This document shows positions 1 through 64,000 of a stretch of DNA of 64,000 nt, one piece after another. The DNA comes from Shigella phage ESh25. The DNA is taken from sequence record ON528735; one strand, written 5' to 3'. How positions within the stretch are numbered: position 1 is the first letter of the stretch; each line of letters opens with the position of its first letter. The notes under the pieces were generated by a model. That model was not told the origin of the DNA. It saw nothing but the letters and a program-made list of their open reading frames with translations, and made no database searches. A program made the translations under genes and the position numbers.

Positions 1-1
1 T

Positions 2-1090
2 AAATCTTTAATTCAGGCTCTGCTCGCTCGGTATTATTTGGAAAATTACGAAGGTAAAATTCTTATCATTGTTCCAACAACTGCTCTAACAACTCAGATG
101 GCTGATGACTTCGTTGACTATCGTTTATTCAGTCATGCAATGATAAAGAAAATTGGTGGCGGAGCATCAAAAGATGATAAATATAAAAATGATGCACCAG
201 TCGTTGTTGGTACATGGCAAACTGTAGTTAAACAACCAAAAGAATGGTTCTCACAGTTTGGAATGATGATGAATGATGAATGTCATCTTGCTACAGGAAA
301 AAGTATTTCATCTATCATATCAGGTTTAAATAACTGCATGTTCAAATTTGGTCTATCTGGTTCATTACGTGATGGCAAAGCCAATATCATGCAGTATGTT
401 GGAATGTTTGGTGAAATATTTAAGCCAGTAACGACTTCTAAATTAATGGAAGATGGACAAGTAACTGAGCTAAAAATTAATAGTATTTTTCTTCGCTATC
501 CCGATGAATTCACTACTAAATTAAAGGGAAAAACTTATCAAGAAGAAATAAAAATTATTACTGGGCTTAGTAAAAGAAATAAATGGATCGCTAAATTAGC
601 TATTAAGCTTGCGCAAAAAGATGAAAACGCTTTTGTCATGTTTAAACATGTATCACATGGTAAAGCTATTTTCGATTTAATTAAAAATGAATACGATAAA
701 GTTTATTACGTATCAGGGGAAGTTGATACCGAAACCCGCAATATAATGAAAACCTTAGCTGAAAATGGTAAAGGAATAATTATAGTAGCTAGTTATGGTG
801 TATTTTCTACTGGTATTTCAGTTAAAAATCTGCATCACGTTGTTTTAGCGCACGGTGTTAAATCAAAAATCATTGTATTACAAACAATCGGTCGTGTATT
901 ACGTAAGCATGGTTCTAAGACAATAGCAACAGTCTGGGACCTCATAGATGATTGTGGTGTTAAGCCAAAATCTGCTAATACGAAAAAGAAATATGTTCAT
1001 TTGAACTATCTTTTAAAACACGGCATTGATCGTATTCAGCGCTACGCAGATGAAAAATTTAATTACGTAATGAAAACAGTTAATTTATAA
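2..1090 (+). CDS. uvsW: UvsW SF2 DNA helicase, 5'-truncated at window edge (C-terminal ~360 aa)
   Basis: Frame open to window start; DExH box (NDECH) and motif VI-like QTIGRVLR; sits upstream of uvsW.1/uvsY as in T4. Confidence 0.8.
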   Translation, partial: KSLIQALLARYYLENYEGKILIIVPTTALTTQMADDFVDYRLFSHAMIKKIGGGASKDDKYKNDAPVVVGTWQTVVKQPKEWFSQFGMMMNDECHLATGKSISSIISGLNNCMFKFGLSGSLRDGKANIMQYVGMFGEIFKPVTTSKLMEDGQVTELKINSIFLRYPDEFTTKLKGKTYQEEIKIITGLSKRNKWIAKLAIKLAQKDENAFVMFKHVSHGKAIFDLIKNEYDKVYYVSGEVDTETRNIMKTLAENGKGIIIVASYGVFSTGISVKNLHHVVLAHGVKSKIIVLQTIGRVLRKHGSKTIATVWDLIDDCGVKPKSANTKKKYVHLNYLLKHGIDRIQRYADEKFNYVMKTVNL

Positions 1091-1115
1091 GGGCTTCGGC
1101 CCTTTGGAGAAAAAG

Positions 1116-1349
1116 ATGTTACTAGAATTTAAACAATTTCTTTATGAAGCTTCTATTGATGAATTTATGGGTAAAATTGCCTCTTGTCAAACATTAGAAG
1201 GTTTAGAAGAACTTGAAGCTTATTATAAGAAAAGAGTTAAAGAAACTGAATTAAAAGATACTGATGACATCTCTGTGAGAGATGCTTTGGCAGGAAAAAG
1301 AGCTGAATTAGAAGATTCAGACGATGATGAAGTAGAAGAAAGCTTTTAA
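1116..1349 (+). CDS. uvsW.1: small acidic protein, UvsW.1-like (77 aa from the ATG)
   Basis: ORF directly after uvsW; GGAG Shine-Dalgarno before ATG at 1116; track start at 1104 is a TTG. Confidence 0.6.
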   Translation: MLLEFKQFLYEASIDEFMGKIASCQTLEGLEELEAYYKKRVKETELKDTDDISVRDALAGKRAELEDSDDDEVEESF

Positions 1350-1404
1350 ATTAAAAAAGGCCCAACCAAAAAGGAAGGGCCAAAACTATAGACTAAAGGT
1401 CACA

Positions 1405-1572
1405 CTATAGCAAAAGTTGTGTTTCATTTAGTTGTTCTTCCGAACTTTCTGAAACTGATAGTTCTTTAATGTAATTATAACAAGGCCCAGGATGTACAGG
1501 ACCTTTGTCTGTTTCAACAACCAATGCAGAATCGATTGGAGTTTTACAGACAACGCAAATCTTATCTGACAT
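1405..1572 (-). CDS. small hypothetical protein (55 aa) with CxxC...HPGPC motif
   Basis: ORF below the track cutoff found by eye; GGAG 6 nt upstream of ATG; position matches T4 uvsY.-2. Confidence 0.4.
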   Translation of the reverse strand: MSDKICVVCKTPIDSALVVETDKGPVHPGPCYNYIKELSVSESSEEQLNETQLLL

Positions 1573-1600
1573 GATTGTCTCCTCTAAATTATATATCTAT

Positions 1601-1825
1601 TTATATAACTCTCATATGCATATCAATGCCCATATCTTTGGAATAAAAATATTCATCAAGATATCCAGCAAATTTTCCTTTAACATAAAGTACATCTTCA
1701 CCGCATGGGTGGTCGGCCAGGATACGAATATCCTGACGCTTGAGATTATACTTTTTCATTAAGAATTGAATTTCCGTTTCGAATTCTTCTTCATAATTAA
1801 AAGCATCATCAATGCTATATTTCAT
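1601..1825 (-). CDS. hypothetical protein (74 aa), uvsY.-1 position
   Basis: Start overlaps the uvsY stop (translational coupling). Confidence 0.6.
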   Translation of the reverse strand: MKYSIDDAFNYEEEFETEIQFLMKKYNLKRQDIRILADHPCGEDVLYVKGKFAGYLDEYFYSKDMGIDMHMRVI

Positions 1826-2238
1826 TATTTTCCAGCCTCAAATGCTCGCATGTCTTGAATATGCTTAATAGCAAATCCGCGTGATTTAATAGCATCAAGA
1901 GCTCCGCTACAGAAATCCAATAAAATTCCCCAATATTGTAATGAAGTATCAACTTTTAAAACATCCTTATCAGCTGATAGAACTGTCTTCATTTCTGATT
2001 TCTCATAACGGTCCATACTAAATTCATCACCATCTCCTCGTCCCGAGTAGTAGTCTAATTTAGCTTTAAGAGCAACTTTTTTCTGTGCTTCAATTCTAAG
2101 CATTTCCTTTTTAATACTTGAATGCTTATTGAGCCATTTACTATATAACATCACATTATTAGCTGCTTCATACTGCAATTTAGTCGAATCTATAAACACA
2201 TCTTTCTTCAATTCTTCTTGAAGATCTTCTAATCTCAT
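1825..2238 (-). CDS. uvsY: UvsY recombination mediator protein
   Basis: 137 aa, same length and position as T4 UvsY; middle-promoter-like element upstream. Confidence 0.9.
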   Translation of the reverse strand: MRLEDLQEELKKDVFIDSTKLQYEAANNVMLYSKWLNKHSSIKKEMLRIEAQKKVALKAKLDYYSGRGDGDEFSMDRYEKSEMKTVLSADKDVLKVDTSLQYWGILLDFCSGALDAIKSRGFAIKHIQDMRAFEAGK

Positions 2239-2278
2239 ATTGTTCTCTATTCAATTGTTATTGGATGGACTTAGATTC

Positions 2279-2306
2279 ATTATACCACGTATAAACGTGA
2301 AGCATT
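2279..2306 (-). promoter_or_regulatory. middle-promoter-like element for uvsY (MotA box plus -10)
   Basis: Minus strand reads AATGCTTCA, 13 nt, TATAAT; matches MotA-box consensus (a/t)(a/t)TGCTT(t/c)A at about -30. Confidence 0.5.
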
Positions 2307-2703
2307 ATACTCTATTACTGGAAGCCAGTTGTAGTTTTATCTGCTCAATATCATCAGGGTTATCGATGACTGAAAAGCGTATTTCTACTATCAAAGTATA
2401 ATCATCATAAACCGGTATTACATTAACTGCTAATTTATCAATACGTGGCTCATAGTTTCTTACTGCGCTTTCGATGTTACGCTCAACTGTGTCAGCAGTA
2501 AGAGGAGTCATATTTTCAAAAAGCTGGTCTGATAAATCACATCCAAATTCAGGGTCAAACGGTCTTGAACCTTTTCTTGTTGTAATAATTCCCAAAAGAC
2601 TGTTTTTAATTGACCTTAATCCAAGCGATCTGGAAACGTCTTTGTCCCAGTCCATTTTCATTTCTGGGTCGATGTCAGAATAAAGCTTATTAATATTTGC
2701 CAT
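2305..2703 (-). CDS. 25: baseplate wedge protein gp25
   Basis: 132 aa; same length, position and recalled sequence as T4 gp25. Confidence 0.9.
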   Translation of the reverse strand: MANINKLYSDIDPEMKMDWDKDVSRSLGLRSIKNSLLGIITTRKGSRPFDPEFGCDLSDQLFENMTPLTADTVERNIESAVRNYEPRIDKLAVNVIPVYDDYTLIVEIRFSVIDNPDDIEQIKLQLASSNRV

Positions 2704-3329
2704 TATAGTAACTCAAAGAACTCTTTGAGGCCTCTTATTACATGAGCATGGGTTTTTCCACACTCTGGACATTTAATTGGAACAGCCAAATAAACGGTAG
2801 GCTTTAAAAGCATATCTTTTATAGCTACAATATCTGACTCTGTGATGATAGAATATAAATCTTCTAGTTCCTTTTCATTTAAGTCTTCAACTGGAATGCT
2901 TTCCCCGTTAGCATGAATCGTTTCTATGCATGATACTATCATGTGGGCTATATTTTTATCATCAAAAATTTTAGGGTATCGGAATTTAATTTTAATGTCA
3001 CCCAGTGTATACCAGAGGTCTTCTGGTGCATCTATTTGTGTATGTAATAGATTTATATGGGTTGGTATTTCAGTTCCACAGGTGCACTTCCAGGAGTTTT
3101 CGTGATTAACTTCACCAAGAGAATGTGCCCATAAATGAATCAACAGTAGTTCTGATTCTTGGCGGTTTAAATCTTTTGCATTTGTGCAGTCTTTGATTAG
3201 CTTTTTAACAATTACTTCTACAGAACCATTATTTTTGGCAGTAATAAGTTCTAGATATTCTTTAAGCGTGAATGCGCGACAGTTGATTATTTTAGAACCA
3301 ACTCTCACATCAAATTTGTATTCATACAT
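2703..3329 (-). CDS. 26: baseplate hub protein gp26
   Basis: 208 aa; T4 order 25-26 divergent from 51; 1-nt TAATG overlap with gene 25. Confidence 0.85.
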
Positions 3330-3350
3330 ATTTAGCTCCTTTATTTATCA

Positions 3351-3362
3351 TATTTATAAATA
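3351..3362. promoter_or_regulatory. divergent late promoters (TATAAATA on both strands) for genes 26 and 51
   Basis: Palindrome TATTTATAAATA gives TATAAATA at 3355-3362 (+) and 3351-3358 (-), about 20-25 nt before each start codon. Confidence 0.6.
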
Positions 3363-3379
3363 GAATAAAAGGAGCATCT

Positions 3380-4132
3380 ATGGCAAACATTATTCGTTGT
3401 AAATTACCAGATGGTGTTCATCGTTTTAAACCATTTACGGTAGAAGATTATCGAGATTTTTTGTTAGTTCGAAACGATATAGAACATCGGTCACCACAAG
3501 AACAAAAAGAAGTAATTGCTGATTTAATTGCTGATTATTTTGGAGACTATCCAAAGACTTGGCAACCATTTATATTTTTGCAGGTATTTGTAGGGTCAAT
3601 AGGTAAAACTAAAGTACCAGTCACATTTGTATGTCCAAAATGTAAAAAAGAAAAGACAGTTCCATTTGAAATATACCAAAAAGAATTAAAGGAGCCTGTT
3701 TTTGATATAGCTAATGTTAAAATTAAATTAAAGTTTCCTTCTGAGTTTTATGAAAATAAAGCAAAGATGATTACTGAAAATATTCATTCTGTTCAAGTAG
3801 ATGAAATATGGTATGATTGGAAGGAAATTAGCGAATCAAGTCAAATAGAACTTGTTGATGCCATCGAGATAGAAACATTAGAAAAAATTCTCGATGCAAT
3901 GAATCCTATTAATTTAACATTGCACATGTCGTGTTGTGATAAGTACATTAAAAAATACACTGATATAGTAGATGTGTTTAAGCTATTAGTTAATCCAGAT
4001 GAGATATTTACTTTTTATCAAATTAATCACACACTCGTAAAAAGTAATTATAGCTTAAATTCAATAATGAAAATGATTCCTGCCGAGCGCGGATTCGTAT
4101 TAAAACTGATTGAGAAGGATAAACAACAATGA
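3380..4132 (+). CDS. 51: baseplate hub assembly protein gp51
   Basis: 250 aa, position after gene 26; AAGGAG before ATG. Confidence 0.85.
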
Positions 4133-5301
4133 GTATGTTGCAACGCCCCGGATATCCAAATCTCAGCGTTAAATTATTTGAGAGTTATGACGCTTGGAGT
4201 AATAATAGATTTGTTGAATTAGCTGCTACTATTACCACATTAACTATGCGTGACTCTCTTTATGGTCGAAATGAAGGAATGCTACAATTTTATGATTCTA
4301 AAAACATTCATACAAAAATGGATGGAAATGAAATAATTCAGATTTCTGTAGCTAATGCAAACGATATTAATAATGTTAAAACACGAATTTATGGATGCAA
4401 GCATTTTTCCGTGTCAGTAGATTCAAAAGGCGATAACATCATTGCTATTGAATTGGGAACTATTCATTCTATAGAAAATCTTAAATTTGGTAGACCGTTT
4501 TTCCCTGATGCAGGTGAATCTATAAAAGAAATGCTTGGCGTCATTTATCAAGACCGTACATTATTAACTCCAGCTATAAATGCTATAAATGCTTATGTTC
4601 CTGATATTCCGTGGACTAGCACATTTGAAAACTATTTGTCATATGTAAGAGAAGTTGCTCTAGCTGTAGGAAGTGACAAATTTGTATTTGTGTGGCAAGA
4701 CATCATGGGAGTTAACATGATGGACTATGATATGATGATAAATCAAGAACCATATCCAATGATTGTAGGTGAGCCAACTTTAATAGGTCAATTCATCCAA
4801 GAATTGAAATATCCATTAGCATATGATTTTGTTTGGTTGACTAAATCAAACCCGCATAAACGTGATCCAATGAAAAATGCTACTATCTATGCGCATTCGT
4901 TTTTGGATTCTTCATTGCCAATGATTACTACAGGAAAGGGTGAAAACTCTATTGTAGTGTCAAGGTCAGGTGCTTATTCTGAAATGACTTATAGGAATGG
5001 CTATGAAGAAGCTATTCGTCTTCAAACTATGGCGCAATATGATGGCTATGCTAAATGTTCTACTGTCGGTAATTTTAACTTGACTCCTGGTGTTAAAATT
5101 ATTTTTAATGATAGTAAAAACCAATTTAAAACAGAATTTTACGTTGATGAAGTTATCCATGAATTATCAAATAATAATTCAGTAACTCATCTATATATGT
5201 TCACTAATGCAACGAAACTGGAAACAATAGACCCAGTTAAGGTTAAAAATGAATTTAAATCTGATACTACCACTGAAGAAAGTAGTTCTTCCAATAAGTA
5301 A
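4129..5301 (+). CDS. 27: baseplate hub protein gp27
   Basis: 390 aa; T4 order 51-27-28-29. Confidence 0.85.
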
Positions 5302-5782
5302 TAAAGAAGTTTCTATTCCTAAGATGGGTCTTAAACATTATAACATTTTAAAAGATGTTAAAGGTCCTGATGAAAATTTAAAACTTCTTATTGATTCTAT
5401 TTGTCCGAATTTATCACCGGCAGAAGTTGATTTCGTTTCTATTCATTTATTGGAATTTAATGGAAAGATTAAATCTCGTAAAGAAATAGATGGTTATACT
5501 TATGATATTAATGACGTTTATGTATGTCAAAGATTGGAATTTCAATACCAAGGAAATACATTTTATTTTAGACCTCCTGGAAAATTTGAACAATTTTTAA
5601 CTGTAAGCGATATGTTATCCAAATGCTTGCTTAAGGTCAATGATGAAGTTAAAGAAATTAATTTTCTTGAGATGCCAGCATTTGTTTTAAAATGGGCAAA
5701 TGATATTTCTACAACTTTAGCAATTCCTGGCCCTAATGGTCCAATAACCGGAATTGGCAATATTATTGGATTATTTGAATGA
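5249..5782 (+). CDS. 28: baseplate hub distal protein gp28
   Basis: 177 aa, same as T4 gp28; overlaps the 3' end of gene 27. Confidence 0.75.
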
Positions 5783-7551
5783 AAAAGCCACAAGAAATGC
5801 AAACGATGCGTAGAAAAGTTATTTCAGATAATAAACCAACACAGGAAGCGGCTAAATCCGCTTCTAATACTTTATCTGGTCTTAATGACATTTCTACAAA
5901 ATTAGATGATGCTCAAGCTGCCTCTGAATTAATAGCTCAGACTGTTGAAGAAAAATCAAATGAAATAGTTGGAGCAATTGATAACGTTGAAAGCGCAGTA
6001 AGTGATACTACTGCCGGTTCTGAGTTAATTGCCGAGACTGTTGAAATTGGCAATAATATCAATAAAGAAATAGGCGAATCACTCGGAAGCAAATTAGATA
6101 AATTAACGAGTTTATTAGAACAAAAAATTCAAACAGCTGGAATTCAACAGACTGGAACGAGTTTAGCAGTAGTCGAAAATGCTATTCCTGTTAAAGTCGT
6201 CGAGGATGATACAGCTGAATCTGTGGGTCCTTTATTACCGGCTCCTGAAGCAGTTAATAATGATCCTGATGCTGATTTTTTCCCTACTCCTAAGCCAATT
6301 GAACCAAAACAAGAGTCTCCAGAAGAGAAGCAAAAAAGAGACGCATTTAACTTAAAATTATCTCAAGCTTTAGATAAATTAACAAAGACAGTTGATTTCG
6401 GATTTAAGAAATCTATTTCAATTACTGATAAAATATCTAGCATGCTATTTAAGTATACCGTCAGTGCTGCTATTGAAGCTGCTAAAATGGTTGCATTGAT
6501 AATGGCTGTTGTTATTGGAATAGACCTGCTGATGGTTCATTTTAAATACTGGTCAGATAAATTTTCAAAAGCCTGGGATTTATTTAGCACTGATTTTAAA
6601 ACTTTCTCAAGCGAAACAGGAACTTGGGGCCCTTTATTACAAAGCATCTTTGAATCTATTGATGAAATTAAAAAGTTCTGGGAAGCTGGAGATTGGGGCG
6701 GATTAACAGTAGCTATTGTTGAAGGGCTTGGAAGTGTTCTTTATAATTTAGGAGAGCTTATTCAACTTGGAATGGCTAAATTATCTGCGGCAATTCTTCG
6801 AGTTATTCCTGGTATGAAGGATACTGCTGATGAAGTAGAAGGAAGAGCACTAGAAAATTTCCAAAATACTACAAATGCTTCTCTTAGCAAAGAAGACCAA
6901 GAAAAAGTTGCAAATTATCAATATAAAAGAATGAATGGCGATCTTGGTCCAATAGCAAAAGGGCTAGACAAAATTGCGAACTGGAAAACTCGTGCATCTA
7001 ACTGGATTCGTGGTGTTGATAATAAAGAAGCACTAACGACTGATGAAGAGAGAGCAGAGGAAGAAGAAAAATTAAAGCAACTTTCTCCGGAGGAAGCTAA
7101 AATTGCTTTAATGAAAGCTAATGAAGCTCGTGCTGCTATGAATCGTTTTGATGAATACGCTAATTCAGCTGATATGAGTAAAGACTCAACGGTTAAATCA
7201 GTTGAATCTGCCTATGAAGACCTTAAAAAACGGATGGATGACCCGGATTTAAATAATTCACCGGCAGTTAAAAAAGAACTTGCTTCTAGATTTGCTAAAA
7301 TTGATGCTACTTATCAAGAGCTCAAGAAAAATCAGCCTAATGCCAAACCTGAAACTTCTGCTAAATCACCAGAAGCGAAACAGGTCCAGGTTATTGAAAA
7401 GAACAAAGCACAGCAAGCTCCTGTTCAACAAGCATCTCCTTCGATCAATAATACTAATAATGTTATTAAGAAAAATACTGTCGTTCATAATATGACACCC
7501 GTAACGAGCACGACTGCTCCTGGTGTATTTGATGCGACTGGAGTTAATTAA
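5779..7551 (+). CDS. 29: baseplate hub / tail-length determining protein gp29
   Basis: 590 aa, same as T4 gp29; coiled-coil-rich N-terminal half. Confidence 0.85.
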   Translation: MKKPQEMQTMRRKVISDNKPTQEAAKSASNTLSGLNDISTKLDDAQAASELIAQTVEEKSNEIVGAIDNVESAVSDTTAGSELIAETVEIGNNINKEIGESLGSKLDKLTSLLEQKIQTAGIQQTGTSLAVVENAIPVKVVEDDTAESVGPLLPAPEAVNNDPDADFFPTPKPIEPKQESPEEKQKRDAFNLKLSQALDKLTKTVDFGFKKSISITDKISSMLFKYTVSAAIEAAKMVALIMAVVIGIDLLMVHFKYWSDKFSKAWDLFSTDFKTFSSETGTWGPLLQSIFESIDEIKKFWEAGDWGGLTVAIVEGLGSVLYNLGELIQLGMAKLSAAILRVIPGMKDTADEVEGRALENFQNTTNASLSKEDQEKVANYQYKRMNGDLGPIAKGLDKIANWKTRASNWIRGVDNKEALTTDEERAEEEEKLKQLSPEEAKIALMKANEARAAMNRFDEYANSADMSKDSTVKSVESAYEDLKKRMDDPDLNNSPAVKKELASRFAKIDATYQELKKNQPNAKPETSAKSPEAKQVQVIEKNKAQQAPVQQASPSINNTNNVIKKNTVVHNMTPVTSTTAPGVFDATGVN

Positions 7552-7559
7552 GGAATAAT

Positions 7560-8654
7560 ATGGCAATTGTTAAAGAAATAACTGCTGATTTAATTAAAAA
7601 GTCCGGTGAGAAAATTTCAGCCGGACAGAGTACTAAATCAGAAGTAGGAACTAAAACATACACAGCCCAGTTTCCAACTGGGCGTGCTAGTGGTAATGAC
7701 ACTACAGGGGACTTCCAGGTAACAGATCTATATAAGAATGGATTATTATTTACTGCATACAATATGTCATCTAGGGATTCTGGAAGTCTTAGAACGATGA
7801 GATCTAACTACTCTTCTTCATCTTCGAGTATTTTACGTACAGCCAGAAACACTATCAGTAATACAGTATCAAAACTATCAAATGGACTAATATCAGATAA
7901 TAATTCAGGAACAATAAGTAAAGTTCCTGTTGCAAATATTCTTTTACCTAGATCTAAATCTGACGTCGATACGTCATCACATAGATTTAATGATGTTCAA
8001 GATAGTCTTATTACAAAAGGTGGAGGTACTGCTACTGGCGTGTTAAGCAATATGGCTTCAACTGCAGTATTTGGAGCACTGGAAAGTATAACACAAGGTA
8101 TAATGGCTGATAATAATGAACAGATTTATACGACAGCCAGAAGTATGTATGGTGGTGCTGAGAATAGAACTAAAGTGTTCACTTGGGATTTGACTCCGCG
8201 TTCCACAGAAGATTTAATGGCTATTATTAATATCTATCAATATTTTAACTATTTTTCTTATGGTGAAACGGGTAAATCTCAATATGCTGCTGAAATAAAA
8301 GGATATCTAGATGAGTGGTATCGCTCTACTTTTATTGAGCCATTAACTCCAGAAGATGCAGTTAAAAATAAGACGTTATTTGAGAAAATGACATCGAGTT
8401 TAACTAACGTTCTTGTAGTTTCAAACCCGACAATTTGGATGGTGAAAAACTTTGGTGCAACATCTAAGTTTGATGGAAAAACGGAAATATTCGGTCCATG
8501 TCAAATCCAGAGTATCAGATTTGATAAAACACCTAATGGTAACTTTAACGGATTAGCTATTGCTCCAAATCTCCCTAGTACATTTACTCTCGAGATTACT
8601 ATGAGAGAAATTATCACGTTAAACCGTGCTTCTTTATATGCGGGGACTTTTTAA
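7560..8654 (+). CDS. 48: baseplate tail-tube junction protein gp48
   Basis: 364 aa, same as T4 gp48. Confidence 0.85.
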   Translation: MAIVKEITADLIKKSGEKISAGQSTKSEVGTKTYTAQFPTGRASGNDTTGDFQVTDLYKNGLLFTAYNMSSRDSGSLRTMRSNYSSSSSSILRTARNTISNTVSKLSNGLISDNNSGTISKVPVANILLPRSKSDVDTSSHRFNDVQDSLITKGGGTATGVLSNMASTAVFGALESITQGIMADNNEQIYTTARSMYGGAENRTKVFTWDLTPRSTEDLMAIINIYQYFNYFSYGETGKSQYAAEIKGYLDEWYRSTFIEPLTPEDAVKNKTLFEKMTSSLTNVLVVSNPTIWMVKNFGATSKFDGKTEIFGPCQIQSIRFDKTPNGNFNGLAIAPNLPSTFTLEITMREIITLNRASLYAGTF

Positions 8655-9619
8655 TGTATTCTTTAGAGGAATTTAATAATCAAGCAATAAACGCAGATTT
8701 CCAACGTAATAATATGTTCAGCTGTGTTTTTGCTACAACTCCATCAACTAAAAGCTCTTCGTTGATAAGTTCAATTAGCAACTTTTCTTATAATAACTTG
8801 GGCCTAAATTCAGATTGGTTAGGATTAACTCAAGGCGATATTAATCAGGGAATTACTACGCTAATTACAGCTGGCACACAAAAACTGATAAGAAAATCAG
8901 GGGTTAGTAAATATCTTATTGGTGCCATGAGTCAACGTACAGTTCAAAGTTTATTAGGCTCATTTACAGTTGGTACATATTTAATTGACTTCTTTAACAT
9001 GGCATATAACTCATCTGGATTGATGATATACTCTGTAAAAATGCCAGAGAATAGATTATCCTATGAAACTGACTGGAACTATAATTCTCCTAATATTCGT
9101 ATAACTGGGAGAGAATTAGATCCTTTGGTTATTTCATTTAGAATGGATTCAGAAGCTTGTAACTATCGTGCAATGCAAGACTGGGTTAACGCTGTTCAAG
9201 ACCCAGTAACTGGATTGCGTGCTTTGCCGCAAGATGTCGAGGCAGATATTCAGGTTAATCTTCATTCTCGCAATGGATTACCACATACTGCGGTGATGTT
9301 CACTGGATGCATTCCAGTGTCCGTAAGCGCTCCTGAGTTATCATATGATGGAGATAACCAAATAACTACATTTGATGTTACTTTTGCGTATAGAGTGATG
9401 CAGGCTGGAGCAGTTGATAGACAAGCTGCCCTTGAATGGCTTGAATCTGCTACTATAAATGGTATTCAAAGCGTTCTCGGAAATAGTGGAGGTGTTACTG
9501 GACTATCTAATTCGCTTTCACGACTTAGTAGATTAGGGGGAACTGCAGGAAGCATTTCAAATATTAATACTATGACAGGAATTGTCAATTCGCAAAGTAA
9601 AATATTAGGAGCAATATAA
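8654..9619 (+). CDS. 54: baseplate tail-tube initiator gp54
   Basis: 321 aa; ATGA-type overlap with gene 48; terminator follows. Confidence 0.85.
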   Translation: MYSLEEFNNQAINADFQRNNMFSCVFATTPSTKSSSLISSISNFSYNNLGLNSDWLGLTQGDINQGITTLITAGTQKLIRKSGVSKYLIGAMSQRTVQSLLGSFTVGTYLIDFFNMAYNSSGLMIYSVKMPENRLSYETDWNYNSPNIRITGRELDPLVISFRMDSEACNYRAMQDWVNAVQDPVTGLRALPQDVEADIQVNLHSRNGLPHTAVMFTGCIPVSVSAPELSYDGDNQITTFDVTFAYRVMQAGAVDRQAALEWLESATINGIQSVLGNSGGVTGLSNSLSRLSRLGGTAGSISNINTMTGIVNSQSKILGAI

Positions 9620-9623
9620 CAAT

Positions 9624-9653
9624 GGGGACCTTTCGGTCCCCATATTTTTATTT
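9624..9653 (+). terminator. rho-independent terminator after gene 54
   Basis: 7-bp stem GGGGACC/GGTCCCC with 4-nt loop, followed by ATATTTTTATTT. Confidence 0.7.
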
Positions 9654-9938
9654 ACGGAATGAAATAAAAGCAGCAACTGAAGCAACAGAGGTTTCTTCAA
9701 TATAAACCTCAATTTTTACCGGAGCTTCTGACTCAAATTTACCTGTTACTACACCTTGGAAAATACTTTCAGTCTGTTCTGGCTTTGAAAAATTTTCAGA
9801 AGGAAAAATTCCGAACTTTTTATCGGTTCCGAAAATTTTAATAAATTCATCATAAACTGCTTCATTGAAAGCGTTATCAGCAGGAATAACGCCTTCAACT
9901 ACAAGTTCTTGACCTAAAAAGCGTAAAGAAGATTTCAT
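9648..9938 (-). CDS. hypothetical protein (96 aa) downstream of the alt genes
   Basis: ORF with GAGGA Shine-Dalgarno; early promoter cassette directly upstream. Confidence 0.6.
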   Translation of the reverse strand: MKSSLRFLGQELVVEGVIPADNAFNEAVYDEFIKIFGTDKKFGIFPSENFSKPEQTESIFQGVVTGKFESEAPVKIEVYIEETSVASVAAFISFRK

Positions 9939-9969
9939 TTTGTGTTCCTCATGTTATGTCAGTAAGATT

Positions 9970-9999
9970 ACTATAACACAACACGAGGGACTTGTAAAC
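9970..9999 (-). promoter_or_regulatory. sigma70-type early promoter (-35 GTTTAC, -10 TATAGT); part of a duplicated 54-bp cassette
   Basis: Minus strand GTTTAC, 17-18 nt, TATAG(T); 53/54 identical to 25270-25323. Confidence 0.55.
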
Positions 10000-12056
10000 T
10001 ACATTTTGAACTTTTTAGACATTCCGTTGATGTTAACCAAAGAAGCTAAGATTTGAGAAACTTCGCTTTCCTCTTCTTTTGATTCTTCTACAAGGAATTG
10101 ATTAAATCCAGCCATTGGACGAAATTCACCAGTTTCCATTAGATGGTCGCCATCATATACTGATTCTTCTAATTGTTCAGAAGGAGGAACGATTGTACCT
10201 TCGATTAGATACTTATTATAAGCAGTTTCTTTCATAAAGTAAGTACTTACTTTATTAATCTTCAGTAAAATTCCACGTGGTAGAATAACTTCAGCTTCTG
10301 ATGGAAATCCTGACAAATGACCTGGAACGATAACTTTAACTCGTTCAGCTCCTTTAATTACCATACCCACGCTAGTTTCTGCATCTTCATTAGCATATGT
10401 AGAATGACTACCCATATGCATCAAATCTTCTGCATCAACGGAACCTTCTCCTTCACCAGAAAATACTGCGCCGGAATCATCTAGAGCCATATAGTTTTTA
10501 CCATGCTCACCGAAGATATTTGGTTTAAGCGATGTGGATACGAAGTTCTTGAAATAGAACATTTTGTTTTCAATGTTATGACGCAAAGTTTTAAATGTAA
10601 CTTCTTGTCCACGGTAAAGTGTAGTTCCTGGAGGAAGAACTGAACCTTTAGCGAATGCAGAATCAAGCGTCTCGATGTGCTTAATAGCACGTTCCATATA
10701 TTCTTCACGGGTAGAATCCGGTTTACCTAAAAGGAACGAGTTCATTTCAACATATGAATCTGCGCAATAATCTTCAATTACATCAGACTCAGCCTGAGTC
10801 AATCCTTTTGGAGTTACTTCAGTGCTTGCATATTCATACGCCTGAGCAGCGGATTCATCAATTAATTTATAAATTCCATTCATTACAAATTGAATAATAG
10901 CTGTCTTTTCATCTGGCGTAGCTTTAGAACCTTTAACTAAATCATTGATAATTTTCTTAATAACATCAAAACTATTAGAAATATTAATATCAGCAAGATC
11001 GCTTAAAATTTTATCAGTTTTATAATCAAAGAATTCTTTATTCTTTAAATATTCTTGAGAACCTTGATATGTTATATCGCTCTGCAACTTGATAGATGGA
11101 TCACGTAAACGTGCATGGGCTAATGCAATATGATTTCGGAAGCTTTCTAGTTCATAATCGTTAGATTTAAAACGAGAAGCACTTCTCATACCACCGATAG
11201 CTCCTTTGCTGAAGTTTGAACCAATCTGAATAACGCCAGAGTTCATTGGTCCTTCTGCTTTATATACCGGAACTTTAGATTCAAACTCTTGATATTTCTT
11301 AGCAGCGAAGCTATCACCCTGAAGTGAAGCATCAACAGTAGAATATTGAGCTTGTGCTGCTAATCGACGACTAATTTTAGTTTTCTGAATAACAGCTTGA
11401 TCCGTACGCTTATCATTTTCTAAAGCAATAGAAGCAGCAACTGCGACAGCTTTAGGAACAGCATTACCTGTTTTAACGTCTACATAAACATCACCGACTT
11501 TCGATTCAACTTTTGTGAATAACTCAGTTGAAATAGGAGGTACACCTGGAATGTCTTCTAAATTGGCATTTTTACGGTAAACCATAATATATGCATATTT
11601 CTTATCATAGTCCCAGATTTCCTTTAAAAGAACATATCGACCTGCTCCTTTAGTACGTACTAAACGGTCAGCAATAACTTGCATTTGACGAGCAGCGCCG
11701 TTTGTTTTACTTTTTAGTACGCGGAATAGGCATGCATCAATTTTATACTGTTTCATTGTTTGAAGAGCAGTATCAAAAACCGCATTAATGACACCAATTG
11801 GATTTCCACCCAAGTTTTTAAGCTTAACTAACGATAATTTCTCGTTGACGCCTATCATTACGATATGCATCATTTTGTCGCCTGGCTTAACGTTTTTATT
11901 CGTATCACCGCCAGAGGTGTATGTACAAAATCGAAATCCAGGAAGAACGCTTTCTTCACCGGCTTGAATAGCAAAAATTTGAGGTATTTTATGCTTAGGA
12001 TTTAAGTTAACAACCGGCGCCGAAGCGCCGTCAAATAATTCTGTAATAAGTTCCAT
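9999..12056 (-). CDS. Alt-family ADP-ribosyltransferase paralogue (685 aa)
   Basis: C-terminal R-S-E ART triad (YRGQ, FVSTS, EAEVILPRG); N-terminal ~230 aa similar to the adjacent alt; divergent middle. Confidence 0.8.
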   Translation of the reverse strand: MELITELFDGASAPVVNLNPKHKIPQIFAIQAGEESVLPGFRFCTYTSGGDTNKNVKPGDKMMHIVMIGVNEKLSLVKLKNLGGNPIGVINAVFDTALQTMKQYKIDACLFRVLKSKTNGAARQMQVIADRLVRTKGAGRYVLLKEIWDYDKKYAYIMVYRKNANLEDIPGVPPISTELFTKVESKVGDVYVDVKTGNAVPKAVAVAASIALENDKRTDQAVIQKTKISRRLAAQAQYSTVDASLQGDSFAAKKYQEFESKVPVYKAEGPMNSGVIQIGSNFSKGAIGGMRSASRFKSNDYELESFRNHIALAHARLRDPSIKLQSDITYQGSQEYLKNKEFFDYKTDKILSDLADINISNSFDVIKKIINDLVKGSKATPDEKTAIIQFVMNGIYKLIDESAAQAYEYASTEVTPKGLTQAESDVIEDYCADSYVEMNSFLLGKPDSTREEYMERAIKHIETLDSAFAKGSVLPPGTTLYRGQEVTFKTLRHNIENKMFYFKNFVSTSLKPNIFGEHGKNYMALDDSGAVFSGEGEGSVDAEDLMHMGSHSTYANEDAETSVGMVIKGAERVKVIVPGHLSGFPSEAEVILPRGILLKINKVSTYFMKETAYNKYLIEGTIVPPSEQLEESVYDGDHLMETGEFRPMAGFNQFLVEESKEEESEVSQILASLVNINGMSKKFKM

Positions 12057-12059
12057 GAT

Positions 12060-14156
12060 TTATCCTTGAACGAACTTGTAAGGCATGTTTGTAATATCTA
12101 TGCAAGACGCAATAATTCCAAGAGATGATTCTACTTTCTGTTTAACGTTTGATGAAACAAATGATGCAAAGTCAACTCTGTCTTCTATTTCAATATCACC
12201 TGTCATTGCAACTACTTCACCGGTTTCCATTAAATGGTCTCCGTCATAGATTACCGATTCGGTGAGCTCTTCCGTGGTCATAACTTCAGCTTGAATGAGT
12301 TTTGTATTATTAGATGTTGTTCCGTCATTATTAGAAGCATCAGTTATTTTATTAACTTTGACCATCAATCCACGCGGTAGAATAACTTCAGCTTCTGTTG
12401 CTATTCCGAGACTTCCTGGATATACAACATTAACTTTATGAGCTCCATCAATTGCCCATCCTATTTGAACTTTAACGTATTCAGGATTTTCTTTATACGC
12501 TCTTATTTCGTTTGGATTAATAGTTATTCCTTCTTCATTTTTATCAACTGTTAATTCATTGCGAGCTTCTGGTTCTAAAAGACCAATACCAGCATGTGTG
12601 ATTCCAAAACGTCCAAAAATGATAGGAGTTAAAGAAGTAGATACAAAATTTCTGAAGTAGAACACTTTATTTTTAACTAACGCTTCATATATAGGAGCAG
12701 TCATACTTTGAGCACGATAAACTGTAATGCCTTCTGGTATACGGTCACCATTTTCAAAAGCTGAATCTAAGTTATTTATAGCAGATTCAATTTCTTTTTC
12801 ACTCATTACATCATATCGTTCTGGATTGTAGCGGCCTAAAAGAAGATTATTGATGTCAGTATATCCTGAACCGCAATATTCTCTAATGCCACGCTTTTGC
12901 GATGGAGTATATTTAGAACCATCACGGGCAATAGTAATATCAATCATTGGACCTGCACCAATTCCGGAAAAGCTATAAATCATTCGTTTGAGGAATTTAG
13001 TTTTTGCTGCGTTCCAAGAATTTTTAGTTATTTCTTCCCAGACTTCATCTGGCTGCCCTTTACGAGTTTTATTATGTTTATCAAGCCAATTATCTTTATA
13101 TTCTTCAAAGAATTGATTAACAGCTGCTGCGTATTTCTCTAAACATTTTATTGAAGTAGTTGGTTCATTTTTAATCGCATTAAGAATTACATCTTTAATT
13201 TTTTCAGAAACTTCATTAACCTCACTTTTTGAAAAGAATTTATAGTCATAGTGAAGTTCATCTGCAGTTCCTTCGGCAATAATTTTTGCTGCCTTAGTTT
13301 TAGAAGCTAATGAATTAATTCCAAGCTTCATTTCTTCTGCTTCGGGAATTAAAGGAGCGGTAGCAGGTTTATTAAAATTAGCTGCTGTAGATTCATACTT
13401 CTGGAATAATTCACTTTCAAATCTAGAAGATTCCAATGATTGACTTTGCGCAATTGCTCTACGGGAAATTTTAACTTTAACGATTACAGCTTGGTCAGAA
13501 CGTTTATCATTTTCTTGTGCAATAGATGCTGCAATTGCCTCATTTTTAGTTACTTGAGCTCCAGTATCTTTATTGATATAAACATCACCAACCTTCGATT
13601 CAACTTTAGTAAAGAGCTCGGTACTAATTTCAGGAACTCCTGGAATGTCTTCTAATGATACGTTTTTGCGATGTATAAGAATATATGCATACTTTTTATC
13701 GTAATCCCAGAGTTCCTTAAGAAGGACGTATCTGCCACCTGAACGACTACGGATAAGTCTATCAGCAATAACTTGAATTTGTCGAGCTTGGCCAGCAGTT
13801 TTAGACTTAAGAATACGAAGCATACAAGCATCAATTTTATATTGACGCATTGTTTGCATTGCAACAGTAAAAACTGAATTGATATAATTAATTGGGCTTG
13901 GACCAAGACCTTTTAATTTAGCAATTGAACCTTTAGCAGTTAATGTAAAAGGAACAATATGCATCATTTTATCGCCCATCTTTAAATCACGATTAGTATC
14001 ACCTCCAGATGTATAGGTACATAAACGAAAGCCTGGTTGTTCAATTGCATCATCAACATGAACTGAAAAAATTTGCGGTATTTTCTTCTTTGGATTTAAG
14101 TTTGTAATCGGAAGAGTAGTATCTTCGTCAAATAATTCTGTAATAAGTTCCATCAT
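12060..14156 (-). CDS. alt: Alt ADP-ribosyltransferase (injected internal head protein that modifies host RNA polymerase)
   Basis: 698 aa; R-S-E motifs YRAQ, FVSTS, EAEVILPRG; late promoter upstream; T4 position between 54 and 30. Confidence 0.85.
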   Translation of the reverse strand: MMELITELFDEDTTLPITNLNPKKKIPQIFSVHVDDAIEQPGFRLCTYTSGGDTNRDLKMGDKMMHIVPFTLTAKGSIAKLKGLGPSPINYINSVFTVAMQTMRQYKIDACMLRILKSKTAGQARQIQVIADRLIRSRSGGRYVLLKELWDYDKKYAYILIHRKNVSLEDIPGVPEISTELFTKVESKVGDVYINKDTGAQVTKNEAIAASIAQENDKRSDQAVIVKVKISRRAIAQSQSLESSRFESELFQKYESTAANFNKPATAPLIPEAEEMKLGINSLASKTKAAKIIAEGTADELHYDYKFFSKSEVNEVSEKIKDVILNAIKNEPTTSIKCLEKYAAAVNQFFEEYKDNWLDKHNKTRKGQPDEVWEEITKNSWNAAKTKFLKRMIYSFSGIGAGPMIDITIARDGSKYTPSQKRGIREYCGSGYTDINNLLLGRYNPERYDVMSEKEIESAINNLDSAFENGDRIPEGITVYRAQSMTAPIYEALVKNKVFYFRNFVSTSLTPIIFGRFGITHAGIGLLEPEARNELTVDKNEEGITINPNEIRAYKENPEYVKVQIGWAIDGAHKVNVVYPGSLGIATEAEVILPRGLMVKVNKITDASNNDGTTSNNTKLIQAEVMTTEELTESVIYDGDHLMETGEVVAMTGDIEIEDRVDFASFVSSNVKQKVESSLGIIASCIDITNMPYKFVQG

Positions 14157-14176
14157 AGCCTCTCTAGTGTTTATTC

Positions 14177-14184
14177 TATTTATA
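14177..14184 (-). promoter_or_regulatory. late promoter TATAAATA upstream of alt
   Basis: Minus strand TATAAATAG about 20 nt before the alt ATG; Alt is a late, packaged protein. Confidence 0.55.
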
Positions 14185-14189
14185 AAATT

Positions 14190-14206
14190 AAAGGCCCGAA
14201 GGCCTT
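14190..14206 (-). terminator. hairpin terminator (GGCC-UUCG-GGCC plus U-rich tail)
   Basis: Directly after the stop of the 62-aa ORF; followed on minus strand by TTTAATTTTAT. Confidence 0.5.
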
Positions 14207-14394
14207 TAGTAATCTAGTGGTAAGAGAGTACGATATATTTCAAACTTTGGTCCTTTTTCATAGGCATCAAATGTTTCTGTAAATTTATTATAAGCGTATG
14301 CATCTACAAATTCGAGAATGACTTGTGATACAGAAGTAGAAACATCTCCACCTTCTTTTTGAGCAATGACAATTGTTTCTAAGTAAGCTTTCAT
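14206..14394 (-). CDS. hypothetical protein (62 aa), alt.1 position
   Basis: Start overlaps the ligase stop. Confidence 0.55.
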   Translation of the reverse strand: MKAYLETIVIAQKEGGDVSTSVSQVILEFVDAYAYNKFTETFDAYEKGPKFEIYRTLLPLDY

Positions 14395-15854
14395 AAACCA
14401 GTTACCTCATGAAAATCACCAAATACATCCTCGAATGTATTAGCTTTAGTTTTATCTTCACGTAAACGAATCGCAATCGGAAGAAATAATTTAACGTAAT
14501 CAGTGCGGCCATCAGATTTTAACCAACCGTTGCATTCGCACTCTAGAATTTTTCCAATATAATAATTTTGGTTTTCCATAATGCGAGTACGGTCAAGTTC
14601 ATGTGATTTTACGCCGGCTTTGTCTTTTAAGCCTGAACCAGCATTTACCTTAATTTTTCCACACTCTGACTCAAGAATAAATCCACCCGCTTTAGTAGGG
14701 TCTTTACGGTGAGGATAAATTCCTACAATTTTTAAATCAACATCAATTACTTCTTTAAATTTATAAAGATTTTTTGAACGAGCATTTTCCCATAATCCAT
14801 CGATATTTTTGAGAATAATACCTTCAAGACCTTGGTCAATATACTTTTTATAAATTACCTTAGCTTCATCTAGGTTATTTACTACCTGGTTTTCAATTAA
14901 AATTACTTTATCATAACCTGATGTCATTTGTTCTAGTTTAGAAAAACGTACATCATATTTCAAACGAAATGCAGGAAGACCGTATATTTCTACCAACGGG
15001 ACATAATCCCAAACCTGAAACTTCATGCATTGAGCTTCTTTTTCAGAAATGGTTCCTTTTAAGGATTTATTGGCGATTCCATTAGAAGTAGTACGAGATT
15101 CCGCTACTTCGGCGAATTCTTTAGCTTTACTAATTTCAGGATAAGCATTAAAAAGAAAATCTAGGCCTTCTGGTTCCTTTTTAACTTGCTCATGGTATAC
15201 CAATTCGCCATCAATTAACACACCTTCTGGATGAATCTGGCGGGCTTCAGCAGTCATTTTGATTAACTCTTCCTTAAGAAGATCTAATCCTAGATATTCA
15301 TTACCAGCTCGTGATAAAAGACGAACATCATCTAATTCATCGCCTCGGACTTCAGCAAAACACCGGGCTCCATCTGCTTTTAACTGCGCAAAGGCTGGAA
15401 ACTTGATATTCTTACTAATGCCCTTTTCATCATAAGAACTTGCCAGCATTTGAGGTTGTTCAGGAATTAAACCTGGCCAAACTTTGTTTGCAATAGATAC
15501 TGAAGCACCGCATTCAAGGTCTCGCATCATCACTCGACGCAAAACTTCAACATCATCCTTTTTACCATCAGTGATATATCCAGTTAATTCCTCAATTGCA
15601 GCATTTCCAGTCAATTTCCGAGTAGCTAACGTGAATTCAATGAAATCAAGCATATCGGTAATGGTCAGCATTCCAAAACTCTGGGTAGCAATACCAGGTT
15701 TAGGCCATTTCTTGATATAATACTGTAACCCACGAGAATAAGTCAGACGATATACTCGTTTAAGCAATTCATTATCTTTATTCTTTTCAAGAATTGCTTG
15801 CTTCTGCTTAGTTGATCCAATAGATGCTATTTCATTCAGAATTTTAAGAATCAT
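14391..15854 (-). CDS. 30: ATP-dependent DNA ligase gp30
   Basis: 487 aa, same as T4 ligase; KADGAR adenylation motif. Confidence 0.95.
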   Translation of the reverse strand: MILKILNEIASIGSTKQKQAILEKNKDNELLKRVYRLTYSRGLQYYIKKWPKPGIATQSFGMLTITDMLDFIEFTLATRKLTGNAAIEELTGYITDGKKDDVEVLRRVMMRDLECGASVSIANKVWPGLIPEQPQMLASSYDEKGISKNIKFPAFAQLKADGARCFAEVRGDELDDVRLLSRAGNEYLGLDLLKEELIKMTAEARQIHPEGVLIDGELVYHEQVKKEPEGLDFLFNAYPEISKAKEFAEVAESRTTSNGIANKSLKGTISEKEAQCMKFQVWDYVPLVEIYGLPAFRLKYDVRFSKLEQMTSGYDKVILIENQVVNNLDEAKVIYKKYIDQGLEGIILKNIDGLWENARSKNLYKFKEVIDVDLKIVGIYPHRKDPTKAGGFILESECGKIKVNAGSGLKDKAGVKSHELDRTRIMENQNYYIGKILECECNGWLKSDGRTDYVKLFLPIAIRLREDKTKANTFEDVFGDFHEVTGL

Positions 15855-16120
15855 TGTTCATCCTTCAGAGTTTGATTTACAGCTCTATTATAAATCAATT
15901 CATCATTAAGCTCAGTTAAAGACCTATGATATGTAGTTCTAACTTTATTTCCTTGCATCCAGTGCTTGATATAAATGAAACCTTGCTCTACACATTTTTT
16001 AAAAATTCGTTCGTCTTTTTGAGCTCGGAATTCTGGATTGCATCTAAAGAATTGATTTACGTGACCGTAATCACGCGTAGTATTACCTTCATTTTCATAA
16101 ATAGTGTGAACGACAAACAT
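15851..16120 (-). CDS. hypothetical protein (89 aa), 30.1 position
   Basis: Overlapping start/stop with neighbours. Confidence 0.6.
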   Translation of the reverse strand: MFVVHTIYENEGNTTRDYGHVNQFFRCNPEFRAQKDERIFKKCVEQGFIYIKHWMQGNKVRTTYHRSLTELNDELIYNRAVNQTLKDEQ

Positions 16121-16959
16121 TAGAATGCTCCTTGGAAAATATTATCACCACAAGTAGGTCTATTATACAAATACTCTATGCCACCAGGTTTAATATAGTT
16201 CCATGTCTGAAACGGATGTGTCTGATATGGATGATATAGATGATTATAAGGATTAAACCCAGGAGTTCTCCAGGTAGTGTTCCAAGGAAAAGAATCATTT
16301 TTAATCATCTTTTCAATTACATCTTTTATAGCTTTTTCACTATCAAAACTTTCTTTATTTTCCTTCGGTGAAAAAAGTTTATTTTCTACATCATTCCATG
16401 TATAAACTCGCTGCGCAGTTTTTGGAATATTGTCACGCTCTCCTCGAGCCATCCAATAAACAGGAACATTTAATATTTCACTCGCATGATCGCAATGATG
16501 CGCGAGATCGTCAATATAACAAATTACGTTATATTTCTCTTTTGCCTTTTTGAACAACTCTTCTTTTGAAGAATCATGACCACACATCAATACTTCTGAG
16601 AAGGCACCAGGAAAAAGAGCATTCAAATTAAATTGACGATTTAGCAGAGCGTCAATAGAATCACCCAATGCTGTAACAGCTACAAAATTATAATCTTCTT
16701 TTAATTTGTTAATTACACACAGGGCATCTTTATACGGAGACAAATAGCGAATAAAATCTGAACGATTATACTTTTCGATTAATTTAACACCAAGTTCTTC
16801 ATCGCAATTAAAGAGCTTACCAGGAGAAATAAATTTTTCGTCCTGAATCATTTTTAAAATATGTTCCAACGGAAGATTATATTTTTGGGCAAAATAAGGA
16901 AGACCTGATTGCCAGCTTAAACATACACCATCAATATCAGTCAAAATAGTAGGCTTCAT
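16120..16959 (-). CDS. HAD-superfamily hydrolase-like protein (279 aa), 30.2 position
   Basis: N-terminal ILTDIDGV (HAD motif I) and later YIDDLAHH (motif IV-like). Confidence 0.6.
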   Translation of the reverse strand: MKPTILTDIDGVCLSWQSGLPYFAQKYNLPLEHILKMIQDEKFISPGKLFNCDEELGVKLIEKYNRSDFIRYLSPYKDALCVINKLKEDYNFVAVTALGDSIDALLNRQFNLNALFPGAFSEVLMCGHDSSKEELFKKAKEKYNVICYIDDLAHHCDHASEILNVPVYWMARGERDNIPKTAQRVYTWNDVENKLFSPKENKESFDSEKAIKDVIEKMIKNDSFPWNTTWRTPGFNPYNHLYHPYQTHPFQTWNYIKPGGIEYLYNRPTCGDNIFQGAF

Positions 16960-17420
16960 AGAGAGTCTCTTAATAGGTTTAACACATCAATAAATTCAGC
17001 TTCGGTTAGTATTGTATCATCTTTTGTTAGACTACTAGCCATGCTGTGCTTCAAAACTTTTCCTTTCGAGGCTTGTAATGCATCACGAAAGCCCTTGTTT
17101 TGAATCGCTGCCTCAAAATACGCATTTGTGTATAATTCTTTCCACGCTGTAGAGTATCTTGAAAACGGAACTCCGAGCCAGAAGAGGGTCCCACGGTCCT
17201 GAGCTCTAGCATAAGACCTTCCAGCTTGTTGGGCGGCAAGCCCGGATAACCCAAATACACGACGCTGCTGTTCAACATTTTTCACCTTACATCCTTGGAG
17301 GAATCCTTCGAGACCTCCAAATTGGATACCATCCATAACAAAAGGCCATTGGGCGAAATTACTTAATGCGCATGATGGCCATTTAAAATTGCTTCTAATC
17401 TCTAACTCAGACATTTTCAA
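16956..17420 (-). CDS. NADAR/YbiA-like domain protein (154 aa), 30.3 position
   Basis: ALSNFAQWPFVMDGIQF...LEGFLQGCK resembles the E. coli YbiA core DFSNFAAWPIKVDGKTW...SEHYFQAQK. Confidence 0.5.
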   Translation of the reverse strand: MKMSELEIRSNFKWPSCALSNFAQWPFVMDGIQFGGLEGFLQGCKVKNVEQQRRVFGLSGLAAQQAGRSYARAQDRGTLFWLGVPFSRYSTAWKELYTNAYFEAAIQNKGFRDALQASKGKVLKHSMASSLTKDDTILTEAEFIDVLNLLRDSL

Positions 17421-17613
17421 TACTTATAATTTCAACATCAGCCCAATGACCATAGCAAGGAAGACGAAATTCAACTGGCCAGTTAGGGTCCTTTTCTAAT
17501 ATAATAGACTGAACTTGTGGCTCTTCATATTCATCGGTATACGGACCTTTATACGTTACTTTATATGTGACCTTAATATACTGAATTCCAAAAATCTTAT
17601 TAATTATATTCAT
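17407..17613 (-). CDS. hypothetical protein (68 aa)
   Basis: ORF in operon-like array with overlapping ends. Confidence 0.5.
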   Translation of the reverse strand: MNIINKIFGIQYIKVTYKVTYKGPYTDEYEEPQVQSIILEKDPNWPVEFRLPCYGHWADVEIISIENV

Positions 17614-17807
17614 ACTAATTCCTTTAATCCGTAAATAGGAGATAATTCATCGCCCATACGAAGGTCTTCATTTCCATCTACCCAGGAAACAATATAAGCC
17701 TCTTTTATTTGAATACCACTCCATTTAAATGGAGGTAGAACCTTAGAAATTAATCCAGGTATACCAACTCCCTTTAATTCAACAGTTTGACCTAAAAAGA
17801 ATTTCAT
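17610..17807 (-). CDS. hypothetical protein (65 aa)
   Basis: ATGA-type overlap with neighbours. Confidence 0.5.
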   Translation of the reverse strand: MKFFLGQTVELKGVGIPGLISKVLPPFKWSGIQIKEAYIVSWVDGNEDLRMGDELSPIYGLKELV

Positions 17808-18145
17808 TAGAACCTCATCTGAAAACCGTGCGATTTAACATTACCGCCACCAATATCAGAGATATTAATTTCGCGCGCAATTGAAGGGTCAATGTCAATT
17901 TCACGATTGAGTTTAGTGATAGCTAAAGTATCGCGCCCATTTACAGTACGGAACTCTAAAGGGCAGACTACATTAACGTAGTTTTTAATCGATTCACTGG
18001 TAGGTTGCAAATGAGCAGGAAGGTCTTTAGGCGCCTTTGAGAAAACAACTTCACAGAAATTTTTGCGGGTATCAAAATAAGTAGTCATAAACATAATATT
18101 TTCCTCAGTAAGGGGCCGAAGCCCCTGTTTTATTTTAAATATCAA
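17807..18145 (-). CDS. hypothetical protein (112 aa; possibly starts at internal Met, 18094)
   Basis: GC-rich UUCG hairpin at 18107-18122 lies inside the track N-terminus, suggesting the later start with GAGGAAAA Shine-Dalgarno. Confidence 0.5.
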   Translation of the reverse strand: MIFKIKQGLRPLTEENIMFMTTYFDTRKNFCEVVFSKAPKDLPAHLQPTSESIKNYVNVVCPLEFRTVNGRDTLAITKLNREIDIDPSIAREINISDIGGGNVKSHGFQMRF

Positions 18146-18500
18146 ATTCGTTAAGAACTACATCAAAGATTGCTTCAAGATGCTCAGGTTTAGCTCTGTT
18201 ACTCAGAATATGACGAATCCAAGTTTTAACCAAAAGCTTGCGATTATCACCATTCCAGCAAGGATGAGTCCCTAAATCGCGTTGACGAAAATCATCATCC
18301 AGAGCGATTTTGAAGTTTGAACCTTCCATTGTGATTGAAACCGTGATGCCATTTTCAAATCGCATATAAACGTAGTTAGGAGTCATATACTGTTCAATTT
18401 CGCATACTGATCCATTTTGATGTTTCCAAAGGCAGATAGTATCAATAGAACCTGCAATACCATTAGAAACATATTTACGTTCAAAGTTGATGTAGTTCAT
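18135..18500 (-). CDS. hypothetical protein (121 aa)
   Basis: GGAGAA Shine-Dalgarno; early promoter upstream. Confidence 0.55.
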   Translation of the reverse strand: MNYINFERKYVSNGIAGSIDTICLWKHQNGSVCEIEQYMTPNYVYMRFENGITVSITMEGSNFKIALDDDFRQRDLGTHPCWNGDNRKLLVKTWIRHILSNRAKPEHLEAIFDVVLNEFDI

Positions 18501-18537
18501 TTTTATTCTCCGAGATGTTTAATTGCGGTACAGGTAT

Positions 18538-18566
18538 ATAATATCATATCCTGTACCAAAGTAAAC
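18538..18566 (-). promoter_or_regulatory. early promoter with embedded inverted repeat
   Basis: GTTTAC, 17 nt, TATTAT; inverted repeat GGTACAGG/CCTGTACC brackets the -10. Confidence 0.5.
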
Positions 18567-18568
18567 AA

Positions 18569-18901
18569 TTATTTTACTACTTTCCAGTGCTTCATGTCAA
18601 GTTTACCAACTTTTTTCATCTTCTCAATTAAGCGTTCGGCACGTTGGCGAGCTGTAACATAATACCATTCGCCTAATTCATTTTGTTCAATTTTTCCAAC
18701 GATTACTGTATTCAATTCATAAATCCAACCAGTAAAGAAATTATGAACTTGAATTGTAAAGGTGAAATCTGTTCCCATACCTTCTGTTGTTTCTACTTCA
18801 ATAATATCACCTTCAACTGCCATTAAGAACCACATAGTTTCATCATATTTACCATTGAAGCATTTAGTTTTAACTGTAGCGTTCAGATTAATCGTTTTCA
18901 T
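18569..18901 (-). CDS. hypothetical protein (110 aa)
   Basis: AAGGAG Shine-Dalgarno; own promoter. Confidence 0.55.
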   Translation of the reverse strand: MKTINLNATVKTKCFNGKYDETMWFLMAVEGDIIEVETTEGMGTDFTFTIQVHNFFTGWIYELNTVIVGKIEQNELGEWYYVTARQRAERLIEKMKKVGKLDMKHWKVVK

Positions 18902-18926
18902 TTTATTCTCCTTTGTTTGTGTAAGA

Positions 18927-18956
18927 TAATACTATCACAAAGGAACCATACTGTAA
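18927..18956 (-). promoter_or_regulatory. early promoter with inverted repeat that overlaps the downstream Shine-Dalgarno
   Basis: GTTTAC, 18 nt, TAGTAT; inverted repeat CCTTTGT/ACAAAGG, the 3' arm overlapping AAGGAG. Confidence 0.5.
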
Positions 18957-18977
18957 ACAACTTTATGCAATCTTTGG

Positions 18978-19006
18978 AAAATAAAAAAGGACTCCCGAAG
19001 GAGTCC
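18978..19006 (-). terminator. rho-independent terminator
   Basis: Perfect 7-bp stem GGACTCC with UUCG loop, followed on minus strand by TTTTTTATTTT. Confidence 0.75.
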
Positions 19007-19011
19007 TCAAC

Positions 19012-19188
19012 TTATGCTTTCTGCTTACCAAAACGAGAAGCATCATCTCGAAGAACCGCACGTGCTCGGCGCATGATCTTCTCAACAGTTTGATTGATAC
19101 GAGAGTTCGACCCACGCTTGTAGCCAGCGCGTTTAGAATCACCAACTTTCTTTTCAACTGCTTTCTTTGCTTTAGCTTGTTTTGCCAT
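19012..19188 (-). CDS. small lysine/arginine-rich basic protein (58 aa from MAKQ; track gives a 72-aa extension)
   Basis: Highly basic composition; start ambiguous between 19188 and 19230. Confidence 0.5.
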   Translation of the reverse strand: MAKQAKAKKAVEKKVGDSKRAGYKRGSNSRINQTVEKIMRRARAVLRDDASRFGKQKA

Positions 19189-19478
19189 TATAAATTCTCT
19201 TTTAAATGAAAATGCAGGACTTATTGGCATTGCCTGCGCAAGCCCTCAAGGGGAACATAGGTTTTTGGATATTTAACGACCAGGATAACCATAAACCTCG
19301 TCAACATACCACCAAGACTTACACAGATAACACTTTTCTGACGCATGATAGTAACATTCAAGAGGTACACCGTAAAACTGCCGGGGTCTTAAAACTATAA
19401 TGATTCGCAAATCATTAATCAGACAGTTCGACGGCTCCTCGATTTTAGCTCACACTAAGGCAGTGAATCTCCAATAAA

Positions 19479-19727
19479 TTACTTCAGTGTTACCACAAAG
19501 TGACGAACTGCTTTTCGTGCAGCAGAAGCCAGAGGCTTAGCATACTTAAGTTCATCTTTTTCCTGAAGCTCAGCAGCTAATGCAGTTTGAGCAGGATTCA
19601 GATGTTTGAAATAACGCAGAATTTCAAGAGCTTCGGCTTCAACATCAATAGATGCGCCATAGTTTTCGTGACCATTATTCCATGCGTTTCGTTGCAGTTC
19701 AAGAGCGTGTTGTAATTGTTTAATCAT
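19479..19727 (-). CDS. rIII: rIII lysis-inhibition accessory protein
   Basis: 82 aa, same as T4 rIII; position between genes 31 and 30. Confidence 0.8.
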   Translation of the reverse strand: MIKQLQHALELQRNAWNNGHENYGASIDVEAEALEILRYFKHLNPAQTALAAELQEKDELKYAKPLASAARKAVRHFVVTLK

Positions 19728-19874
19728 TTAAAAATTCTCGTTAGAGATTAAAACTCGGTAGTCACGTTCTTCTGAATTTCATCTTCTTTCGACAGATCTC
19801 TCAGTTGTAGACTACCACATAGAATTGTTCGGTTAACTTATTATTCCGACACCCAATTCATATTATTATTTATA

Positions 19875-20210
19875 TCACTTATAAAGACACGGAATAGCTT
19901 TATAGTGACAGGTAACGAATTTTTGTTTAATTTCTTTTGGCTGCTTAAGACCCAGAGCTACAAAAGGATGCGGAACATTTCGAATTTGACCAACTGGAAG
20001 AGAAGTCAAATCACCAACTTCGCAGAAACCTTCAGGAACATCAGGACCGACAGAGTGAACTACACACAGTTCAGGAACTTCACCTTGAACACGTTTACCG
20101 ATAATAAGTCCTGATTCTGTAACTTCTTCATCACCGGCTTGTGCGGGTTCAGAAACTAAAATAACATATTCACCGACAGCACGAATTGGTAGCTGTTGTA
20201 CTTCAGACAT
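19875..20210 (-). CDS. 31: gp31 co-chaperonin (GroES analogue for capsid folding)
   Basis: 111 aa, same as T4 gp31; middle-promoter-like element upstream. Confidence 0.85.
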
Positions 20211-20240
20211 CGTTTTTCCTTTTTGTTAACAGATGAATTA

Positions 20241-20267
20241 ATAATAACAAATAATTCTTAAAGCATT
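20241..20267 (-). promoter_or_regulatory. middle-promoter-like element for gene 31
   Basis: Minus strand AATGCTTTA (perfect MotA box), 12 nt, TATTAT. Confidence 0.5.
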
Positions 20268-20575
20268 TATTTACCAATAAATTGGAGTAAATGCTCAACT
20301 TTCATACCATTAACAGAAATCAATTTGTTAATAGAAAAACCTCGCCACTCGCCAAGCTCAACATCAAATACTGGAATCATATCAGTAGATTCTTTCCGAG
20401 TAGATTCAGTCAATTTACCGGTTTGCATTGTTGGCATAAAGTCTGCATCACGAGTACCTTTCATGGTACGAATAGTACCATCAGACTTTTCAAAAACCAC
20501 GTTTGAAATACCCATGGACAATTTAGTTTTCAAAATTTCACGAATTGCTACTTTCTGCTCAGTTGTCAGTTTCAT
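20267..20575 (-). CDS. hypothetical protein (102 aa), 31.1 position
   Basis: ORF contiguous with neighbours. Confidence 0.55.
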   Translation of the reverse strand: MKLTTEQKVAIREILKTKLSMGISNVVFEKSDGTIRTMKGTRDADFMPTMQTGKLTESTRKESTDMIPVFDVELGEWRGFSINKLISVNGMKVEHLLQFIGK

Positions 20576-20812
20576 TTATTTACCTATTACAGTTTTAATA
20601 TGGGTTGTTCCACGTTCTTTAAGAGTGGAAAGCAATTTTTGGCATTTTTCTAAATCAGATTTCCAACTATATGGTCTATCAATACTAGTCCAATCAGTTT
20701 TATAATACTGTTTCCATTTAGAGAAAAAATATTTCTTATACTCTACAGCAAACGAGATGTTCTCATTAGAATAAGAACTAATTGCTGTGAGTTGTACCAA
20801 ACGAAATTTCAT
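20576..20812 (-). CDS. hypothetical protein (78 aa), 31.2 position
   Basis: Start overlaps the cd stop. Confidence 0.55.
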   Translation of the reverse strand: MKFRLVQLTAISSYSNENISFAVEYKKYFFSKWKQYYKTDWTSIDRPYSWKSDLEKCQKLLSTLKERGTTHIKTVIGK

Positions 20813-21393
20813 TATTCACCACAGAATTCGTTGATATTTTCCCAGTTTAACTTATTCAAGTTTTTCTTAGGAACATTAAACACTTCAATACCTGCATTTC
20901 GCAGAATATCATCCCAGCCAGGTTTATTTTTATCATATGTTTCGCAATAAACCAGCTTTTTAATACCAGATTGAGCTATCGCTTTTGCACAATCTGGACA
21001 AGGAGAAAGTGTTACATACATAGTAGCACCTTCAATAGAAGAGCCATTTCGTGCAGCAAACAAAATCGCATTTAGTTCAGCATGAATTTCATTTTTAGAC
21101 GACCATTCAGAGTGAGCGCTCCGGTGTTCTTTTGCCAAGACAAAGCGATCAGTTGAACCAAATGATACGCATTCAGGCTTATGGCCTTGAATGATAGTAT
21201 GTTTAGGCTTATTCAACAACCAACCTTGCTCAGCAGCATAATCACAACAGTTCACACCACCAGCAGGTGAACCATTATATCCGGTAGAAATAATACGTCC
21301 ATTCTTTTCAATTACTGCTCCTACCTTCCAGGAGCAACATTTTGATTCCTGGGATACTAAATATGCAATTTGAAGTACTGTACTCGCTTTCAT
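20812..21393 (-). CDS. cd: dCMP deaminase
   Basis: 193 aa, same as T4 Cd; zinc-binding HAE and PCPDC motifs. Confidence 0.9.
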   Translation of the reverse strand: MKASTVLQIAYLVSQESKCCSWKVGAVIEKNGRIISTGYNGSPAGGVNCCDYAAEQGWLLNKPKHTIIQGHKPECVSFGSTDRFVLAKEHRSAHSEWSSKNEIHAELNAILFAARNGSSIEGATMYVTLSPCPDCAKAIAQSGIKKLVYCETYDKNKPGWDDILRNAGIEVFNVPKKNLNKLNWENINEFCGE

Positions 21394-21728
21394 TTCATAA
21401 TCACCAGATAAGCAGATTTAGCAGTTTCAACACGATAAATTTCGTGACGAAGTTTAGTTATACTTTTAATAACAGAACTAATTATATTCTGCCCATCTTT
21501 AAAGCGGTTTTTCTTATCAATAAAAATTGCACCAGCCATCTTTTTGTGAAGCTCAACTGGATACTTCGTCACAATAATAGCATCATACACAGAAGGATGA
21601 ATACTATTTACTAGAGTGTCATTCATTAAAGTTATTCTAATGAACTGTGCTGTTTCAGAGTCAAGCGCTCTATGATCGCCAGTATCATTTTCAAGACAAT
21701 TATCAATTATATCAGTTAAATTCATCAT
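21390..21728 (-). CDS. hypothetical protein (112 aa), cd.1 position
   Basis: ATGA overlap. Confidence 0.5.
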   Translation of the reverse strand: MMNLTDIIDNCLENDTGDHRALDSETAQFIRITLMNDTLVNSIHPSVYDAIIVTKYPVELHKKMAGAIFIDKKNRFKDGQNIISSVIKSITKLRHEIYRVETAKSAYLVIMK

Positions 21729-21964
21729 AGTACGCCATACACCCTTTGTGCTTCAACTAATCCATCAAAATCCAGTTTAAGATGCGATATTTGATCGCCA
21801 TCACCTGGATTCACAATTACTAATACTGAACGAGGAGTTTCGGTAATAACACGAACCGATGTTTCAGGAAATCGTTCAGAAACCTTATTTACCAATTCCT
21901 GTGCAAATAGCTTAACTTTTTCTTGGAATTCTTTAACAGTAATCGGTTTTTCACTTAGCAGCAT
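21725..21964 (-). CDS. hypothetical protein (79 aa), cd.2 position
   Basis: GAGGAAAA Shine-Dalgarno; own promoter. Confidence 0.5.
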   Translation of the reverse strand: MLLSEKPITVKEFQEKVKLFAQELVNKVSERFPETSVRVITETPRSVLVIVNPGDGDQISHLKLDFDGLVEAQRVYGVL

Positions 21965-21993
21965 TTTGTTTTCCTCATTTGTTTGGTAGAGCT

Positions 21994-22023
21994 ATAATAT
22001 CACAACTCTACCGTAAAGTAAAC
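21994..22023 (-). promoter_or_regulatory. early promoter with inverted repeat
   Basis: GTTTAC, 18 nt, TATTAT; inverted repeat GGTAGAG/CTCTACC brackets the -10. Confidence 0.5.
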
Positions 22024-22025
22024 TA

Positions 22026-22331
22026 TTAAATTGCTTTGAATTCTGCTGTCTGCGATTCAAAGCGAATGTCGCCTTTGATAACTAACTCAGCATCAAGACC
22101 GAATACGACAATGATATGCGCGGAACCTGGATACAGCGTAATGGCAACAGAATCCACTTGGTCTGGAAGCAAAGTGTTCAATACATGAGTCACTTGAGCA
22201 TGGATTCGAAGTTCGGCTGCGTTATCAAGCTTTTCAAACATGTTATTAGCGATAATTTGACTAAACACTACTTCTACGATTTTAGAATAAGTCGGAAACA
22301 TATTTACCTCACATAATTTTCTTCGAGCCAA
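22026..22331 (-). CDS. hypothetical protein (101 aa; likely starts at internal Met, about 22301)
   Basis: ORF in the cd-pseT array. Confidence 0.5.
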   Translation of the reverse strand: MARRKLCEVNMFPTYSKIVEVVFSQIIANNMFEKLDNAAELRIHAQVTHVLNTLLPDQVDSVAITLYPGSAHIIVVFGLDAELVIKGDIRFESQTAEFKAI

Positions 22332-22504
22332 TCAATAACATCCAACGCATTATCAAAAGTTGAACCATCTACTTTGTCTTCTGTTTCATAATCAAGAACA
22401 TCTAAACCTACTCTTCCATCAACAATAGGCCATAAACAAAATAGATATTTCTTTTCTTTTTCAATTTTATCACAAAGACGATAAATCTTTTCTATGTTAT
22501 TCAT
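22304..22504 (-). CDS. hypothetical protein (66 aa)
   Basis: ORF in the cd-pseT array. Confidence 0.45.
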   Translation of the reverse strand: MNNIEKIYRLCDKIEKEKKYLFCLWPIVDGRVGLDVLDYETEDKVDGSTFDNALDVIDWLEENYVR

Positions 22505-22690
22505 AAGTTTTCCATGGTAAAGGCAGTTTAGTTTTCTTTACTGTTAGTTCAACATCAGGATTCTTTTCTCTTAATTTAAGGCATTCCTCCCAAGCTCTGA
22601 TTTCACTAGTGAATACACAAAATTGCCCATTACTAGTACCGACTAAACCACTATTTACAATAATAGCCCAAGTTTCATGATGCCATGCCA

Positions 22691-22691
<1 letters not shown>
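22497..22691 (-). CDS. hypothetical protein (64 aa)
   Basis: Start overlaps the pseT stop. Confidence 0.45.
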
Positions 22692-23891
<1,200 letters not shown>

Positions 23892-23895
<4 letters not shown>

Positions 23896-24122
23896 TTATT
23901 TTTCTCAACTAATGATTGAATATAATCATGCAGGTCTTTAGATGCTTTACCCCACTTATTTTGATATTCATTTTTGAGATTAGCACGGGATTGAGCTAAT
24001 AAAACATCATTAGTTGGAGGTAAAGATTCTAACCGCTGAATCTGGCGTCCATAAATCATTGCAGCCATCTCGGATTCATAAATCAATCCTTTGAGATGTT
24101 CAAATTGATGCCATGAAATCAT
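23892..24122 (-). CDS. hypothetical protein (76 aa)
   Basis: Overlapping ends with neighbours. Confidence 0.5.
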
Positions 24123-24418
24123 TTACATTTATCCTCTTTTAACTCTTGACGATAATAACATATCATAGTTTTTTGGTCATGTACATATCGTTTTACATCA
24201 TTAAGCCAAATACGAAATTCCTGGGAATCTTCAAATGGCATACCGACCCAAGCTTTACCATCAATAACTTTAACTTGCCAAGATAGTTTAGCTTCATCAT
24301 ATGACTTTATCTGTACAGGCCAATTAGGATGAACTGTTTCTTTCTTTACTTCTAGAGGCTTTGTCGAACAACCAGCTAGAAGACCGATAGATAATATTAC
24401 TGCTGATAGTCTAATCAT
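24119..24418 (-). CDS. outer-membrane lipoprotein, o-spanin (Rz1 equivalent)
   Basis: Signal peptide with lipobox LAGC; immediately follows and overlaps the i-spanin candidate. Confidence 0.65.
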   Translation of the reverse strand: MIRLSAVILSIGLLAGCSTKPLEVKKETVHPNWPVQIKSYDEAKLSWQVKVIDGKAWVGMPFEDSQEFRIWLNDVKRYVHDQKTMICYYRQELKEDKCK

Positions 24419-24768
24419 TTAGAAAGGTCCTGGATGTCTTCTGCGAACTTGTTGAAGGAGTTGTTGATTTGTTTTTCAACCAATCCTGGCTTACGAGCCA
24501 CCACATCCGCCTTCTTTGCATCTTTGCGCAGTTTTTCATTTTCACGCTCAATATCAGCAATCGCCTCACGATTTTTATTATTCATCGCATCAATATAATT
24601 ATACTGAATTCGCAAATTATTTAATGCTAAGGCGTTTTCATTGGCCGTTTTTGTAATTTCTACAACAGACGTTTCTAATCTTTCTACCTTATTTTTTAAA
24701 ATAATAGATGTTCCGCCAAATGCTATTACAAGTAATAGCAATCCAGCTGTAAAATTACTTACATGCAT
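24415..24768 (-). CDS. inner-membrane i-spanin (Rz equivalent)
   Basis: N-terminal transmembrane helix (GLLLLVIAFGG) followed by charged coiled-coil; T4 pseT.3/pseT.2 are the known spanins at this position. Confidence 0.65.
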   Translation of the reverse strand: MHVSNFTAGLLLLVIAFGGTSIILKNKVERLETSVVEITKTANENALALNNLRIQYNYIDAMNNKNREAIADIERENEKLRKDAKKADVVARKPGLVEKQINNSFNKFAEDIQDLSK

Positions 24769-25265
24769 AAAGTTTTAATAACCTCTATAATATCGTCTTG
24801 AGAAAGACCGTTAATTAAAATATGATGTTCAGCCGGAGATTTAGAAATTTTAAAGCACGCCGCAACATCTTCTGCCATATCCGATGCGCTACGATTTGGA
24901 TTACTAATTCCAAGACGATGCTTTCCTGTCAAAGGATTAACGATGATATAGCATTTGCAGCTATTGATATGAACATTAGGTTGAGTCTGATTAATAAACA
25001 CTTCACAATCATACTTAGCGAGTTGATTTTCTAAAAAGACTTTCATCTCCTCAACCGCATCAGGAAGCATATCACGGGCTTGCTCAAGATGACGATTTCG
25101 ATATTCTTTAATGGTCGTTTTCCGCTTGACTTGCTTAGCTAAATCTTTCTTAAGATCGGTGATATATCCAACTCGACGATTTCCTTTGAATACAGAAATC
25201 CCATCTGTAGTATCACCGTATGCTTCAACGACCATTTCAGTAGTAATAAGCTGCAAATCCATCAT
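24759..25265 (-). CDS. alc: Alc, terminator of host (cytosine-DNA) transcription
   Basis: 168 aa (T4 Alc about 167 aa); position between pseT and rnlA. Confidence 0.8.
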   Translation of the reverse strand: MMDLQLITTEMVVEAYGDTTDGISVFKGNRRVGYITDLKKDLAKQVKRKTTIKEYRNRHLEQARDMLPDAVEEMKVFLENQLAKYDCEVFINQTQPNVHINSCKCYIIVNPLTGKHRLGISNPNRSASDMAEDVAACFKISKSPAEHHILINGLSQDDIIEVIKTLCM

Positions 25266-25293
25266 AAAGTCCTCATGTTATGTCAGTAAGACT

Positions 25294-25323
25294 ACTATAA
25301 CACAACACGAGGGACTTGTAAAC
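25294..25323 (-). promoter_or_regulatory. early promoter for alc; second copy of the duplicated 54-bp cassette
   Basis: GTTTAC, 18 nt, TATAGT; 53/54 identical to 9946-9999. Confidence 0.55.
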
Positions 25324-25326
25324 AGC

Positions 25327-26914
<1,588 letters not shown>

Positions 26915-26922
26915 AATAAAAT

Positions 26923-26936
26923 GGGCCTTGCGGCCC
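26923..26936 (-). terminator. hairpin (GGGCC-GCAA-GGCCC) between nrdB and denA, terminator-like
   Basis: Stem-loop followed on minus strand by ATTTTATT, then the denA ATG. Confidence 0.45.
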
Positions 26937-26941
26937 ACTCC

Positions 26942-28120
26942 TTAAAAATATTTTTTAAAACTCATCATAACTTTATCATCAACATCATTATCAATCTGTG
27001 CAACAAGATAAGATGACAGTTCTACTTCTTGCGGCGCGGATTGAACATTATCAGAATTAAGGTATTCACGAATCCAAGGATATGGATGTTTAACCGGAGC
27101 ATCGGTAATCGGGCATGGAAGACCACACTGTTTCATACGAGATACAGTTAAGTAATCAATAAAGCTCCACATGCTATTTGTATTTAATCCAGGAACATCG
27201 CCATCTTTAAATAAATGAACTGCCCAATCTTTTTCTTGGCGGTTAACTTCCATGAAAATATCAACTGCTTCTTGTTCACACTCTTTGGCAATTTTAACCC
27301 ATTCATCACCATCAGTACCGGATTGAAGTTGACGAATAATATATTGTGTACCTTTAAGATGAAGCTGCTCATCACGTGCAATAAATTTCATAATCTTCGC
27401 ATTACCTTCCATGATTTCCATGTTCTTATGGAAGTTGAAAGTACATGCAAAGGATACATAAAAACGAATAGCTTCCAGAGCATTGATAACGTGCAGACAG
27501 AGATAAAGCGACTTCATCAGGTCTCGTTTACATTCTTCCAAATGAGTGAGACTGTTTGAATATGCTTCTAAATCATATTCATTTTCAGCAAAATAACTAA
27601 AGTTTTCTTTGGCGTTTTCCCAAATACGTGTCTTGTCCAGAACATCATCATAATAACGACCAATAGATTCAGCACGTTTCATGATAGCTTTATCTAATAC
27701 AATCTCATCAAATACCTTTGACGGATCAGTATAAAGATTTCGCATAATATGAGTGTATGAACGACTGTGAATGGTTTCACTAAAAGTCCATGTAGCAACC
27801 CATGTATCAAGGCTTGGGTCTGAAATCAATGACATAAGTACAGCAGACGGTGCACGACCCTGAATGCTATCTAGAAGTGATTGATACTTCAGATTATTAG
27901 TAAAAATATTCTGCTGATATTGAGGAAGCTTATTAAACTGTGCAGCATCCATCATTAAGTTTACTTCTTCAGGACGCCAGAAAAATGACAACTGCTTTTC
28001 GGTTAAATCTTCAAAAACTTTATGACGTTGAATATCATAACGCGCAATACCAAGACCTGAACCAAAAAACATAGGTTCTTTTAAAACATCAACTGGATTT
28101 GTATTAAAAACTGTGCTCAT
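26942..28120 (-). CDS. nrdB: ribonucleotide reductase small subunit, uninterrupted
   Basis: 392 aa continuous ORF; no intron or homing-endonuclease ORF. Confidence 0.9.
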   Translation of the reverse strand: MSTVFNTNPVDVLKEPMFFGSGLGIARYDIQRHKVFEDLTEKQLSFFWRPEEVNLMMDAAQFNKLPQYQQNIFTNNLKYQSLLDSIQGRAPSAVLMSLISDPSLDTWVATWTFSETIHSRSYTHIMRNLYTDPSKVFDEIVLDKAIMKRAESIGRYYDDVLDKTRIWENAKENFSYFAENEYDLEAYSNSLTHLEECKRDLMKSLYLCLHVINALEAIRFYVSFACTFNFHKNMEIMEGNAKIMKFIARDEQLHLKGTQYIIRQLQSGTDGDEWVKIAKECEQEAVDIFMEVNRQEKDWAVHLFKDGDVPGLNTNSMWSFIDYLTVSRMKQCGLPCPITDAPVKHPYPWIREYLNSDNVQSAPQEVELSSYLVAQIDNDVDDKVMMSFKKYF

Positions 28121-28171
28121 AAATTTTCCACTTAGTTAATAGTTGGTGACTCGTCCGTGAGTCAAATTATA

Positions 28172-30436
28172 TCATAATTTACAGGATGAACAATCTTCAG
28201 CTTTTGGAGTTTCTATTTCATAATCATCAGTACCAGAACCATCACGGGTATTATGATAATAGAAATTTTTTCCGCCAAAATACCAAAAATACAAAAGGTC
28301 ATCAATCATTATTGACATTGGAACCTTTCCTTTTGGAAAAATCTGCGGGTCATAATATGTATTCGCTGAAGCTGATTGACATACCCATTTCAGCATAATA
28401 GCTACCTGCGTAAGATAAGGTTTATTACCTTTCTTAGCTAATTTCCATGTATAATCATATAGGTCTATGTTATGTTCAATATTGGGCACGACTTGATTAA
28501 AGGAACCCTCTTTTGATTCTTTAACAGAGACTGGTCCACGTGGAGGCTCGATACCGTTTGTACTGTTAGAAACTTGGGAAGATGACTCACATGGCATAAG
28601 TGCTGATAATGTGCTATTACGGATGCCAAAGAGCTTAAGGTCTTCCCGCAGCGACGACCAGTCACAAACGTATTTTGGAGCTGCGATTTGGTCAATCTTT
28701 TTATTGTACCAGTCGATAGGTAATTCGCCTCGAGACCAACGAGTGTCTGAATAATATTCACAAGGTCCTTTTTCTTTGGCGAGTTTAATGGATGCTTTAA
28801 TGAGTCCATACTGTAATCTCTCAAATAGTTCATGTGTTAAATCGTTAGCATCTTCATAAGAAGCAAAGTTACTTGCCAACCAAGCTGCATAGTTAGTAAC
28901 ACCTACACCGAGGTTACGACGCTTTTTAGCTTTTTCTGCTTCAGGAACTGGATATCCTTGGTAATCCAAAAGATTATCAAGAGCACGAACCTGGACTTCT
29001 GCCAATTCATTAATTTTATCTTGGTCTTGCCAGTCAAAATTATCCAGTACGAATGCAGAGAGAGTACACAATCCAATTTCAGCATCAGGACTATTCACAT
29101 CATTTGTTGGAATAGCAATTTCACAGCACAAGTTACTCTGACGAATAGGTGCCTTTTCACGAATAAACGGAGTATAGTTATTCGTATTATCAATGAACTG
29201 TACATAAATCCTTGCTGTTCCTGAGCGTTCAGTCATGAGCAATTCAAATAGTTCACGGGCTTTAATACGCTTTTTACGAATATTAGGGTCTTTTTCTGCT
29301 GCTTCGTATAATTCACGGAAACGGTCTTGGTCTTTAAAATAAGAATAATAAAGCTCTCCGCCCATTTCATGGGGACTGAACAAAGTAATGTAATCGTTCT
29401 TTCCAAAACGTTCCATCATCAAATCATTCAGTTGAACACCATAATCCATATGACGAATGCGGTTTTCTTCTACGCCTTTGTTATTTTTCAAAACAAGAAG
29501 ATTTTCAACTTCCAAATGCCAAATAGGATAATAAGCAGTAGCAGCGCCGCCACGAATTCCACCCTGTGAGCATGATTTAACAGCAGTCTGAAAATGTTTC
29601 CAAAAAGGAATAACACCAGTATGGCGTACTTCACCCATGCCAATCTTAGAACCTTCAGCACGAATCATACCAACGTTAATACCAATTCCAGCGCGTTTAG
29701 AGATATATTCAACAATTGAAGCGGAAGCCTTATTGATAGACTTTAATGAATCACCTGCCTCAATAACAACGCATGAACTAAACTGCCGGGTTGGAGTACG
29801 GCAACCAGCCATAATAGGAGTTGGCAATGAAATCTGTCGAGTAGATACTGCTTCATAAAAACGAATAACGTGTTTTAATCTATCAACAGGTTCATCTTGA
29901 TGCAGTGCCATTCCAATAGTCATAAATGCAAACTGCGGAGTTTCATAAATTTGACCAGTGGTTTTATCTTTAACTAGATATTTTTCTTTTAATTGCATCG
30001 CCCCGGAATAAGTAAATTCCATATCCCGCTCGTGCTTAATTTTTGATTCTAAAAATGTAATTTCTTCTGCTGAATATTTTGACAATAATTCAGGGTCATA
30101 TTTACCTTCATTTACACAGTAAGAAATATGGTCAATAAATGAACGCGGTTCATACTGCCCATAAACATGCTTACGAAGAGCAAACATTAAACAACGTGCA
30201 GCTACATATTGATAATCAGGCTCTTCAACCGAAATAGAATTCGCAGCAGCCTTAATGACAATAGTCTGAATATCATCAGTTGTCATTCCATCACGGAGAT
30301 AAGATTTAATATTTTCATATAATTCATAAGGATCTACTGATGTTCCTTCAGCTGCCCAAGATAAAACTTTAATAATTTTTTGTGGGTCAAAGCTCTGAGA
30401 AACACCACTACTTTTGATAACATTAATTAATTGCAT
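28172..30436 (-). CDS. nrdA: ribonucleotide reductase large subunit
   Basis: 754 aa, same as T4 NrdA; C-terminal CSSCKL tail. Confidence 0.95.
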   Translation of the reverse strand: MQLINVIKSSGVSQSFDPQKIIKVLSWAAEGTSVDPYELYENIKSYLRDGMTTDDIQTIVIKAAANSISVEEPDYQYVAARCLMFALRKHVYGQYEPRSFIDHISYCVNEGKYDPELLSKYSAEEITFLESKIKHERDMEFTYSGAMQLKEKYLVKDKTTGQIYETPQFAFMTIGMALHQDEPVDRLKHVIRFYEAVSTRQISLPTPIMAGCRTPTRQFSSCVVIEAGDSLKSINKASASIVEYISKRAGIGINVGMIRAEGSKIGMGEVRHTGVIPFWKHFQTAVKSCSQGGIRGGAATAYYPIWHLEVENLLVLKNNKGVEENRIRHMDYGVQLNDLMMERFGKNDYITLFSPHEMGGELYYSYFKDQDRFRELYEAAEKDPNIRKKRIKARELFELLMTERSGTARIYVQFIDNTNNYTPFIREKAPIRQSNLCCEIAIPTNDVNSPDAEIGLCTLSAFVLDNFDWQDQDKINELAEVQVRALDNLLDYQGYPVPEAEKAKKRRNLGVGVTNYAAWLASNFASYEDANDLTHELFERLQYGLIKASIKLAKEKGPCEYYSDTRWSRGELPIDWYNKKIDQIAAPKYVCDWSSLREDLKLFGIRNSTLSALMPCESSSQVSNSTNGIEPPRGPVSVKESKEGSFNQVVPNIEHNIDLYDYTWKLAKKGNKPYLTQVAIMLKWVCQSASANTYYDPQIFPKGKVPMSIMIDDLLYFWYFGGKNFYYHNTRDGSGTDDYEIETPKAEDCSSCKL

Positions 30437-30753
30437 AAGTCCTCAACTTGAAAATCGTCTTTAAACAATCGGTTAACTATATGAGCTATTATATCACCAT
30501 GACACGGCTTTGGTTTACATGTGCATCCTAGCCTCATTCCACGTAAAGGCTCTAAATGTGCTTTAGTTATTTCTCCGGATTTAATTCGACGTATAAAATC
30601 TTTTTTGAATAATTCAATGGCAGCCTCCCGGCTGCCAGCATCTTTACCGACGTAATTTCCCCAAAATGTACCACGGTGAATATTAACATCAAAGTCGGAT
30701 TTATATTTATTCACTACCTGGCATAGACGGCCCGCGCGGTGATAATTCGTCAT
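30427..30753 (-). CDS. hypothetical protein (108 aa) with C-x-C-x-P-x-x-C-H motif (DUF4326-like), nrdA.1 position
   Basis: [14 protein letters not shown] motif. Confidence 0.5.
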
Positions 30754-30982
30754 ATTGTTTTTCCGTTAAAACAGTAATATCATAGTAACAATCTGAAGAA
30801 GTTTTAACTGTAGAAATTTTATTATCAAAATACTCACGAGTCATTTTATGAGTATAATATTTTTTGCCATAAATGATAATAGGCTGATTTGGTCCTGGAA
30901 CTTCTAACTCGCTTGGATTAGGAAGTGTAAAAAGAACTACACCAGAAGTATCTTTAAATCGTAAAATCATATATCCTCGCAA
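30707..30982 (-). CDS. hypothetical protein (91 aa), nrdA.2 position
   Basis: ORF between td and nrdA. Confidence 0.5.
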
Positions 30983-30993
30983 TTAAATTAAAA

Positions 30994-31854
30994 TTATACC
31001 GCCATTTTTCCTTTCAAGACACCGTGGGACTGATAATCTTTGAGAACGAAATCTTTAGGCCTGAGTTTAAGAACATATTCCAATTGTTCTTTAGTAGAAA
31101 GATAGCGGAATTTATAAGGCAATCCGCCTATTACCAGTTCACAAAGCTCTTTAGGTTCACGACGCAAAATTTCTTTACATTGTTCTACGTGATTCATATA
31201 GATATGAGTATTACCGCCAGAAAATATCAAATCTCCAGGAATAAGATTACACATCTTAGCTACAATATGAACTAACGCAGCATATGATGCAATATTAAAT
31301 GGAAGACCAAGAAAAACATCTACTGATCGTTGATACCACTGCAAATCCAAATAGCCATTACGCACATTAAACTGATAGAACATATGACAAGGCGGTAATG
31401 CCATATATTTAAGTTCAGCTGGATTCCACGCAGAAACAATTTGTCGCCTATCATTCGGCAGTTTTTTAATACGATCAATAACTTCTACAATTTGGTCTAC
31501 ACCGCCAAAATCACGCCATTGTTTTCCATAAATTGGACCAAGTTCACCGCTATGGTATCCTAAATCTTTTGCTTGATTTTCGTAATTTTCATCCCAGACT
31601 GTTTTGCCTTGAATTAATGAATCATGCTGAATTAATCGTAAATCATTGACATTTATGCTTCCTGATAAAAACCAAAGTAGCTCAGCAATGCAAGCTTTCC
31701 AGGCGAGCTTTTTAGTTGTTACTGCAGGAAAACCTTTACTTAAATCCCAGCGTAATTTAGTACCGAACAAAGCAATTGTTCCTGTGCCTGTTCGATCATC
31801 GGTTTCATAGCCATTTTCAAAAATGTCTTTAATTAAATCTTGGTATTGTTTCAT
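30994..31854 (-). CDS. td: thymidylate synthase, uninterrupted
   Basis: 286 aa continuous; catalytic LPPCH motif; no intron or I-TevI-like ORF. Confidence 0.95.
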   Translation of the reverse strand: MKQYQDLIKDIFENGYETDDRTGTGTIALFGTKLRWDLSKGFPAVTTKKLAWKACIAELLWFLSGSINVNDLRLIQHDSLIQGKTVWDENYENQAKDLGYHSGELGPIYGKQWRDFGGVDQIVEVIDRIKKLPNDRRQIVSAWNPAELKYMALPPCHMFYQFNVRNGYLDLQWYQRSVDVFLGLPFNIASYAALVHIVAKMCNLIPGDLIFSGGNTHIYMNHVEQCKEILRREPKELCELVIGGLPYKFRYLSTKEQLEYVLKLRPKDFVLKDYQSHGVLKGKMAV

Positions 31855-31899
31855 TTAGTACCTTATATAAATTATAATACATTTTATGAAGCTAAATAA

Positions 31900-32247
31900 T
31901 CAATACGGTTTAGCATCAAATTTTCTTTCGATTTCAGGAGTGAAATATAATTCTTTACCGCGTTTAGAAAAGCGACCAATAATATGATAATTATTCTCAT
32001 CAAACGTGATATTACCAATATCCATAGCTTTCAACCAAATATCGATATTTCTATCCAGCTTTATGTCAAAATTCCAATACGGAGAACTATTACCGAAAAT
32101 ACTGCAAGCGGATTCAGTAAAACAACTACTATAAATCTTATCTTTAGGAACTACTAATTGATAGACACCTTTAATAAACTGAGGACCCTGCCACTTTGGC
32201 TGTTTCGCGTCTTTTTCTAATAGAATAGGATAATAATTAAAGTTCAT
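31900..32247 (-). CDS. hypothetical protein (115 aa) between frd and td
   Basis: ORF with no recognisable motif; from memory T4 frd and td are adjacent, so this may be lineage-specific. Confidence 0.5.
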   Translation of the reverse strand: MNFNYYPILLEKDAKQPKWQGPQFIKGVYQLVVPKDKIYSSCFTESACSIFGNSSPYWNFDIKLDRNIDIWLKAMDIGNITFDENNYHIIGRFSKRGKELYFTPEIERKFDAKPY

Positions 32248-32266
32248 ATTTTCCGCCAGTGTTATT

Positions 32267-33078
<812 letters not shown>

Positions 33079-33087
33079 TATATTTCC

Positions 33088-33330
33088 TCAAACAGACTTT
33101 TTCACAATTTTCCAATCAGCTTTAAACTGTTCAACATCAGAATGGTAAATCCAAAACCCTGCGCTTTCTCCATCCTCATAAAGAGGGCATCCATCACATT
33201 CATCTTCCCATCCCATATCACGCAAAAGACGTTCAGCTTTTTCAACAAGTTCAGAATTTTTACCGATGATATTAAAATACCATTTACCTCTAACTTCTGA
33301 ATCTTTGATGCTCTGGCGTTGTAATCTCAT
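33088..33330 (-). CDS. hypothetical protein (81 aa from internal Met; CxxC-containing)
   Basis: Track N-terminus reads through the promoter at 33357-33386; GAGGAG Shine-Dalgarno precedes the ATG at 33330. Confidence 0.5.
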   Translation of the reverse strand: MRLQRQSIKDSEVRGKWYFNIIGKNSELVEKAERLLRDMGWEDECDGCPLYEDGESAGFWIYHSDVEQFKADWKIVKKSV

Positions 33331-33356
33331 TTTATTCTCCTCAAGTTGATAGGGTA

Positions 33357-33386
33357 ATAGTATCACACTACTACCCTGTTGTAAAC
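33357..33386 (-). promoter_or_regulatory. early promoter with inverted repeat
   Basis: GTTTAC, 18 nt, TACTAT; near-perfect 11-bp inverted repeat AGGGTAGTAGT/ACTATTACCCT spans spacer and -10. Confidence 0.5.
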
Positions 33387-33388
33387 AA

Positions 33389-33649
33389 TTATTTTTGAAT
33401 TTTATCGAGCCACTTACCAAGCTTAATCATTTCTTTAGTAGCCTTTTCCATACTTCTGAACTTAACCAATAGAGGATAGGTATCGACACCCATAACTAAA
33501 CTGGTTACAAGACTGTGTTCACCCACAAGCCATAACGAATACGTTTGAATATCGAGTCCGTAATTTCTGTCTTTATGGACCCGTACACCCATCACTTCAA
33601 ATTTCTCACTAGCTTTTTCTACCGCATCCAGGAAATCATCTTTAGTCAT
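33389..33649 (-). CDS. hypothetical protein (86 aa from Met at 33649)
   Basis: Stop of the upstream ORF lies 1 nt before this ATG. Confidence 0.45.
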   Translation of the reverse strand: MTKDDFLDAVEKASEKFEVMGVRVHKDRNYGLDIQTYSLWLVGEHSLVTSLVMGVDTYPLLVKFRSMEKATKEMIKLGKWLDKIQK

Positions 33650-33650
33650 A

Positions 33651-34037
33651 TTAGGCCTTAAAAGTTTTTCGCAAAAGTTCAATGATTTCATCTGCATTGT
33701 TTTCGTCAACAATGCAGTGAATTTTTGTTACGCCAGAAACTATACCTTCATTAGCGGATTGAGGCTTTTCTAAAGTTACCTCAGTAAAGTATTTGAATTC
33801 TTCAGAGTAAATCTCAAAATACGTCTCAAGTGGGCCACCCGCCATGTATTCAGTACCATCTTCCATAGTTACACGTACCACACATTCACCAGCACAATCA
33901 TCACTTTCCATTTCATCTACAACAAAACTAGGTCCGTGCTTCTCTATTAAATTTAGCATCATTACATTGCAACGGCACTCGTTAGCAAAGTCATTTTTAA
34001 ATAAAGGGTTAATGATATAAGTTTTTCCAACTTCCAC
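33651..34037 (-). CDS. hypothetical protein (128 aa, GTG start)
   Basis: GAGGAAA Shine-Dalgarno 5 nt before the GTG; 8-bp hairpin at 34058-34076 upstream. Confidence 0.5.
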   Translation of the reverse strand: MEVGKTYIINPLFKNDFANECRCNVMMLNLIEKHGPSFVVDEMESDDCAGECVVRVTMEDGTEYMAGGPLETYFEIYSEEFKYFTEVTLEKPQSANEGIVSGVTKIHCIVDENNADEIIELLRKTFKA

Positions 34038-34083
34038 TTTGATTTCCTCATTTTAACGGGGCTATCAAATAGCCCCTTGATAA

Positions 34084-34377
34084 TTATTGTTCAATCAGTC
34101 CCATGTAAAATTCTGCGTCTTCAGAATCCATGCCATCGCAATATTCATTAGCCATAAAGCGGGTAAGGTCTTCAAGAGGACCTTCAATGACAATAGAAAA
34201 ATTGCAATAATTGGGATCATCATGAATACTTGTGATACTAAGTTCAGGATAACGATTACGAATAATCTCTTCAATATATTCAAAATCAACGATGTCAATA
34301 TCAACTTTAGCCATATTATTTTCCTCTTTGATCATCAGCAGTATTGCCGATAGTTGTATAGTACCATGGAAGGACAA
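34084..34377 (-). CDS. hypothetical protein (97 aa), frd.3 position
   Basis: AGAGGAAAA Shine-Dalgarno; promoter upstream. Confidence 0.55.
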
Positions 34378-34387
34378 GGATGTAAAC
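34358..34387 (-). promoter_or_regulatory. early promoter; member of a repeated cassette family
   Basis: GTTTAC, 18 nt, TACTAT; the 38 bp at 34382-34420 is 37/38 identical to 51068-51106. Confidence 0.5.
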
Positions 34388-34408
34388 AGTTTTGTGAAAA
34401 AATTTTTG

Positions 34409-34437
34409 AAATAAAAAAGGGGACCTCTAGGGTCCCC
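34409..34437 (-). terminator. rho-independent terminator after gene 32
   Basis: Stem GGGGACC/GGTCCCC followed on minus strand by TTTTTTATTT. Confidence 0.7.
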
Positions 34438-34459
34438 AATTAATTAGTAATATAATCTA

Positions 34460-35365
34460 TTAAAGGTCATTCAAAAGGTCATCTAGGTCCGTGTCATCAG
34501 CACTAGATGAACTGCCAGAGCTTGAGCTCATAAAATCATCTTCAGTTTTTGTATTGAAGTCATCAACATTGAATGCATCCAAATCATCAGCAACTTTATC
34601 AGCTTTCTTAGCAGCAGTTGCAGCGGCACCGCCCATCACAGCAGTTCCCATAACTTGACCGAATTTAGTGCTCAGTTCTTCAAACGATTTGAATTTATCT
34701 TTAGAAGTCATTTCAGAAAGGTCAACCATTTGTTCGAACAGTTCTTTCTGGAAAGATTCATCGTCAATGTTTGGAATCGCAGATTGATTCAGGAATTTAG
34801 ATTCGTCGTAGTTACTAAATCCAGAAACCTGTTTAACTTTCAGTACAAAGTTAGCACCTTCCCACGGACAAGTTACATCAACCGGAGTTTCACCCATTTC
34901 AACATCAACCGCAATCATTGCATTGATTTTATCCCAGATTTTCTTACCGAAACGGTATTTAAATACTTTACCTTCATTTTCTGGAGCAGCTGGGTCTTTT
35001 ACAACAAGAATGTTAGCCCAGTAAGAAGTTTTGCGTTTAACAAGACTGTACTCTTTATTGTCAGTGTTGTACAGATCATTTTTACTGATGTACTGACATA
35101 CTGGGCAAGAATCGTAATCACCGTGGGTAGATGAACAGTTTTCAATATACCATTTACCATTTTTCTTGAAACCGTGATTTACAAGAATTGCGAATGGTGC
35201 TTGTTCATCATTTTTAGACGGAAGAAAACGAATTACTGCTTGACCGTTACCCGCATTGTCGAGTTTCAGTTTCCACTCGCCTTTATCTTCAGAAGAAAAA
35301 CCTTTATTGCCATTCAGTTTAGCCATTTGTGCAGCGAGTTCAGCAGTAGATTTACGTTTAAACAT
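34460..35365 (-). CDS. 32: single-stranded DNA-binding protein gp32
   Basis: 301 aa, same as T4 gp32; zinc-site [10 protein letters not shown]; acidic Ser/Asp-rich C-terminal tail. Confidence 0.95.
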
Positions 35366-35456
35366 TTTTATTTCCTTTTTAATTTAATTAACAGTTGGTG
35401 CTATGACGATGTATGACCTCATAGCTGGTCAGTGAGATAATTATAATCTATTTATA
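35366..35456 (-). promoter_or_regulatory. gene 32 leader: late promoter TATAAATA (35449-35456) plus A/U-rich translational operator
   Basis: TATAAATAG on minus strand; leader TTAAATTAAAAAGGAAATAAAAATG consistent with the T4 gp32 autoregulatory operator. Confidence 0.5.
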
Positions 35457-35464
35457 ATAAGCAA

Positions 35465-36118
35465 TTAATACTTACAAGATTTCACAGTTTCAATGAAAAC
35501 ACTTTTAGCTTTCTGTGAATCAATATTTAAAATTTTTCTATAAGCCTTTAATTTTATAGAATAATTATTCCAGACTAAATTATCAGTCTGTTCATCATGT
35601 TTATCAATTATATTTAAAAACGAATCAAGCAAGATAAACGTCTCAAACGAAATTATATTTGATTGAAGTAGTTTAAAAATATAACTTGATTGAACTTTTG
35701 GATTATACTCAAAAATTTCTTTAAAAGCAGAAACTTCAACTTTTTTACTAAAATAATAAATGTTGCGAATATCTTCTTCAAACTTAAATTTAATTTGCTT
35801 TAAACGTCCGATATATTCACGATAAAACACAAGTGCATCAGCGTCAGAGATGTCACCAATCCAAGCATCTTGGTTGGCAACCAAATTGCTTATAAAGATT
35901 AAAGCAAGTTCCTTTAATTTATATTTTTCTGATAACTTCTGGAAAAAATACTTATCCCTTCGCTTTTGATAAGCGGCATCAGACACCCGCATGCACCAAT
36001 TATACTTAATAACATCATACTTTCCATTCATATGTTGTTTTATCATTAAGTATAATTTATAAACTGATTTACCATCAATGTATCTTTCACCACCAGCAGG
36101 CATGCGGAGTTTAATCAT
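35465..36118 (-). CDS. 59: gp59 helicase loader
   Basis: 217 aa, same as T4 gp59; no segG-like ORF between 32 and 59. Confidence 0.8.
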   Translation of the reverse strand: MIKLRMPAGGERYIDGKSVYKLYLMIKQHMNGKYDVIKYNWCMRVSDAAYQKRRDKYFFQKLSEKYKLKELALIFISNLVANQDAWIGDISDADALVFYREYIGRLKQIKFKFEEDIRNIYYFSKKVEVSAFKEIFEYNPKVQSSYIFKLLQSNIISFETFILLDSFLNIIDKHDEQTDNLVWNNYSIKLKAYRKILNIDSQKAKSVFIETVKSCKY

Positions 36119-36453
36119 AGTAGAAAATCTAATGTATTAGTTTTTTCACAACGAACAACAGAAGGACGTAAAAGATTTTCGTCAATAGCTTCTGACTGAA
36201 TTTTTTCAATTATACCCAAAGGAATAAATTTAGCAAATTGAGTTTCAGGAATAGAATTTTCTTCTAAGAATGCTGTTGTAGCTTCGAGATAACTCATTCC
36301 AAACTCTTCTACCATTTTTTCAATAATAAATCCATTTTCTTGGCGGTCAAGAAGCTTTGCTATTTCATCCTTTTCTTTCTTAATTGAAAGTTCTTTTTCT
36401 GAAAGACCGGTCTCATCGACCGGACGAATATCATTTAGAGAAAACTGTGTCAT
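36115..36453 (-). CDS. 33: gp33 late-transcription co-activator
   Basis: 112 aa from MTQFSL (same as T4 gp33). Confidence 0.8.
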   Translation of the reverse strand: MTQFSLNDIRPVDETGLSEKELSIKKEKDEIAKLLDRQENGFIIEKMVEEFGMSYLEATTAFLEENSIPETQFAKFIPLGIIEKIQSEAIDENLLRPSVVRCEKTNTLDFLL

Positions 36454-36700
36454 AAAGTTCAACTACCTCTTCAGTTTCAGCTTCAAACACATCACGGTTA
36501 TCTTTATGATACAAAGCTAATAGACGATTAAACATCTTACCATCAACGCCAAGTTCATCTTTGGCACGAATTCGAATATCTTTAATCAGTTCATTATAAC
36601 CGGAAATTTTCAGTTTATGGTCAGATGCTTCTTTAATAAATTTAGCCAAGTCTTCGCCATGGATAGCTTCATCAAATTCAACCATTTCTTTTTTAGCCAT
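36431..36700 (-). CDS. dsbA: DsbA double-stranded DNA-binding protein
   Basis: 89 aa, same as T4 DsbA; between rnh and 33. Confidence 0.75.
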   Translation of the reverse strand: MAKKEMVEFDEAIHGEDLAKFIKEASDHKLKISGYNELIKDIRIRAKDELGVDGKMFNRLLALYHKDNRDVFEAETEEVVELYDTVFSK

Positions 36701-36708
36701 TATTCACC

Positions 36709-37626
36709 TCAAAATTCATTAATGCTATTAGTTAATTTAGAAAGACCTGCTTTTACAAAATATGAATAAATTTTGCCACGCGGTGGTAATTTATATGAAT
36801 TATAGTAATTCACAATGTTTGAAGCAATATTATCAGGAATATAATCAAAATCAATTAGAACTAAATTTTCTTTATAACGATTATATTCAGATTCTGTGAG
36901 AAGCACCTTAGCTTGCTCACGGTCATTAGCAATAGCTTCAACGATTGAAGTTTTCATTGAAGGAGTCCGTTCACCTTCAACTCTGGTAAACCAAAAGTCA
37001 GAACGTACTTTAACTGAAGCAACGTTATCCTTTTTGTCACCCTTAAGAATTTTAGTCATACAATCAATTTCAGCAGAACCGCTTTTAATTTTAACCCATT
37101 TCTTGTGCATCGGTGACCATTGCTTAACATTTGGATATTTGTGAAGTTGAGTAAAGTCACCATCCGACGAAATGATTAAAATCTTATGTCCTTCTAAAGA
37201 GAACTTTTTAACAAGAACAGCGATATGATCATCTGCTTCATACTTATCAATATCCATAACGATGTATGGCATATAAGCTTTCAATTCATCTATAACTTTA
37301 TGACTGGATTCAAAATAACCTTCCCAGTCCCAAGTAGATTCTTCTCGTGCTTTTCCACGGTTTTTCTTATAATAATAAGCGAAATCACGACGCCAGTATC
37401 CAGATTTCGCGTTATCAATACACAGTACAATTTTAGTGTATCCAAGCGTTTTTGCTTTTTTGACATTAAACTTAATTGAGTTCAATATCAAATGACGAAC
37501 CATTGATAAATTAATTTTTTCTTTATCTGGGAAGTTTACCAGAGCAGTTGAAAGAGCAATTTGACTAAAGTCAATAAAGCAAATTCCTTCTTTGTAATCT
37601 TCATCCAGCATCATTTCTAAATCCAT
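36709..37626 (-). CDS. rnh: RNase H (5'-3' exonuclease / flap endonuclease)
   Basis: 305 aa from MDLEMM (same as T4 RNase H). Confidence 0.9.
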   Translation of the reverse strand: MDLEMMLDEDYKEGICFIDFSQIALSTALVNFPDKEKINLSMVRHLILNSIKFNVKKAKTLGYTKIVLCIDNAKSGYWRRDFAYYYKKNRGKAREESTWDWEGYFESSHKVIDELKAYMPYIVMDIDKYEADDHIAVLVKKFSLEGHKILIISSDGDFTQLHKYPNVKQWSPMHKKWVKIKSGSAEIDCMTKILKGDKKDNVASVKVRSDFWFTRVEGERTPSMKTSIVEAIANDREQAKVLLTESEYNRYKENLVLIDFDYIPDNIASNIVNYYNSYKLPPRGKIYSYFVKAGLSKLTNSINEF

Positions 37627-37655
37627 ATGAACCTCGTTCAATTAGTGAGATTTCT

Positions 37656-37685
37656 ATTATATACTATCTAAATCTTAAAGTAAAC
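37656..37685 (-). promoter_or_regulatory. early promoter for rnh
   Basis: GTTTAC, 18 nt, TATAAT on minus strand. Confidence 0.55.
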
Positions 37686-37688
37686 AGG

Positions 37689-37696
37689 TATAAATA
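37689..37696 (+). promoter_or_regulatory. late promoter TATAAATA for gene 34
   Basis: TATAAATA 34 nt before the gene 34 ATG; divergent from the rnh early promoter. Confidence 0.6.
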
Positions 37697-37730
37697 CTTA
37701 TTATTGAAAACACAATAGGAGCCCGGGAGA

Positions 37731-40700
37731 ATGGCCGAGATTAAAAGAAAGTTCAGAGCAGAAGATGGTCTGGACGCAGGTGGCGATAAAATAATCAACG
37801 TAGCTTTAGCTGATCGTGCCGTAGGAACTGACGGTGTTAACGTTGATTACTTAATTCAAGAAAACACAGTTCAACAATACGATCCAACTCGTGGATATTT
37901 AAAAGATTTTGTAATCATTTATAATAATCGTTTTTGGGCAGCAACGGATAATATTCCAAAACCTGCTGGAAATTTTAATAGAATTCGTTGGAAAGCATTA
38001 CGTACTGATGCCGTATATACAACTGTATCATCTGGACCATATCAATTAAAATCCGGAGAAGCAATTTCAGTAGATACATCAGTTGGTAATGACATTGAGT
38101 TTACTTTACCACCTTCTCCGCTCGATGGAGAAACAGTAATAATTCAAGATATCGGTGGAAAACCTGGTATAAATCAGGTTAAAATAAGTTCTTCAAATCA
38201 GAGCATTGTTAATTTTAGAGGTGAACAAGTACGTTCAGTTTTAATGACTCATCCAAAGTCACAGATGATATTCATTTTTAATAATCGTTTGTGGCAAATG
38301 TATGTTGCTGATTATAGCAGAGAAGCTGCAATTGTTACTCCATCGACTGCATATCAAGCACAATCTAATGATTTTATCGTGCGTAGATTTACTTCCGCAG
38401 CGCCGATTAATATTAAACTTCCGAGATTTGCTAATCATGGCGATATTATTAATTTCGTTGATTTAGATAAATTAAATCCACTTTATCATACAATTGTCAC
38501 GACATATGATGAAACAACTTCAGTACAAGAAGTTGGAACTCATTCCATTGAAGGCCGTACATCGATTGACGGTTTCTTGATGTTTGATGATAGTGAAAAA
38601 TTATGGAGATTGTTTGACGGGGATAGTAAAGCACGTTTACACATTATAACGACTAATTCAAACATTCGTCCAAATGAAGAAGTTATGGTATTTGGTGCGA
38701 ATAATGGAACAACTCAAACGATTGAACTTCAGCTTCCAACTAATATTTCTGTTGGTGATACTGTTAAAATTTCCATGAATTACATGAGAAAAGGACAAAC
38801 AGTTAAAATCAAAGCTGCCGGTGAAGATAAAATTGCTTCTTCAGTTCAATTGCTGCAATTCCCAAAACGCTCAGAATATCCACCTGAAGCTGAATGGGTG
38901 ACTGTTCAAGAATTAGTTTTTAACGGTGAAACTAATTATGTTCCAGTTTTACAGCTTGCTTATATTGAAGATTCTGACGGAAAATACTGGGTAGTACAAC
39001 AAAACGTTCCAACAGTTGAAAGAGTCGATTCTTTAAATAATTCTACTAGAGCAAGATTAGGCGTAATTGCTTTAGCTACACAAGCCCAAGCTAACGTCGA
39101 TTTAGAAAATTCTCCACAAAAAGAATTAGCAATTACTCCAGAAACATTAGCTAACCGTACTGCTACAGAAACTCGTAGAGGTATCGCAAGAATAGCAACT
39201 ACTGCTCAAGTAAATCAGAACACTACATTCTCTTTTGCTGATGACCTTATCATCACTCCTAAAAAGCTGAATGAAAGAACTGCTACAGAAACTCGTAGAG
39301 GTGTTGCTGAAATTGCTACGCAGCAGGAAACTAATACAGGTATCGATGATACTACAATCATCACTCCTAAAAAGCTTCAAGCTCGTCAAGGTTCTGAATC
39401 ATTATCAGGTATTGTAACTTTTGTATCTACCGCAGGAGCTACCCCAGCTTCTAGTCGTGAATTAAATGGTACAAATGTTTACAATAAAAACACTAATAAT
39501 TTAGTTGTTTCGCCTAAAGCACTGGATCAGTATAAAGCTACTCCAACACAGCAAGGTGCAGTAATTTTAGCAGTTGAAAGTGAAGTAATTGCTGGACAAA
39601 GCCAAGAAGGATGGGCAAATGCGGTTGTAACGCCAGAAACGTTACATAAAAAGACATCAACTGATGGAAGAATTGGTTTAATTGAAATTGCTACGCAAAG
39701 TGAAGTTAATACAGGAACTGATTATACTCGCGCAGTCACTCCTAAAACTTTAAATGACCGTAGAGCAACTGAAAGTTTAAGTGGTATAGCTGAAATTGCT
39801 ACACAAGTTGAATTCGACGCAGGCGTCGACGATACTCGTATCTCTACACCATTAAAAATTAAAACTAGATTTAATAGTACTGATCGTACTTCTGTTGTTG
39901 CTCTATCTGGATTAGTTGAATCAGGAACTCTCTGGGACCATTATACCCTTAATATTCTTGAAGCAAATGAGACACAACGTGGTACACTTCGTGTAGCTAC
40001 ACAAGTTGAAGCTGCTGCAGGAAAATTAGATAATGTTTTAATAACTCCTAAAAAGCTTTTAGGTACTAAATCTACCGAATCGCAAGAAGGTGTTATTAAA
40101 GTTGCAACTCAGTCTGAAACCGTGACTGGAACGTCAGCAAATACTGCTGTATCTCCAAAAAATTTAAAATGGATTGTGCAGAGTGAACCTACTTGGGCAG
40201 CTACTACTGCGATAAGAGGTTTTGTTAAAACCTCATCTGGTTCAATTACGTTCGTTGGTAATGATACAGCTGGTTCTACGCAGGACTTAGAACTATATGA
40301 GAAAAATGGTTATGCAGTATCACCATATGAATTAAACCGTGTATTAGCAAATTATTTGCCGTTAAAAGCAAAAGCTGCTGACGCAAATTTATTAGATGGT
40401 CTAGATTCATCTCAGTTCATTCGTAGGGATATTGCCCAGACAGTTAATGGTTCACTAACCTTAACCAAACAAACGAACCTGAGTGCCCCTCTTGTATCAT
40501 CTAGTACTGCTACGTTTGGTGGATCAGTTTCAGCAAATAGTACACTAACTATTTCTAATACTGGAACGGCAACTCGTCTGATTTTTGAAAAAGGACCTCA
40601 AACTGGGACGAACCCAGCTCAAACGATGACAGTCAGAGTGTGGGGAAATCAATTTAGCGGGGAATCAGACACAACACGTTCTACCGTATTTGAAGTTAGT

Positions 40701-41600
40701 GATGAAACGTCTAGTCATTTTTATTCTCAGCGTAATAAAGCTGGAAATATAACATTTAATATCAACGGCACAGTAACACCGATAAATGTTAATGCTTCAG
40801 GAACATTGAATGCAAATGGTGTAGCAACATTTGGTAATTCAGTCACTGCAACTGGTGAAATTATTTCTCGAAGCGCAAATGCTTTCCGTGCTATTAACGG
40901 AAATTATGGTTTCATTGTTCGCAATGATGGATCAGTAACGAATTTTATGCTTACTGCATCGGGTGATCAGACTGGCGGATTTAATGGATTGCGTCCTTTA
41001 GCTATTAATAATGCATCTGGCCAAGTAACGATTGGTGAAAGCTTAATCATTGCAAAAGGTGCTACTATAAGTTCAGGCGGTTTAACTGTTAACTCGAGAA
41101 TTCGCTCTCAAGGTACTAAAACTTCTGATTTATACACTCGCGCACCAACATCTGATACAGTAGGATTCTGGTCAATTGATATTAACGATTCAGCCACTTA
41201 TAATCAATTCCCTGGTTATTTTAAAATGGTTGAAAAAACTAATGAAGTGACTGGACTTCCATACTTAGAACGTGGTGAAGAAGTTAAATCTCCTGGTACA
41301 TTGACTCAGTTTGGTAACACACTTGATTCACTTTACCAAGATTGGATTACTTATCCAACGACCCCAGAAGCACGTACCACTCGCTGGACACGTACATGGC
41401 AGAAAACTAAAAATTCTTGGTCAAGTTTTGTTCAGGTATTTGACGGAGGTAACCCTCCTCAACCTTCAGATATAGGAGCGATCCCATCTGATAATGGAAT
41501 AATAGGTAATCTTACTATTCGCGATTTCTTGCGAATTGGTAATGTTCGCATTATTCCTGACCCAGTGAATAAAACTGTTAAATTTGAGTGGATTGAATAA
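37731..41600 (+). CDS. 34: long tail fibre proximal subunit gp34
   Basis: 1289 aa, same as T4 gp34; internal repeats of a TPExL/TPKKL...ATE(T/S) motif. Confidence 0.9.
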   Translation: MAEIKRKFRAEDGLDAGGDKIINVALADRAVGTDGVNVDYLIQENTVQQYDPTRGYLKDFVIIYNNRFWAATDNIPKPAGNFNRIRWKALRTDAVYTTVSSGPYQLKSGEAISVDTSVGNDIEFTLPPSPLDGETVIIQDIGGKPGINQVKISSSNQSIVNFRGEQVRSVLMTHPKSQMIFIFNNRLWQMYVADYSREAAIVTPSTAYQAQSNDFIVRRFTSAAPINIKLPRFANHGDIINFVDLDKLNPLYHTIVTTYDETTSVQEVGTHSIEGRTSIDGFLMFDDSEKLWRLFDGDSKARLHIITTNSNIRPNEEVMVFGANNGTTQTIELQLPTNISVGDTVKISMNYMRKGQTVKIKAAGEDKIASSVQLLQFPKRSEYPPEAEWVTVQELVFNGETNYVPVLQLAYIEDSDGKYWVVQQNVPTVERVDSLNNSTRARLGVIALATQAQANVDLENSPQKELAITPETLANRTATETRRGIARIATTAQVNQNTTFSFADDLIITPKKLNERTATETRRGVAEIATQQETNTGIDDTTIITPKKLQARQGSESLSGIVTFVSTAGATPASSRELNGTNVYNKNTNNLVVSPKALDQYKATPTQQGAVILAVESEVIAGQSQEGWANAVVTPETLHKKTSTDGRIGLIEIATQSEVNTGTDYTRAVTPKTLNDRRATESLSGIAEIATQVEFDAGVDDTRISTPLKIKTRFNSTDRTSVVALSGLVESGTLWDHYTLNILEANETQRGTLRVATQVEAAAGKLDNVLITPKKLLGTKSTESQEGVIKVATQSETVTGTSANTAVSPKNLKWIVQSEPTWAATTAIRGFVKTSSGSITFVGNDTAGSTQDLELYEKNGYAVSPYELNRVLANYLPLKAKAADANLLDGLDSSQFIRRDIAQTVNGSLTLTKQTNLSAPLVSSSTATFGGSVSANSTLTISNTGTATRLIFEKGPQTGTNPAQTMTVRVWGNQFSGESDTTRSTVFEVSDETSSHFYSQRNKAGNITFNINGTVTPINVNASGTLNANGVATFGNSVTATGEIISRSANAFRAINGNYGFIVRNDGSVTNFMLTASGDQTGGFNGLRPLAINNASGQVTIGESLIIAKGATISSGGLTVNSRIRSQGTKTSDLYTRAPTSDTVGFWSIDINDSATYNQFPGYFKMVEKTNEVTGLPYLERGEEVKSPGTLTQFGNTLDSLYQDWITYPTTPEARTTRWTRTWQKTKNSWSSFVQVFDGGNPPQPSDIGAIPSDNGIIGNLTIRDFLRIGNVRIIPDPVNKTVKFEWIE

Positions 41601-41608
41601 GAGGTATT

Positions 41609-42724
41609 ATGGAAAAATTTATGGCAGAGTTTGGACAAGGATATGTCCAAACGCCATTTTTATCGGAAAGCAATTCAGTAAGATATAAAATAAGCATAGC
41701 GGGTTCTTGCCCGCTTTCTACTGCGGGACCATATGTTAAATTTCAGGATAATCCCGTTGGAAATCAAACATTTAGTGCAGGTCTTCATTTAAGAGTTTTT
41801 GACCCTTCTACGGGAGCATTAGTTGATAGCAAGTCATATGCTTTTTCTGCTTCAAACAATACAACATCTGCCGCTTTTGTCAGTTTCATGAATTCTTTGT
41901 CAAACAATAGACTTGTTGCTATATTAACTAGCGGAAAGGTTAATTTTCCTCCTGAAGTGGTATCTTGGTTAAGGGGAGCAGGAACTTCAGTTTTTCCATC
42001 AGATTCAGTATTGTCAAGATTTGACGTGTCATATGCTGCTTTTTACACTTCTTCTAAAAGAGCTATCGCATTAGAGCATGTTAAACTAAGTAATAGAAAA
42101 AGCACAGATGACTATCAAACTATGTTAGATGTTGTATTTGATAGTTTAGAAGACGTCGGAGCTACAGGATTTCCTAAAAGAACATACGAAAGCGTTGAGC
42201 AATTTATGTCTGCGGTTGGAGGAACTAATAATGAAATTGCGCGATTGCCAACTTCAGCTGCTATAAGTAAACTTTCTGACTACAATTTAATTCCTGGTGA
42301 TGTTCTTTATCTTAAAGCACAACTATATGCTGATGCTGATTTACTTGATCTTGGAACTACAAATATATCTATTCGTTTTTATGATGCATCAAATGGATAT
42401 ATTTCCTCGACCCAAGCTGAGTTTACTGGGCAAGCTGGGTCTTGGGAATTAAAAGAAGATTATGTAGTTGTTCCTGAAAATGCAGTAGGATTTACGATAT
42501 ATGCACAAAGAACTGCCCAAGCAGGTCAAGGCGGCATGAGAAATTTAAGCTTTTCTGAAGTATCAAGAAATGGCGGCATTTCAAAACCTGCCGAATTTGG
42601 CGTCAACGGTATTCGCGTTAATTATGTCTGCGAATCGGCTTCACCTCCAGATATAATGGTACTTCCTACACAAGCCTCTTCTAAAACTGGCAAAGTGTTT
42701 GGGCAAGAATTTAGAGAAGTTTAA
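41609..42724 (+). CDS. 35: long tail fibre hinge protein gp35
   Basis: 371 aa (T4 372 aa). Confidence 0.85.
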   Translation: MEKFMAEFGQGYVQTPFLSESNSVRYKISIAGSCPLSTAGPYVKFQDNPVGNQTFSAGLHLRVFDPSTGALVDSKSYAFSASNNTTSAAFVSFMNSLSNNRLVAILTSGKVNFPPEVVSWLRGAGTSVFPSDSVLSRFDVSYAAFYTSSKRAIALEHVKLSNRKSTDDYQTMLDVVFDSLEDVGATGFPKRTYESVEQFMSAVGGTNNEIARLPTSAAISKLSDYNLIPGDVLYLKAQLYADADLLDLGTTNISIRFYDASNGYISSTQAEFTGQAGSWELKEDYVVVPENAVGFTIYAQRTAQAGQGGMRNLSFSEVSRNGGISKPAEFGVNGIRVNYVCESASPPDIMVLPTQASSKTGKVFGQEFREV

Positions 42725-42729
42725 ACTGA

Positions 42730-42763
42730 GGGAGCCTTCGGGTTCCCTTTTTCTTTATAAATA
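42730..42763 (+). promoter_or_regulatory. hairpin terminator after gene 35 followed by late promoter TATAAATA (42756-42763) for genes 36-37
   Basis: Imperfect GGGAGCC-UUCG-GGUUCCC stem plus T-run, then TATAAATA 24 nt before the gene 36 ATG. Confidence 0.5.
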
Positions 42764-42786
42764 ATATTAAAATAAAGGGGCATATA

Positions 42787-43437
42787 ATGGCTGATTTAAA
42801 AGTAGGTTCAACTGTAGGTGGATCTGTCATTTGGCATCAAGGAAATTTTCCATTGAATTCAGCCGGTGACGATGTACTCTACAAATCATTTAAAATATAT
42901 TCAGAATATAATAAACCGCAGGCAGCTGATAACGATTTCGTTTCTAAAGCTAATGGTGGTACTTACACCGGTCCAATTACTATTAATTACGGGGTAAATA
43001 GTTATCTTCAATTAAGTAATAATGAAACCCCCATTCGAATTCGTTCTGGTGGCGGTACCGGTAATACTCTTGTAGTTGGTGGCTCTTCCGGCGGTATTAG
43101 TTTTAGACCTGCAGGTAGTGAAATCACTACTGGACAAATTACTATTACACCAGAAGGTTTGACAACATTTACCAGGGCTGTAACGGCTCCATCTGTAACT
43201 GTTACATCTACTCCTTCCGCAGCATCTGATGTTACTCGTAAAGATTATGTTGATGGAGCAATAAATACTGTTACAACAAATGCAAACTCTAGGGTATTAC
43301 GCTCTGGAGACACTATGACAGGAAATTTAACTGCGCCAAACCTTTTTTCACAGAATCCTGCATCTCAACCTTCACACGTTCCACGATTTGACCAAATCGT
43401 AATTAAGGATTCTGTTCAAGATTTCGGCTATTATTAA
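42787..43437 (+). CDS. 36: long tail fibre distal connector gp36
   Basis: 216 aa; position between 35 and 37. Confidence 0.85.
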
Positions 43438-43445
43438 GAGGACTT

Positions 43446-46412
43446 ATGGCTACTTTAAAACAAATACAATTTAAAAGAAGCAAAACTGCAGGTCAACGTC
43501 CTGCTGCTTCAGTATTAGCCGAAGGTGAATTGGCTATAAACTTAAAAGATAAAACAATTTTCACAAAAGATGACTCAGGTAGTGTTATAGAATTAGGTTT
43601 AAAATATGGAGGAACAATTGATGGTTCTTTAACTGTTAATGGAAATATAATTGGAAATTTAACAGGTAACGCTGCAACTGCAACGAAATTAAAAACAGCA
43701 CGAAAAATTAATGGTATATCCTTTGATGGGTCAAAGGATATCACGCTAACTCCATCTGACATAAATGTCAATAGCACAACATTTATAAAAAATAATGGCG
43801 AATTACCTGTTGATGCTAATTTAGATGAGTATGGGCCTGTTGAAGAATATCTTGGTGTTTGGTCGAAAGCAACTTCAACCAACGCTCAACCAGCAAATAA
43901 ATTTCCAGAAGAAAATGCTGTAGGTGTGCTAGAAGTATTTGTGGCCGGTCAATTTGCTGGTACTCAGAGATATACAACTAGATACGGAAATGTTTATATT
44001 CGTTCCTTGACTGCTACATGGAACGGAGTAAATGGTCCGTGGAGTGTGTGGCGAAATATTCAATCCGGTACTCGTCCACTGTCAACAACAATTGATCTTA
44101 ATGATCTAGGAGGCGCTGAACACTTTGGTTTGTGGCGAAATAGTTCAAATTCTATTGCTACCTTTGACAGAAATTTCCCAGAAGAGGGGTCGTCAGCTCA
44201 AGGACTTTTAGAAGTATATGAAGGTGGAAACTATTCTCGCACACAGAGATATACGACCAGATTTGGTGTTGTTTATACTCGCTGTCTTGCTGCTGCGTGG
44301 GATGCTTCTGCGCCTAAATGGGGACCGTGGCAACAAGTCGGTAATGTCACACCAGCGACTTTTTATGATGGAGATCTGAATGATTTTAAAACTCCTGGGT
44401 TATATAATATTTTAGGCACTGATGCCGTTATTAACTGTCCTACCGGTGAAGGTTTGCCGACTGTTATTGTTGGTTTGCTGGAAGTTAAACAGCGTGCTTC
44501 TGGCGGTGCTATTTTCCAAAAATTTACTACTGCCGGAACGGGTGCAACTACCCGCGATCGTATTTTTGAGCGCGCATATACCGGCGGTGTTTGGGGTGCA
44601 TGGAACGAAGTATATACATCTTATTCTCTGCCAATTACTTTGGGTATGGGTGGTATTAAAGCTCAATTAGCGGAGTTAGATTGGCAAACCTTTGATTTTG
44701 TCCCTGGTAGTATGTTTAGCGTTCCTTTGAATAAAATAAAGAACATGCCAGCAAATATGGATTGGGGGACGATTGATGGAAACTTGGTTATGTTTTCTGT
44801 CGGTCCTAGCGAACATACTAGCACAGGGCGCACTGTTCAGGTTTGGCGCGGTACTGTATCCCAGACAAACTACCGTTATTTTGTCGTTCGTGTATTCGGT
44901 AATTCAGGAAATAGAACTTGCACAGTTCGTCGTGTTGTTCTTGAAGATGGTCGCCACAAATGGACAGCGCAGCAAGATTTTAATGGCGCAGTTAACTTCG
45001 GTGCTGCAACCACGTTTAAATCAACTACAACTTTTAATACAGAAGTTAAATTTCGCGCATTGAATGCGTTCCGCCTGTATGGCGGAAAATTTGGTACATT
45101 TTTCCGTAATGATGGAGAGAGTCTTTATATTCTTTCCACCGACGAAGATGATCAAGATGGAAACTTTAATACAAATAGACCTTTCCGTTATGAATTGAGA
45201 ACTGGTGATGTTACTTTAGGTGGTACTAGTGGTGCTAACGTTTTAAAATTAAAACGTGATTCTCTCACCGCATTTTTTGGTGGTGATATTAATATAAAAG
45301 GCTTGATGACTTTTGACGCCGGACGTTTAGGATCACGAGATTATTTTAAATTTAACCATTGGGGTGATAGTAATAATGCGCGTGATAACATTATTCAGTT
45401 AGAAGACAGCAAAGGAGTTCATTTTTCTACTGAACGTACTTTAGCGACTGGTGCAATTAAAACTAAATTCTTTGGTGAAGTTGAATCCGATGGTAGATTG
45501 ATTATTAAACGTCCGGGTGATTCTATTGTATTATCAGCACCTGCTAGTAATTCTTTGCATATTCGTGGTGACGTAGACGGTACTAATAACTGGTATATTG
45601 GTAAGGGTGGTGATGATAATGGATTAGCGTTCTATAGTTATGCTACTAATGCTGGTGTATACATTACAAACGCAGGGGATATCACGCTAAGTCCAAAAGG
45701 CGTCGAAATGGCTCATGTTAATAACGTTCGATTATATGTTCATGGTGAACGTTGGACCGCTAGTCAACCAGGTGATTGGGGCAACCAATGGCGAGTAGAA
45801 GCGCCAATATTCGTCGATCATGGTTATGTTGGATCAGATAGCTATTATCCAATTATTAAAGGAAGAAGTGTAGTCACCAATCAAGGGTTTGTAACTGCCG
45901 TCGATCTTGGTATTCGTCGTATCCCTAATAATTGGGGACAAGCAATTATTCGTGTTGGATCTGCGGAGGCTTCTCCTGATGCTGGTCATCCTAACGCGAT
46001 ATTCGAGTTCCACTATGATGGGTTCTTTTACGCACCAGGAAATGGAAATTTTAATGATGTGTATATTCGTTCCGATGGTCGTCTTAAGATTAATAAAAAA
46101 GAGCTAGAAAACGGAGCGGTTGAAAAAGTTTGCCGACTGAAAGTTTATACTTACGATAAAGTTAAGTCTATTAAAGACCGTAGTGTTATTAAACATGAAG
46201 TTGGTATTATTGCGCAGGATCTTGAAAAGGAATTGCCGGAAGCTGTATCTAAAGTTGAAGTTGATGGATCTGATGTTTTGACAATTTCTAACTCTGCTGT
46301 GAATGCTCTTTTAATTAAGGCCATTCAGGAAATGAGCGAAGAAATTAAAGAATTGAAAACACCTTTCTTCACTAAAATTGCTCGTAAAATTAGCAATTAT
46401 TTTAAATTCTAA
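43446..46412 (+). CDS. 37: long tail fibre distal subunit gp37, T2/T6-type with C-terminal intramolecular-chaperone-like domain
   Basis: 988 aa; T4-like N-terminus [13 protein letters not shown]; C-terminus carries [15 protein letters not shown]...[11 protein letters not shown], which resembles the auto-cleaving chaperone domain of phage fibres; no His-rich tip. Confidence 0.9.
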
Positions 46413-46417
46413 CAACA

Positions 46418-46430
46418 AGGGGCTTTGCCC
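46418..46430 (+). other. GC hairpin GGGGC-UUU-GCCCC between genes 37 and 38, just upstream of the gene 38 Shine-Dalgarno
   Basis: Stem-loop followed by TTTGGAGAAAATTATG. Confidence 0.4.
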
Positions 46431-46444
46431 CTTTGGAGAAAATT

Positions 46445-47245
46445 ATGGCAGTAGTTGGTGTTCCTGGTTGGATTGGAAGTTCATCCGTAAATGAAACAGG
46501 ACAACGATGGATGAGTCAAGCGGCTGGTCAATTAAGATTGGGTATTCCTTGCTGGATGAGTCAATTTGCAGGTCGCTCAAGAGAAATTATTCACACGCTT
46601 GGAGCAGACCATAACTTCAATGGTCAATGGTTCCGAGATAGATGTTTTGAGGCAGGTAGTGCACCTATAGTGTTTAATATCACAGGAAATTTGGTATCAT
46701 ATTCTAGAGATGTTCCTTTATTCTTCATGTATGGAGATACACCAAATGAATATGTTCAGTTGAATATTAGCGGTGGAGCTCATATGTGGGGCAGAGGTGG
46801 ACAAGGTGGATGGACTCATTCTGGTGGAGATGGTAATGGTCAACAGGGTGGACATTGTATTCAAAATGACATTGGTGGTCGGTTAAGAATTAATAATGGT
46901 GGAGTAATTTGTGGCGGAGGAGGCGGTGGCGGCGGTATCGCTTATCGTCCTCACTCTGGTGCAAACTGGCAAGATATTGGTGGCGGTGGAGGAAGACCGT
47001 TTGGCCCAGGAGGTGGCGGTGGTTATTCAGGAGGTGCTGCTTCTTATGATGGCCCAGGAGGTGGTTATAATTATGGTATTGCTCACTCTGGTCAAGGTGG
47101 CGATGCTGGAGGAAATGGACAAAATGCCTGGCATGATGGTGGTAAAGTTCTAAAAGTTGGCGCTGGCGGGGCGGCAGGTTATGCTGTAATAGGGTCTGCT
47201 CCAACATGGCAAAATGTTGGAATAATATATGGTCCAAGAGTATAA
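46445..47245 (+). CDS. 38: gp38 receptor-recognising adhesin (T2-type, glycine-rich motifs flanking variable segments)
   Basis: 266 aa from MAVVGVPGW; polyglycine runs GGGGGGGG, GGGGG, GGGGG separated by short variable segments. Confidence 0.85.
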
Positions 47246-47276
47246 TTTTGAATAAATACCCTTAAAAGGAGGGTCT

Positions 47277-47933
47277 ATGACAGCACCTAGAATATCATTT
47301 TCGCCCTCTGGTATTCTGTTTGGTGTTCTAGATCGCTTGTTCAAAGATAACGCTACCGGGAAGGTTCTTGCTTCCCGGGTAGCTGTCGTAATTCTTTTGT
47401 TTATAATGGCGATTGTTTGGTATAGGGGAGATAGTTTCTTTGAGTACTATAAGCAATCAAAGTATGAAACATACAGTGAAATTATTGAAAAGGAAAGAAA
47501 TGCACGCTTTGAATCTGTCGCCCTGGAACAACTCCAGATAGTTCATATATCATCTGAGGCAGACTTTAGTGCGGTGTATTCTTTCCGCCCTAAAAACTTA
47601 AACTATTTTGTTGATATTATAGCATATGAAGGAAAATTACCTTCAACAATAAGTGAAAAATCACTTGGAGGATATCCTGTTGATAAAACTATGGATGAAT
47701 ATGCAGTTCATTTAAATGGACGTCATTATTATTCAAACTCAAAATTTGCTTTTTTACCAACTAAAAAGCCTACTCCCGAAATAAATTACATGTACAGTTG
47801 TCCATATTTTAATTTGGATAATATCTATGCTGGAACAATAACCATGTACTGGTATAGAAATGATCATATAAGTAATGACCGCCTTGAATCAATATGTGCT
47901 CAGGCGGCCAGAATATTAGGAAGGGCTAAATAA
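47277..47933 (+). CDS. t: holin
   Basis: 218 aa, same as T4 T holin; single N-terminal transmembrane helix and large periplasmic domain. Confidence 0.9.
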   Translation: MTAPRISFSPSGILFGVLDRLFKDNATGKVLASRVAVVILLFIMAIVWYRGDSFFEYYKQSKYETYSEIIEKERNARFESVALEQLQIVHISSEADFSAVYSFRPKNLNYFVDIIAYEGKLPSTISEKSLGGYPVDKTMDEYAVHLNGRHYYSNSKFAFLPTKKPTPEINYMYSCPYFNLDNIYAGTITMYWYRNDHISNDRLESICAQAARILGRAK

Positions 47934-48206
47934 TTATTTGTTTGTATACATCTCTAGATATCGATATACACCCTCAAAACCCTCGTTGAATTCGTCGATG
48001 AGGGTTTTCTTATCTTCTTGAGTTAATTCAGAAACAATTTTACGGAATGAATTCTGATTTAACTTTCTACCTTCATGCGTTACTCCAATCTCATTCAGAA
48101 ATGCAATAAAATTAGCACGATTCTCAACAATATCTTCTCTGGAAAATTTAATCAAAATAGACGCAACAGTAATAATTTCACGAACTGTATCAATATTTTT
48201 ATTCAT
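47934..48206 (-). CDS. asiA: AsiA anti-sigma70 factor
   Basis: 90 aa, same as T4 AsiA; recalled N-terminus MNKNIDTVREII. Confidence 0.9.
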   Translation of the reverse strand: MNKNIDTVREIITVASILIKFSREDIVENRANFIAFLNEIGVTHEGRKLNQNSFRKIVSELTQEDKKTLIDEFNEGFEGVYRYLEMYTNK

Positions 48207-48218
48207 TAACTATACCAC

Positions 48219-48371
48219 TCAATTAGTTGACTTTGCTATAATATCATCAGACGTTTGATTTGTAAACTGGTCTGTGGTATTTTCTTCAAAAATTTTTTCT
48301 ACGAATTCCTTGAACGACTTACGTTCCTGAGCTACATTATGCTCGATTACTTTTTCAAGATTATGACTCAT
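48219..48371 (-). CDS. possible small acidic ORF (50 aa) coupled to the arn stop (ATGA overlap)
   Basis: Found by eye; overlaps the asiA promoter, so may not be translated. Confidence 0.3.
   Translation of the reverse strand: MSHNLEKVIEHNVAQERKSFKEFVEKIFEENTTDQFTNQTSDDIIAKSTN
48238..48267 (-). promoter_or_regulatory. early promoter for asiA
   Basis: GTTTAC, 18 nt, TATTAT about 30 nt before the asiA ATG. Confidence 0.55.
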
Positions 48372-48646
48372 TCGAAATAATCTTCAATTTCATAATCAAG
48401 GACATAAATCATTATAGTTTTTAATACATCATCAATACTTTTTCCTGGAGCTGGAATTACGTAAAAATATCCTGCTTTTGAGTTATCTTTATAAGTTCCA
48501 ATCAAGAAATCATTATTCCCAAGATGTAGTTCTTCAACTAATTCATTAACAATTGAGTGATATAAATTTGGTAGAAACTTGTATAGCTTTTCTAGAATAT
48601 CAATTTTGATTGTGTATTGAACCACAGATTGAGAATCAATAATCAT
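48368..48646 (-). CDS. arn: Arn anti-restriction (McrBC inhibitor) protein
   Basis: 92 aa, same as T4 Arn; position adjacent to asiA. Confidence 0.7.
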   Translation of the reverse strand: MIIDSQSVVQYTIKIDILEKLYKFLPNLYHSIVNELVEELHLGNNDFLIGTYKDNSKAGYFYVIPAPGKSIDDVLKTIMIYVLDYEIEDYFE

Positions 48647-48729
48647 AGACCTTCCCCTTATGTTTCTGTTTGCGATTAGATTCTTTAAACGCTTTCTTCT
48701 TATCCTTATGGACAGAAGCTTTATTAAAA

Positions 48730-48948
48730 TTATGTTTTGCGACTAAATTGTTCATAGTGCTGAATTACCTCTCTTAAACAATTGCATGTGAATGAAAACT
48801 TTTTAGCTACACCACATTCAAATATATGTTCTCTTAAATCACGTGTGTCAGTATATCCCATCTCAACGATAAAATGTCTTATTAAATTTTTATCTTTATC
48901 ATTAAGAGAATTAAAATAATCAGATTTTGAATTAATTTCCCTGGCCAA
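48730..48948 (-). CDS. hypothetical protein (72 aa), Cys-containing
   Basis: ORF in the arn-motA array. Confidence 0.5.
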   Translation of the reverse strand: MAREINSKSDYFNSLNDKDKNLIRHFIVEMGYTDTRDLREHIFECGVAKKFSFTCNCLREVIQHYEQFSRKT

Positions 48949-49228
48949 ATTGAATCACCTTCAGTTGACGTTTTAATTCTTTTATCATTTCTTCGTTCAT
49001 CGCAATATAAAGATCGCGTAAAGCAGGTTTTAACATTCCATTTACTGGAGAACTAAATGGACACACATAATCTTTTCCTACGAGCTTTTTGGCGAATTCC
49101 ATATTACAGAACTTAAATCCCGGCTCATTGGTATAAATTCCCCAATTAGTTGACATCATTTTATTAGCATATTCCAGTGCCTGGATTTGATTCATAATTC
49201 CATCGATTTGAAACTTTTTAATATTCAT
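48932..49228 (-). CDS. hypothetical protein (98 aa)
   Basis: ORF in the arn-motA array. Confidence 0.5.
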   Translation of the reverse strand: MNIKKFQIDGIMNQIQALEYANKMMSTNWGIYTNEPGFKFCNMEFAKKLVGKDYVCPFSSPVNGMLKPALRDLYIAMNEEMIKELKRQLKVIQFGQGN

Positions 49229-49689
49229 TAGTAAAGGTCCTCAGAGTAAAGTTCTTTTTCACTACCACCACGTTCAATACGTACTTGTCCAGCGTAAGTT
49301 GCAATAATCATTGCTTCTTCGCGAGTCCAATAATTACTATATTGGTCAATAAACCCTTGGTCATCATCACAAACTTGTTGAGTAACTAATTGAGGTTTAA
49401 CTACATCTAAAACTTCTGCCATATCTTTAGAATAATGACGAGCACCTGGAATAATAAGAGTTCGTCCATCTTTTAATTTAAAACGGTTGGCTGCACAGAC
49501 AATTCGTCGTTGATACTTTTGGTTTTCATCCCAATATGCAGTCTGCCAACAGATTTCAGGAACTTCATCTAAAACATTTTGTTCTGTATATTCACCACCA
49601 TAAGAAGCTAATTTAGCAGCCAGACTTTCCGGAGTCTCACGAGATAAAGCTTTATCTAACAGAGCTAAACGTTCTTTAAAAGTTTTCAT
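49228..49689 (-). CDS. hypothetical protein (153 aa)
   Basis: ORF in the arn-motA array; ATGA-type overlaps. Confidence 0.55.
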
Positions 49690-50015
49690 TTAAACCATCC
49701 TTTAATACGCTGCCACAAAGTTTTCTGTTGAGCTTTGTTAACACCAATTGAACGAATAACCGGTTGAGATTCCTGGAATTCTTTATAATCGGCAAGGTAA
49801 ATTTCGTAAGCTGCATCTGTAAAGGAACTTATCGCTGCCATAAAATTATTGCGAATACCTACTGGAGCATCTTTACTTTCACGAATAATCATGTATTTAC
49901 CAGTCTTAATCTTTACAATAGTTCCAAGATAAGCTCCATGGTACCAAATATCCCAACCCTCTTGAGTAGGTTCTGCACAACGACGAAGTTCATTGACAAT
50001 TTCTAACTTGTTCAT
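49686..50015 (-). CDS. hypothetical protein (109 aa)
   Basis: ORF in the arn-motA array. Confidence 0.55.
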
Positions 50016-50025
50016 TATTTATTCC

Positions 50026-50661
50026 TCACAGTTCAGATGCTACAGTGATTACAGCTTCAATGATTTCTGCCGAGCGTTTAATGTCAAGATACACATTACC
50101 GTTTTTAGCGATTTTACATGACATTCCGATATCAGTAAATTTCTGAATATGATGTTCCATCATTTTGTATCCAAAAATTCGCATATTTCCATTGTTGTTA
50201 ATTTCAAAATTGCGAATTCCATGTGTACGTTTTTCTAAAATGGCAAGATAATTACTACGATAAGTTTCAACCTTTTTAAGAACAAATCCATTTTCATCTA
50301 GCAGTTTTAACATGAGATCTTTATCTTCTTCCATATCGGAAGTAATCTCGCGAGCTTTACGAGTAGCACGTTTTTTCAGAAGTTCTGGAGCATTTTCTTG
50401 CGCATATAAAGTTGCTGCGTTTGAAATAATATCTTGCGCTTCGCCTGTGATGATTAATCCATCACCTGATTTCTCCACCAGGCCTTTTTTAATCAATACC
50501 CCAATATTACTATTAACTACTGCGTTACCTAAATCTGGATTCACCTCACGAACTTCTGCAGCTGTAATGAAATCTTTCTTAGCAATAGTAATTAAAATCG
50601 CAGCAGTTTTTTCATTCAGAACATCGTTAGAAGCTTTGATGATGTAAGTTACTTTAGACAT
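50026..50661 (-). CDS. motA: MotA middle-transcription activator
   Basis: 211 aa, same as T4 MotA; between 52 and the arn cluster. Confidence 0.85.
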   Translation of the reverse strand: MSKVTYIIKASNDVLNEKTAAILITIAKKDFITAAEVREVNPDLGNAVVNSNIGVLIKKGLVEKSGDGLIITGEAQDIISNAATLYAQENAPELLKKRATRKAREITSDMEEDKDLMLKLLDENGFVLKKVETYRSNYLAILEKRTHGIRNFEINNNGNMRIFGYKMMEHHIQKFTDIGMSCKIAKNGNVYLDIKRSAEIIEAVITVASEL

Positions 50662-50698
50662 TTTAATCTCCGTTTCAGTTCATTTATTTGATAGGTCT

Positions 50699-50727
50699 AT
50701 AGTATCATGTTTAAAGCAGAAGTAAAC
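50699..50727 (-). promoter_or_regulatory. early promoter for motA
   Basis: GTTTAC, 17 nt, TACTAT; leader shares the 23-nt CTATCAAATAAATGAACTGAAAC with the neighbouring cassette at 51010-51035. Confidence 0.55.
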
Positions 50728-50766
50728 ACTTTTTTGCACTCTTTTTCAAGAGCTCTAATAAAGTAC

Positions 50767-50994
50767 TTACTTAATGTTCAGATTACGAACTTCGATTTCG
50801 TCTTCATGGGCAAAATCAAACTGTTTGAATTCTGTGTCACCTTTAAATTTAAAAATCATTGTGAAGAAAGTCAGAACACCAGGTTTTTCTTCACGAACTC
50901 CACAGATATTATATTCAATACCATCTACAACCAGTTTGTTAGCAGTCAGAGCATTTTTAGCTTTAACGATTTCGTTTTCGATTTTAAATTTCAT
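50767..50994 (-). CDS. hypothetical protein (75 aa)
   Basis: GGAGA Shine-Dalgarno; own promoter. Confidence 0.55.
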   Translation of the reverse strand: MKFKIENEIVKAKNALTANKLVVDGIEYNICGVREEKPGVLTFFTMIFKFKGDTEFKQFDFAHEDEIEVRNLNIK

Positions 50995-51043
50995 TTTTTG
51001 TATCTCCGGGTTGTTTGTTTCAGTTCATTTATTTGATAGTTGT

Positions 51044-51073
51044 ATAGTACCACAGTATGCTTTGGTTGTAAAC
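51044..51073 (-). promoter_or_regulatory. early promoter; repeated cassette (near-identical to 34358-34420)
   Basis: GTTTAC, 18 nt, TACTAT with conserved upstream AAAATTTTTTCACAAAAC. Confidence 0.5.
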
Positions 51074-51095
51074 CGTTTTGTGAAAAAATTTTTGA

Positions 51096-51124
51096 AATAA
51101 AAAAGGGAGAGCCGAGGCTCTCCC
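51096..51124 (-). terminator. rho-independent terminator
   Basis: Stem GGGAGAGCC/GGCTCTCCC followed on minus strand by TTTTTTATTT. Confidence 0.7.
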
Positions 51125-51129
51125 TAAAA

Positions 51130-51279
51130 TTACTGCATGACTGTGATAACCGTCATGATAACACGTTGAATTCCGAACGCAAGAAGACCTCCTGCTACGG
51201 CAGGAACAACACCTAAACCCGCCAGTAAAATGCCACCAGATACTAATGCAGCGCTTGTGATACCAATGAATGGACTCAT
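51130..51279 (-). CDS. small hydrophobic Gly/Ala-rich membrane peptide (49 aa)
   Basis: Found by eye; ATGA overlap with the gene 52 stop; single predicted transmembrane segment. Confidence 0.45.
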   Translation of the reverse strand: MSPFIGITSAALVSGGILLAGLGVVPAVAGGLLAFGIQRVIMTVITVMQ

Positions 51280-52604
51280 TTGATTTCCTCTAAATCTTTG
51301 GTGTATTCTGTAACTACATCAGTAGTTTTCCAATATTCGTTTTCTTCTTTTTTGGCTTTAGCTTCTTCAGCAAGTTTCTTTGCTTCGTCGGAAGTCATAT
51401 GAAAAATATTCATTCCGACTAGTTTATCAACATAAGAAGAATACATCTCAATTTTAGAAAGTTCTTCGGTCAGTTCTTTACGAGTTTTACCCTGCACAAC
51501 AATTTCACCTGAAATTACTTTCTTAATGAAATGTGCCTTGGCAAAAGCTAAACGAAATGCTAATTCAGTTTCTTTGATTTTGTTATCAATTCGTTTTTGG
51601 ACATAAGTTTTACGAACTTCAACGAAGTCTTTGATTAAATCAACTACATTATCGTAAACTTGTAGTTTTCCTTTCTCATTAATAACCGTAATATTCTGAG
51701 AACGACGCTCAATCAACCCGAAGTCTTTCATAATTTTTGCATGGCGTTCTTCTTCGTTATCGCTCAAAGAGTATTCTTTGCGGAATTTAACTTTGAAGCC
51801 AAAGCCATGCTCACCACAAGCATCATCCCATGTAATGAAGCCTTTATCTTCAAGCGGGTCTAAGATTTTACTCACATAAGTTTCACGATCATACTTATAT
51901 GGAATCTCAGTGATATGCATTTGAGTTCGTGAAGTAAACTTATATGTTCCACGAATTTCATATTGCCCATCAATTTCAACGACTTCACCACGAAATTCTG
52001 GGAATTCTACCTTCGGTTTAGTTACTTTCTTTCCTTGAAGAGCTTGCAGTACAGCTTTCTTGACAGAAGAAACACTATGAGGAAGAATGTAAGTTGCATA
52101 ACCAGTTGCAATACCGGAAACGCCATTAAGAAGAACAGTAGGAATAATAGGCAAATAGAAAGCAGGCGGAATGTGTTCTTTATCTTGATGTACCGGAGCA
52201 TATTCAGTATCTTTATATACGTTATAGAAATTTTTACTTACACGAGCAAAAATATAACGACTTGCTGCTGCCTTTTGGACAGTACGAGAACCAAAGTTTC
52301 CTTGACCGTCTAACAGAGGAAAGTTATTATTCCAAGTGTTAGCCATCAAAGCACCTGCGTCTTGTGCAGAGTTTTCGCCATGGTGATATCCAAGGTCCGC
52401 TACACCACCTGCAATAGAAGCGAGTTTGTGAAACTTATCTTTATTTCCTCGTGCCAAATCAAGAGCTCGAGCAATAACAAATCGTTGAACTGGCTTAAAT
52501 CCATCAATCATATTTGGGATAGCACGATTTTCAACCGTGTACATAGCATAAGCCAATGCTTCATTATCAATGATACTTTTTAAATCGCGATTATTCAGTT
52601 GCAT
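51276..52604 (-). CDS. 52: DNA topoisomerase II medium subunit gp52 (GyrA-like)
   Basis: 442 aa, same as T4 gp52. Confidence 0.9.
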   Translation of the reverse strand: MQLNNRDLKSIIDNEALAYAMYTVENRAIPNMIDGFKPVQRFVIARALDLARGNKDKFHKLASIAGGVADLGYHHGENSAQDAGALMANTWNNNFPLLDGQGNFGSRTVQKAAASRYIFARVSKNFYNVYKDTEYAPVHQDKEHIPPAFYLPIIPTVLLNGVSGIATGYATYILPHSVSSVKKAVLQALQGKKVTKPKVEFPEFRGEVVEIDGQYEIRGTYKFTSRTQMHITEIPYKYDRETYVSKILDPLEDKGFITWDDACGEHGFGFKVKFRKEYSLSDNEEERHAKIMKDFGLIERRSQNITVINEKGKLQVYDNVVDLIKDFVEVRKTYVQKRIDNKIKETELAFRLAFAKAHFIKKVISGEIVVQGKTRKELTEELSKIEMYSSYVDKLVGMNIFHMTSDEAKKLAEEAKAKKEENEYWKTTDVVTEYTKDLEEIK

Positions 52605-52741
52605 AAATTTACCATACTAGTGAATGTAGTGCCATAATAACATCAGAAATGAAAAGCACGACTTGAATTAATCCGAACATTATTCCGTAATATAACGCTA
52701 TCAATAAAATAGCAAGGGCTAATGAATAGCCCAAGATTTTC

Positions 52742-52897
52742 TTAATCATTAGATAACAACACAAATGTTAAATATGCACACATACCTTGGGCTAAAGCCT
52801 GCGAAAACACACTGCTGGCATCGATACAGATAGTTAAAACACATGCTACTATCCAACAAATAAATGAAATAACTCCTAATAATTTTGCGATATTCAT
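52742..52897 (-). CDS. ac: small membrane protein (51 aa), Ac-like
   Basis: Found by eye; 51 aa hydrophobic; GAGGAAAAT Shine-Dalgarno; T4 order 52-ac-stp-ndd. Confidence 0.5.
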   Translation of the reverse strand: MNIAKLLGVISFICWIVACVLTICIDASSVFSQALAQGMCAYLTFVLLSND

Positions 52898-52904
52898 ATT
52901 TTCC

Positions 52905-52985
52905 TCACTGGCGTCCGAAGACGCCTTTAGTTTTAAGATTATTACGATAGAACTGCATCACGTGTTCGTTGTGGAAATTACTCAT
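52905..52985 (-). CDS. stp: Stp peptide (26 aa), activator of the host PrrC anticodon nuclease
   Basis: Translation [26 protein letters not shown] matches recalled T4 Stp; 1-nt overlap with the ndd stop. Confidence 0.7.
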
Positions 52986-53443
52986 TAATATGCCTGCAAA
53001 ACGAATTTAAAATTATCAGCCAACATACGGTTCATTTCTTCAAGTGTTTGATACTCAGAATGATGATTACGAGTAAACGCTAAAGCTAACTGTCCTTTTC
53101 CAAATCCCGTCGTCAGAGGTTTCATCTTAGAAGCAGGCAGATAAAATACTGTGTATGGAACATTGTTATTTGCAATAGTACGTGCAAGCTGAGACCGACG
53201 TTGACGAATATGACTTAGAACTGCACTGAATCCTTGCTTAGAACGCTGATTACCTACATAAAATCGTGCAGACACACATGGATTACTAAATGGACGACCA
53301 TCTAATTTACTTACTAAAAAGTAAAATCCAGGTTTAGATAAAATGTCTTTATGCGGAGTTCCCAAAAACCATTCACCGCCCTTGATTGTGCCAATAACAG
53401 TAGCGCCTGCATTATTCAGATCAGTAACAGTCATGTATTTCAT
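52985..53443 (-). CDS. ndd: Ndd nucleoid disruption protein
   Basis: 152 aa from [13 protein letters not shown] (T4 Ndd about 151 aa); track start is an upstream extension. Confidence 0.85.
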
Positions 53444-53503
53444 ATTAATTTCCTCTAAATTATTTTCTACTCCAAGGCCGCATGAATACACACGGCCATT
53501 AAA

Positions 53504-53719
53504 TTACTCGTCGCAGTCGACGCTCAATTCCCAGAATTCTTCTACGGTATAAGTTTCAGTATCATTTTCAATACAGAAACGTTCATTACTGTTATTTGCT
53601 AAAGTAGCGTTAACTGTCATTTTCTCGCTGGTGCTCTTAAGAGGTGAAATACGAATTAACTGATCACCACTATTCAAGCAAAAAATTTCGCCAACTTTTA
53701 CATCTTTAAAAATTTTCAT
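53504..53719 (-). CDS. hypothetical protein (71 aa)
   Basis: ORF in the ndd-denB small-ORF array. Confidence 0.5.
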   Translation of the reverse strand: MKIFKDVKVGEIFCLNSGDQLIRISPLKSTSEKMTVNATLANNSNERFCIENDTETYTVEEFWELSVDCDE

Positions 53720-53834
53720 AATTCACCTCAGGGAGTATAAAACCCAAATGCAGTTGTTGACCATCCCATCCAATATGGAAAATTTGCACCAATGTAAAAC
53801 ATAAGAATATAAAACCAACCGCTCAGCAAATTCA

Positions 53835-54032
53835 TCATTTTACACCATTCCAAATTGTTTCAACTACGGATTTTAAACCATTTTGATGAATGTCCATTCC
53901 GACTACCGCCATCAAATAGATTCCAACTACAACTGAACCTAAGGCAAAAATCAGCATGAAAATGAATAAAGCCGGAAAAATATTATCGAAAAACCATTCA
54001 ATAAATGTAAAAGCACTGCGTTTACGCTTCAT
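53835..54032 (-). CDS. small membrane protein (65 aa from MKRKRS)
   Basis: GAGGAAAATATG start; one hydrophobic helix. Confidence 0.5.
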   Translation of the reverse strand: MKRKRSAFTFIEWFFDNIFPALFIFMLIFALGSVVVGIYLMAVVGMDIHQNGLKSVVETIWNGVK

Positions 54033-54039
54033 ATTTTCC

Positions 54040-54153
54040 TCACATAAATCCAAAATAAACGTTTAATACATCAATCATTAAAACGATTGGGAATATACTC
54101 AAAACTATTAGTATTATAACTACATTCCATATAGCTTTAATAATCTTTTTCAT
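54040..54153 (-). CDS. small hydrophobic peptide (37 aa)
   Basis: Track N-terminal extension reads through the promoter at 54182-54211; Shine-Dalgarno GGAGGAAC. Confidence 0.4.
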   Translation of the reverse strand: MKKIIKAIWNVVIILIVLSIFPIVLMIDVLNVYFGFM

Positions 54154-54181
54154 TTTCTGTTCCTCCGTAGTTGATAGGGTA

Positions 54182-54211
54182 ATAGTACCACGGAGGAACA
54201 GTCTTGTAAAC
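54182..54211 (-). promoter_or_regulatory. early promoter with inverted repeat that includes the downstream Shine-Dalgarno
   Basis: GTTTAC, 18 nt, TACTAT; inverted repeat TTCCTCCGT/ACGGAGGAA. Confidence 0.5.
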
Positions 54212-54395
54212 CACTTTTTAAAAATATTCGTAATAAATGTGAATACCAACTACTACCGCTGAAACTTGCGCAACCCACCACGCACAAGCAATAAGTACAG
54301 AATTCAAAATTTTCATAATAACCTCATTACAAAAGTAAATGTTAAACAAATTACTGGAATACTAATTAACCAAACAAAACACCACCACAGTGAAC

Positions 54396-54659
54396 TCATA
54401 GTTCAATCTCAGCGATTTTCATTTCATTACTATTAATAGCCGCTTTAAGACTATCTGAAAGAATTACATTCCAGTGGTCATTCATATGACCATTAACTAA
54501 GCGTGTAATTTCTTCAGGAGTTGAAAAATAAGGCTGATCAGACTCCCAGTGCGATAATCCTAAGCGAGTATAAATCATGCCTTCATCATCGCTAGAATAT
54601 TCAACTGACACAAACTCATCAGTTATTTTATGTTTAGCGTAATAAAATTTAAATTTCAT
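54396..54659 (-). CDS. hypothetical protein (87 aa from MKFKFYYAK)
   Basis: Track extension reads through the promoter; GGAGAATAAAATG start. Confidence 0.5.
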   Translation of the reverse strand: MKFKFYYAKHKITDEFVSVEYSSDDEGMIYTRLGLSHWESDQPYFSTPEEITRLVNGHMNDHWNVILSDSLKAAINSNEMKIAEIEL

Positions 54660-54693
54660 TTTATTCTCCAAATCCGTATCAGTTGATAGTTGT

Positions 54694-54723
54694 ATAGTAC
54701 CACGGTCCTTGTGGTATGTAAAC
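54694..54723 (-). promoter_or_regulatory. early promoter; cassette family member
   Basis: GTTTAC, 18 nt, TACTAT; shares GGTACTATACAACTATC with the 34358 and 51044 cassettes. Confidence 0.5.
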
Positions 54724-54739
54724 TGTTTTGTGAAATTTT

Positions 54740-55297
54740 TTAAATGGAAAGATACCATCCGTTGTAGTTGCTTTTTCTTACAACCTTACGAAGGTCTTCT
54801 CTGTCACCGATGAACTTCGGAGTGTACTGGATGACACCTGGATGAATTTCTTTAGTGTTGAATATAATTATACAGTCAGCGACTTGATGATTTAGAATGG
54901 GCCCTAGATTTATTCCAGAACCGTATGGATACTCTCCGCTGCATCCTGTTGTTACAGAAATCCAACGTGAGTCAGTTTGGTGTGTCTTAACTTCTACACG
55001 GAGCCCACAGTATTTTGGATGTGCCAAAACATCCCATGCATATGTGTACGGATCATCGACATCTTCTTGGCCTTTATTGACATATCCGCTTAGCCAATCT
55101 GCCACAAAAAACTCTGCGTACACAGCGATACGGCATCTTTCGATAACTTCTGCCTTATCCTGATTTGGATTTTGTTTTAAAGAGTATCTTGCAGTATCAG
55201 CAATTTTGGCCTTCATTTCACTAGTCAAGTCACTGTTAGATAGGGTAAATGACGGAATCTGAAATAGTCTCTGCAAACCCGGATTCGTTTTCTGCAT
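54740..55297 (-). CDS. denB: endonuclease IV
   Basis: 185 aa, same as T4 DenB; adjacent to rIIB. Confidence 0.8.
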   Translation of the reverse strand: MQKTNPGLQRLFQIPSFTLSNSDLTSEMKAKIADTARYSLKQNPNQDKAEVIERCRIAVYAEFFVADWLSGYVNKGQEDVDDPYTYAWDVLAHPKYCGLRVEVKTHQTDSRWISVTTGCSGEYPYGSGINLGPILNHQVADCIIIFNTKEIHPGVIQYTPKFIGDREDLRKVVRKSNYNGWYLSI

Positions 55298-55348
55298 TTA
55301 AACTTTCCTTTATGTCGGAATCATAATTTCTCTTAAAACAAAAGGGCC

Positions 55349-55360
55349 GAAGCCCTTATT
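55349..55360. terminator. hairpin GGGC-CGAA-GCCC, terminator-like on both strands
   Basis: Followed by TTATTTATTT on plus and TTTTGTTTTAAG on minus; same stem recurs at 55577-55588. Confidence 0.5.
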
Positions 55361-55554
55361 TATTTGAATTGTGCAATTCTTTTCTCTAAACATTCAGCAT
55401 AAGATTTCATTGAGATGAACTGTGAAAGTAGCAGTTCTTGCTCAACTGCACTAACTGTTAGAAACTTTGCGCTTTCTAAAAATTTACTCAGTGCATTAAT
55501 TTTGAGCATTAATTGATCGTATTCTTCTTTTACTCGTGCTTGATAACCTAACAT
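55360..55554 (-). CDS. hypothetical coiled-coil protein (64 aa)
   Basis: ORF between rIIB and denB. Confidence 0.5.
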   Translation of the reverse strand: MLGYQARVKEEYDQLMLKINALSKFLESAKFLTVSAVEQELLLSQFISMKSYAECLEKRIAQFK

Positions 55555-55582
55555 AATTTTCCTTAGTTAAGGGCCGAAGCCC

Positions 55583-56521
55583 TTATTTAAATTGTTCAGT
55601 AACGTCTTCAATTACTTCGTATTGGCAGGTACGCATTTTAGCGTCGTTGTAATCAATCGGAATTGATACTACATCACGAGGATGAACTTTAACTTTTACA
55701 ACTCGACTAGTTGAACCACCGAAGTGACGAATATAAGATTTAGAACACACATGCAGACCACGAGAACAAGTTTGTGTATCATCGTCATTCACACGAGTAC
55801 GCGGCATTTTAACTACTTTACCCGGGCTGTTATCAAAGGTGTTTGAATGACAGTCAAAGTAATTACTACGAACTACTTTCCAAGCATAGAAGTAACCATC
55901 TTCTGTAATTTCAATATCATTTGCTACCAAGAAATCAAAGAGTCGAGATACCGCTTTTTGGCTTGGGTTTTCCAGCAGATTTTCCAAGAACGGAAAATAA
56001 AATTCAAAGTTTTCGCCTTTTTCCATCGAATCAAGAATACGATCAACCAAACCAGACCGCAATTCAATATTTTGATAGAATAAGCTTCCACCTTCAATTC
56101 GAACATCGCCGGAAATATATTTTTCAACAGCGCGACGAACATTAATTTTTTGTGCCGCTTCTTCTAACTTATCTGCTACGAGCAGATTAAGAATTTCCTG
56201 GAAGTTTGAATGTGTATTAGGAGTTGCGTTATAAGTTACACCGTCAACAGTAATTGAAATGAATTTTTTAGATGCATTCCAAATAATGTCAGATTTAGCA
56301 ACTGGAGCAATAACTGCATCGCTATTAACTTTAACTGTAATATCACCGCTAATAGTAACTTTAGGGCGTTTAGCTTCTTCAGCATTTTTCAAAACACGAC
56401 GAATTGTGTCAACCGATACACCTTGCCAATCAGCCAATTCCTGTTGGGTGTAATTACCACTTGAATACAGCTTAACAATTTCAGCTTGTTCGTTTTTGGT
56501 CAGGCATTTAATATTGTACAT
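55583..56521 (-). CDS. rIIB: rIIB membrane-associated protein
   Basis: 312 aa, same as T4 rIIB. Confidence 0.9.
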   Translation of the reverse strand: MYNIKCLTKNEQAEIVKLYSSGNYTQQELADWQGVSVDTIRRVLKNAEEAKRPKVTISGDITVKVNSDAVIAPVAKSDIIWNASKKFISITVDGVTYNATPNTHSNFQEILNLLVADKLEEAAQKINVRRAVEKYISGDVRIEGGSLFYQNIELRSGLVDRILDSMEKGENFEFYFPFLENLLENPSQKAVSRLFDFLVANDIEITEDGYFYAWKVVRSNYFDCHSNTFDNSPGKVVKMPRTRVNDDDTQTCSRGLHVCSKSYIRHFGGSTSRVVKVKVHPRDVVSIPIDYNDAKMRTCQYEVIEDVTEQFK

Positions 56522-56532
56522 AATTTTCCTTA

Positions 56533-58710
56533 TTAGGCCGCAAGGGCCTTCATAGTTTTAGCGATTTGGGAAACTTCATCATCACTTAAAGAGTTGCGAT
56601 AACCGATGAAGTCGGAAACAATACGGAATTTCTTGGTAAACTCAGCAACCATTTTATCACTGTTTTTTGAAGCATTATTTGATAATTCATCAAAGAGATT
56701 AGTTACTGTCCAGATATCATGACCGATGGTATCTTTTCCACCATTGAAATATACACCGCGCAATGAACTAACTATATTAGCGAGTCGTGTATATTCTTCA
56801 GAAACTTCATCTGTACTGAAGTACTTCATCATAAAATCTAGCTCAGGATACTTGATAATTTTATCAATATATCGTTGAGCTGAACTTGAATAACCTACAT
56901 ACTTATCATAATCTACATCATCAAAAGCATCTACATATAAATCACGCAAAGCTTCAAAAATACATTGGCACTGACTGAGTTCTTTTACCTTTTTCTGTAA
57001 AAGCGGACGAATAACATAAAATTCATTAATGCCAATAAGATTAGCCATACGAATCAAAATATTCATAGATGGATGACAAAGTGATGTAGTACCATCCATA
57101 GAGAAAATATCAGAACGATGCATATACGCTACATAACCAGTAATTTCATCTGCTTCTGATGTGAGCGTAAATAATTCCTCTTTTTCCCAGCGCCCATCTT
57201 TAATTTCAAATTTAAATGCTGTAGCAGCTTTAGGACGAGGAGCTTTACTTTTAACTACCTTTGGAATATAGCTTTTAACTAAAGTTTCAATTTCTGACAG
57301 ATAATGAATGTTAACTTCATCACTTTCAAACATTGCCATAATATCAGGTAGTAAATCAATCTGCGATTCTACTTCCGGATTAATAAACAGAAGACGCTCA
57401 TTGTGATGAATATTCAAAGTGTTATTAAATTCACTATCATCTAGCGCATGTGCTAATCCACGGACAATATTAACACGATTTTTAATATTATCAATAACGA
57501 TATTAATTTTTGTTGTATTAATACCAAACAGACGATAACTTGATGCAACGGCTGAAGTTTCATGACTTTGCTTAATGCGTTTCAGTCGAGGGTCAAGATT
57601 TACTTCATACACCACGCCTGCATTACATAACTTACTGTCAGGTTCAAACATGCTCTGCATCTTTTTATATGACAGATTTTTAGTCGTGAATTTGACTGAA
57701 TTACTAATCATATAATCTCGAGCAGAATACCCCATCTTCATCAATTCACGATATGTGTGACGGGGAGATGTAGATTCTTTAAATCGTTTTACATCTTCAT
57801 TAAATGCTTTCTCACTAAGCTCTTTAACTCGTTCAATAATATTTTTACGAGTACGATCATCCAATGAAAGAGCTTCACGTGATGGAGCAATATCAAGTGA
57901 ACCCATTGGAAACTTAATGTAATTCACTTCATTGCGAATGCTTAGCCAGTTACGGTCTCTAATAACACCATCGATAGGATAAACAATACCGCCATAGATA
58001 GCATATAATCCACCACGATCAGGCCAGTATCTTTCTGGATTTACACCGTAATAATCATCAAAATCCGGAAAATAATCAATTTCGCGGTCAAGACCATTAA
58101 TAATAGCCAAATCTTTGAACGGTCGCATGATATAAGAAACTTCATAAGCAAAGTTTCTAAAGTCTTTTTCTTCAACTGGAACTACGATTTCAATACCAGT
58201 TTTATCATCTGGACCCATTTCTTTTACGAATGTAGGTTTAATCTGTGGGCCATCACCATCCATGTAAGCTACATAACCACGAATTTCACCTTTATGATAC
58301 GAAGTAATACTAAACGTATCAGTATAACTAAACGGAGATTTAGAACCTAAACCAAATCCGCCAATGAAATCGTTAGATTCAGCCTTAGATGAACTGAAGT
58401 ATGAATTATACAAACCAGGAGAATTATCATCACCCTGAATATCAAAATCACTCATACCCGGACCAAAATCTCGGCAAACAAATCGTGGATCTAAACGTCC
58501 AGGAACTTGAATGATAAATTTTTCAGGATTTCCATTGAGAGCATGGGCATCAATCATGTTGGTAATCAATTCACGAACAACTGCGCGAATTTTGTTTGTA
58601 TACAAATCAGATGACAGAATTTTAAATACTTTAGGAGATGCTGTGATGCTAAATGCTTTTGATTTAGAACCATTACCAAGAATTGTTTCTTTTTCAGTGG
58701 TGATAATCAT
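56533..58710 (-). CDS. rIIA: rIIA protein (GHKL-type ATPase fold)
   Basis: 725 aa, same as T4 rIIA; N-terminal [11 protein letters not shown] Bergerat-type motif. Confidence 0.9.
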
Positions 58711-58720
58711 AATTTCCTCA

Positions 58721-58924
58721 TTAATTCATATTACGCTTAATAACTTCAGCAACTTCTAGTAGTTCATCTTTAGTTGCGGTGTCGGATTGAATTTTATCTC
58801 TAATATCTTTAAAGCGGTTTTTAAATTCTTCGGCTTCTCCCATATCGAAAAAGCGTTGAATGATTCTATATTCTCGATGAACTGCTTTATCAAAAAGTTC
58901 TAAATTTACTTTATATGATTTCAT
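58721..58924 (-). CDS. hypothetical protein (67 aa), rIIA.1 position
   Basis: Own early promoter upstream. Confidence 0.55.
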
Positions 58925-58949
58925 TCCAATATCCTCATTTGCCCAATTA

Positions 58950-58979
58950 ATTATACCACATCCTTGTGGTAAAGTAAAC
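58950..58979 (-). promoter_or_regulatory. early promoter
   Basis: GTTTAC, 18 nt, TATAAT; spacer contains inverted repeat ACCACA/TGTGGT. Confidence 0.55.
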
Positions 58980-60796
58980 TACTGGCTCATCCATTCTTTA
59001 CGAAGGTCAGCATTATCTCCCATGAGCATTTCAAAAAGCTCTTTCCAGTTCTCAGGAAGTTTAACAACATCATATACTGGATTTTGAATCATCTCACGAT
59101 ATTCAGATTTTTCCAAAGAGCCAAGTCCCTTAATATAACGGATGCTATGTTTAGGTAGAGCATCTTTGGCACTCTCATATTCAGCGACTGTATAAAACCA
59201 TTCTTGTTTTTTACCGACCTGAGCGATGATTACAGGAGTTTTGACGAAGCGAATTCGTCCTTGCTCAAACAATTCTGGCCAATTACTAAAAAATCCGAGC
59301 AGAGAAGGATAAATGCTTCCTAGACCATCATGGTCAGCATCAGTCATAATAGCAATATTGCGATAATTCAAGTTTTCAGCTTTTTCACCAAGAACTAGAC
59401 CAGTGATTGCGCAAATATCAAATAGTTCTTTGTTTTTAAGCATATCGGCATATGACATACCCCAGCTATTAAGAACTTTACCGCGCAATGGATAACCACC
59501 ATGAAGTTCTTTATCGCGAACATCAATAAGATATCCGATAGCTGAATCACCCTCAGTCAAGAACAATGTAGTGTCAGCATCTTTACCGCAAAGATTCGCT
59601 TTAATATGTTTATGAACCTTAGCTTTAGAAGCCTTTTTAGCTGCTTTAGTTTCTGCTGCTTTTTCTGCCGCCAATTTACGAGCCAAAGCAGCTTCAATAA
59701 TCGGCATCAGAATTGCTTCATTATTTAGAATAGCGCGTGAAATCTTTTTAGCGTCAAGTTGAATATGACTACGAATTTCGCCAAATGGAGAAGTCAAACG
59801 CTCTTTAGTTTGAGAATCAAATCGCATGTTTTTCATATCACGAACAAACATAACGATAGTCAAACATTCTTTAACGCGTGCTTTAGTTACATCAATTTTG
59901 AATTTACGTTTGATTTGTGGAATAAGGTCTTCACAAATATCATCCATAACACAATCAATGTGATGACCACCATTCTTAGTGTGAATGTTATTCACATAAG
60001 TTAATTGACGAAAACCATCCGGTGAACGACCAACCGCAATAGAACAATTTTCTTGTTCTTGAACAATAGCGTGTTCATCATACTGTCGTGCATATTTCTT
60101 AAAATTGCCCTGAACCTTTTTACCATTAAAGGTAAATTGAATATCAGGATAAACAACAGCAAGTGTCTGGAGACGATCTAGTGTAATATCAAGATAAACT
60201 TGGGACAGCTCATTAGTTTCAAATGACATAAAATCAGGAATGAAAGTAACACGAGTTCCTTTCCATTTTCCAGGAATAGTTTCCCAGGATTTATTTTCCA
60301 TGCCGTTTGAACAACGAACTACAATATTATTTTGACCATCGCCAGTTTCACCGACAAACATCACAGAAAAAATGTTTGTCAAACTAGAACCAACACCATT
60401 CATACCACCGGTGACACGTTCTTTATCATCACCAAAGTTACCACCTGCTTTTGGAATAGTCCATGCAGCAACAGGACCAGGAATTTCTTCACCGGTAGGT
60501 GTTTTAACCATCGCCTGTGGAATACCGCGACCGTTATCTTCAACTGTTACTTGATTGTTTTTAATAGTAACATTAATTTTATTTGCGAATTTAAACTTAG
60601 TACGAATACCTTCATCTACTGAGTTATCGATAATTTCATCAATAAGCTTAACAAGACCAGGTACATACTGAACACTTTCCCATTTACCAAACAGAAAGCG
60701 CTCATGCATTTCATTAGCAGAAGAGCCAATGTACATGCCGCTACGCTTTTTGATATGTTCAATATCGCTCAGAATTTTAATTTCATTCTTAATCAT
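58979..60796 (-). CDS. 39: DNA topoisomerase II large subunit gp39 (GyrB-like ATPase), uninterrupted 605-aa form
   Basis: Continuous ORF covering what T4 splits into genes 39 and 60; no bypass element or mobA-like ORF. Confidence 0.9.
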   Translation of the reverse strand: MIKNEIKILSDIEHIKKRSGMYIGSSANEMHERFLFGKWESVQYVPGLVKLIDEIIDNSVDEGIRTKFKFANKINVTIKNNQVTVEDNGRGIPQAMVKTPTGEEIPGPVAAWTIPKAGGNFGDDKERVTGGMNGVGSSLTNIFSVMFVGETGDGQNNIVVRCSNGMENKSWETIPGKWKGTRVTFIPDFMSFETNELSQVYLDITLDRLQTLAVVYPDIQFTFNGKKVQGNFKKYARQYDEHAIVQEQENCSIAVGRSPDGFRQLTYVNNIHTKNGGHHIDCVMDDICEDLIPQIKRKFKIDVTKARVKECLTIVMFVRDMKNMRFDSQTKERLTSPFGEIRSHIQLDAKKISRAILNNEAILMPIIEAALARKLAAEKAAETKAAKKASKAKVHKHIKANLCGKDADTTLFLTEGDSAIGYLIDVRDKELHGGYPLRGKVLNSWGMSYADMLKNKELFDICAITGLVLGEKAENLNYRNIAIMTDADHDGLGSIYPSLLGFFSNWPELFEQGRIRFVKTPVIIAQVGKKQEWFYTVAEYESAKDALPKHSIRYIKGLGSLEKSEYREMIQNPVYDVVKLPENWKELFEMLMGDNADLRKEWMSQ

Positions 60797-60846
60797 CACT
60801 TATCCTCGTTTGGTTTCGGGAATATTATACTCCGGCAATCATAAAG

Positions 60847-60860
60847 CTAAAGGCCCGAAG
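60847..60860 (-). terminator. hairpin GGCC-UUCG-GGCC, terminator-like, followed by a MotA-box-like element before gene 39
   Basis: Minus strand AAAAGGCCTTCGGGCCTTTAGCTTTAT, then 12 nt, then TATAAT. Confidence 0.45.
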
Positions 60861-60865
60861 GCCTT

Positions 60866-61135
60866 TTATTTAAAACGAATAGTTGAATCCTTAAAGAACA
60901 GCCCAGAACATACTGTTCCTTCTACTTTCTGCCCGGTAGGTCCAATAGCACGAAATCCAGTATGTTGGAAATCATTTTCAGAGCAACCGAACCAGTTATA
61001 TCCAGTGATTTCAATATTCGTAAAACCACTTGATGATAAAATTTTAGTTGCATTATCAGCATCAGTACATCCTGCTAAAGACACTGCTAATACTAATGCC
61101 GCGATAGAACGATTAATATATTTCATAATTTTCAC
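60866..61135 (-). CDS. predicted lipoprotein (about 86-89 aa)
   Basis: Signal peptide with lipobox LAGC. Confidence 0.55.
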   Translation of the reverse strand: MKIMKYINRSIAALVLAVSLAGCTDADNATKILSSSGFTNIEITGYNWFGCSENDFQHTGFRAIGPTGQKVEGTVCSGLFFKDSTIRFK

Positions 61136-61503
61136 TCAAATTTAATGGCTTGAAGAAGACTAATAATTCTCAAGCGACTTCTTTCATCTTTAACTGTAAA
61201 AGAAAGAGGGTCACCAGATTTCATAGTAATAGTACATTCAAAATCAAAATCTTCGGAAACTTCTTTGAAGAAGTCAAATTCTTCATCATAAATTAGAACA
61301 TTACTCTGCATACTGTGAAGAATTTTTCCATCATTTCCAGATGCTGTACTAATCATCGTAACATTATGACCTTTCATATCTTCAACGATAAATTCGCTTG
61401 TAGATATTACAGCATTAATAGAACCATTCCTATAAATAGCAGACATTAGATATTTCTTTTCTTCGCCTTCGCGAATACGATATTTCTTACCGATTTTAAA
61501 CAT
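61132..61503 (-). CDS. hypothetical protein (123 aa from the ATG)
   Basis: Track start is a GTG; ATG at 61503. Confidence 0.5.
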   Translation of the reverse strand: MFKIGKKYRIREGEEKKYLMSAIYRNGSINAVISTSEFIVEDMKGHNVTMISTASGNDGKILHSMQSNVLIYDEEFDFFKEVSEDFDFECTITMKSGDPLSFTVKDERSRLRIISLLQAIKFE

Positions 61504-61505
61504 AA

Positions 61506-61682
61506 TCACCCTTTAAGTAAATCGTAAAATCCACCATTCACATGCTTAGGAGCAGAAGGCCGACGAGTAGACAAACGATGACATTTAGGGCAAACATCAT
61601 TTTCTCGTTCAGAAATCTTTTTAATTTTTTCATATTCATGCCCGCAATCTTCGGATTGGCATTTATAATCATACATTGGCAT
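61506..61682 (-). CDS. small zinc-ribbon protein (58 aa), FmdB-like CxxC...CxxC
   Basis: Found by eye; MPMYDYKCQSEDCGHEYE...CPKCH. Confidence 0.45.
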   Translation of the reverse strand: MPMYDYKCQSEDCGHEYEKIKKISERENDVCPKCHRLSTRRPSAPKHVNGGFYDLLKG

Positions 61683-61684
61683 AA

Positions 61685-62110
61685 TTATTCCTTAAAGTGT
61701 GCTTTCAGCATTTGATACAAGGACCATGCCTGTTCATTATTTTCAATAGTAACTTTCATGACAGGAAATTCTGTGAAATCTTCTATTTGTTCTTGCTCTT
61801 TCTCTTCCTGCTCTTGCTCTTCAGCTGCCTGATATGGATTTTCCACTTCATCAAAGAACTCGGCTTCGTTAGTAGAGAGCCAGATAAAGTTTTCGTCAAG
61901 AATATCACCATGTGTTGCATATCCAATTGTGCCAGTAAATGACATAATTTTAGTAGGACGACCAAGATGGTTAACATCTAAAATTTTAAAAGGATGCATA
62001 CCTAAACGGCGTGCATAGATTCCGTTATCAGTATGGTCTTTAATAAAATTTTCTTGAGCCTGTTTATTTTTAAATTGATACCATTTATTAACTTCAAATT
62101 TAATAGCCAT
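61685..62110 (-). CDS. goF: hypothetical acidic protein (141 aa), goF-like position and length
   Basis: 141 aa equals T4 GoF length; order 39-goF-cef-motB. Confidence 0.5.
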
Positions 62111-62325
62111 TAATAAATTTCCTTCCAGTAAGTTGTGCCATCTTCAGTAATTTCACGAAATACACCGTAAATTGGTTGTTTATCACCAACCTTTTCATAC
62201 ACATAAACCGAAGTCAAGTGAGTAAACTTGATGGTGTGTTCCTTTTGAACTACTACCAAATCTGGATCGAATAATACATCTTCAAATTCGTCATTAGTGC
62301 AGTTCTGAACAATTTTACGTTTCAT
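62110..62325 (-). CDS. cef: hypothetical protein (71 aa), cef-like position
   Basis: Length and position only. Confidence 0.4.
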
Positions 62326-62338
62326 TACAATTTCCTCA

Positions 62339-62608
62339 TTAATTGAACCGTGGAGCGATGCGTTTCAGAAGAGTAGCAGCACCTTTGGCAAATTTTACAT
62401 CATGAAAAACAGTTTCTTCTTCCGTTACAACACGAGCTTTAATGTTTTCACAATCCCAATTTTTGCGAACAATCTTCAAAAGCTGCAGTAAATCTTTACA
62501 TTCAGCAATATCGATAACACATCCACGAGAATCTTCCATTATCGCACGATAACCGTAAGCCATACCATAATCATTGAAAGATTGCTCGATGATAATTAAA
62601 TTTTCCAT
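62339..62608 (-). CDS. hypothetical protein (89 aa from MENLIII)
   Basis: GGAGAATAAAATG start; track extension runs through the promoter-like cassette at 62641-62670. Confidence 0.5.
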   Translation of the reverse strand: MENLIIIEQSFNDYGMAYGYRAIMEDSRGCVIDIAECKDLLQLLKIVRKNWDCENIKARVVTEEETVFHDVKFAKGAATLLKRIAPRFN

Positions 62609-62704
62609 TTTATTCTCCAAGTTTTTCTGTATCAGTAGTTGATATTGATATAGTACCATAATCAACTACTGATGTATATAGTTTTATGAAAAAAATTTTA
62701 AACT

Positions 62705-63196
62705 TTATGCATAGCGAGCTTTGCTGTAGTGTTTAATCCAACTTTCAGGAATGACTTTGTATGTTCCTAAAAATACCGCGTTGTATAACTTAACGCCATC
62801 TTCTACCCATTGATCAGTAATGTATGCACACATAGCGCGAGTACGGTTAACAACACCTTCCTCACCTTCAGTAAATTCAAACTCATAAGGAGCAACGAAC
62901 TTGATAGCTTGACCGAGTTTCCACTTAAAGTCTACACCTACATGCGAAGTATCAATCGTTTCAATTCCTTTAGCGGGAACAGCTTTTAAAAACGCAGACT
63001 CAAGAAATTTCGCACGAACATAGCCAAACTGGGGTTTAGACTTTCCATCTTTAGGAATGATACGCACTTTTACTTCAGAATCTTCATCTTTAACACCGTG
63101 TTTAAGCTGAATGCTTACAACTTCAACCAATTTTCCTGCTGCTTTAGAACGGGATTTATCAGATACACGAGCAATTTCACCGATATTAATAATCAT
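62705..63196 (-). CDS. motB: MotB-like protein (163 aa)
   Basis: Length matches T4 MotB (162 aa); paralogous to the next ORF (shared ITDQWVEDGV...VPESW / VTDQWIEDGV...VPRSA). Confidence 0.55.
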   Translation of the reverse strand: MIINIGEIARVSDKSRSKAAGKLVEVVSIQLKHGVKDEDSEVKVRIIPKDGKSKPQFGYVRAKFLESAFLKAVPAKGIETIDTSHVGVDFKWKLGQAIKFVAPYEFEFTEGEEGVVNRTRAMCAYITDQWVEDGVKLYNAVFLGTYKVIPESWIKHYSKARYA

Positions 63197-63240
63197 AGTT
63201 ATCTCTCACTTGTTAAAAAGATTTTATACTCCACGGGACC

Positions 63241-63270
63241 ATTATACTCTGGTCCCAAGAGTTTGTAAAC
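63241..63270 (-). promoter_or_regulatory. early promoter with -10 in the loop of an inverted repeat
   Basis: GTTTAC, 18 nt, TATAAT; inverted repeat GGGACCA/TGGTCCC flanks the -10. Confidence 0.55.
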
Positions 63271-63272
63271 TA

Positions 63273-63815
63273 TTAATTCAAAATAGCTACCACTGCACTA
63301 CGAGGTACTACGCTAAAATCACCTACATGAACAACGTTCAGAAGTTCAACACCATCTTCAATCCACTGGTCTGTTACCCAACCACAGACCGAAATAAATG
63401 GGGTCTTGATAGCTACTGCACGAGTCAAAAGGTCAGTAGGATCAACTTCTTGGAAGAGGATAATCTCTGCTTCAAAGACTATAGTTTTAATTACTTCATC
63501 ATTATCTAAGCGATGTGCTCGAATCACGTAAGCTTTATTCTTATCATGCCAATTACTTTTTGAAAAACTTTTAACCACAAACTCACCTTCACCAAAAACA
63601 CTGGTCAATGCTTTATAACCCAAATTTAGTTCAGTAGTTTTAATTTCAGTTTCAACCAGTTTGTAGGTTTTGCCAGTTTCGATGGTCCGAGCAGTCATAA
63701 ATGTTTCCTTAATTTCTAATGGTTTAACAAGAGTGCCGTACATGCTTGCTATATCCATATCAAACGGTTTATCTACAGGATTCGGTGTGTATTCAGGATT
63801 ATAATTAAATTTCAT
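63273..63815 (-). CDS. MotB-paralogous hypothetical protein (180 aa)
   Basis: Shares the C-terminal motif with the 163-aa MotB-like protein. Confidence 0.55.
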   Translation of the reverse strand: MKFNYNPEYTPNPVDKPFDMDIASMYGTLVKPLEIKETFMTARTIETGKTYKLVETEIKTTELNLGYKALTSVFGEGEFVVKSFSKSNWHDKNKAYVIRAHRLDNDEVIKTIVFEAEIILFQEVDPTDLLTRAVAIKTPFISVCGWVTDQWIEDGVELLNVVHVGDFSVVPRSAVVAILN

Positions 63816-63817
63816 AA

Positions 63818-64000
63818 TTATCTCATTTCAATAAAATCTACAAGTTCAGCATGGGATTTACGGAACATTACTTGATGCCCACCAATGATAACTTGGTCAT
63901 CTGGCACTTCATAAATCGCAATGTACATTCCACGTTCTTTTAAGTCTTCACGCTCTTCTCGAGTGAACCATCTCATCATATCATATTCACTAGCGAAAGC
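63818..64000 (-). CDS. hypothetical protein, 5'-truncated at window edge (C-terminal about 60 aa)
   Basis: Frame open to window end; stop at 63818-63820 just upstream of the next start. Confidence 0.4.
   Translation of the reverse strand, partial: AFASEYDMMRWFTREEREDLKERGMYIAIYEVPDDQVIIGGHQVMFRKSHAELVDFIEMR

Follow-up and report, generated by a model that had tools for sequence, protein, structure and literature searches.

A duplicated early-promoter cassette in Shigella phage ESh25 whose spacer is predicted to pair with the downstream ribosome binding site

Why do two genes about 15 kb apart in a T4-like phage start behind almost the same 54 bp, and what might this shared sequence do? The window, a stretch of 64,000 nucleotides from Shigella phage ESh25 (sequence record ON528735), is that of an RB51/wV7-type Tequatrovirus. 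A repeat search of the window showed that positions 9946-9999 and 25270-25323 are identical at 53 of 54 positions (98%), the sole mismatch being A versus G at 9969 and 25293. The first-pass annotation described them as a near-identical duplicated cassette, and self-comparison of the window bears this out. Compared in one 54-nt register, the 15 GTTTAC-type early promoters of the window have a mean pairwise identity of 24.4 (sd 5.9), and the runner-up pair reaches 38/54. A 23-nt cassette core has exactly two matches in the window with up to three mismatches allowed (expected 0.00, from 100 shuffles). The identity ends abruptly on both sides, where the 60-nt flanks match at 21-22/60 positions, which is random. 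Each cassette occupies the entire gap of 60-61 bp between the stop codon upstream and the ATG of alt.-3 or alc. The elements and the genes around them are:

9946..9999, minus strand: cassette copy 1, at the alt.-3 site (repeat and promoter scan)
9994-9999, minus strand: copy 1 -35 box GTTTAC, its G being the final base of the upstream TAG stop
9970-9975, minus strand: copy 1 -10 box TATAGT, TG-extended
9946-9950, minus strand: copy 1 Shine-Dalgarno (SD) sequence GAGGA
25270..25323, minus strand: cassette copy 2, at the alc site, with the same elements as copy 1
25318-25323, minus strand: copy 2 -35 box, with the rnlA stop TAA 3 nt upstream
25294-25299, minus strand: copy 2 -10 box
25270-25274, minus strand: copy 2 SD
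9648..9938, minus strand: alt.-3, 96 aa, phrog_1739, function unknown, driven by copy 1
24759..25265, minus strand: alc, host-transcription inhibitor, 167 aa when counted from its second ATG (25262), driven by copy 2
9999..12056, minus strand: second alt paralog, full-length, 685 aa, whose transcript is expected to enter copy 1
12060-14156, minus strand: alt proper
25327..26487, minus strand: rnlA (RNA ligase 1, gene 63), whose transcript is expected to enter copy 2
14177..14184, minus strand: late-promoter motif TATAAATA, immediately upstream of alt
9622..9643, no strand assigned: bidirectional terminator-like hairpin closing off the alt.-3 transcription unit from gene 54

The anatomy given earlier (GTTTAC, TATAGT and GAGGA before a 96-aa ORF and alc) is correct, on the minus strand, and so is its reading as promoter, 5' UTR and SD. 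Both copies are strong sigma-70 early-type promoters: TTTACA-17-TATAGT with TG matches the hexamers at 10/12 positions and shares the highest score in each of the two 5-kb scans. They have the sequence features of a T4-type early promoter (Pe), namely GTTTAC(A/T) at -35, a spacer of some 17-18 nt and a TGn-extended -10 box of the form TAnnnT, and share their register with the 13 other GTTTAC promoters. The SD sits 7 nt before the ATG of alt.-3 and of alc. The two downstream genes were also placed correctly, but the gene before copy 1, taken for alt, is the second alt paralog. It should be noted that several start codons in public records appear extended into the cassette promoter. The start of rnlA is uncertain; GTG at 26487 is merely the first ATG/GTG/TTG after a stop in a mechanical ORF list, and T4 and RB51 annotate a 374-aa rnlA, whose corresponding ATG is near 26451.

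The main functional content of the cassette, which the earlier reading omitted, is an anti-SD arm in the promoter spacer that covaries across genera. In both cassettes the spacer from GTTTAC to TATAGT is 18 nt long and carries this arm; the spacers of the other early promoters of the window are unrelated to it. RNA reading through from upstream is predicted to form these structures:

9951..9992, minus strand: copy 1 RNA hairpin (fold of the read-through RNA), also with a 2-nt bulge, an apical stem AGUA/UACU and a 4-nt loop
9979-9992, minus strand: copy 1 5' arm, CCUCGUGUUGUGUU
9951-9964, minus strand: copy 1 3' arm, GACAUAACAUGAGG, SD included
25273..25318, minus strand: copy 2 RNA hairpin, same core, its base lengthened by AAGUCC/GGACUU pairing

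In brief, the cassette is predicted to be an 18-bp hairpin (14+4 bp), in which the promoter spacer supplies the 5' arm and the leader with the SD supplies the 3' arm; the one mismatch between the copies lies in the loop. The predicted folds of read-through RNA have energies of -22 to -24 kcal/mol, and the SD is paired in them. For the 51-nt core the values are -22.0 kcal/mol (z -6.1) in copy 1 and -23.2 kcal/mol (z -5.4) in copy 2, and 4/4 SD bases pair with the promoter region in both. The leader made from the cassette's own promoter has a predicted fold of 0 to -1.4 kcal/mol. From the geometry of the -10 box we infer a start site at about the A at 9967 in copy 1, some 7 nt past the box. This start falls in the apical stem, and an own-promoter transcript would therefore lack the 5' arm. 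Three of the pairs are G.U, which makes the sense RNA more stable than its antisense counterpart by 5-10 kcal/mol. Two other readings of the leader were dropped. As a RegB or RegA target, the Tequatrovirus SD lacks GGAG and there is no A/U-rich RegA-like operator; as a functional upstream mini-ORF, the AUG of CAUGAGGA lacks its own SD, and this motif is common at many early ribosome binding sites.

We found the same design at alc in at least eight genera. An anti-SD arm lies at spacer positions 2-10, in differing sequences, in Tequatro-, Dhaka-, Gelderland-, Karam-, Moon-, Braga- and Winklervirus and in a Klebsiella T4-like phage. When ten alc-site cassettes were aligned structure-blind with MAFFT and passed to RNAalifold, no consensus structure emerged; the SD offsets differ slightly, which throws the 3' arms out of register. 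An alignment-free swap test and a trimmed, structure-anchored alignment were used instead. In the swap test, the mean is -20.3 kcal/mol for cognate pairs of promoter and leader and -11.1 for non-cognate ones; among 5040 permutations, the natural spacer-leader pairing is the best. The trimmed alignment has 86.5% of its cells paired against 60.4% when shuffled (0/500), and 10/12 pairs are changed on both sides (8/500 shuffles). Anchoring on the predicted structure favours pairing in this count, and slide and shuffle controls were used; slid registers are 35-49% paired.

Within Tequatrovirus 98.7% of cells are paired, a test that is weak alone (76/500). One pair runs C-G / U.G / U-A, altering the SD to AAGGA, and changes from G.U to A-U occur too. 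The 3' arm takes in the SD in seven of the eight hairpin-bearing lineages, and the anti-SD and SD change register jointly, CCUC/GAGG versus CUCC/GGAG. In every genus the stop codon of the upstream gene touches or overlaps the -35 box. The device is dispensable, as Mosigvirus alc lacks an SD-pairing arm, the hairpin at Kanagawavirus alc ends just short of the SD, and Gaprivervirus lacks the alc promoter altogether.

A search of phage records found the cassette in about 499 of them, T4 included, at 997 places in total, two per genome and always before alt.-3 and alc. Records that encode Alc number roughly 1,100. With two copies at fixed sites, there is no sign of the ongoing mobility that the likeness to mobile promoter-early-stem-loop (PeSL) cassettes had suggested. 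Nor did comparison of the flanks with relatives support cassette-mediated rearrangement. The sole flanking rearrangement is the loss of the second alt paralog from T4, where 1,699 bp were deleted between 9-bp repeats CTAAAAAGT; this deletion stops 19 bp upstream of the cassette and is therefore not cassette-mediated. The proposal that the copies are a recombination substrate may hold in part. Three identical polymorphisms are common to both paralogous sites (P ~7e-4), which supports exchange indirectly, and a concerted-evolution test on 13 genomes was not significant (distance 1.69 within a genome versus 2.04 between; p = 0.066). A reciprocal crossover is not viable since it would delete about 15 kb with gene 30 (DNA ligase) and gene 31, leaving only gene conversion. 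The genus diverges by only about 3-6%, so that high identity within each site is unremarkable. IMG/VR offered no more than five T4-like loci for each gene, too small a sample for population analysis.

The two sites differ in history. At alt.-3, Dhaka-, Mosig-, Gelderland- and Gaprivervirus use another type of promoter, whose spacer contains a mini-hairpin. In the outgroup alt.-3 folds (JS98, SQ17, Melville) 0/4 SD bases pair with the promoter, and the alt.-3 spacer of Gaprivervirus VR25 lacks the anti-SD motif. Since four outgroup genera carry a different promoter type there, the alc cassette was most likely transplanted to alt.-3 in Tequatrovirus alone, and the copy event would have run from alc to alt.-3. 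Percent identity was dropped as a guide to the donor site: the cassette is 55-69% identical to outgroup alc cassettes and 60-65% to outgroup alt.-3 cassettes, so that all comparisons lie at 55-70%, and architecture was therefore relied on. The alc cassette appears to be old, given the genera that share its co-varying arms. In the Tequatrovirus ancestor its interior most likely replaced the other promoter type before alt.-3, probably through an exchange between the GTTTACA and ATGAGGA ends that the sites have in common. Selection on promoter and hairpin, plus occasional gene conversion, would since have kept the copies nearly identical.

In T4, both alt.-3 and alc have early RNA and early protein (PMC9697503 supplement), whereas the RNA of alt.-1 and alt.-2 belongs to the middle class and alt counts as late (PMC9697503). 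As alt.-3 is early and the genes just upstream are middle or late, an early start site probably lies there. The motif TATAAATA is the likely source of late RNA that would cross both alt genes into copy 1, and the terminator scan found nothing terminator-like between the second alt paralog and copy 1. Around copy 2 the same scan found no terminator-like site in 23500-28500, and in T4 denA-rnlA-alc has the mapped middle promoters PI-TevIII, PnrdB and PnrdA upstream of it (PMC2988021). In T4, rnlA RNA is early and its protein late (PMC9697503); with the rnlA RNA itself early, a benefit of insulation is less obvious at alc than at alt.-3.

We suggest that the cassette is probably a T4-type early promoter whose spacer pairs with the downstream ribosome binding site, so that alc and alt.-3 are translated essentially only from RNA of their own promoters. 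Each copy would be a self-contained early expression cassette made of a strong sigma-70 promoter, a short SD leader and an anti-SD arm encoded in the spacer. In RNA entering from the second alt paralog or rnlA, the arm would pair with the leader over 14+4 bp and bury the SD, and such RNA would be translated poorly into alt.-3 or alc product. A start some 7 nt past the -10 box would give RNA with the 3' arm alone, unfolded and with its SD free. Translation would thus be essentially limited to the firing of the own early promoter, despite middle and late transcripts that cross the gene.

Translational masking explains the cassette better than termination does. The PeSL papers describe stem-loops between or overlapping the promoter boxes, one of which, from RB49, lowers downstream lacZ in vivo (PMC2839356; PMC4122927), and the hairpin could likewise be a terminator or attenuator that damps upstream RNA polymerase before the promoter restarts, any translational effect being incidental. 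In several further early promoters of the window, P18566 and P33386 among them, a stem-loop spans the -10 box and stops short of the SD, as the PeSL reading would have it; other promoter/stem-loop cassettes of this broader class are also present in the window. Neither copy has a U-tract after the hairpin, however, the downstream sequence being A-rich in all genera compared, and the terminator scan flagged neither cassette though it did flag true terminators nearby. Termination also leaves the inclusion of the SD and its joint register shift with the anti-SD unexplained, and we consider it unlikely. Only 5-10 nt separate the upstream stop from the point where pairing of the 5' arm begins, and a ribosome terminating there could reach and melt the anti-SD pairs; masking may then be partial and act as coupling instead. 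Taken as a full alternative, coupling would hide the SD until the ribosome finishing rnlA or the alt paralog opens the hairpin, with output kept in step and not silenced. T4 makes its Alt.-3 and Alc proteins early and its Alt and RnlA proteins late, the opposite of coupled output, which makes coupling quite unlikely. Tight spacing of stop and promoter is also seen at cassettes without SD pairing (Mosigvirus and outgroup alt.-3 sites) and may therefore only reflect genome compaction.

A long stem, stable on the sense RNA and placed exactly at the end of the upstream cistron, could also serve RNA processing or stability, as an RNase III-type cleavage site or as a 3' protective hairpin of the upstream message. 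The stems of JS98, Melville and the Klebsiella phage are just 9-11 bp, too short for RNase III, and still retain SD pairing. An Rfam search of the whole window gave no family match, and the constant involvement of the SD is not accounted for; such a role is very unlikely. We hold least probable that the repeat is an ordinary promoter, recently copied or gene-converted, whose inverted repeat arose by accident or acts at the level of DNA, as a cruciform or protein site. The polymorphisms common to both sites do indicate sequence exchange, and in a genus so little diverged the identity within each site needs no special cause. Against this, spacer arm and SD leader co-vary across eight genera, the remaining early promoters of the window have unrelated spacers, and the G.U pairs stabilise the sense RNA over the antisense, which is unexpected for a DNA cruciform.

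If the SD is masked in this way, an immediate-early protein would be confined to the first minutes of infection despite later transcripts that cross its gene. Information would be packed into a promoter spacer, which is normally deemed free of sequence constraint, and the conservation of spacer and leader seen here would be explained. The same reading would assign a function to certain PeSL stem-loops lacking the marks of a terminator, and about 54 bp would make a compact design for promoter-autonomous expression in synthetic operons.

The cassette can be set against three known systems. T4 early promoters belong to the UP/-35/TGn/-10 class (Hinton 2010, PMC2988021), and both copies resemble them in the GTTTAC -35 box, the TG-extended -10 box, the A/T-rich upstream DNA, the position before immediate-early genes and the early RNA in T4. 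Unlike ordinary Pe, which share consensus boxes only (mean 24/54), this pair also shares spacer and leader, which would serve a second function.

The likeness to PeSL cassettes of T4-type phages (Arbiol et al. 2010, PMC2839356; Comeau et al. 2014, PMC4122927) is real in structure. The cassette fits their descriptive definition because its stem-loop overlaps the -10 box; the hairpin crosses spacer, -10 box and leader inside one intergenic unit that ends with SD and ATG. Shared features are a sigma-70-like early promoter (TTTACW-N17-TAYWAT in the PST/T4 pair), a stem-loop with G-T pairs over the -10 box, an SD at the 3' end, repeated copies as possible recombination partners and an indel beside one copy. 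PeSL cassettes are described as clustered in many copies in hyperplastic regions, beside genes that vary among close relatives, whereas this cassette has only its two fixed copies in each of the ~499 genomes. In the PST/T4 pair the stem-loop is described just upstream of the promoter and here it runs across it; the indel here arose from unrelated 9-bp repeats, and the missing U-tract leaves a terminator role unsupported. The 3' arm here is the SD, a point on which the PeSL papers are silent; the words translation and ribosome do not occur in the text of PMC2839356. It is possible, though doubtful, that T4-like phages carry a class of portable self-insulating early cassettes with the spacer also acting as anti-SD, the gene behind each being translated only from the cassette promoter and silent on all read-through RNA, and that many PeSL stem-loops hitherto taken for terminators are such translational insulators. 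The alc-to-alt.-3 transplant would then show that a cassette can carry both transcriptional and translational timing between genes.

A hairpin that sequesters the ribosome binding site, combined with an internal promoter, is established for T4 e, soc, 25, 26, I-TevI/II/III and segB and for Aeh1 mobE (PMC2988022). A literature search, with most older T4 papers outside its reach, found no paper on a hairpin at the alc promoter. In the established cases the hairpin hides the SD on long RNA, and the shorter RNA of the inner promoter cannot fold and is translated. Both cassettes are predicted to share this arrangement, with the SD paired on upstream RNA and the promoter placed such that its own transcript lacks the 5' arm, and the own promoter is likewise predicted to set the timing of alc and alt.-3. 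Every described case is a late gene that has a late or middle promoter and lies on early or middle polycistronic RNA (PMC2988022). As alc and alt.-3 are early genes with an early promoter, we file them as a variant and not a member of that class: the 5' arm is the spacer itself, and it is the later RNAs that would be silenced. Temporal gene control has phage T4 as its reference system, in which every known case of hairpin plus internal promoter is a late gene; the cassette is probably an early-gene version of the same trick, with the temporal logic inverted.

Positions 9946-9999 (copy 1) and 25270-25323 (copy 2) form a two-copy family with 98% identity (53/54) in a repeat search of the window, and the near-identical 54-bp duplication reported in the first-pass annotation is real. 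The 23-nt core of the cassette occurs exactly twice in the window with up to 3 mismatches allowed; zero occurrences are expected. The minus strand of the window carries 15 GTTTAC-type promoters. In a common 54-nt register their pairwise identity has a mean of 24.4 (sd 5.9) and the second-best pair reaches 38, so the 53 matches of the two copies are far beyond the early-promoter consensus and above background. They are the only near-identical promoter pair in the window. The 60-nt flanks are unrelated (21-22/60 matches on either side), and the single difference between the copies lies in a hairpin loop.

The genes around both cassettes are all encoded on the minus strand. The layout is as follows.

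Both copies, minus strand: GTTTAC AAGTCCCTCGTGTTGTGT TATAGT A[A/G]TCTTACTGACATAACAT GAGGA
Copy 1 start, minus strand: first base doubles as the final G of TAG, the stop codon of a 685-aa alt paralog (9999-12056)
Copy 1 end, minus strand: 7 nt short of the ATG of the 96-aa alt.-3 (9648-9938)
Copy 2 start, minus strand: 3 nt past the TAA of rnlA, whose 3' end is at 25327
Copy 2 end, minus strand: 7 nt short of the alc ATG as annotated in T4

Since the upstream stop and the downstream ATG adjoin its ends, the cassette makes up the entire intergenic gap (60-61 bp) at each site. The rnlA start is GTG 26487 in the ORF list, but would lie near 26451 for the 374-aa protein of the T4 and RB51 annotations. 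In both copies an AUG is found immediately 5' of the Shine-Dalgarno sequence (SD) (CAUGAGGA; 9936-9953 and 25260-25277, minus strand), opening a mini-ORF of 4-5 codons whose UGA overlaps the AUG of the cassette's own gene. This AUG is probably just ribosome binding site consensus, because AUGAGGA recurs at many early sites in the window and in other genera.

The early-type elements GTTTAC and TATAGT and the GAGGA SD are present in both copies, as first annotated. A consensus scan gave TTTACA-17-TATAGT with a TG extended -10 and 10/12 hexamer matches for both cassettes, each tying for first place in the 5-kb region scanned around it. In T4, alt.-3 and alc are early in RNA and protein according to time-resolved transcriptomics and proteomics, whereas directly upstream of alt.-3 the RNA of alt.-1 and alt.-2 is middle and that of alt is late (PMC9697503). 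These data require that early transcription in T4 start somewhere between alt.-2 and alt.-3; no mapped 5' end for such a start was found in the literature searched.

The first-pass reading as promoter, leader and SD was right as far as it went, and overlooked that the promoter spacer pairs with the SD. RNA folding predicts that read-through RNA, entering the cassette from the alt paralog or rnlA, forms a long hairpin. In the 51-nt core, a 14-bp stem is followed by a 2-nt bulge, 4 more bp and a loop of 4 nt; the free energies are -22.0 (copy 1) and -23.2 kcal/mol (copy 2), with z of -6.1 and -5.4 versus shuffles.

5' arm: CCUCGUGUUGUGUU, the promoter spacer, with the -10 box at the top of the arm
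3' arm: GACAUAACAUGAGG, the leader, with the SD within it

The cassette's own transcript, with a predicted start about 7 nt past the -10 box, would begin within the apical stem and lack the 5' arm; its leader has a folding energy of 0 to -1.4 kcal/mol. The antisense strand folds more weakly by 5-10 kcal/mol because three pairs are G.U, which points to a hairpin that would act as sense RNA and not as a DNA cruciform. The best-supported reading is that translation of alc and alt.-3 would be promoter-autonomous. In brief, the SD would be masked on every RNA arriving from upstream and free on RNA initiated inside the hairpin.

Two features bear on the supply of read-through RNA at copy 1.

14177-14184: late-promoter motif TATAAATA, just upstream of alt
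9622-9643: bidirectional terminator-like hairpin, 9 bp with 6 G-C pairs and T-runs on both strands

A terminator scan found no terminator-like site between the late-promoter motif and copy 1, so late RNA for the packaged Alt proteins should cross the alt.-3 cassette. The hairpin at 9622-9643 marks the end of the alt.-3 unit, between the convergent alt.-3 and 54. In T4, the middle promoters PI-TevIII, PnrdB and PnrdA are mapped upstream of alc (PMC2988021), and our scan of 23500-28500 gave no terminator-like site. The nrdB gene (26942-28120) is uninterrupted, and ESh25 thus does not possess the nrdB group I intron of T4.

Among the 26 copies of 13 Tequatrovirus genomes (13 distinct sequences), standard pairs fill 98.7% of pair cells. 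One pair runs through C-G, U.G and U-A, the final step turning the SD GAGGA into AAGGA, and a second alternates between G.U and A-U; three pair-breaking variants occur, in one genome each. This pairing is not significant (equalled by 76/500 shuffles), the variation being too sparse. We also took the rnlA-alc gap from ten genera. In Tequatro-, Dhaka-, Gelderland-, Karam-, Moon-, Braga- and Winklervirus, as well as a Klebsiella T4-like phage (record without genus), the spacer after GTTTAC is complementary at positions 2-10 to the SD region of its own gene. The arm pairs differ by lineage: UCUCCUCAU/AUGAGGAGA, UCUCCGUUU/AAACGGAGA, UCUCCAUUUGGUUGUGU/ACACUAACCAAAUGGAGA, AUCCUCAUCAG/CUGAUGAGGAU, AACCUCUCAUUUUU/GAAAAUGAGAGGUU and UCCUCAUUUCGUUGUG/CACACUAACGAAAUGAGGA. 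When the promoter half of every lineage was joined to the leader half of each lineage and folded, cognate halves averaged -20.3 kcal/mol versus -11.1 for non-cognate ones, and the natural assignment was the single best of 5040 permutations. A trimmed alignment (spacer positions 1-12 and 12 opposing leader bases per sequence), which favours structure because it is anchored on predicted pair 6, gave pairing in 86.5% of cells versus 60.4 +/- 3.7% shuffled (0/500), changes on both sides in 10/12 pairs (8/500 shuffles) and a covariation score of 0.741 versus 0.263 (0/500). Pairing fell to 35-49% when the partners were shifted by 1-3 columns. The cross-genus comparison provides strong evidence, at the sequence level, for selection on the alc hairpin. 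There are exceptions at alc: the Mosigvirus cassette is of another kind, its SD being free and a mini-hairpin lying inside the spacer; the Kanagawavirus hairpin stops just ahead of the SD; and in Gaprivervirus VR25 alc lacks a promoter of its own. In VR25 a small additional ORF, gp243, lies between rnlA and alc together with a separate stem-loop and promoter (L019 18052-18285). The latter is a cassette-type insertion precisely at the rnlA-alc junction.

The first-pass annotation likened the repeat to promoter-early stem-loop (PeSL) cassettes. The likeness holds for the broader class, since related stem-loops are found at other early promoters of the window. P54211 (about 54145-54211, minus strand), before a 37-aa ORF, has the same spacer/SD design with a 15-bp helix of -25.4 kcal/mol (arms CUGUUCCUCCGUGGU...ACUACGGAGGAACAG, minus strand), and P18958 (about 18895-18958, minus strand) pairs likewise ahead of a 110-aa ORF. 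Several further early promoters have a stem-loop over the -10 box that ends short of the SD. The pair is thus part of a broader promoter/stem-loop population of the kind that the PeSL authors reported. A terminator or attenuator role of the stem-loop, the PeSL reading, is unlikely: there is no U-tract at the hairpin, and the involvement of the SD would be left unexplained. The PeSL paper (PMC2839356) nowhere discusses translation. Translational coupling to the upstream gene could draw on a stop codon merely 5-10 nt from the 5' arm, and we regard it as improbable, the T4 proteins Alt.-3 and Alc being early versus late Alt and RnlA, which argues against coupled output. A processing or stability element, or a role at the DNA level, fits less well than promoter-autonomous translation. 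Across the 64 kb of the window, no Rfam family reached its gathering score. It should be noted that the window also holds repeats of the PeSL kind, 34349-34446 versus 51035-51132 (78% over 98 nt) and 50672-50707 versus 51017-51052 (92% over 36 nt), each with a G+C-rich terminator hairpin followed by an early promoter.

The region shares 97% identity with wV7/RB51-type Tequatrovirus phages. The 54-mer is found at 997 places in 499 phage records, two per genome and T4 included, and none of the 499 has a third copy. The T4 annotation (AF158101) has no feature at either cassette position. Outgroup alt.-3 promoters (JS98, Dhakavirus; SQ17 and LF82-2, Mosigvirus; Melville, Gelderlandvirus; VR25, Gaprivervirus) occupy the identical position, with a stop codon abutting the -35 box, and are of another type, with a mini-hairpin inside the spacer. 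No SD base pairs with the promoter in the folds of JS98, SQ17 and Melville, and the VR25 spacer, compared as sequence, has no anti-SD motif. Based on this architecture, we suggest that the SD-pairing cassette is the ancestral state at alc and a derived one at alt.-3. Most parsimoniously, the alc cassette interior would have replaced that of the alt.-3 promoter in the Tequatrovirus stem lineage; percent identity is 55-70% in all outgroup comparisons and does not by itself prove the direction of copying. The repeat ends, GTTTACA and ATGAGGA, also occur in the older cassettes of the two sites and are candidate exchange points.

Two annotated starts, LF82-2 alc (L005 15562), overlapping the rnlA stop, and VR25 alt.-3 (L019 3180), inside the promoter, appear to be extended upstream; the real starts appear to be ATGs some 60 nt further downstream that have an SD before them. 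In ESh25, full-length alt (ADP-ribosyltransferase) paralogs lie in tandem at 9999-12056 and 12060-14156 (minus strand). Dhakavirus C6 has three alt copies, JS98 two, and Mosigvirus and Gaprivervirus one; T4 has one plus a remnant, alt.-1/alt.-2 (comparison loci L003, L006 and L020). The remnant (L003 1566-1951) stems from a 1,699-bp deletion between 9-bp direct repeats CTAAAAAGT, corresponding to 11709-11717 and 10010-10018 of the window (minus strand), the right end 19 bp upstream of the cassette. The resulting alt.-2 ORF enters the cassette and stops within the -10 box.

The proposal that the repeat is a recombination substrate receives indirect support. A genome's own two copies differ by a mean of 1.69 versus 2.04 for copies from different genomes, which is not significant (permutation p = 0.066). 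More telling, three of the four alc-site variants recur at alt.-3 as an identical base change at the matching position (hypergeometric P ~7e-4, assuming equally likely changes). Occasional ectopic gene conversion would fit these shared variants; recurrent mutation is the alternative. A reciprocal crossover between the direct repeats would delete some 15 kb, gene 30 (DNA ligase) and gene 31 among them, and conversion alone would be viable.

The class of mechanism is already known, and the cassette sequence has been public since T4 genome sequencing. We did not find the two promoters recognised as one cassette in the literature searched, which leaves out the T4 genome review. The spacer as a covarying anti-SD arm at alc in at least eight genera, and the secondary acquisition of the cassette by alt.-3, were likewise not found there, and an earlier mention of any of the three is possible. 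SD-hiding hairpins that contain a promoter are an established principle in T4 (e, soc, 25, 26, intron endonucleases and segB) and also at Aeh1 mobE; the reviewed cases are all late genes on early or middle polycistronic RNA (PMC2988022). The cassettes differ from these late-gene hairpins in two respects: the arm is the promoter spacer itself, and the promoter within the hairpin is an early one, which inverts the temporal logic.

Follow-up and report, generated by a model that had tools for sequence, protein, structure and literature searches.

The 64,000 nt stretch of Shigella phage ESh25 analysed here (the window; record ON528735) carries two adjacent alt genes, designated copy A and copy B, both of which are, by sequence, intact and full-length members of the Alt family of arginine-type mono-ADP-ribosyltransferases. 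The tandem pair is genuine and represents the norm for this phage genus. Taken as a whole, it is best explained as two functional Alt paralogues that are co-transcribed, packaged and injected, copy B acting on targets of its own, a reading we favour with moderate confidence. The pair has already been annotated in hundreds of genomes, where copy B appears as "alt.-2", "Alt2" or "Alt-like RNA polymerase ADP-ribosyltransferase", and what is described here is a re-identification rather than a discovery.

Alt is the textbook example of a host-reprogramming enzyme injected by a phage, and T4 carries about 40 copies of it per capsid, which enter the cell with the DNA. Knowledge of Alt comes almost wholly from T4, which represents an atypical, deleted state, while in about four-fifths of related genomes alt is accompanied by a strongly conserved paralogue whose central module differs. 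Copy B is unstudied because reference T4 has lost it; in the open literature no characterisation of the second copy was found, and only Nolan et al. 2006 (PMC1524935) mention the paralogy. Should copy B also be injected, T-even phages would bring two distinct host-modifying enzymes into the cell at the very start of infection, and should its targets be distinct, the T4 deletion will have kept an injected host-takeover activity of these phages from study. The question bears on host takeover and on the current search for counter-defence factors.

Organisation of the gene pair

A sequence-only reading of this DNA had described two adjacent ORFs of 685 and 698 aa, 3 nt apart. Both are present on the minus strand (Table 1), and start-codon evidence trims the longer to 697 aa. 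Copy A has two adjacent ATGs, and the 698-aa ORF (nt 12060–14156, minus strand) begins at the first of these. Since this first ATG is missing in phage ECP52, and since T4 Alt is cut at ITE-6 counted from MELITE, the second ATG (nt 14153) is taken as the true start. The junction reads TAA (nt 12062–12060)-ATC-ATG (nt 12056–12054), in agreement with the 3 nt spacing, and is identical in the 11 phages compared. So short a spacer suggests translational coupling of copy B to copy A, through which copy B would probably be translated from its own AAGGA site. Transcription of the alt unit probably ends at the hairpin that follows alt.-3.

Table 1. Features of the alt region of ESh25 (positions in the window).
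Feature	Position (nt)	Strand	Basis or remark
Terminator hairpin in the alt.-3/gene 54 interval, bidirectional	9622–9643	both	probable end of alt transcription
alt.-3 (DUF5498, 96 aa), with which the cluster ends	9648–9938	-	ORF list and domain match
Copy B (alt.-2 / Alt2), 685 aa	9999–12056	-	ORF list, profile matches
Downstream repeat CTAAAAAGT, T4 deletion breakpoint	10010–10018	-	comparison with T4
Copy B candidate C-terminal gp21 site LEE/SV	10158–10172	-	followed by YDGDHLMETGE island and 54-aa tail
Copy B ADP-ribosyltransferase domain	10179–10811	-	R482 (YRGQ), S507-T-S509, E587-A-E589
Copy B central helical module, aa 239–415	10812–11342	-	no sequence relation to copy A module
Upstream repeat CTAAAAAGT, T4 deletion breakpoint	11709–11717	-	comparison with T4
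Hairpin CGGCGC-UUCG-GCGCCG, copy B codons 9–14	12015–12030	-	identical in 11 phages, T4 remnant included
Copy B N-terminal MELITE	12039–12056	-	identical to Alt capsid-targeting/gp21 propeptide
Copy A (alt), 697 aa	12060–14153	-	ORF list, profile matches; 698 aa if read from ATG at 14156
Shine-Dalgarno AAGGA of copy B	12063–12067	-	lies in the final codons of copy A
Copy A C-terminal gp21 site LTE/SV	12252–12266	-	equivalent of T4 LTE-619; followed by ~65-residue propeptide
Copy A ADP-ribosyltransferase domain	12270–12923	-	R480 (YRAQ), S505-T-S507, E587-A-E589
Second TATAAATA, inside copy A	12773–12780	-	~720 nt upstream of copy B
Copy A central variable module, aa 239–410	12924–13439	-	14–37% identity to T4 Alt by window
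Copy A propeptide MELITE	14136–14153	-	gp21 site ITE-6 of T4 Alt
Shine-Dalgarno-like GAGAGG of copy A	14159–14164	-	read from sequence; conserved
T4-type late promoter box TATAAATA	14177–14184	-	upstream of copy A; in 11/11 phages compared, T4 included
Hairpin terminator AAAGGCC-TTCG-GGCCTTT plus T run	14189–14208	-	identical in 11 phages including T4

Domain architecture and active sites

The two proteins share 41% identity overall (BLASTP, E 4e-164). Family phrog_802 covers residues 1–685 of copy B (E 9e-256) and 1–696 of copy A (E 4e-273), and both copies lie above the gathering threshold of PF03496 (ADPrib_exo_Tox; 23.4 bits), copy A with 129 bits (E 1.9e-37) and copy B with 71.2 bits (E 9.6e-20). 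Pairwise alignment bears out the earlier impression of a similar N-terminal region followed by a diverging centre and C-terminus: measured in windows of 30 alignment columns, identity is 53–80% in columns 1–240, 13–30% in the central region and 20–50% at the C-terminus, the conserved YDGDHLMETGE island of the latter excepted. From STS to ExE, loop identity drops to 3–20%.

The R-S-E triad that had been proposed for both copies can be located in each, at YRAQ 479–482, FVSTS 503–507 and EAEVILPRG 587–595 in copy A and at YRGQ 481–484, FVSTS 505–509 and EAEVILPRG 587–595 in copy B, so that neither lacks its catalytic residues. The catalytic domains have the ART fold of the Alt family. Each protein is built of four parts, namely a conserved N-terminal domain of ~240 aa headed by the MELITE propeptide, a helical module of ~175 aa, a C3/VIP2/Vis-like catalytic domain, and a propeptide behind LxE/S. 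An AlphaFold model of copy B has a mean pLDDT of 75, with a disordered C-terminal tail. A role in target recognition is proposed for the copy A central module. The copy B module gave zero matches in a phmmer search of 1.84 billion cluster representatives, a library that evidently represents Alt by members with other modules, and a sequence search of the PDB returned distant toxin ARTs but no solved Alt structure.

Relationship to T4 Alt

Which copy is the T4 orthologue had been left to comparison. By position, copy A is the orthologue of T4 alt, as a T2/RB14-type allele, while copy B is the intact form of T4 alt.-1 plus alt.-2. Copy A is 70–72% identical over its full length to T4 Alt (NP_049811), an NAD:arginine mono-ADP-ribosyltransferase, with regional values of ~100% in the N-terminal 240 aa, 14–37% in the central module and 40–85% in the catalytic domain. 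As in T4, it is flanked by alt.1/gene 30 on one side and by the gene 54 region on the other, with the same promoter block before it; the motifs and gp21 sites are also those of T4 Alt, and the C-terminal propeptide is nearly identical. The low identity of the central module (only 32%), together with that of the catalytic domain, places copy A in another allele class. This module type occurs in 319 phage records, compared to 175 with the T4 type, and within its allele class copy A has a dN/dS of 0.052. Copy B has a common architecture with T4 Alt and is 41% identical to it over the full length (BLASTP), but its central module is unrelated to that of either T4 Alt or copy A.

Conservation of copy B and its loss from T4

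An intact copy B is found in ~401 of ~499 related phage records (at least 94% nucleotide identity), including those of T2, RB14, RB32 and RB51. Its orthologues are alt.-2 of RB14, RB32 and RB51, Alt2 of the BASEL phages Bas37, Bas39 and Bas40, and the second 'Alt-like RNA polymerase ADP-ribosyltransferase' of T2; all are 2,058 nt long, occupy the same position and are 94–99% identical to copy B, with no material difference. Across ten genomes (45 pairs, dS up to 0.34) the gene shows a dN/dS of 0.045, and the protein is 685 aa in all ten.

Whether T4 has both copies had been an open point of the sequence-only reading, and comparison settles it: the second copy of T4 is a frameshifted, deleted remnant, and the divergent pair is thus not present in that phage. 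The remnant consists of alt.-1 and alt.-2 (ORFs of 61 and 67 aa), which correspond to the 5' 350 nt of copy B, whose start, GC hairpin and alt junction they retain unchanged; the PHROG families of these two ORFs match copy B better than copy A. One lesion is a -1 frameshift in an A5 run, and the other has removed 1,699 bp between two 9-bp direct repeats, CTAAAAAGT. The same deletion junction occurs in 91 phage records. The GenBank record of T4 treats alt.-1 and alt.-2 as a duplicated initial segment of alt, whereas the comparison made here identifies them as the remnant of a full-length gene, lost through the frameshift and a microhomology-mediated deletion. Both lesions are absent from the window, where the copy B ORF is uninterrupted. 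T4 and ~90 other records manage without copy B, so it is dispensable in at least some conditions.

Other Tevenvirinae show a similar arrangement, with arrays of two to three full-length alt genes between DNA ligase and alt.-3/gene 54. In Dhakavirus WG01 (ORF199–201), ORF200 pairs with copy A (66%, the value also given for the central module) and ORF199, by position the orthologue of copy B, pairs with it at 49% (central module 47%), but the 631-aa product of ORF201 is a third paralogue to which nothing in the window corresponds. By this comparison the copy B lineage has been separate since before the Tequatrovirus/Dhakavirus split. Tandem alt paralogues were also noted in phage 44RR (ORF187c/188c) by Nolan et al. 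2006 (PMC1524935).

Transcription signals

The box TATAAATA lies 20 nt before the first ATG of copy A, directly after the terminator of the preceding early/middle unit, to which gene 30 and alt.1 belong, and T4 alt is known to be expressed late (PMC9697503). No terminator-like site was found between copies A and B on the gene strand, and alt, alt2 and alt.-3 would most likely form one late transcript from this box. The octamer is not enriched in the window (11 found, 9.4 expected), so that it is where the box lies and how well it is conserved, rather than octamer numbers, that speak for a promoter.

The earlier proposal of a single shared late promoter holds in respect of this conserved block but had overlooked the TATAAATA inside copy A. 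Seven of the eight 697-aa-class alleles have the internal box, while JE01 and the T4-type alleles do not. It might act as a late promoter within the gene, giving copy B a separate transcript, or be a chance match. As a dedicated promoter of copy B it was set aside and is kept as a possibility, since it is missing in one phage of the same allele class and in all T4-type alleles that retain copy B, and the octamer is unenriched. The conserved GC hairpin near the start of copy B has no equivalent in copy A and could lower copy B expression. An attenuator role was considered, but the surrounding 101 nt fold no differently from the ordinary (z -0.33) and no U tract is present, so the hairpin is noted as an observation.

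Processing and packaging

The gp21 cleavage sites of T4 Alt have been mapped to ITE-6 (from MELITE) and LTE-619 (PMC5694885), and GenBank X15811 notes that 6 residues are cleaved off. In copies A and B the C-terminal sites, LTE/SV and LEE/SV, fall at the same aligned position and adjoin the conserved island. By sequence, both copies thus retain the T4 Alt sites, so packaging and injection of both are likely. The [L/I]xE motifs are short and number 7–10 per protein, so that the retained sites are suggestive rather than proof. After the example of T4 Alt, both proteins would enter the prohead core and have their two ends removed by the gp21 protease; the trimmed forms would stay in the head, be injected with the DNA, and ADP-ribosylate host proteins before any phage gene expression.

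Among virion proteomics of phages with both genes, only one shallow data set was found, that of SH7, in which mass spectrometry detected the A-position copy only (2 peptides, 13 proteins in all). The absence of copy B from these data is weak evidence against its packaging.

Function of the second copy

Copy A may act as T4 Alt does, on Arg265 of the RNA polymerase alpha subunit and on other targets, and modification of Arg265 is plausible by orthology. In copy B, the differing central module and active-site loops would direct the enzyme to another set of host proteins. A different target fits both the unrelated central module and the published transposon data for Bas37, in which Alt is needed on strain CFE331 and Alt2 is not, and in which the two genes differ in insertion tolerance. 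These data show that Alt and Alt2 are not redundant in Bas37. A more specific proposal, that Alt2 is a second capsid-delivered effector whose host targets do not overlap those of Alt, for example a counter-defence enzyme directed at a specific immunity or translation/RNA-metabolism protein, is offered tentatively. If true, the absence of Alt2 may explain some of the sensitivities specific to T4 relative to T2, T6 and RB phages. T4 Alt has recently been linked to evasion of Mokosh type I, for which Bas37 Alt is no substitute.

The common domain order, catalytic motifs and processing sites, together with the 53–80% identity of the N-terminal domain, might indicate that copy B is simply a back-up that modifies the same proteins (RNA polymerase alpha and other Alt substrates) and raises the dose of injected enzyme. 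This is improbable, as the central modules show no detectable similarity, the STS-ExE loops are strongly diverged, the lineage was already distinct before the two genera separated, and in Bas37 an intact Alt2 fails to compensate for loss of Alt on CFE331, besides tolerating insertions differently. Somewhat less doubtful, but still unlikely, is that copy B is an active enzyme that stays unpackaged and works late in the producing cell, for instance by modifying phage or host proteins as assembly proceeds. It belongs to the probable late unit, the SH7 virions yielded only the A-position copy, and in Bas37 insertions in Alt2 carry some fitness cost on K-12, where injected Alt is dispensable. Against this, copy B retains a MELITE identical to the Alt propeptide and an LxE/S site within a conserved island, the N-terminal 240 aa are the part most conserved with Alt, and the SH7 data set is too shallow to support a negative.

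The T4-type remnants, and the shorter B-like proteins (415–624 aa) in the protein database, could also be seen as signs of a decaying or catalytically dead duplicate whose intact state in ESh25 is only transient. Almost no weight can be given to this: the low dN/dS and constant length hold across ten genomes with dS up to 0.34, R/STS/ExE are intact, copy B occurs in ~80% of related records, and an orthologue exists in another genus. The dN/dS and the distribution led us to reject a pseudogene.

Related ADP-ribosyltransferases

T4 ModA and ModB belong to the same R-S-E ART clade and set a precedent for paralogous phage ARTs with differing targets (PMC5512222, PMC2988021). Unlike the Alt pair, they are early, non-packaged proteins of ~200 aa with neither a packaging domain at the N-terminus nor a central module or propeptides. 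Vis, C3bot, CDTa, iota/CPILE-a, VIP2 and Certhrax, all C3-like or binary-toxin ARTs, have the same catalytic fold and R / STS / [Q/E]xE active site, although they are only 14–25% identical, have no capsid-targeting domain and are delivered by another route. The R and ExE of both copies align with the catalytic residues of C3larvin and BECa.

Arrangement of the locus

The window is a segment of a Tequatrovirus (T4-like) genome. Region 9600–14450 is 97–98% identical to the corresponding region of NBEco003, wV7, RB14, RB51 and other phages, and at least 80% of it is covered in 353 phage records. The tandem Alt-family genes described in the sequence-only reading, copy A (alt) and copy B (Alt2 or alt.-2), are real and had been interpreted correctly, and they are already known as a gene pair. 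The ORF list returned the same sizes (698 and 685 aa), the 3-nt gap (TAA-ATC-ATG), the motifs YRAQ/YRGQ, FVSTS and EAEVILPRG in the two copies and the upstream late promoter, TATAAATA, with a revision at the upstream start. The copy A ORF begins with two ATGs side by side; since ECP52 lacks the first, and site ITE-6 of T4 Alt is numbered from MELITE, copy A is taken as 697 aa, the length annotated in RB14 and T2. The hairpin terminator of alt.1 comes directly before the promoter, and the first ATG follows the promoter at a distance of 20 nt. The stop codon of alt.1 is itself part of that hairpin, and its 62-aa product matches Pfam PF24647, 'Phage blade protein' (E 2e-29).

Features of the alt locus of ESh25, related sites in other phages, and regions of the copy B AlphaFold model
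Feature	Position	Strand	Remark
gene 30 DNA ligase	14391-15854	minus	
alt.1	14206-14394	minus	
late promoter TATAAATA	14177-14184		upstream of copy A
copy A	12060-14153/14156	minus	
second exact TATAAATA	12773-12780	minus	within copy A
GC hairpin	12015-12030	minus	copy B codons 9-14
copy B	9999-12056	minus	
context of T4 frameshift	11886-11906		A5 run
repeat pair CTAAAAAGT	11709-11717 and 10010-10018		ends of T4 deletion
sigma-70/T4-early-like promoter	9970-9998	minus	ahead of alt.-3
alt.-3	9648-9938	minus	
bidirectional terminator	9622-9643		after alt.-3, before plus-strand gene 54
overlapping TATAAATA boxes	3351-3358	minus	
	3355-3362	plus	
same boxes in T4	L001 (T4 stretch) 1451-1462		between genes 26 and 51
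three alt paralogues, Dhakavirus WG01	L011 (WG01 stretch) 1012-7124		tandem, full-length
copy B, alpha/beta N-terminal domain	residues ~12-225		
copy B, linker	residues 225-239		disordered
copy B, helical region	residues 250-470		
copy B, ART core	residues 475-625		well predicted
copy B, C-terminal tail			disordered

Duplications of alt were noted in 2006 for T4 (alt.-1/alt.-2), RB49 and 44RR (PMC1524935), and RefSeq, GenBank and BASEL carry copy B as alt.-2, Alt2, alt_2 or 'Alt-like RNA polymerase ADP-ribosyltransferase'. The copy B protein is 97–99% identical to its closest relatives, and neither window gene stands out within the annotated Alt/Alt2 groups. The pair will be no surprise to a specialist. 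An open literature search found no paper on the biochemical characterisation of Alt2. What is added here is the exact lesion in T4, the frequencies of the two states, the strength of purifying selection, the orthology with Dhakavirus and the extracted fitness data for Alt2 of Bas37. That the model phage T4 lacks a conserved, probably injected enzyme makes the target and role of Alt2 a worthwhile question, and one that is directly testable.

The second gene is a remnant in T4

Reference T4 has a single alt (682 aa), of which copy A is the positional orthologue, followed by the tiny ORFs alt.-1 and alt.-2 and then alt.-3. This answers the query whether T4 carries both copies: it has one alt only, the second being a frameshifted and deleted remnant. 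The T4 record notes alt.-1/alt.-2 as a partial duplication of alt. When translated, however, the remnant reads MELITELFDGASAPVV...TSGGDTNK before the frameshift, which is the N-terminus of copy B and not that of copy A, and alignment reveals two lesions, a -1 frameshift in an A5 run and a 1,699-bp deletion bounded by 9-bp direct repeats, CTAAAAAGT. A partial duplication is thus rejected, and alt.-1/alt.-2 are the stump of a full-length gene. The segment deleted in T4 has matches of 94% identity or more in 401 phage records, T2, RB14, RB32 and RB51 among them, while the T4-type junction occurs in 91 of the 499 records matching the region, so that the two-gene state is the norm and T4 the exception. 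Shorter proteins like copy B, of 624, 528 and 415 aa (database matches P0007, P0008 and P0010) and 97–99% identical to it, were also seen, the 415-aa form on 14 contigs, one of them 166 kb long; Alt2 may have been truncated independently in these cases as well, or the genes may be miscalled.

The possibility that copy B is itself a pseudogene was likewise rejected, as its ORF is 685 aa in all ten phages compared, at dS values of up to 0.34, its mean dN/dS over 45 pairs is 0.045, similar to that of copy A (0.052), and it has an orthologue in Dhakavirus. At the same place, Dhakavirus WG01 has three full-length tandem alt paralogues. ORF199, which adjoins alt.-3, is the orthologue of copy B (49% identity, 47% in the central module), and ORF200 is that of copy A (66%), indicating that the A/B duplication is older than the split between Tequatrovirus and Dhakavirus and that the A and B lineages have both persisted since. 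ORF201 (631 aa), the third paralogue, is of a further type, which brings the family to at least four distinct central-module types across the Tevenvirinae.

Modular organisation of the two proteins

Both copies pass the threshold of Pfam PF03496 (129 bits for copy A, 71 bits for copy B) and match the Alt PHROG family over their full length, and in the family profile the YR arginine and the ExE align with the catalytic arginine and [Q/E]xE of C3larvin and the iota-like toxin BECa. Judged by these matches, copies A and B are genuine Alt-family ADP-ribosyltransferases. The AlphaFold model of copy B has a mean pLDDT of 75.

Measured in 30-column alignment windows, identity between the copies is 53–80% over columns 1–240, essentially nil in the central module (~240–415), 20–57% in the catalytic domain and 20–50% in the tail, except for an invariant island, YDGDHLMETGE. 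Copy A falls into two allele classes, that of the window and T2 (319 records) and that of T4, JoYop and SfPhi01 (175 records), which have identical (100%) N-terminal domains and nearly identical tails but differ sharply in the central module (14–37% identity) and, in part, in the catalytic domain. An intact copy B accompanies the T4-type copy A in JoYop and SfPhi01, and the modules therefore assort independently. In these comparisons the N-terminal domain and propeptides stay constant, the central module can be exchanged and the STS-ExE loops vary; we infer that what is constant would serve assembly and delivery, and that what varies would select the substrate. Copy B has an aromatic residue four positions before ExE (GFPSEAE; GIATEAE in copy A and APSNEME in T4), which fits with this assignment of the variable parts: an aromatic residue at roughly that site of the ARTT loop helps C3-like toxins to recognise their substrates.

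Expression, packaging and processing

Eleven phages, T4 among them, share an identical block of terminator, TATAAATA, Shine-Dalgarno sequence and ATG, and likewise an identical A/B junction, CAAGGATAAATCATG, which places the AAGGA Shine-Dalgarno sequence of copy B within the end of copy A. No terminator-like site was found between the copies on the gene strand. Late co-transcription with coupled translation would be the simplest reading of these conserved blocks and the uninterrupted junction.

Targets of Alt in the host are Arg265 of one RNA polymerase alpha subunit and several other proteins (PMC9697503; PMC2988021; PMC9026906). The prohead protease gp21 trims T4 Alt at two sites, ITE-6 and LTE-619 (PMC5694885). 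Copies A and B both start with MELITE and have an aligned C-terminal LxE|SV site (LTE|SV in copy A, LEE|SV in copy B), features which support, without proving, packaging and gp21 processing of both. In SH7, the sole two-copy phage for which a virion proteome was found, the protein at the A position was detected by 2 peptides; copy B is absent from that list, which has only 13 proteins.

Three further elements were observed. The second exact TATAAATA precedes copy B by ~720 nt. Of the 8 alleles of its class 7 have it, JE01 being the exception, and the T4-type alleles lack it; it could be a coincidental match or could act as an internal late promoter. The early codons of copy B form a GC hairpin, CGGCGC-UUCG-GCGCCG, with six perfectly matched base pairs and a UUCG loop. 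Its sequence does not vary among 11 phages, the T4 remnant included, and copy A has no such hairpin at the paralogous site. The hairpin could influence how copy B is translated or how stable its mRNA is; the folding of its surroundings (101 nt) is not unusual (z -0.33). Elsewhere in the window, two TATAAATA boxes overlap on opposite strands in what looks like a divergent late-promoter pair, and T4 has the same paired boxes.

Fitness data from Bas37

In the annotations of the BASEL phages the pair goes by the names Alt and Alt2. According to the HIDEN-SEQ preprint, T4 Alt helps to evade Mokosh type I, and Alt of Bas37 (bas37_0033, at the copy A position) fails to replace it in that role (10.1101/2025.11.20.689424). 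The values for Bas37 Alt2 (bas37_0032) come from supplementary table 7, the main text being silent on them. In K-12, TA-site saturation was 0.71 ('Intermediate') for Alt2, with a mean count of 44.5, and 0.92 ('Non-essential') for Alt, with a mean count of 203.6; in the clinical strain CFE331, insertions were depleted in Alt (log2FC -1.56, adjusted p 0) and not in Alt2 (+0.12) (10.1101/2025.11.20.689424). Taken together, the two hosts indicate that Alt and Alt2 are not interchangeable in vivo.

The adjacent gene alt.-3, for a small DUF5498 protein, invariably comes after the final alt paralogue, also in Dhakavirus WG01. Right where copy B ends, at its stop codon, a strong sigma-70/T4-early-like promoter (TTTACA, 17 nt, TATAGT, upstream TG; 10/12 matches) begins, so that alt.-3 may also be expressed early and alone, beyond its place in the tail of the late alt transcript. 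In the first resampling sheet of supplementary table 7, probably the one comparing K-12 with CFT073, Bas37 alt.-3 (bas37_0031) has a log2FC of -2.70 (adjusted p 0.02) (10.1101/2025.11.20.689424), and in T4, C-terminal extensions of Alt.-3 permit escape from CmdTAC defence (PMC11618068).

Follow-up and report, generated by a model that had tools for sequence, protein, structure and literature searches.

An intact ortholog of the T4 anti-DarTG1 gene adfN in the genome of Shigella phage ESh25

Results

Gene structure at the locus

The window analysed here is a stretch of 64,000 nucleotides from Shigella phage ESh25 (record ON528735), a Tequatrovirus (T4-like) genome. On its minus strand, an ORF with the stop codon 16956..16958 encodes the peptide ALSNFAQWPFVMDGIQFGGLEGFLQGCK, which a sequence-only reading of this DNA had quoted from a 154-aa protein at 16956-17420. 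The ORF is real, but its start had been set two codons too early. The program-made ORF opens at TTG 17420 and gives 154 aa; two codons further in stands an ATG (17414..17412). This ATG is likely the true start, because gene 30.3 of T4 is annotated as 459 bp and 152 aa, because the homologs open with MSELEIRSNF, and because the published numbering of E36 and K43 is compatible only with it. On the T4 annotation and the homolog N-termini we dropped the TTG, and annotate adfN (gene 30.3) at 16956..17414 on the minus strand as a NADAR-fold DNA ADP-ribosylglycohydrolase of 152 aa plus stop. The two surplus codons, TTG AAA at 17415..17420 (minus strand), lie inside gene 30.4 and are probably not translated within adfN. 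The stop of 30.4 (TGA 17409..17407) and the adfN start overlap at 17407..17414 (minus strand), reading ATGTCTGA as in T4, an arrangement that suggests translational coupling. At the other end, the adfN stop and the start of gene 30.2 overlap in an ATGA at 16956..16959 (minus strand).

The genes around adfN run alt-like, alt-like, alt.1, ligase (gene 30), 30.1, 30.2, 30.3, 30.4 ... 30.7, rIII and 31, the order seen in T4. adfN is flanked by 30.4 and 30.2 and lies upstream of the ligase gene (14391..15854), a position that agrees with the annotation of T4 and RB69. The sequence-only reading had also placed the gene near alt genes, and two tandem Alt-like ORFs, full-length ADP-ribosyltransferase genes on the minus strand, are indeed found 3-7 kb away at 9999..12056 and 12060..14156. 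The products of this pair are a protein of 698 aa that is 70% identical to T4 Alt and one of 685 aa (41% identical). T4 has a single alt together with alt.-1 and alt.-2, short relics left by an old duplication, whereas the window holds two full-length genes.

The leftward, tightly packed and partly overlapping block from 30.9 to the ligase includes adfN, and from this arrangement we infer co-transcription. A promoter and terminator scan of 14000..21000 gave 23 promoters against 25.4 in shuffled sequence, and 5 terminators against 3.9. A near-consensus sigma-70-like site (TTGACA-18-TAAAAT, 11/12) is seen just upstream of 30.7 at 18600..18571 (minus strand), and two terminator-like sites, each a GC-rich hairpin followed by a T-run, flank the 30.8...ligase block at 19008..18987 and 14208..14189 (both minus strand). 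These sites, of kinds whose totals are not above shuffled sequence, might bound a unit containing adfN.

A further ORF, 30.3' (17051..17278, minus strand, 75 aa), lies within adfN in the +1 frame and is described in the T4 annotation as 'internal translation in a different reading frame'. The window and T4 both keep this frame open, a stop codon breaks it in RB69, and Aeromonas phage 44RR2.8t lacks the ORF. Being confined to close relatives, it is unsupported as a conserved, genuine second gene.

Relation to T4 and to other phages

Many Tequatrovirus genomes, Sf24/Sf25, NBEco003, RB51/RB68 and wV7 among them, match the region at 97-98% identity. Against T4, DNA identity is 98% over adfN and both junctions, and the protein aligns with gp30.3 (NP_049816) without gaps, with 147/152 residues identical (97%). 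The frame is colinear with T4 through the identical stop, leaving adfN intact. The window allele shares with T4 AdfN its length of 152 aa, its neighbours, the start and stop overlaps, E36, K43 and H123, and the C-terminal helix. It differs from it by five conservative or variable-position substitutions (K11R, V53I, T89P, M125I and S128G), all of which fall in variable alignment columns.

In Pfam, the protein belongs to PF08010 (Phage_30_3), with 231.9 bits (cut-off 36), E=2.5e-69 and coverage of profile positions 1-138 of 138; its PHROGs assignment is phrog_652, function unknown. A tblastn search found homologs in 1510 phage records, roughly half at <60% identity, and their hosts include Escherichia, Klebsiella, Aeromonas, Acinetobacter, Vibrio and others. 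All database records among the matches listed carry the label 'hypothetical protein'. Judged by these comparisons, T4 adfN has an intact ortholog in the window.

A distant link to YbiA

The sequence-only reading had proposed a NADAR/YbiA-like protein, to be checked by a Pfam search with NADAR (PF08719). That check fails for the window protein, which has no match to PF08719 even at E<=10 and goes to PF08010. Pfam gives the phage clade a family of its own and thereby conceals the relationship, which is a caution for anyone relying on a plain Pfam scan: with such a PF08010-only result, taking the lack of a NADAR profile match as disqualifying would wrongly discard the NADAR assignment. Within the gp30.3 family, 3/10 members match PF08719 weakly (best E=0.0031). 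Six bacterial YbiA-like proteins have precomputed matches to both PF08719 and PF08010, and these double matches indicate that the two families overlap in sequence space, though the phage protein misses PF08719.

Other searches with the window protein were negative, namely phmmer against PDB sequences and the PADLOC and NCBIfam models. When gp30.3 family profiles were searched against PDB sequences, YbiA came at or near the top, but only with E=0.057 and 0.13, on a par with chance matches to, for example, P450 and Ypt GTPases. In a BLASTP comparison with E. coli K-12 YbiA, the quoted motif aligns to residues 29-83, with 20/57 positions identical and E=6e-6, a single-comparison value; the aligned segments are LSNFAQWPFVMDGIQFGGLEGFLQGCK in the phage protein and FSNFAAWPIKVDGKTWPTSEHYFQAQK in YbiA.

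We then have the comparison of whole families, in which a 10-sequence gp30.3 alignment and a 29-sequence YbiA alignment were compared with hhalign. The result has a probability of 95.5% and E=1.4e-8 over 100 columns, and pairs E36 with E48, K43 with K55, G65-R66 with G78-R79 and H123 with H126 (gp30.3 and YbiA, respectively). In the fold search, the protein is predicted to adopt the NADAR three-dimensional fold, with YbiA among the best structural matches. Going by the alignments, the resemblance to YbiA exceeds chance, and the quoted peptide does parallel the YbiA core, as the BLASTP and hhalign results agree. [quoted passage not shown]

The prominence of YbiA in these results raises the question whether the phage protein is itself a metabolic enzyme of the YbiA type, that is, an N-glycosidase acting on reactive riboflavin-pathway intermediates, with a role in nucleotide or cofactor housekeeping and not in defence evasion. 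YbiA is among the top structural matches, is the sole PDB sequence touched by the family profile and aligns with the quoted motif. We nevertheless consider this reading extremely improbable. The hhalign alignment ends at YbiA residue 130, and the phage family lacks the segment with D130, Y132, W133, G134, G136 and G137, all of them invariant across the aligned YbiA sequences. Furthermore, guanine-ADP-ribose in DNA is a substrate of the T4 ortholog, and phage that has lost the gene shows a specific DarTG1 phenotype.

Conserved residues and the C-terminal helix

The codons for E36 to K43 (EGFLQGCK) are found at 17286..17309 on the minus strand. These two residues are the catalytic Glu and the phosphate-binding Lys of NADARs and align with YbiA E48 and K55; conserved catalytic residues were what the sequence-only reading had wanted looked for on an alignment, and these two are in place. 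The E-x3-Q-x2-K motif is present. E36 never varies among 13 diverse homologs, from Aeromonas, Acinetobacter, Vibrio, Klebsiella, Shewanella, Ochrobactrum and Krischvirus phages, and position 43 holds Lys, with Arg in 2/13; Arg can stand in for the phosphate-binding Lys of NADARs (Schuller 2023). Residues E36, R86, H123, T134, L136, T137, E140, L145 and R149 are invariant down to 33% identity.

The H123 codon lies at 17046..17048 (minus strand), and its His would take the place of an acidic residue, E125 in PnNADAR and D171 in the E. coli C7 NADAR. Phage NADARs have been described as carrying His at a site that is Glu in YbiA-type and Asp in DarT1-linked proteins (Schuller 2023; the His also in Johannesman). 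H123 is invariant among the homologs, and hhalign sets it on YbiA H126, one residue from E125. In T4 AdfN, both E36A and K43A impair the protein (PMC11825919), and in the published version rescue is only partly abolished. This partial effect means that the catalytic mechanism of AdfN is incompletely defined.

The codons for residues 138-151 (16962..17003, minus strand) follow T134-I-L-T137 and encode an intact C-terminal helix, also seen at 138-151 in the predicted model of the window protein, which holds E140, L145 and R149. The RB69 allele is annotated as 137 aa and stops directly after TILT137, while the helix sequence EAEFIDVLNLLRDS runs on in the +1 frame; through this frameshift the invariant E140, L145 and R149 are lost. 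An RB69-like truncation lowers the activity of T4 AdfN (Johannesman). The window allele keeps all three residues and has no RB69-type frameshift.

RB69 thus provides a natural inactive allele, and some phage records match only residues 1-146, which makes it worth asking whether the window allele could be non-functional or weakened in the same manner. This appears highly improbable, since its frame is intact to the T4 stop, all invariant residues are kept, the five substitutions lie in variable columns and 17/17 tested T-even phages with a full-length allele were resistant. The Escherichia phages vB_Eco_F27, EC.W2-1, UFV09 and PEC04 are those in which the protein was matched only over residues 1-146. 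Their alleles may have altered or truncated C-termini, and these phages may be DarTG1-sensitive like RB69.

Discussion

NADARs are guanine-N2-ADP-ribose hydrolases and DarT1 antitoxins, among which a phage clade has been noted (Schuller 2023, Mol Cell). The T4 ortholog of the window gene is the anti-DarTG1 factor AdfN, and it is necessary and sufficient for this role (PMC11825919; PMC11125620; bioRxiv 10.1101/2025.11.20.689424). Phage crosses mapped DarTG1 resistance to gene 30.3, which was renamed adfN (Johannesman, bioRxiv 2024, Nat Commun 2025;16:1598), and DarTG1 resistance was seen in every T-even phage with a full-length allele that was tested (17/17; Johannesman). Deletion of adfN sensitised T4 and T2 to DarTG1 by about four logs, and ectopic expression rescued RB69 (Johannesman 2025). 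AdfN removes ADP-ribose from DNA without binding DarT1, and DNA hydroxymethylation and glucosylation are dispensable for it, as shown with T4-GT7 (Johannesman 2025). In vitro, T4 gp30.3 removes guanine- but not thymine-linked ADP-ribose (Cihlova 2024, Toxins), and also removes the guanine ADP-ribose placed by the unrelated transferase ScARP (Cihlova 2024). In independent work, a 2025 transposon-sequencing preprint found adfN conditionally essential on DarTG1 and dispensable on K-12 without DarTG1, and described tk.4 (adfM, a macrodomain gene) as an anti-DarTG2 factor. A growth phenotype of the T4 adfN deletion is reported only on DarTG1 hosts.

The idea of a counter-DarTG function, put forward from the sequence, is therefore correct for the 97%-identical T4 ortholog (PMC11825919; PMC11125620). 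Of the experiments suggested with it, deletion does sensitise T4 to DarTG hosts, although only to DarTG1 and not DarTG2, whereas rescue of DarT toxicity by expression has been published as negative: T4 gp30.3 does not rescue DarT1 toxicity in uninfected cells (Cihlova 2024, Toxins). The anti-DarTG1 role is already known, and the window gene is a new sequence of a characterised protein.

Gene integrity, orthology, fold and residue conservation are established for the window gene itself; that its allele behaves as T4 AdfN we infer from the T4 work. We hold with high confidence that it is an intact adfN ortholog encoding a single-domain, NADAR-fold anti-DarTG1 enzyme that acts like the T4 protein. 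In the proposed mechanism, DarT1 would put ADP-ribose on the N2 amino group of guanine in single-stranded phage DNA and so block replication. AdfN would then hydrolyse the bond between base and ribose, releasing ADP-ribose and restoring replicable DNA, and would do so enzymatically, leaving DarT1 unbound. E36 would touch the distal ribose and K43 coordinate the phosphates, H123 would stand for the acidic residue of other NADARs, and full activity would need the C-terminal helix. By analogy with T4, the phage is predicted to resist DarTG1.

AdfN barely helps outside T-even infection, and a T-even factor has been proposed to explain this (Johannesman 2025). Its inactivity on DarT1 in uninfected cells, together with its weakness in non-T-even phages, implies that more than simple glycohydrolase activity is involved. 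One candidate would be a T-even helper from the adfN gene block itself, such as the product of the downstream gene 30.2, but we regard this as very unlikely. The product of 30.2 is predicted to be a phosphatase-like protein of the HAD fold, with all four catalytic motifs conserved and a disordered tail of 80 aa; its sequence search against the PDB was uninformative. Gene 30.2 adjoins adfN in Tequatrovirus, Mosigvirus and Lazarusvirus, and the adjacency is missing in Krischvirus, Biquartavirus, Jiaodavirus, Vibrio, Shewanella and Ochrobactrum phages. We did not retain gp30.2 as a partner of AdfN, as a phosphatase is not known to take part in the removal of ADP-ribose from DNA.

Compared with known systems, adfN differs from DarG1, the DarT1-associated NADAR antitoxin (E. 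coli C7; Geobacter lovleyi, PDB 8BAT), in being an orphan with no adjacent darT. Its neighbours are the T4 genes 30.4 and 30.2, with no darT1 next to it and no match to PADLOC defence models. Its product has 152 aa against 219 aa for DarG1, lacks the N-terminal extension of DarT1-linked NADARs and probably has His at the position of the catalytic Asp (D171) of DarG1. T4 gp30.3 cannot replace DarG1 in uninfected cells (Cihlova 2024; Johannesman 2025). YbiA (PDB 2B3W; PF08719) has an extra conserved loop, E125...D130-x-YWG, where the phage protein shows a 13-residue gap; its gene is part of a host operon under LexA control, and its described activity is that of an N-glycosidase on riboflavin intermediates. 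We reject membership of the YbiA subfamily, given the absence of the D130-x-Y132-W133-G134 segment and the presence of the phage-type His. The NADAR of Phytophthora nicotianae (PDB 8BAU, in complex with ADP-ribose) is eukaryotic, 17% identical and has E125 at the probable position of the phage His. [quoted passage not shown]

Other phage factors counter the same toxins by different routes. AdfA (gp61.2) protects against DarT by binding DarT1 and does not repair DNA, whereas AdfN repairs DNA; AdfM (Tk.4) is a macrodomain aimed at DarTG2, which modifies thymine. In the window, adfA/61.2 gave no match at E<=1e-3, and adfM/tk.4 nothing better than E=0.6. The wider picture, already established for T4, is that T-even phages evade a DNA-ADP-ribosylating toxin-antitoxin defence by means of an orphan, domesticated antitoxin enzyme, for which descent from DarG1 has been proposed. 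For annotation, the label 'hypothetical protein' can be replaced by adfN, anti-DarTG1 NADAR DNA ADP-ribosylglycohydrolase.

Gene order in other phage lineages

The surroundings of adfN vary considerably between lineages. In Acinetobacter phage Berthold the order is 30.3-30.2-ligase with Alt close by, and in Krischvirus MIZ2 30.3 immediately precedes the ligase. In Aeromonas phage 44RR2.8t (locus 4001..4450) and Klebsiella phage KP182 (5001..5450), the homolog lies within a tRNA gene cluster, close to tRNA genes (at distances from a few dozen to about 150 bases) and not to the ligase. It precedes gp46/47-type endonuclease genes in a Vibrio phage, follows rIIA/rIIB in a Shewanella phage and precedes a helicase gene in an Ochrobactrum phage. 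Altogether, synteny is kept in four genera and lost in the other five sampled lineages.

These gene orders bear on whether the scope of AdfN is wider than DarTG1, so that it would also remove guanine ADP-ribose laid down by other ADP-ribosyltransferases, host defence toxins for instance, or as a collateral modification of nucleic acids by the phage's own Alt enzymes, a view that is compatible with the anti-DarTG1 role. The activity of T4 gp30.3 on ScARP products in vitro, the two full-length Alt-like genes 3-7 kb off in the window and the recurrence of a ligase- and Alt-proximal placement in Berthold all speak for such a scope. Yet Alt is not known to modify guanine in DNA, Biquartavirus, Jiaodavirus, Schizotequatrovirus and the Shewanella and Ochrobactrum phages do not keep the adjacency, and on K-12 without DarTG1 the phage can dispense with adfN. 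We think the wider scope unlikely, and hold to AdfN as an anti-DarTG1 enzyme. A functional link to alt or ligase drawn from proximity was likewise set aside, with synteny lost in five sampled lineages. As far as the gene orders go, the proximity to alt is lineage-specific and gives no sign of a functional link.

Genes for Nudix hydrolases were observed 3-4 kb from the adfN homolog in Berthold (1862..2389) and in KP182 (9509..9955), the one in Berthold bearing the annotation of a putative ADP-ribose pyrophosphatase (nudE). A nearby Nudix enzyme could clear the ADP-ribose set free by AdfN, or the nearness may be due to chance.

What the first reader, a model, noticed from the sequence alone, without database searches (positions are those of the whole stretch)
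18908..18941. Inverted repeats inside promoters, some predicted to sequester the Shine-Dalgarno in read-through transcripts
Several early promoters carry inverted repeats that bracket the -10 (18531-18558, 21985-22012, 33350-33376, 63251-63264). In two cases the 3' arm overlaps the Shine-Dalgarno: CCTTTGT...ACAAAGGAG at 18908-18941 and TTCCTCCGT...ACGGAGGAA at 54160-54200. Transcripts starting at the local promoter would lack the 5' arm and be translatable, while read-through transcripts would be masked. T4 uses this logic at a few genes (e, soc, 49); here it appears repeatedly at early genes.
Basis: inference. Interest (0 to 1): 0.5.

Follow-up and report, generated by a model that had tools for sequence, protein, structure and literature searches.

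The report
Early-promoter hairpins that hide ribosome sites
In this T4-like phage, several strong early promoters sit inside RNA hairpins, and in four of them the hairpin is predicted to hide the next gene's ribosome-binding site only in transcripts arriving from upstream, so the gene would be translated only from its own promoter; this is an untested early-gene version of a trick T4 is known to use at late genes.

Summary
The window is a Tequatrovirus, 99% identical to phage wV7, with early genes on the minus strand. The inverted repeats are real and not chance. Nine of 15 early promoters (GTTTAC-N17/18-TAnnnT) carry a hairpin with the -10 in or next to the loop.

Four hairpins, not two, put the Shine-Dalgarno in the 3' arm and the 5' arm in the promoter spacer: 30.8 (the finding), a 37-aa ndd.4-like ORF (54157-54201), alc (25267-25317) and alt.-3 (9944-9991). 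Opening the ribosome site costs 9-19 kcal/mol more in read-through RNA than in promoter-proximal RNA. Swapped upstream sequences give 2.0 +/- 2.3.

The alc hairpin is conserved with compensatory changes across many T4-like lineages. G.U pairs far outnumber A.C mismatches, which points to the sense RNA. No hairpin has a U-tract.

The focal 30.8 hairpin is the weakest (9 bp, about 1-8% against the nulls). It is stable only within Tequatrovirus.

Stem-loops in T4-type early promoters are already published as PeSL cassettes. Transcript-specific masking is known for T4 late genes e, soc, 49 and I-TevI. This is a new variant of a known kind and has not been tested experimentally.

The parts
18908..18945 (-). 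Focal hairpin at the gene 30.8 promoter. The 5' arm UUCCUUUGU (18937-18945) lies in the promoter spacer. The 3' arm ACAAAGGAG (18908-18916) contains the SD AAGGAG. The 20-nt loop holds the -10.
   Evidence: Hairpin energy -9.1 kcal/mol. The 69-nt read-through segment folds at -15.4 (z -3.5). The added cost of opening the ribosome site is +8.9.
18929..18958 (-). Early promoter of 30.8: -35 GTTTAC at 18953-18958, TG-extended -10 TAGTAT at 18929-18934, inferred start near 18922.
   Evidence: Identical in T4.
18987..19008 (-). Intrinsic terminator (GAGGACUCC-UUCG-GGAGUCCUU plus a U-tract) after 30.9, about 30 nt upstream of the 30.8 promoter.
   Evidence: wV7 and ASO78A annotate a terminator here.
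18569..18901 (-). Gene 30.8 (110 aa, Pfam Phage_30_8), whose SD is masked.
54157..54201 (-). Strongest SD-masking hairpin, 14-15 bp: CUGUUCCUCCGUGG / CUACGGAGGAACAG. The -10 TACTAT (54182-54187) is in the loop and the -35 is at 54206-54211. It precedes a 37-aa hydrophobic ORF (about 54040-54153, ndd.4-like).
   Evidence: +18.8; -25.4, z -6.0. Conserved in JD18 and T4 with compensatory and wobble changes.
25267..25317 (-). SD-masking hairpin at the alc promoter. The 5' arm starts right after the -35 (25318-25323). The -10 TATAGT (25294-25299) is in the loop. The 3' arm covers the SD GAGGA (25270-25274). alc starts at 25265.
   Evidence: +15.0; -24.4, z -4.9. Covariation. Pfam ALC. Identical in T4.
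9944..9991 (-). SD-masking hairpin at the alt.-3 promoter (-35 at 9994-9999, ATG at 9938). It is a 53/54-nt copy of the alc cassette.
   Evidence: +14.3; -23.0, z -5.3. No hairpin at the alt.-3 orthologue in JD18 or RB69.
18527..18557 (-). Hairpin centred on the -10 at the 30.7 promoter (GGUACAGG / CCUGUACC). It does not cover the SD.
   Evidence: -12.3; -3.2. The orthologous promoter has a hairpin in every lineage checked, with three unrelated sequences.
21985..22012 (-). Hairpin centred on the -10 at the cd.2 promoter (GGUAGAGUU / AGCUCUACC). It does not cover the SD.
   Evidence: -11.8; +0.2.
33351..33377 (-). Hairpin overlapping the -10 of the promoter at 33386. As sense RNA it is about 11-12 bp with a G.U pair. 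It does not cover the SD.
   Evidence: segment minimum free energy -15.2.
63235..63256 (-). Hairpin centred on the -10 of the promoter at 63270 (GGGACC / GGUCCC core, extendable to 12 bp). It does not cover the SD.
   Evidence: -16.9; +3.5.

Best explanation
These are promoter-embedded, transcript-specific translational masks in a T4-type phage. At four early genes the spacer between the -35 and -10 of the gene's own sigma-70-type early promoter is complementary to that gene's Shine-Dalgarno region. The genes are 30.8, a 37-aa ndd.4-like ORF, alc and alt.-3.

RNA that enters from upstream carries both arms. Such RNA comes from upstream early, middle or late promoters, or from terminator read-through. 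It folds into a 9-17 bp hairpin that buries the SD, so 30S subunits cannot bind. RNA started at the embedded promoter begins about 7 nt after the -10. It lacks the 5' arm and has an open leader.

The net effect is that translation of the gene is tied to firing of its own early promoter, the immediate-early window. It is insulated from read-through.

What is shown: the hairpins exist, they are far beyond chance, they are thermodynamically strong, they act at the level of sense RNA, and at alc they are maintained by compensatory evolution. What is inferred: the transcription start positions, which follow sigma-70 spacing rules; the block to translation; and its biological purpose.

The other five promoter hairpins, which sit on the -10 and do not cover the SD, are ordinary PeSL-type stem-loops. 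Their role is not resolved here; attenuation, RNA 3'-end protection and recombination are candidates.
For: Geometry. In all four cases the 5' arm lies wholly upstream of the -10 and the 3' arm covers the SD.

Energetics.
- Read-through segments fold at -15.4, -25.4, -24.4 and -23.0 kcal/mol, with z-scores from -3.5 to -6.0. The promoter-proximal leaders fold at 0 to -2.2.
- The added cost of opening the ribosome site is +8.9, +18.8, +15.0 and +14.3. The other 11 promoters give -3.2 to +5.8. The swapped-upstream null has mean 2.0, SD 2.3 and maximum 9.2.

Evolution of the alc hairpin.
- It is present in 16 distinct sequences with Alc identity of 46-98%.
- 79% of cells are paired against 68% in shuffles (0/500) and 36-54% when the partner is slid. 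Nine of 15 pairs show changes on both sides.
- Cognate arms average -19.1 against -9.2 for non-cognate arms, and 8 of 11 rank first.
- Two further lineages mask the alc SD with a different layout, with the 5' arm between the -10 and +1.

Other genes.
- The 37-aa ORF hairpin is kept in JD18 and T4 through double changes and G.U wobbles.
- CC31-like phages mask the 30.7 SD in the same way, with added opening cost of 15-19.
- In SH-2 the only change in the 30.8 arm turns a U.G pair into C-G.

RNA level and sense strand.
- Interior G.U pairs number 25 against 3 A.C mismatches.
- Sense RNA is more stable than antisense in 30 of 40 hairpins, p=0.002, and in 8 of 8 in the window.

Read-through is plausible. 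At alc, alt.-3 and the 37-aa ORF, no stem-plus-U-tract terminator is visible in the 3-16 nt between the upstream stop codon and the -35 by reading the sequence; these junctions were not scanned with the terminator tool. T4 middle promoters lie upstream: PnrdB, PI-TevIII, P31 and Pcd (PMC2988021 Table 1).

Precedent. T4 e, soc, 49 and I-TevI use the same logic with late promoters (PMC3014915).
Against: - There is no experimental evidence here. Start sites, RNA structure in vivo and translation were not measured.
- The focal 30.8 hairpin is only 9 bp with a 20-nt loop (-9.1 kcal/mol). It is marginal in the swap test (0.082). A strong terminator already sits just upstream of it.
- Outside Tequatrovirus, only a weak 5-7 nt complement to the SD remains at 30.8, with added opening cost of 2-6.
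- RB69 and one distant lineage lack the alc hairpin.
- alt.-3 has the hairpin only because it carries a copy of the alc cassette. Its orthologues in JD18 and RB69 lack it.
- Most promoter hairpins do not touch the SD. A hairpin function unrelated to translation must therefore exist, and it could also apply to the four SD-covering cases.
- The sequences used for covariation are related by descent, so the shuffle statistics overstate independence.
Confidence: 0.6

Rival explanations
1. The hairpins are PeSL stem-loops only. They attenuate or terminate transcription coming from upstream and provide homology for cassette recombination. Overlap with the SD is incidental and translation is not the target.
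For: - Arbiol et al. 2010 (PMC2839356) describe stem-loops between the -35 and -10, or overlapping the -10, in RB49/phi1 early promoters. One such stem-loop lowered lacZ expression as much as rrnB T1.
- Cassettes are copied and shuffled here. The alc and alt.-3 cassettes are 53/54 nt identical. The same cassette sits before different genes or alleles. JD18 has a chimeric cassette.
- Five of nine window hairpins do not touch the SD.
- Annotation pipelines call some of these hairpins terminators.
Against: - None of the 36 strong hairpins has more than 3 U in the 8 nt after the stem. The terminator scan does not flag the two promoter hairpins in the one region scanned, 18400-19300.
- At alc, SD inclusion is kept across lineages and across three different layouts, while the arm sequences turn over.
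- The two ideas are not exclusive. An untranslated masked cistron could itself cause Rho-dependent polarity.
Confidence: 0.2
2. The hairpins are RNA processing or stability elements. They would be an RNase III-type cleavage site, or a barrier that protects the 3' end of the upstream message. The effect on the downstream SD would be secondary.
For: The structures are selected in sense RNA. They are intercistronic and lie close behind upstream stop codons. Hairpins at the 30.7 promoter persist with unrelated sequences even when the SD is not covered.
Against: There is no sequence or size signature of known RNase III sites; the stems are 9-17 bp. This idea does not explain why the 3' arm ends on the SD in every alc lineage that has the hairpin. 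There is no Rfam match.
Confidence: 0.08
3. The hairpins are a translational-coupling device. Ribosomes that finish the upstream ORF melt the hairpin, so in read-through RNA the downstream gene is translated only when the upstream gene is.
For: Upstream stop codons lie just before or overlap the -35 at alc, alt.-3 and the 37-aa ORF. Structure-gated coupling is a well-established mechanism in bacteria and RNA phages (established knowledge).
Against: The helix begins about 7 to 16 nt after the stop codon, at or beyond the reach of a terminating ribosome (about 7-9 nt past the stop, from general knowledge). The stems are long at 14-17 bp. At 30.8 a terminator and about 90 nt separate the upstream ORF from the hairpin.
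Confidence: 0.06
4. The repeats are chance complementarity, or a DNA-level palindrome such as a cruciform, a protein operator or a by-product of recombination, with no RNA function.
For: The focal 30.8 repeat is short and only marginally beyond the non-cognate null (0.082). AT-rich promoter regions are low in complexity.
Against: - Seven promoters have p<=0.02 against shuffles, and four have 0/208 in the swap test.
- There is compensatory evolution.
- G.U pairs far outnumber A.C mismatches, and sense RNA is more stable than antisense. A DNA palindrome would be symmetric.
- The arms share no sequence that a common protein could bind.
Confidence: 0.05

Closest known systems
T4 RBS-sequestering hairpins with an internal promoter (genes e, soc, 49, I-TevI; also I-TevII/III, Aeh1 mobE, segB)
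   Same: The SD and/or AUG is buried in a helix in long transcripts. A promoter lies inside the hairpin region, so its transcripts lack the 5' arm and are translated (PMC3014915). The geometry and energetics here are the same.
   Different: The known cases use late promoters (TATAAATA), or a middle promoter for I-TevIII. They delay expression until late. Here the embedded promoter is a sigma-70-type early promoter and the 5' arm occupies the -35/-10 spacer. The predicted outcome is the mirror image: expression confined to the gene's own immediate-early transcripts. No experiment exists for these cases.
PeSL cassettes (promoter-early stem-loops) of T4-like phages (Arbiol 2010; Comeau 2014)
   Same: Both are compact cassettes made of an AT-rich upstream region, a strong early promoter, a stem-loop, the SD and the ATG. 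They recur in hyperplastic regions and are associated with gene shuffling. In RB49/phi1 the stem-loops lie between the -35 and -10 or overlap the -10. The window shows cassette copies and cassette/gene mosaics. The ndd.4/.5 region is one of their PST/T4 examples.
   Different: The PeSL papers interpret the stem-loop as a terminator/attenuator and a recombination site. They do not mention SD masking: a search of the 2010 paper found no use of 'translation'. For the PST/T4 pair they place the stem-loops just upstream of the promoter, not around the -10. The hairpins here lack U-tracts.
Intrinsic (Rho-independent) terminators
   Same: Both are a stable RNA hairpin in an intergenic region.
   Different: There is no U-tract after any of the 36 hairpins. 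The real terminator next to the focal element, at 18987-19008, is a separate structure.

Membership tests
T4-type transcript-specific RBS-sequestering hairpin (e/soc/49/I-TevI class) | The SD and/or start codon is base-paired in the longer, read-through transcript. | tested here: met
   In all four cases the minimum-free-energy and centroid structures pair the SD. The added cost of opening the ribosome site is 8.9-18.8 kcal/mol against a null of 2.0 +/- 2.3.
T4-type transcript-specific RBS-sequestering hairpin (e/soc/49/I-TevI class) | A promoter is positioned so that its transcripts lack the 5' arm. | tested here: met
   The -10 lies in the loop and the 5' arm lies in the -35/-10 spacer. The start site is inferred from sigma-70 spacing and was not mapped.
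T4-type transcript-specific RBS-sequestering hairpin (e/soc/49/I-TevI class) | The internal promoter is a late (TATAAATA) or middle promoter, which delays expression. | tested here: not met
   The promoters are GTTTAC-N17/18-TAnnnT early promoters. This is why the element is filed as a variant and not a member.
T4-type transcript-specific RBS-sequestering hairpin (e/soc/49/I-TevI class) | Differential translation of the two transcript classes has been demonstrated. | not testable with these tools
   This needs reporter fusions, toeprinting or Ribo-seq.
PeSL cassette | A strong sigma-70-like early promoter with an AT-rich upstream region, followed by the SD and ATG. | tested here: met
PeSL cassette | A stable stem-loop within or next to the promoter. 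| tested here: met
   Nine of 15 window promoters have one. Across lineages, 36 of 75 promoters do.
PeSL cassette | The cassette is repeated and is associated with gene replacement or indels. | tested here: met
   The alc and alt.-3 cassettes are 53/54 nt identical. The same cassette sits before different ORFs or alleles. JD18 has a chimeric cassette.
PeSL cassette | The stem-loop acts as a transcription terminator or attenuator. | tested here: inconclusive
   There is no U-tract, and the terminator scan of the one region scanned (18400-19300) does not flag the promoter hairpins there. Attenuation independent of a U-tract, or dependent on Rho, cannot be assessed computationally.
Intrinsic terminator | A GC-rich stem followed by a U-tract. 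| tested here: not met
   There are at most 3 U in the 8 nt after any stem.
Any curated Rfam RNA family | A match at or above the gathering score. | tested here: not met
   There are no matches in the whole window.

The most novel reading that the evidence does not exclude
Promoter-embedded SD masks may be a general 'own-promoter-only' gate in Tevenvirinae. They would make early expression cassettes independent of context, which would help modular gene shuffling. They would confine proteins such as Alc to the immediate-early window. By leaving the masked cistron untranslated in read-through RNA, they could also create the long-sought Rho-dependent or nuclease-sensitive barriers between immediate-early and delayed-early genes. 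That would reconcile the attenuator activity reported for PeSLs with the absence of U-tracts.
Probability: 0.25. Interest if true: 0.7.

Novelty: new variant of a known kind. Interest (0 to 1): 0.5.

Why it matters
If true, T4-like phages use one design in two mirror-image ways. The design is a promoter inside a hairpin that hides the ribosome-binding site. With late promoters it delays genes. With early promoters it restricts genes to their own immediate-early transcripts.

This would add a third mechanism for the abrupt decline in synthesis of many early proteins, beside early-promoter shut-off and RegB cleavage (PMC3014915). It would also give a concrete, mutable sequence basis for the still unexplained barrier between immediate-early and delayed-early expression (PMC2988021, section 19).

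It would assign a function to part of the PeSL stem-loops. It would explain why these cassettes can be moved in front of unrelated genes.

The alc hairpin is identical in T4 itself, so the idea can be tested directly in the model phage. The element is also a very compact natural insulator, about 55 nt holding a promoter, a mask and a ribosome-binding site, which may interest synthetic biology.

Tried and rejected
- Intrinsic-terminator reading: rejected. No hairpin has a U-tract.
- DNA-level palindrome or antisense RNA: rejected because G.U pairs outnumber A.C mismatches and sense RNA is more stable than antisense.
- Known RNA family: none found (Rfam).
- Loose DNA pattern scan of viral contigs for the 54211 cassette: it returned mostly chance matches and only about 9 T4-like hits. 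This was a poor use of a scan.
- Metagenome scan for gp30.8: only 13 loci. The Tequatrovirus-type cassette was invariant in its arms, so there is no covariation information for the focal hairpin.
- Covariance-model realignment of alc promoters: it did not correct the register shift in the Tequatrovirus and JD18 rows, so the pair counts are conservative. An alignment-free arm-swap test was used instead.
- Literature searches for an earlier description of SD masking by early-promoter hairpins, or at alc: nothing found. The 2003 T4 genome review (PMC150520) and the older early-promoter compilation papers are not in the held library, so prior mention there cannot be excluded.
- Translational coupling by the terminating ribosome: considered and ranked low because of the spacing between stop codon and helix.

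Full report
**Identity and context**

The window is a Tequatrovirus. A 2-kb piece is 99.1% identical to phage wV7, and about 500 T4-like genomes match it at 95% or more. It is colinear with T4 from uvsW through the rII region.

The early genes around the finding are on the minus strand, so every element below is read on that strand. The focal coordinates lie between genes 30.9 and 30.8. Gene identities were confirmed with Pfam: Phage_30_8, ALC, DUF5498 for alt.-3, and Phage_T4_Gp30_7.

**The observation**

On the minus strand the focal region reads GTTTAC-AGUAUGG**UUCCUUUGU**GA-UAGUAU-UAUCUUACACAA**ACAAAGGAG**AAUAAA-AUG.

- This is a T4-type early promoter, with the -35 at 18953-18958 and a TG-extended -10 at 18929-18934.
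- The 5' arm sits in the spacer. The 3' arm contains the SD AAGGAG.
- An intrinsic terminator lies just upstream at 18987-19008.
- T4 has the same 30.8, 30.7 and cd.2 promoter repeats.

**Is it more than chance?**

I found 15 early promoters with a perfect GTTTAC, a 17-18 nt gap and TAnnnT, each followed by an SD and an ORF. For each one I took the best duplex between the spacer and the region from the -10 to the AUG, and scored it as a hairpin.

| Promoter (-35 coordinate) | Gene | Hairpin energy (kcal/mol) |
|---|---|---|
| 54211 | 37-aa ORF | -23.6 |
| 25323 | alc | -19.1 |
| 9999 | alt.-3 | -18.2 |
| 63270 | not assigned | -16.9 |
| 18566 | 30.7 | -12.3 |
| 22023 | cd.2 | -11.8 |
| 18958 | 30.8 | -9.1 |

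- All seven beat 500 shuffles at p<=0.02.
- Against 208 non-cognate spacer/leader pairs, the fractions at least as stable were 0 for four of them, 0.005 for 18566, 0.014 for 22023 and 0.082 for 18958.
- The 33386 hairpin overlaps the -10 and was underestimated by this geometry. The segment folds at -15.2.
- So 9 of 15 promoters carry a strong hairpin.

**SD masking**

Four hairpins, not two, have the SD in the 3' arm: 30.8, the 37-aa ndd.4-like ORF, alc and alt.-3.

| Gene | Read-through fold, kcal/mol (z-score) | Added cost of opening positions -15 to +3 in read-through RNA |
|---|---|---|
| 30.8 | -15.4 (-3.5) | +8.9 |
| 37-aa ORF | -25.4 (-6.0) | +18.8 |
| alc | -24.4 (-4.9) | +15.0 |
| alt.-3 | -23.0 (-5.3) | +14.3 |

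- None of 200 shuffles folded as well as any of the four read-through segments. The promoter-proximal leaders fold at 0 to -2.2.
- The other 11 promoters give -3.2 to +5.8 for the added opening cost.
- With non-cognate upstream sequence, the added cost has mean 2.0, SD 2.3, 99th percentile 8.6 and maximum 9.2.
The result is overwhelming for three genes and about 1% for 30.8.

**Evolutionary evidence**

*alc.* IMG/VR loci encoding Alc at 34-98% identity were collected.

- In 16 distinct sequences the lowest-energy fold from the -35 to the AUG is the same design. The 5' arm starts right after GTTTAC(A) and the 3' arm ends on the SD. Arm sequences differ between lineages, for example UCUCCAUUUGGUU/AACCAAAUGGAGA, AACCUCUCAUUUU/AAAAUGAGAGGUU and AUCCUCGUCAG/CUGAUGAGGAU.
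- On a plain MAFFT alignment, 79% of cells pair, against 68% after shuffling (0/500) and 36-54% when the partner is slid. Nine of 15 pairs have changes on both sides. The covariation score is 0.354 against 0.18 (0/500). A covariance-model alignment gives the same picture.
- An alignment-free swap test gives -19.1 kcal/mol for cognate arms and -9.2 for non-cognate arms. Eight of 11 cognate pairs rank first.
- Two further lineages hide the alc SD with a different layout, with the 5' arm between the -10 and +1. RB69 and one distant lineage lack the hairpin.

*The 37-aa ORF.* The hairpin is kept in Klebsiella phage JD18, although the peptides are only 27% identical. Variants, including T4, differ by C-to-U changes that give G.U wobbles.

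*30.7.* In CC31-like phages the 30.7 promoter carries an SD-masking hairpin with added opening cost of 15-19. Other genera have an unrelated hairpin centred on the -10 at the same promoter.

*30.8.* The arms are invariant in Tequatrovirus. The one exception is a U.G to C-G change in SH-2. JS98, RB69, CC31-like and two other lineages keep only a 5-7 nt complement to the SD right after the -35, with modest predicted effect (added cost 0.7-5.6, mostly 2-6). JD18 has none.

**RNA or DNA?**

I surveyed 75 unique early promoters from 15 genome regions.

- 36 have hairpins of -9 kcal/mol or stronger, and 17 of those mask the SD. Many of the 17 are alc orthologues, so they are not independent.
- Interior G.U pairs number 25 against 3 A.C mismatches.
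- With symmetric ascertainment, the sense strand is more stable in 30 of 40 hairpins, p=0.002. It is more stable in 8 of 8 in the window.
- This points to selection on the sense transcript, not on a DNA palindrome.
- None of the 36 has more than 3 U in the 8 nt after the stem, so they are not intrinsic terminators. No Rfam family matches.

**Mechanism**

The best-supported reading is transcript-specific masking. Read-through RNA contains both arms and buries the SD. RNA from the embedded promoter lacks the 5' arm and is open.

Read-through is plausible.

- At alc, alt.-3 and the 37-aa ORF, the upstream stop codon lies 3-16 nt before the 5' arm. Reading those junctions shows no stem followed by a U-tract between them, though they were not scanned with the terminator tool.
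- T4 middle promoters (PnrdB, PI-TevIII, P31, Pcd) lie upstream of alc and 30.8.

The predicted result is expression tied to the gene's own early promoter. An inferred extension follows from this. An untranslated cistron in read-through RNA would be open to Rho or to nucleases. That links to the unresolved barrier between immediate-early and delayed-early genes.

The five hairpins that do not cover the SD are not explained by masking.

**Comparison with what is known**

- The logic matches T4 e, soc, 49 and I-TevI. Those cases use late promoters (a middle promoter for I-TevIII), so one defining feature of that class is not met.
- Stem-loops within early promoters of T4-like phages are published as PeSL cassettes. 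In that work they are interpreted as terminators or attenuators and as recombination sites.
- The window shows PeSL-type behaviour. The alc and alt.-3 cassettes are 53/54 nt identical with unrelated flanks. The same cassette sits before different genes or alleles.
- The PeSL papers do not propose SD masking. Searches of the held literature found no earlier statement of it for early promoters. Key older T4 reviews are not held.

**Verdict**

It remains untested experimentally. I rate it a new variant of a known kind, of moderate interest.

Noticed in passing
window 9946-9999 and 25270-25323 (minus strand): The alt.-3 and alc promoter cassettes are 53/54 nt identical from the -35 GTTTAC to the SD, with unrelated flanks. 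This looks like a copied regulatory cassette. alt.-3 orthologues in JD18 and RB69 lack the hairpin.
   Followed up: partly
L128/L145 (IMG/VR) versus window 54153-54211; L200/L201 versus window 18901-19010: The same promoter-hairpin-SD cassette precedes a different ORF (MNAKDIF...) in two IMG/VR contigs. The T4-type 30.8 cassette precedes an RB69-like 30.8 allele in phages fFiEco06 and SH-2. The mosaic junction is at or near the ATG.
   Followed up: partly
L015 (Klebsiella phage JD18), promoters at 10512 and 9506: The promoter at 10512 carries the 3' arm sequence of the neighbouring 9506 hairpin (AGACCUGUACCACCCAAAC) but not its 5' partner. It appears to be a chimeric cassette formed by recombination within the -10 region.
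   Followed up: no
window 18527-18557, and orthologous 30.7 promoters in L179-L194, L041 and L015: The 30.7 promoter has a strong hairpin in every lineage checked, but with three unrelated stem sequences. In CC31-like phages the hairpin covers the SD instead. The structure is conserved while the sequence turns over completely.
   Followed up: partly
L202 (T4) 2265-2330, equivalent to window 54153-54211: T4's annotated ndd.4 start codon lies inside the 3' arm of the hairpin (ACGG changed to ATGG). Both T4-specific substitutions in this hairpin create G.U wobbles.
   Followed up: no
window minus-strand promoters with -35 at 54723, 54211, 51073, 50727, 34387 and 33386: Many early promoters share the -10 variant TACTAT and a conserved initial transcribed motif (..CTATCAA..). 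This suggests common descent or gene conversion among the cassettes.
   Followed up: no
window about 9950-14160 (minus strand): The closest relative, wV7, annotates two tandem Alt-like ADP-ribosyltransferase genes here. Promoter-like matches at 10132 and 12223 on the plus strand share similar sequence, consistent with tandem paralogues.
   Followed up: no
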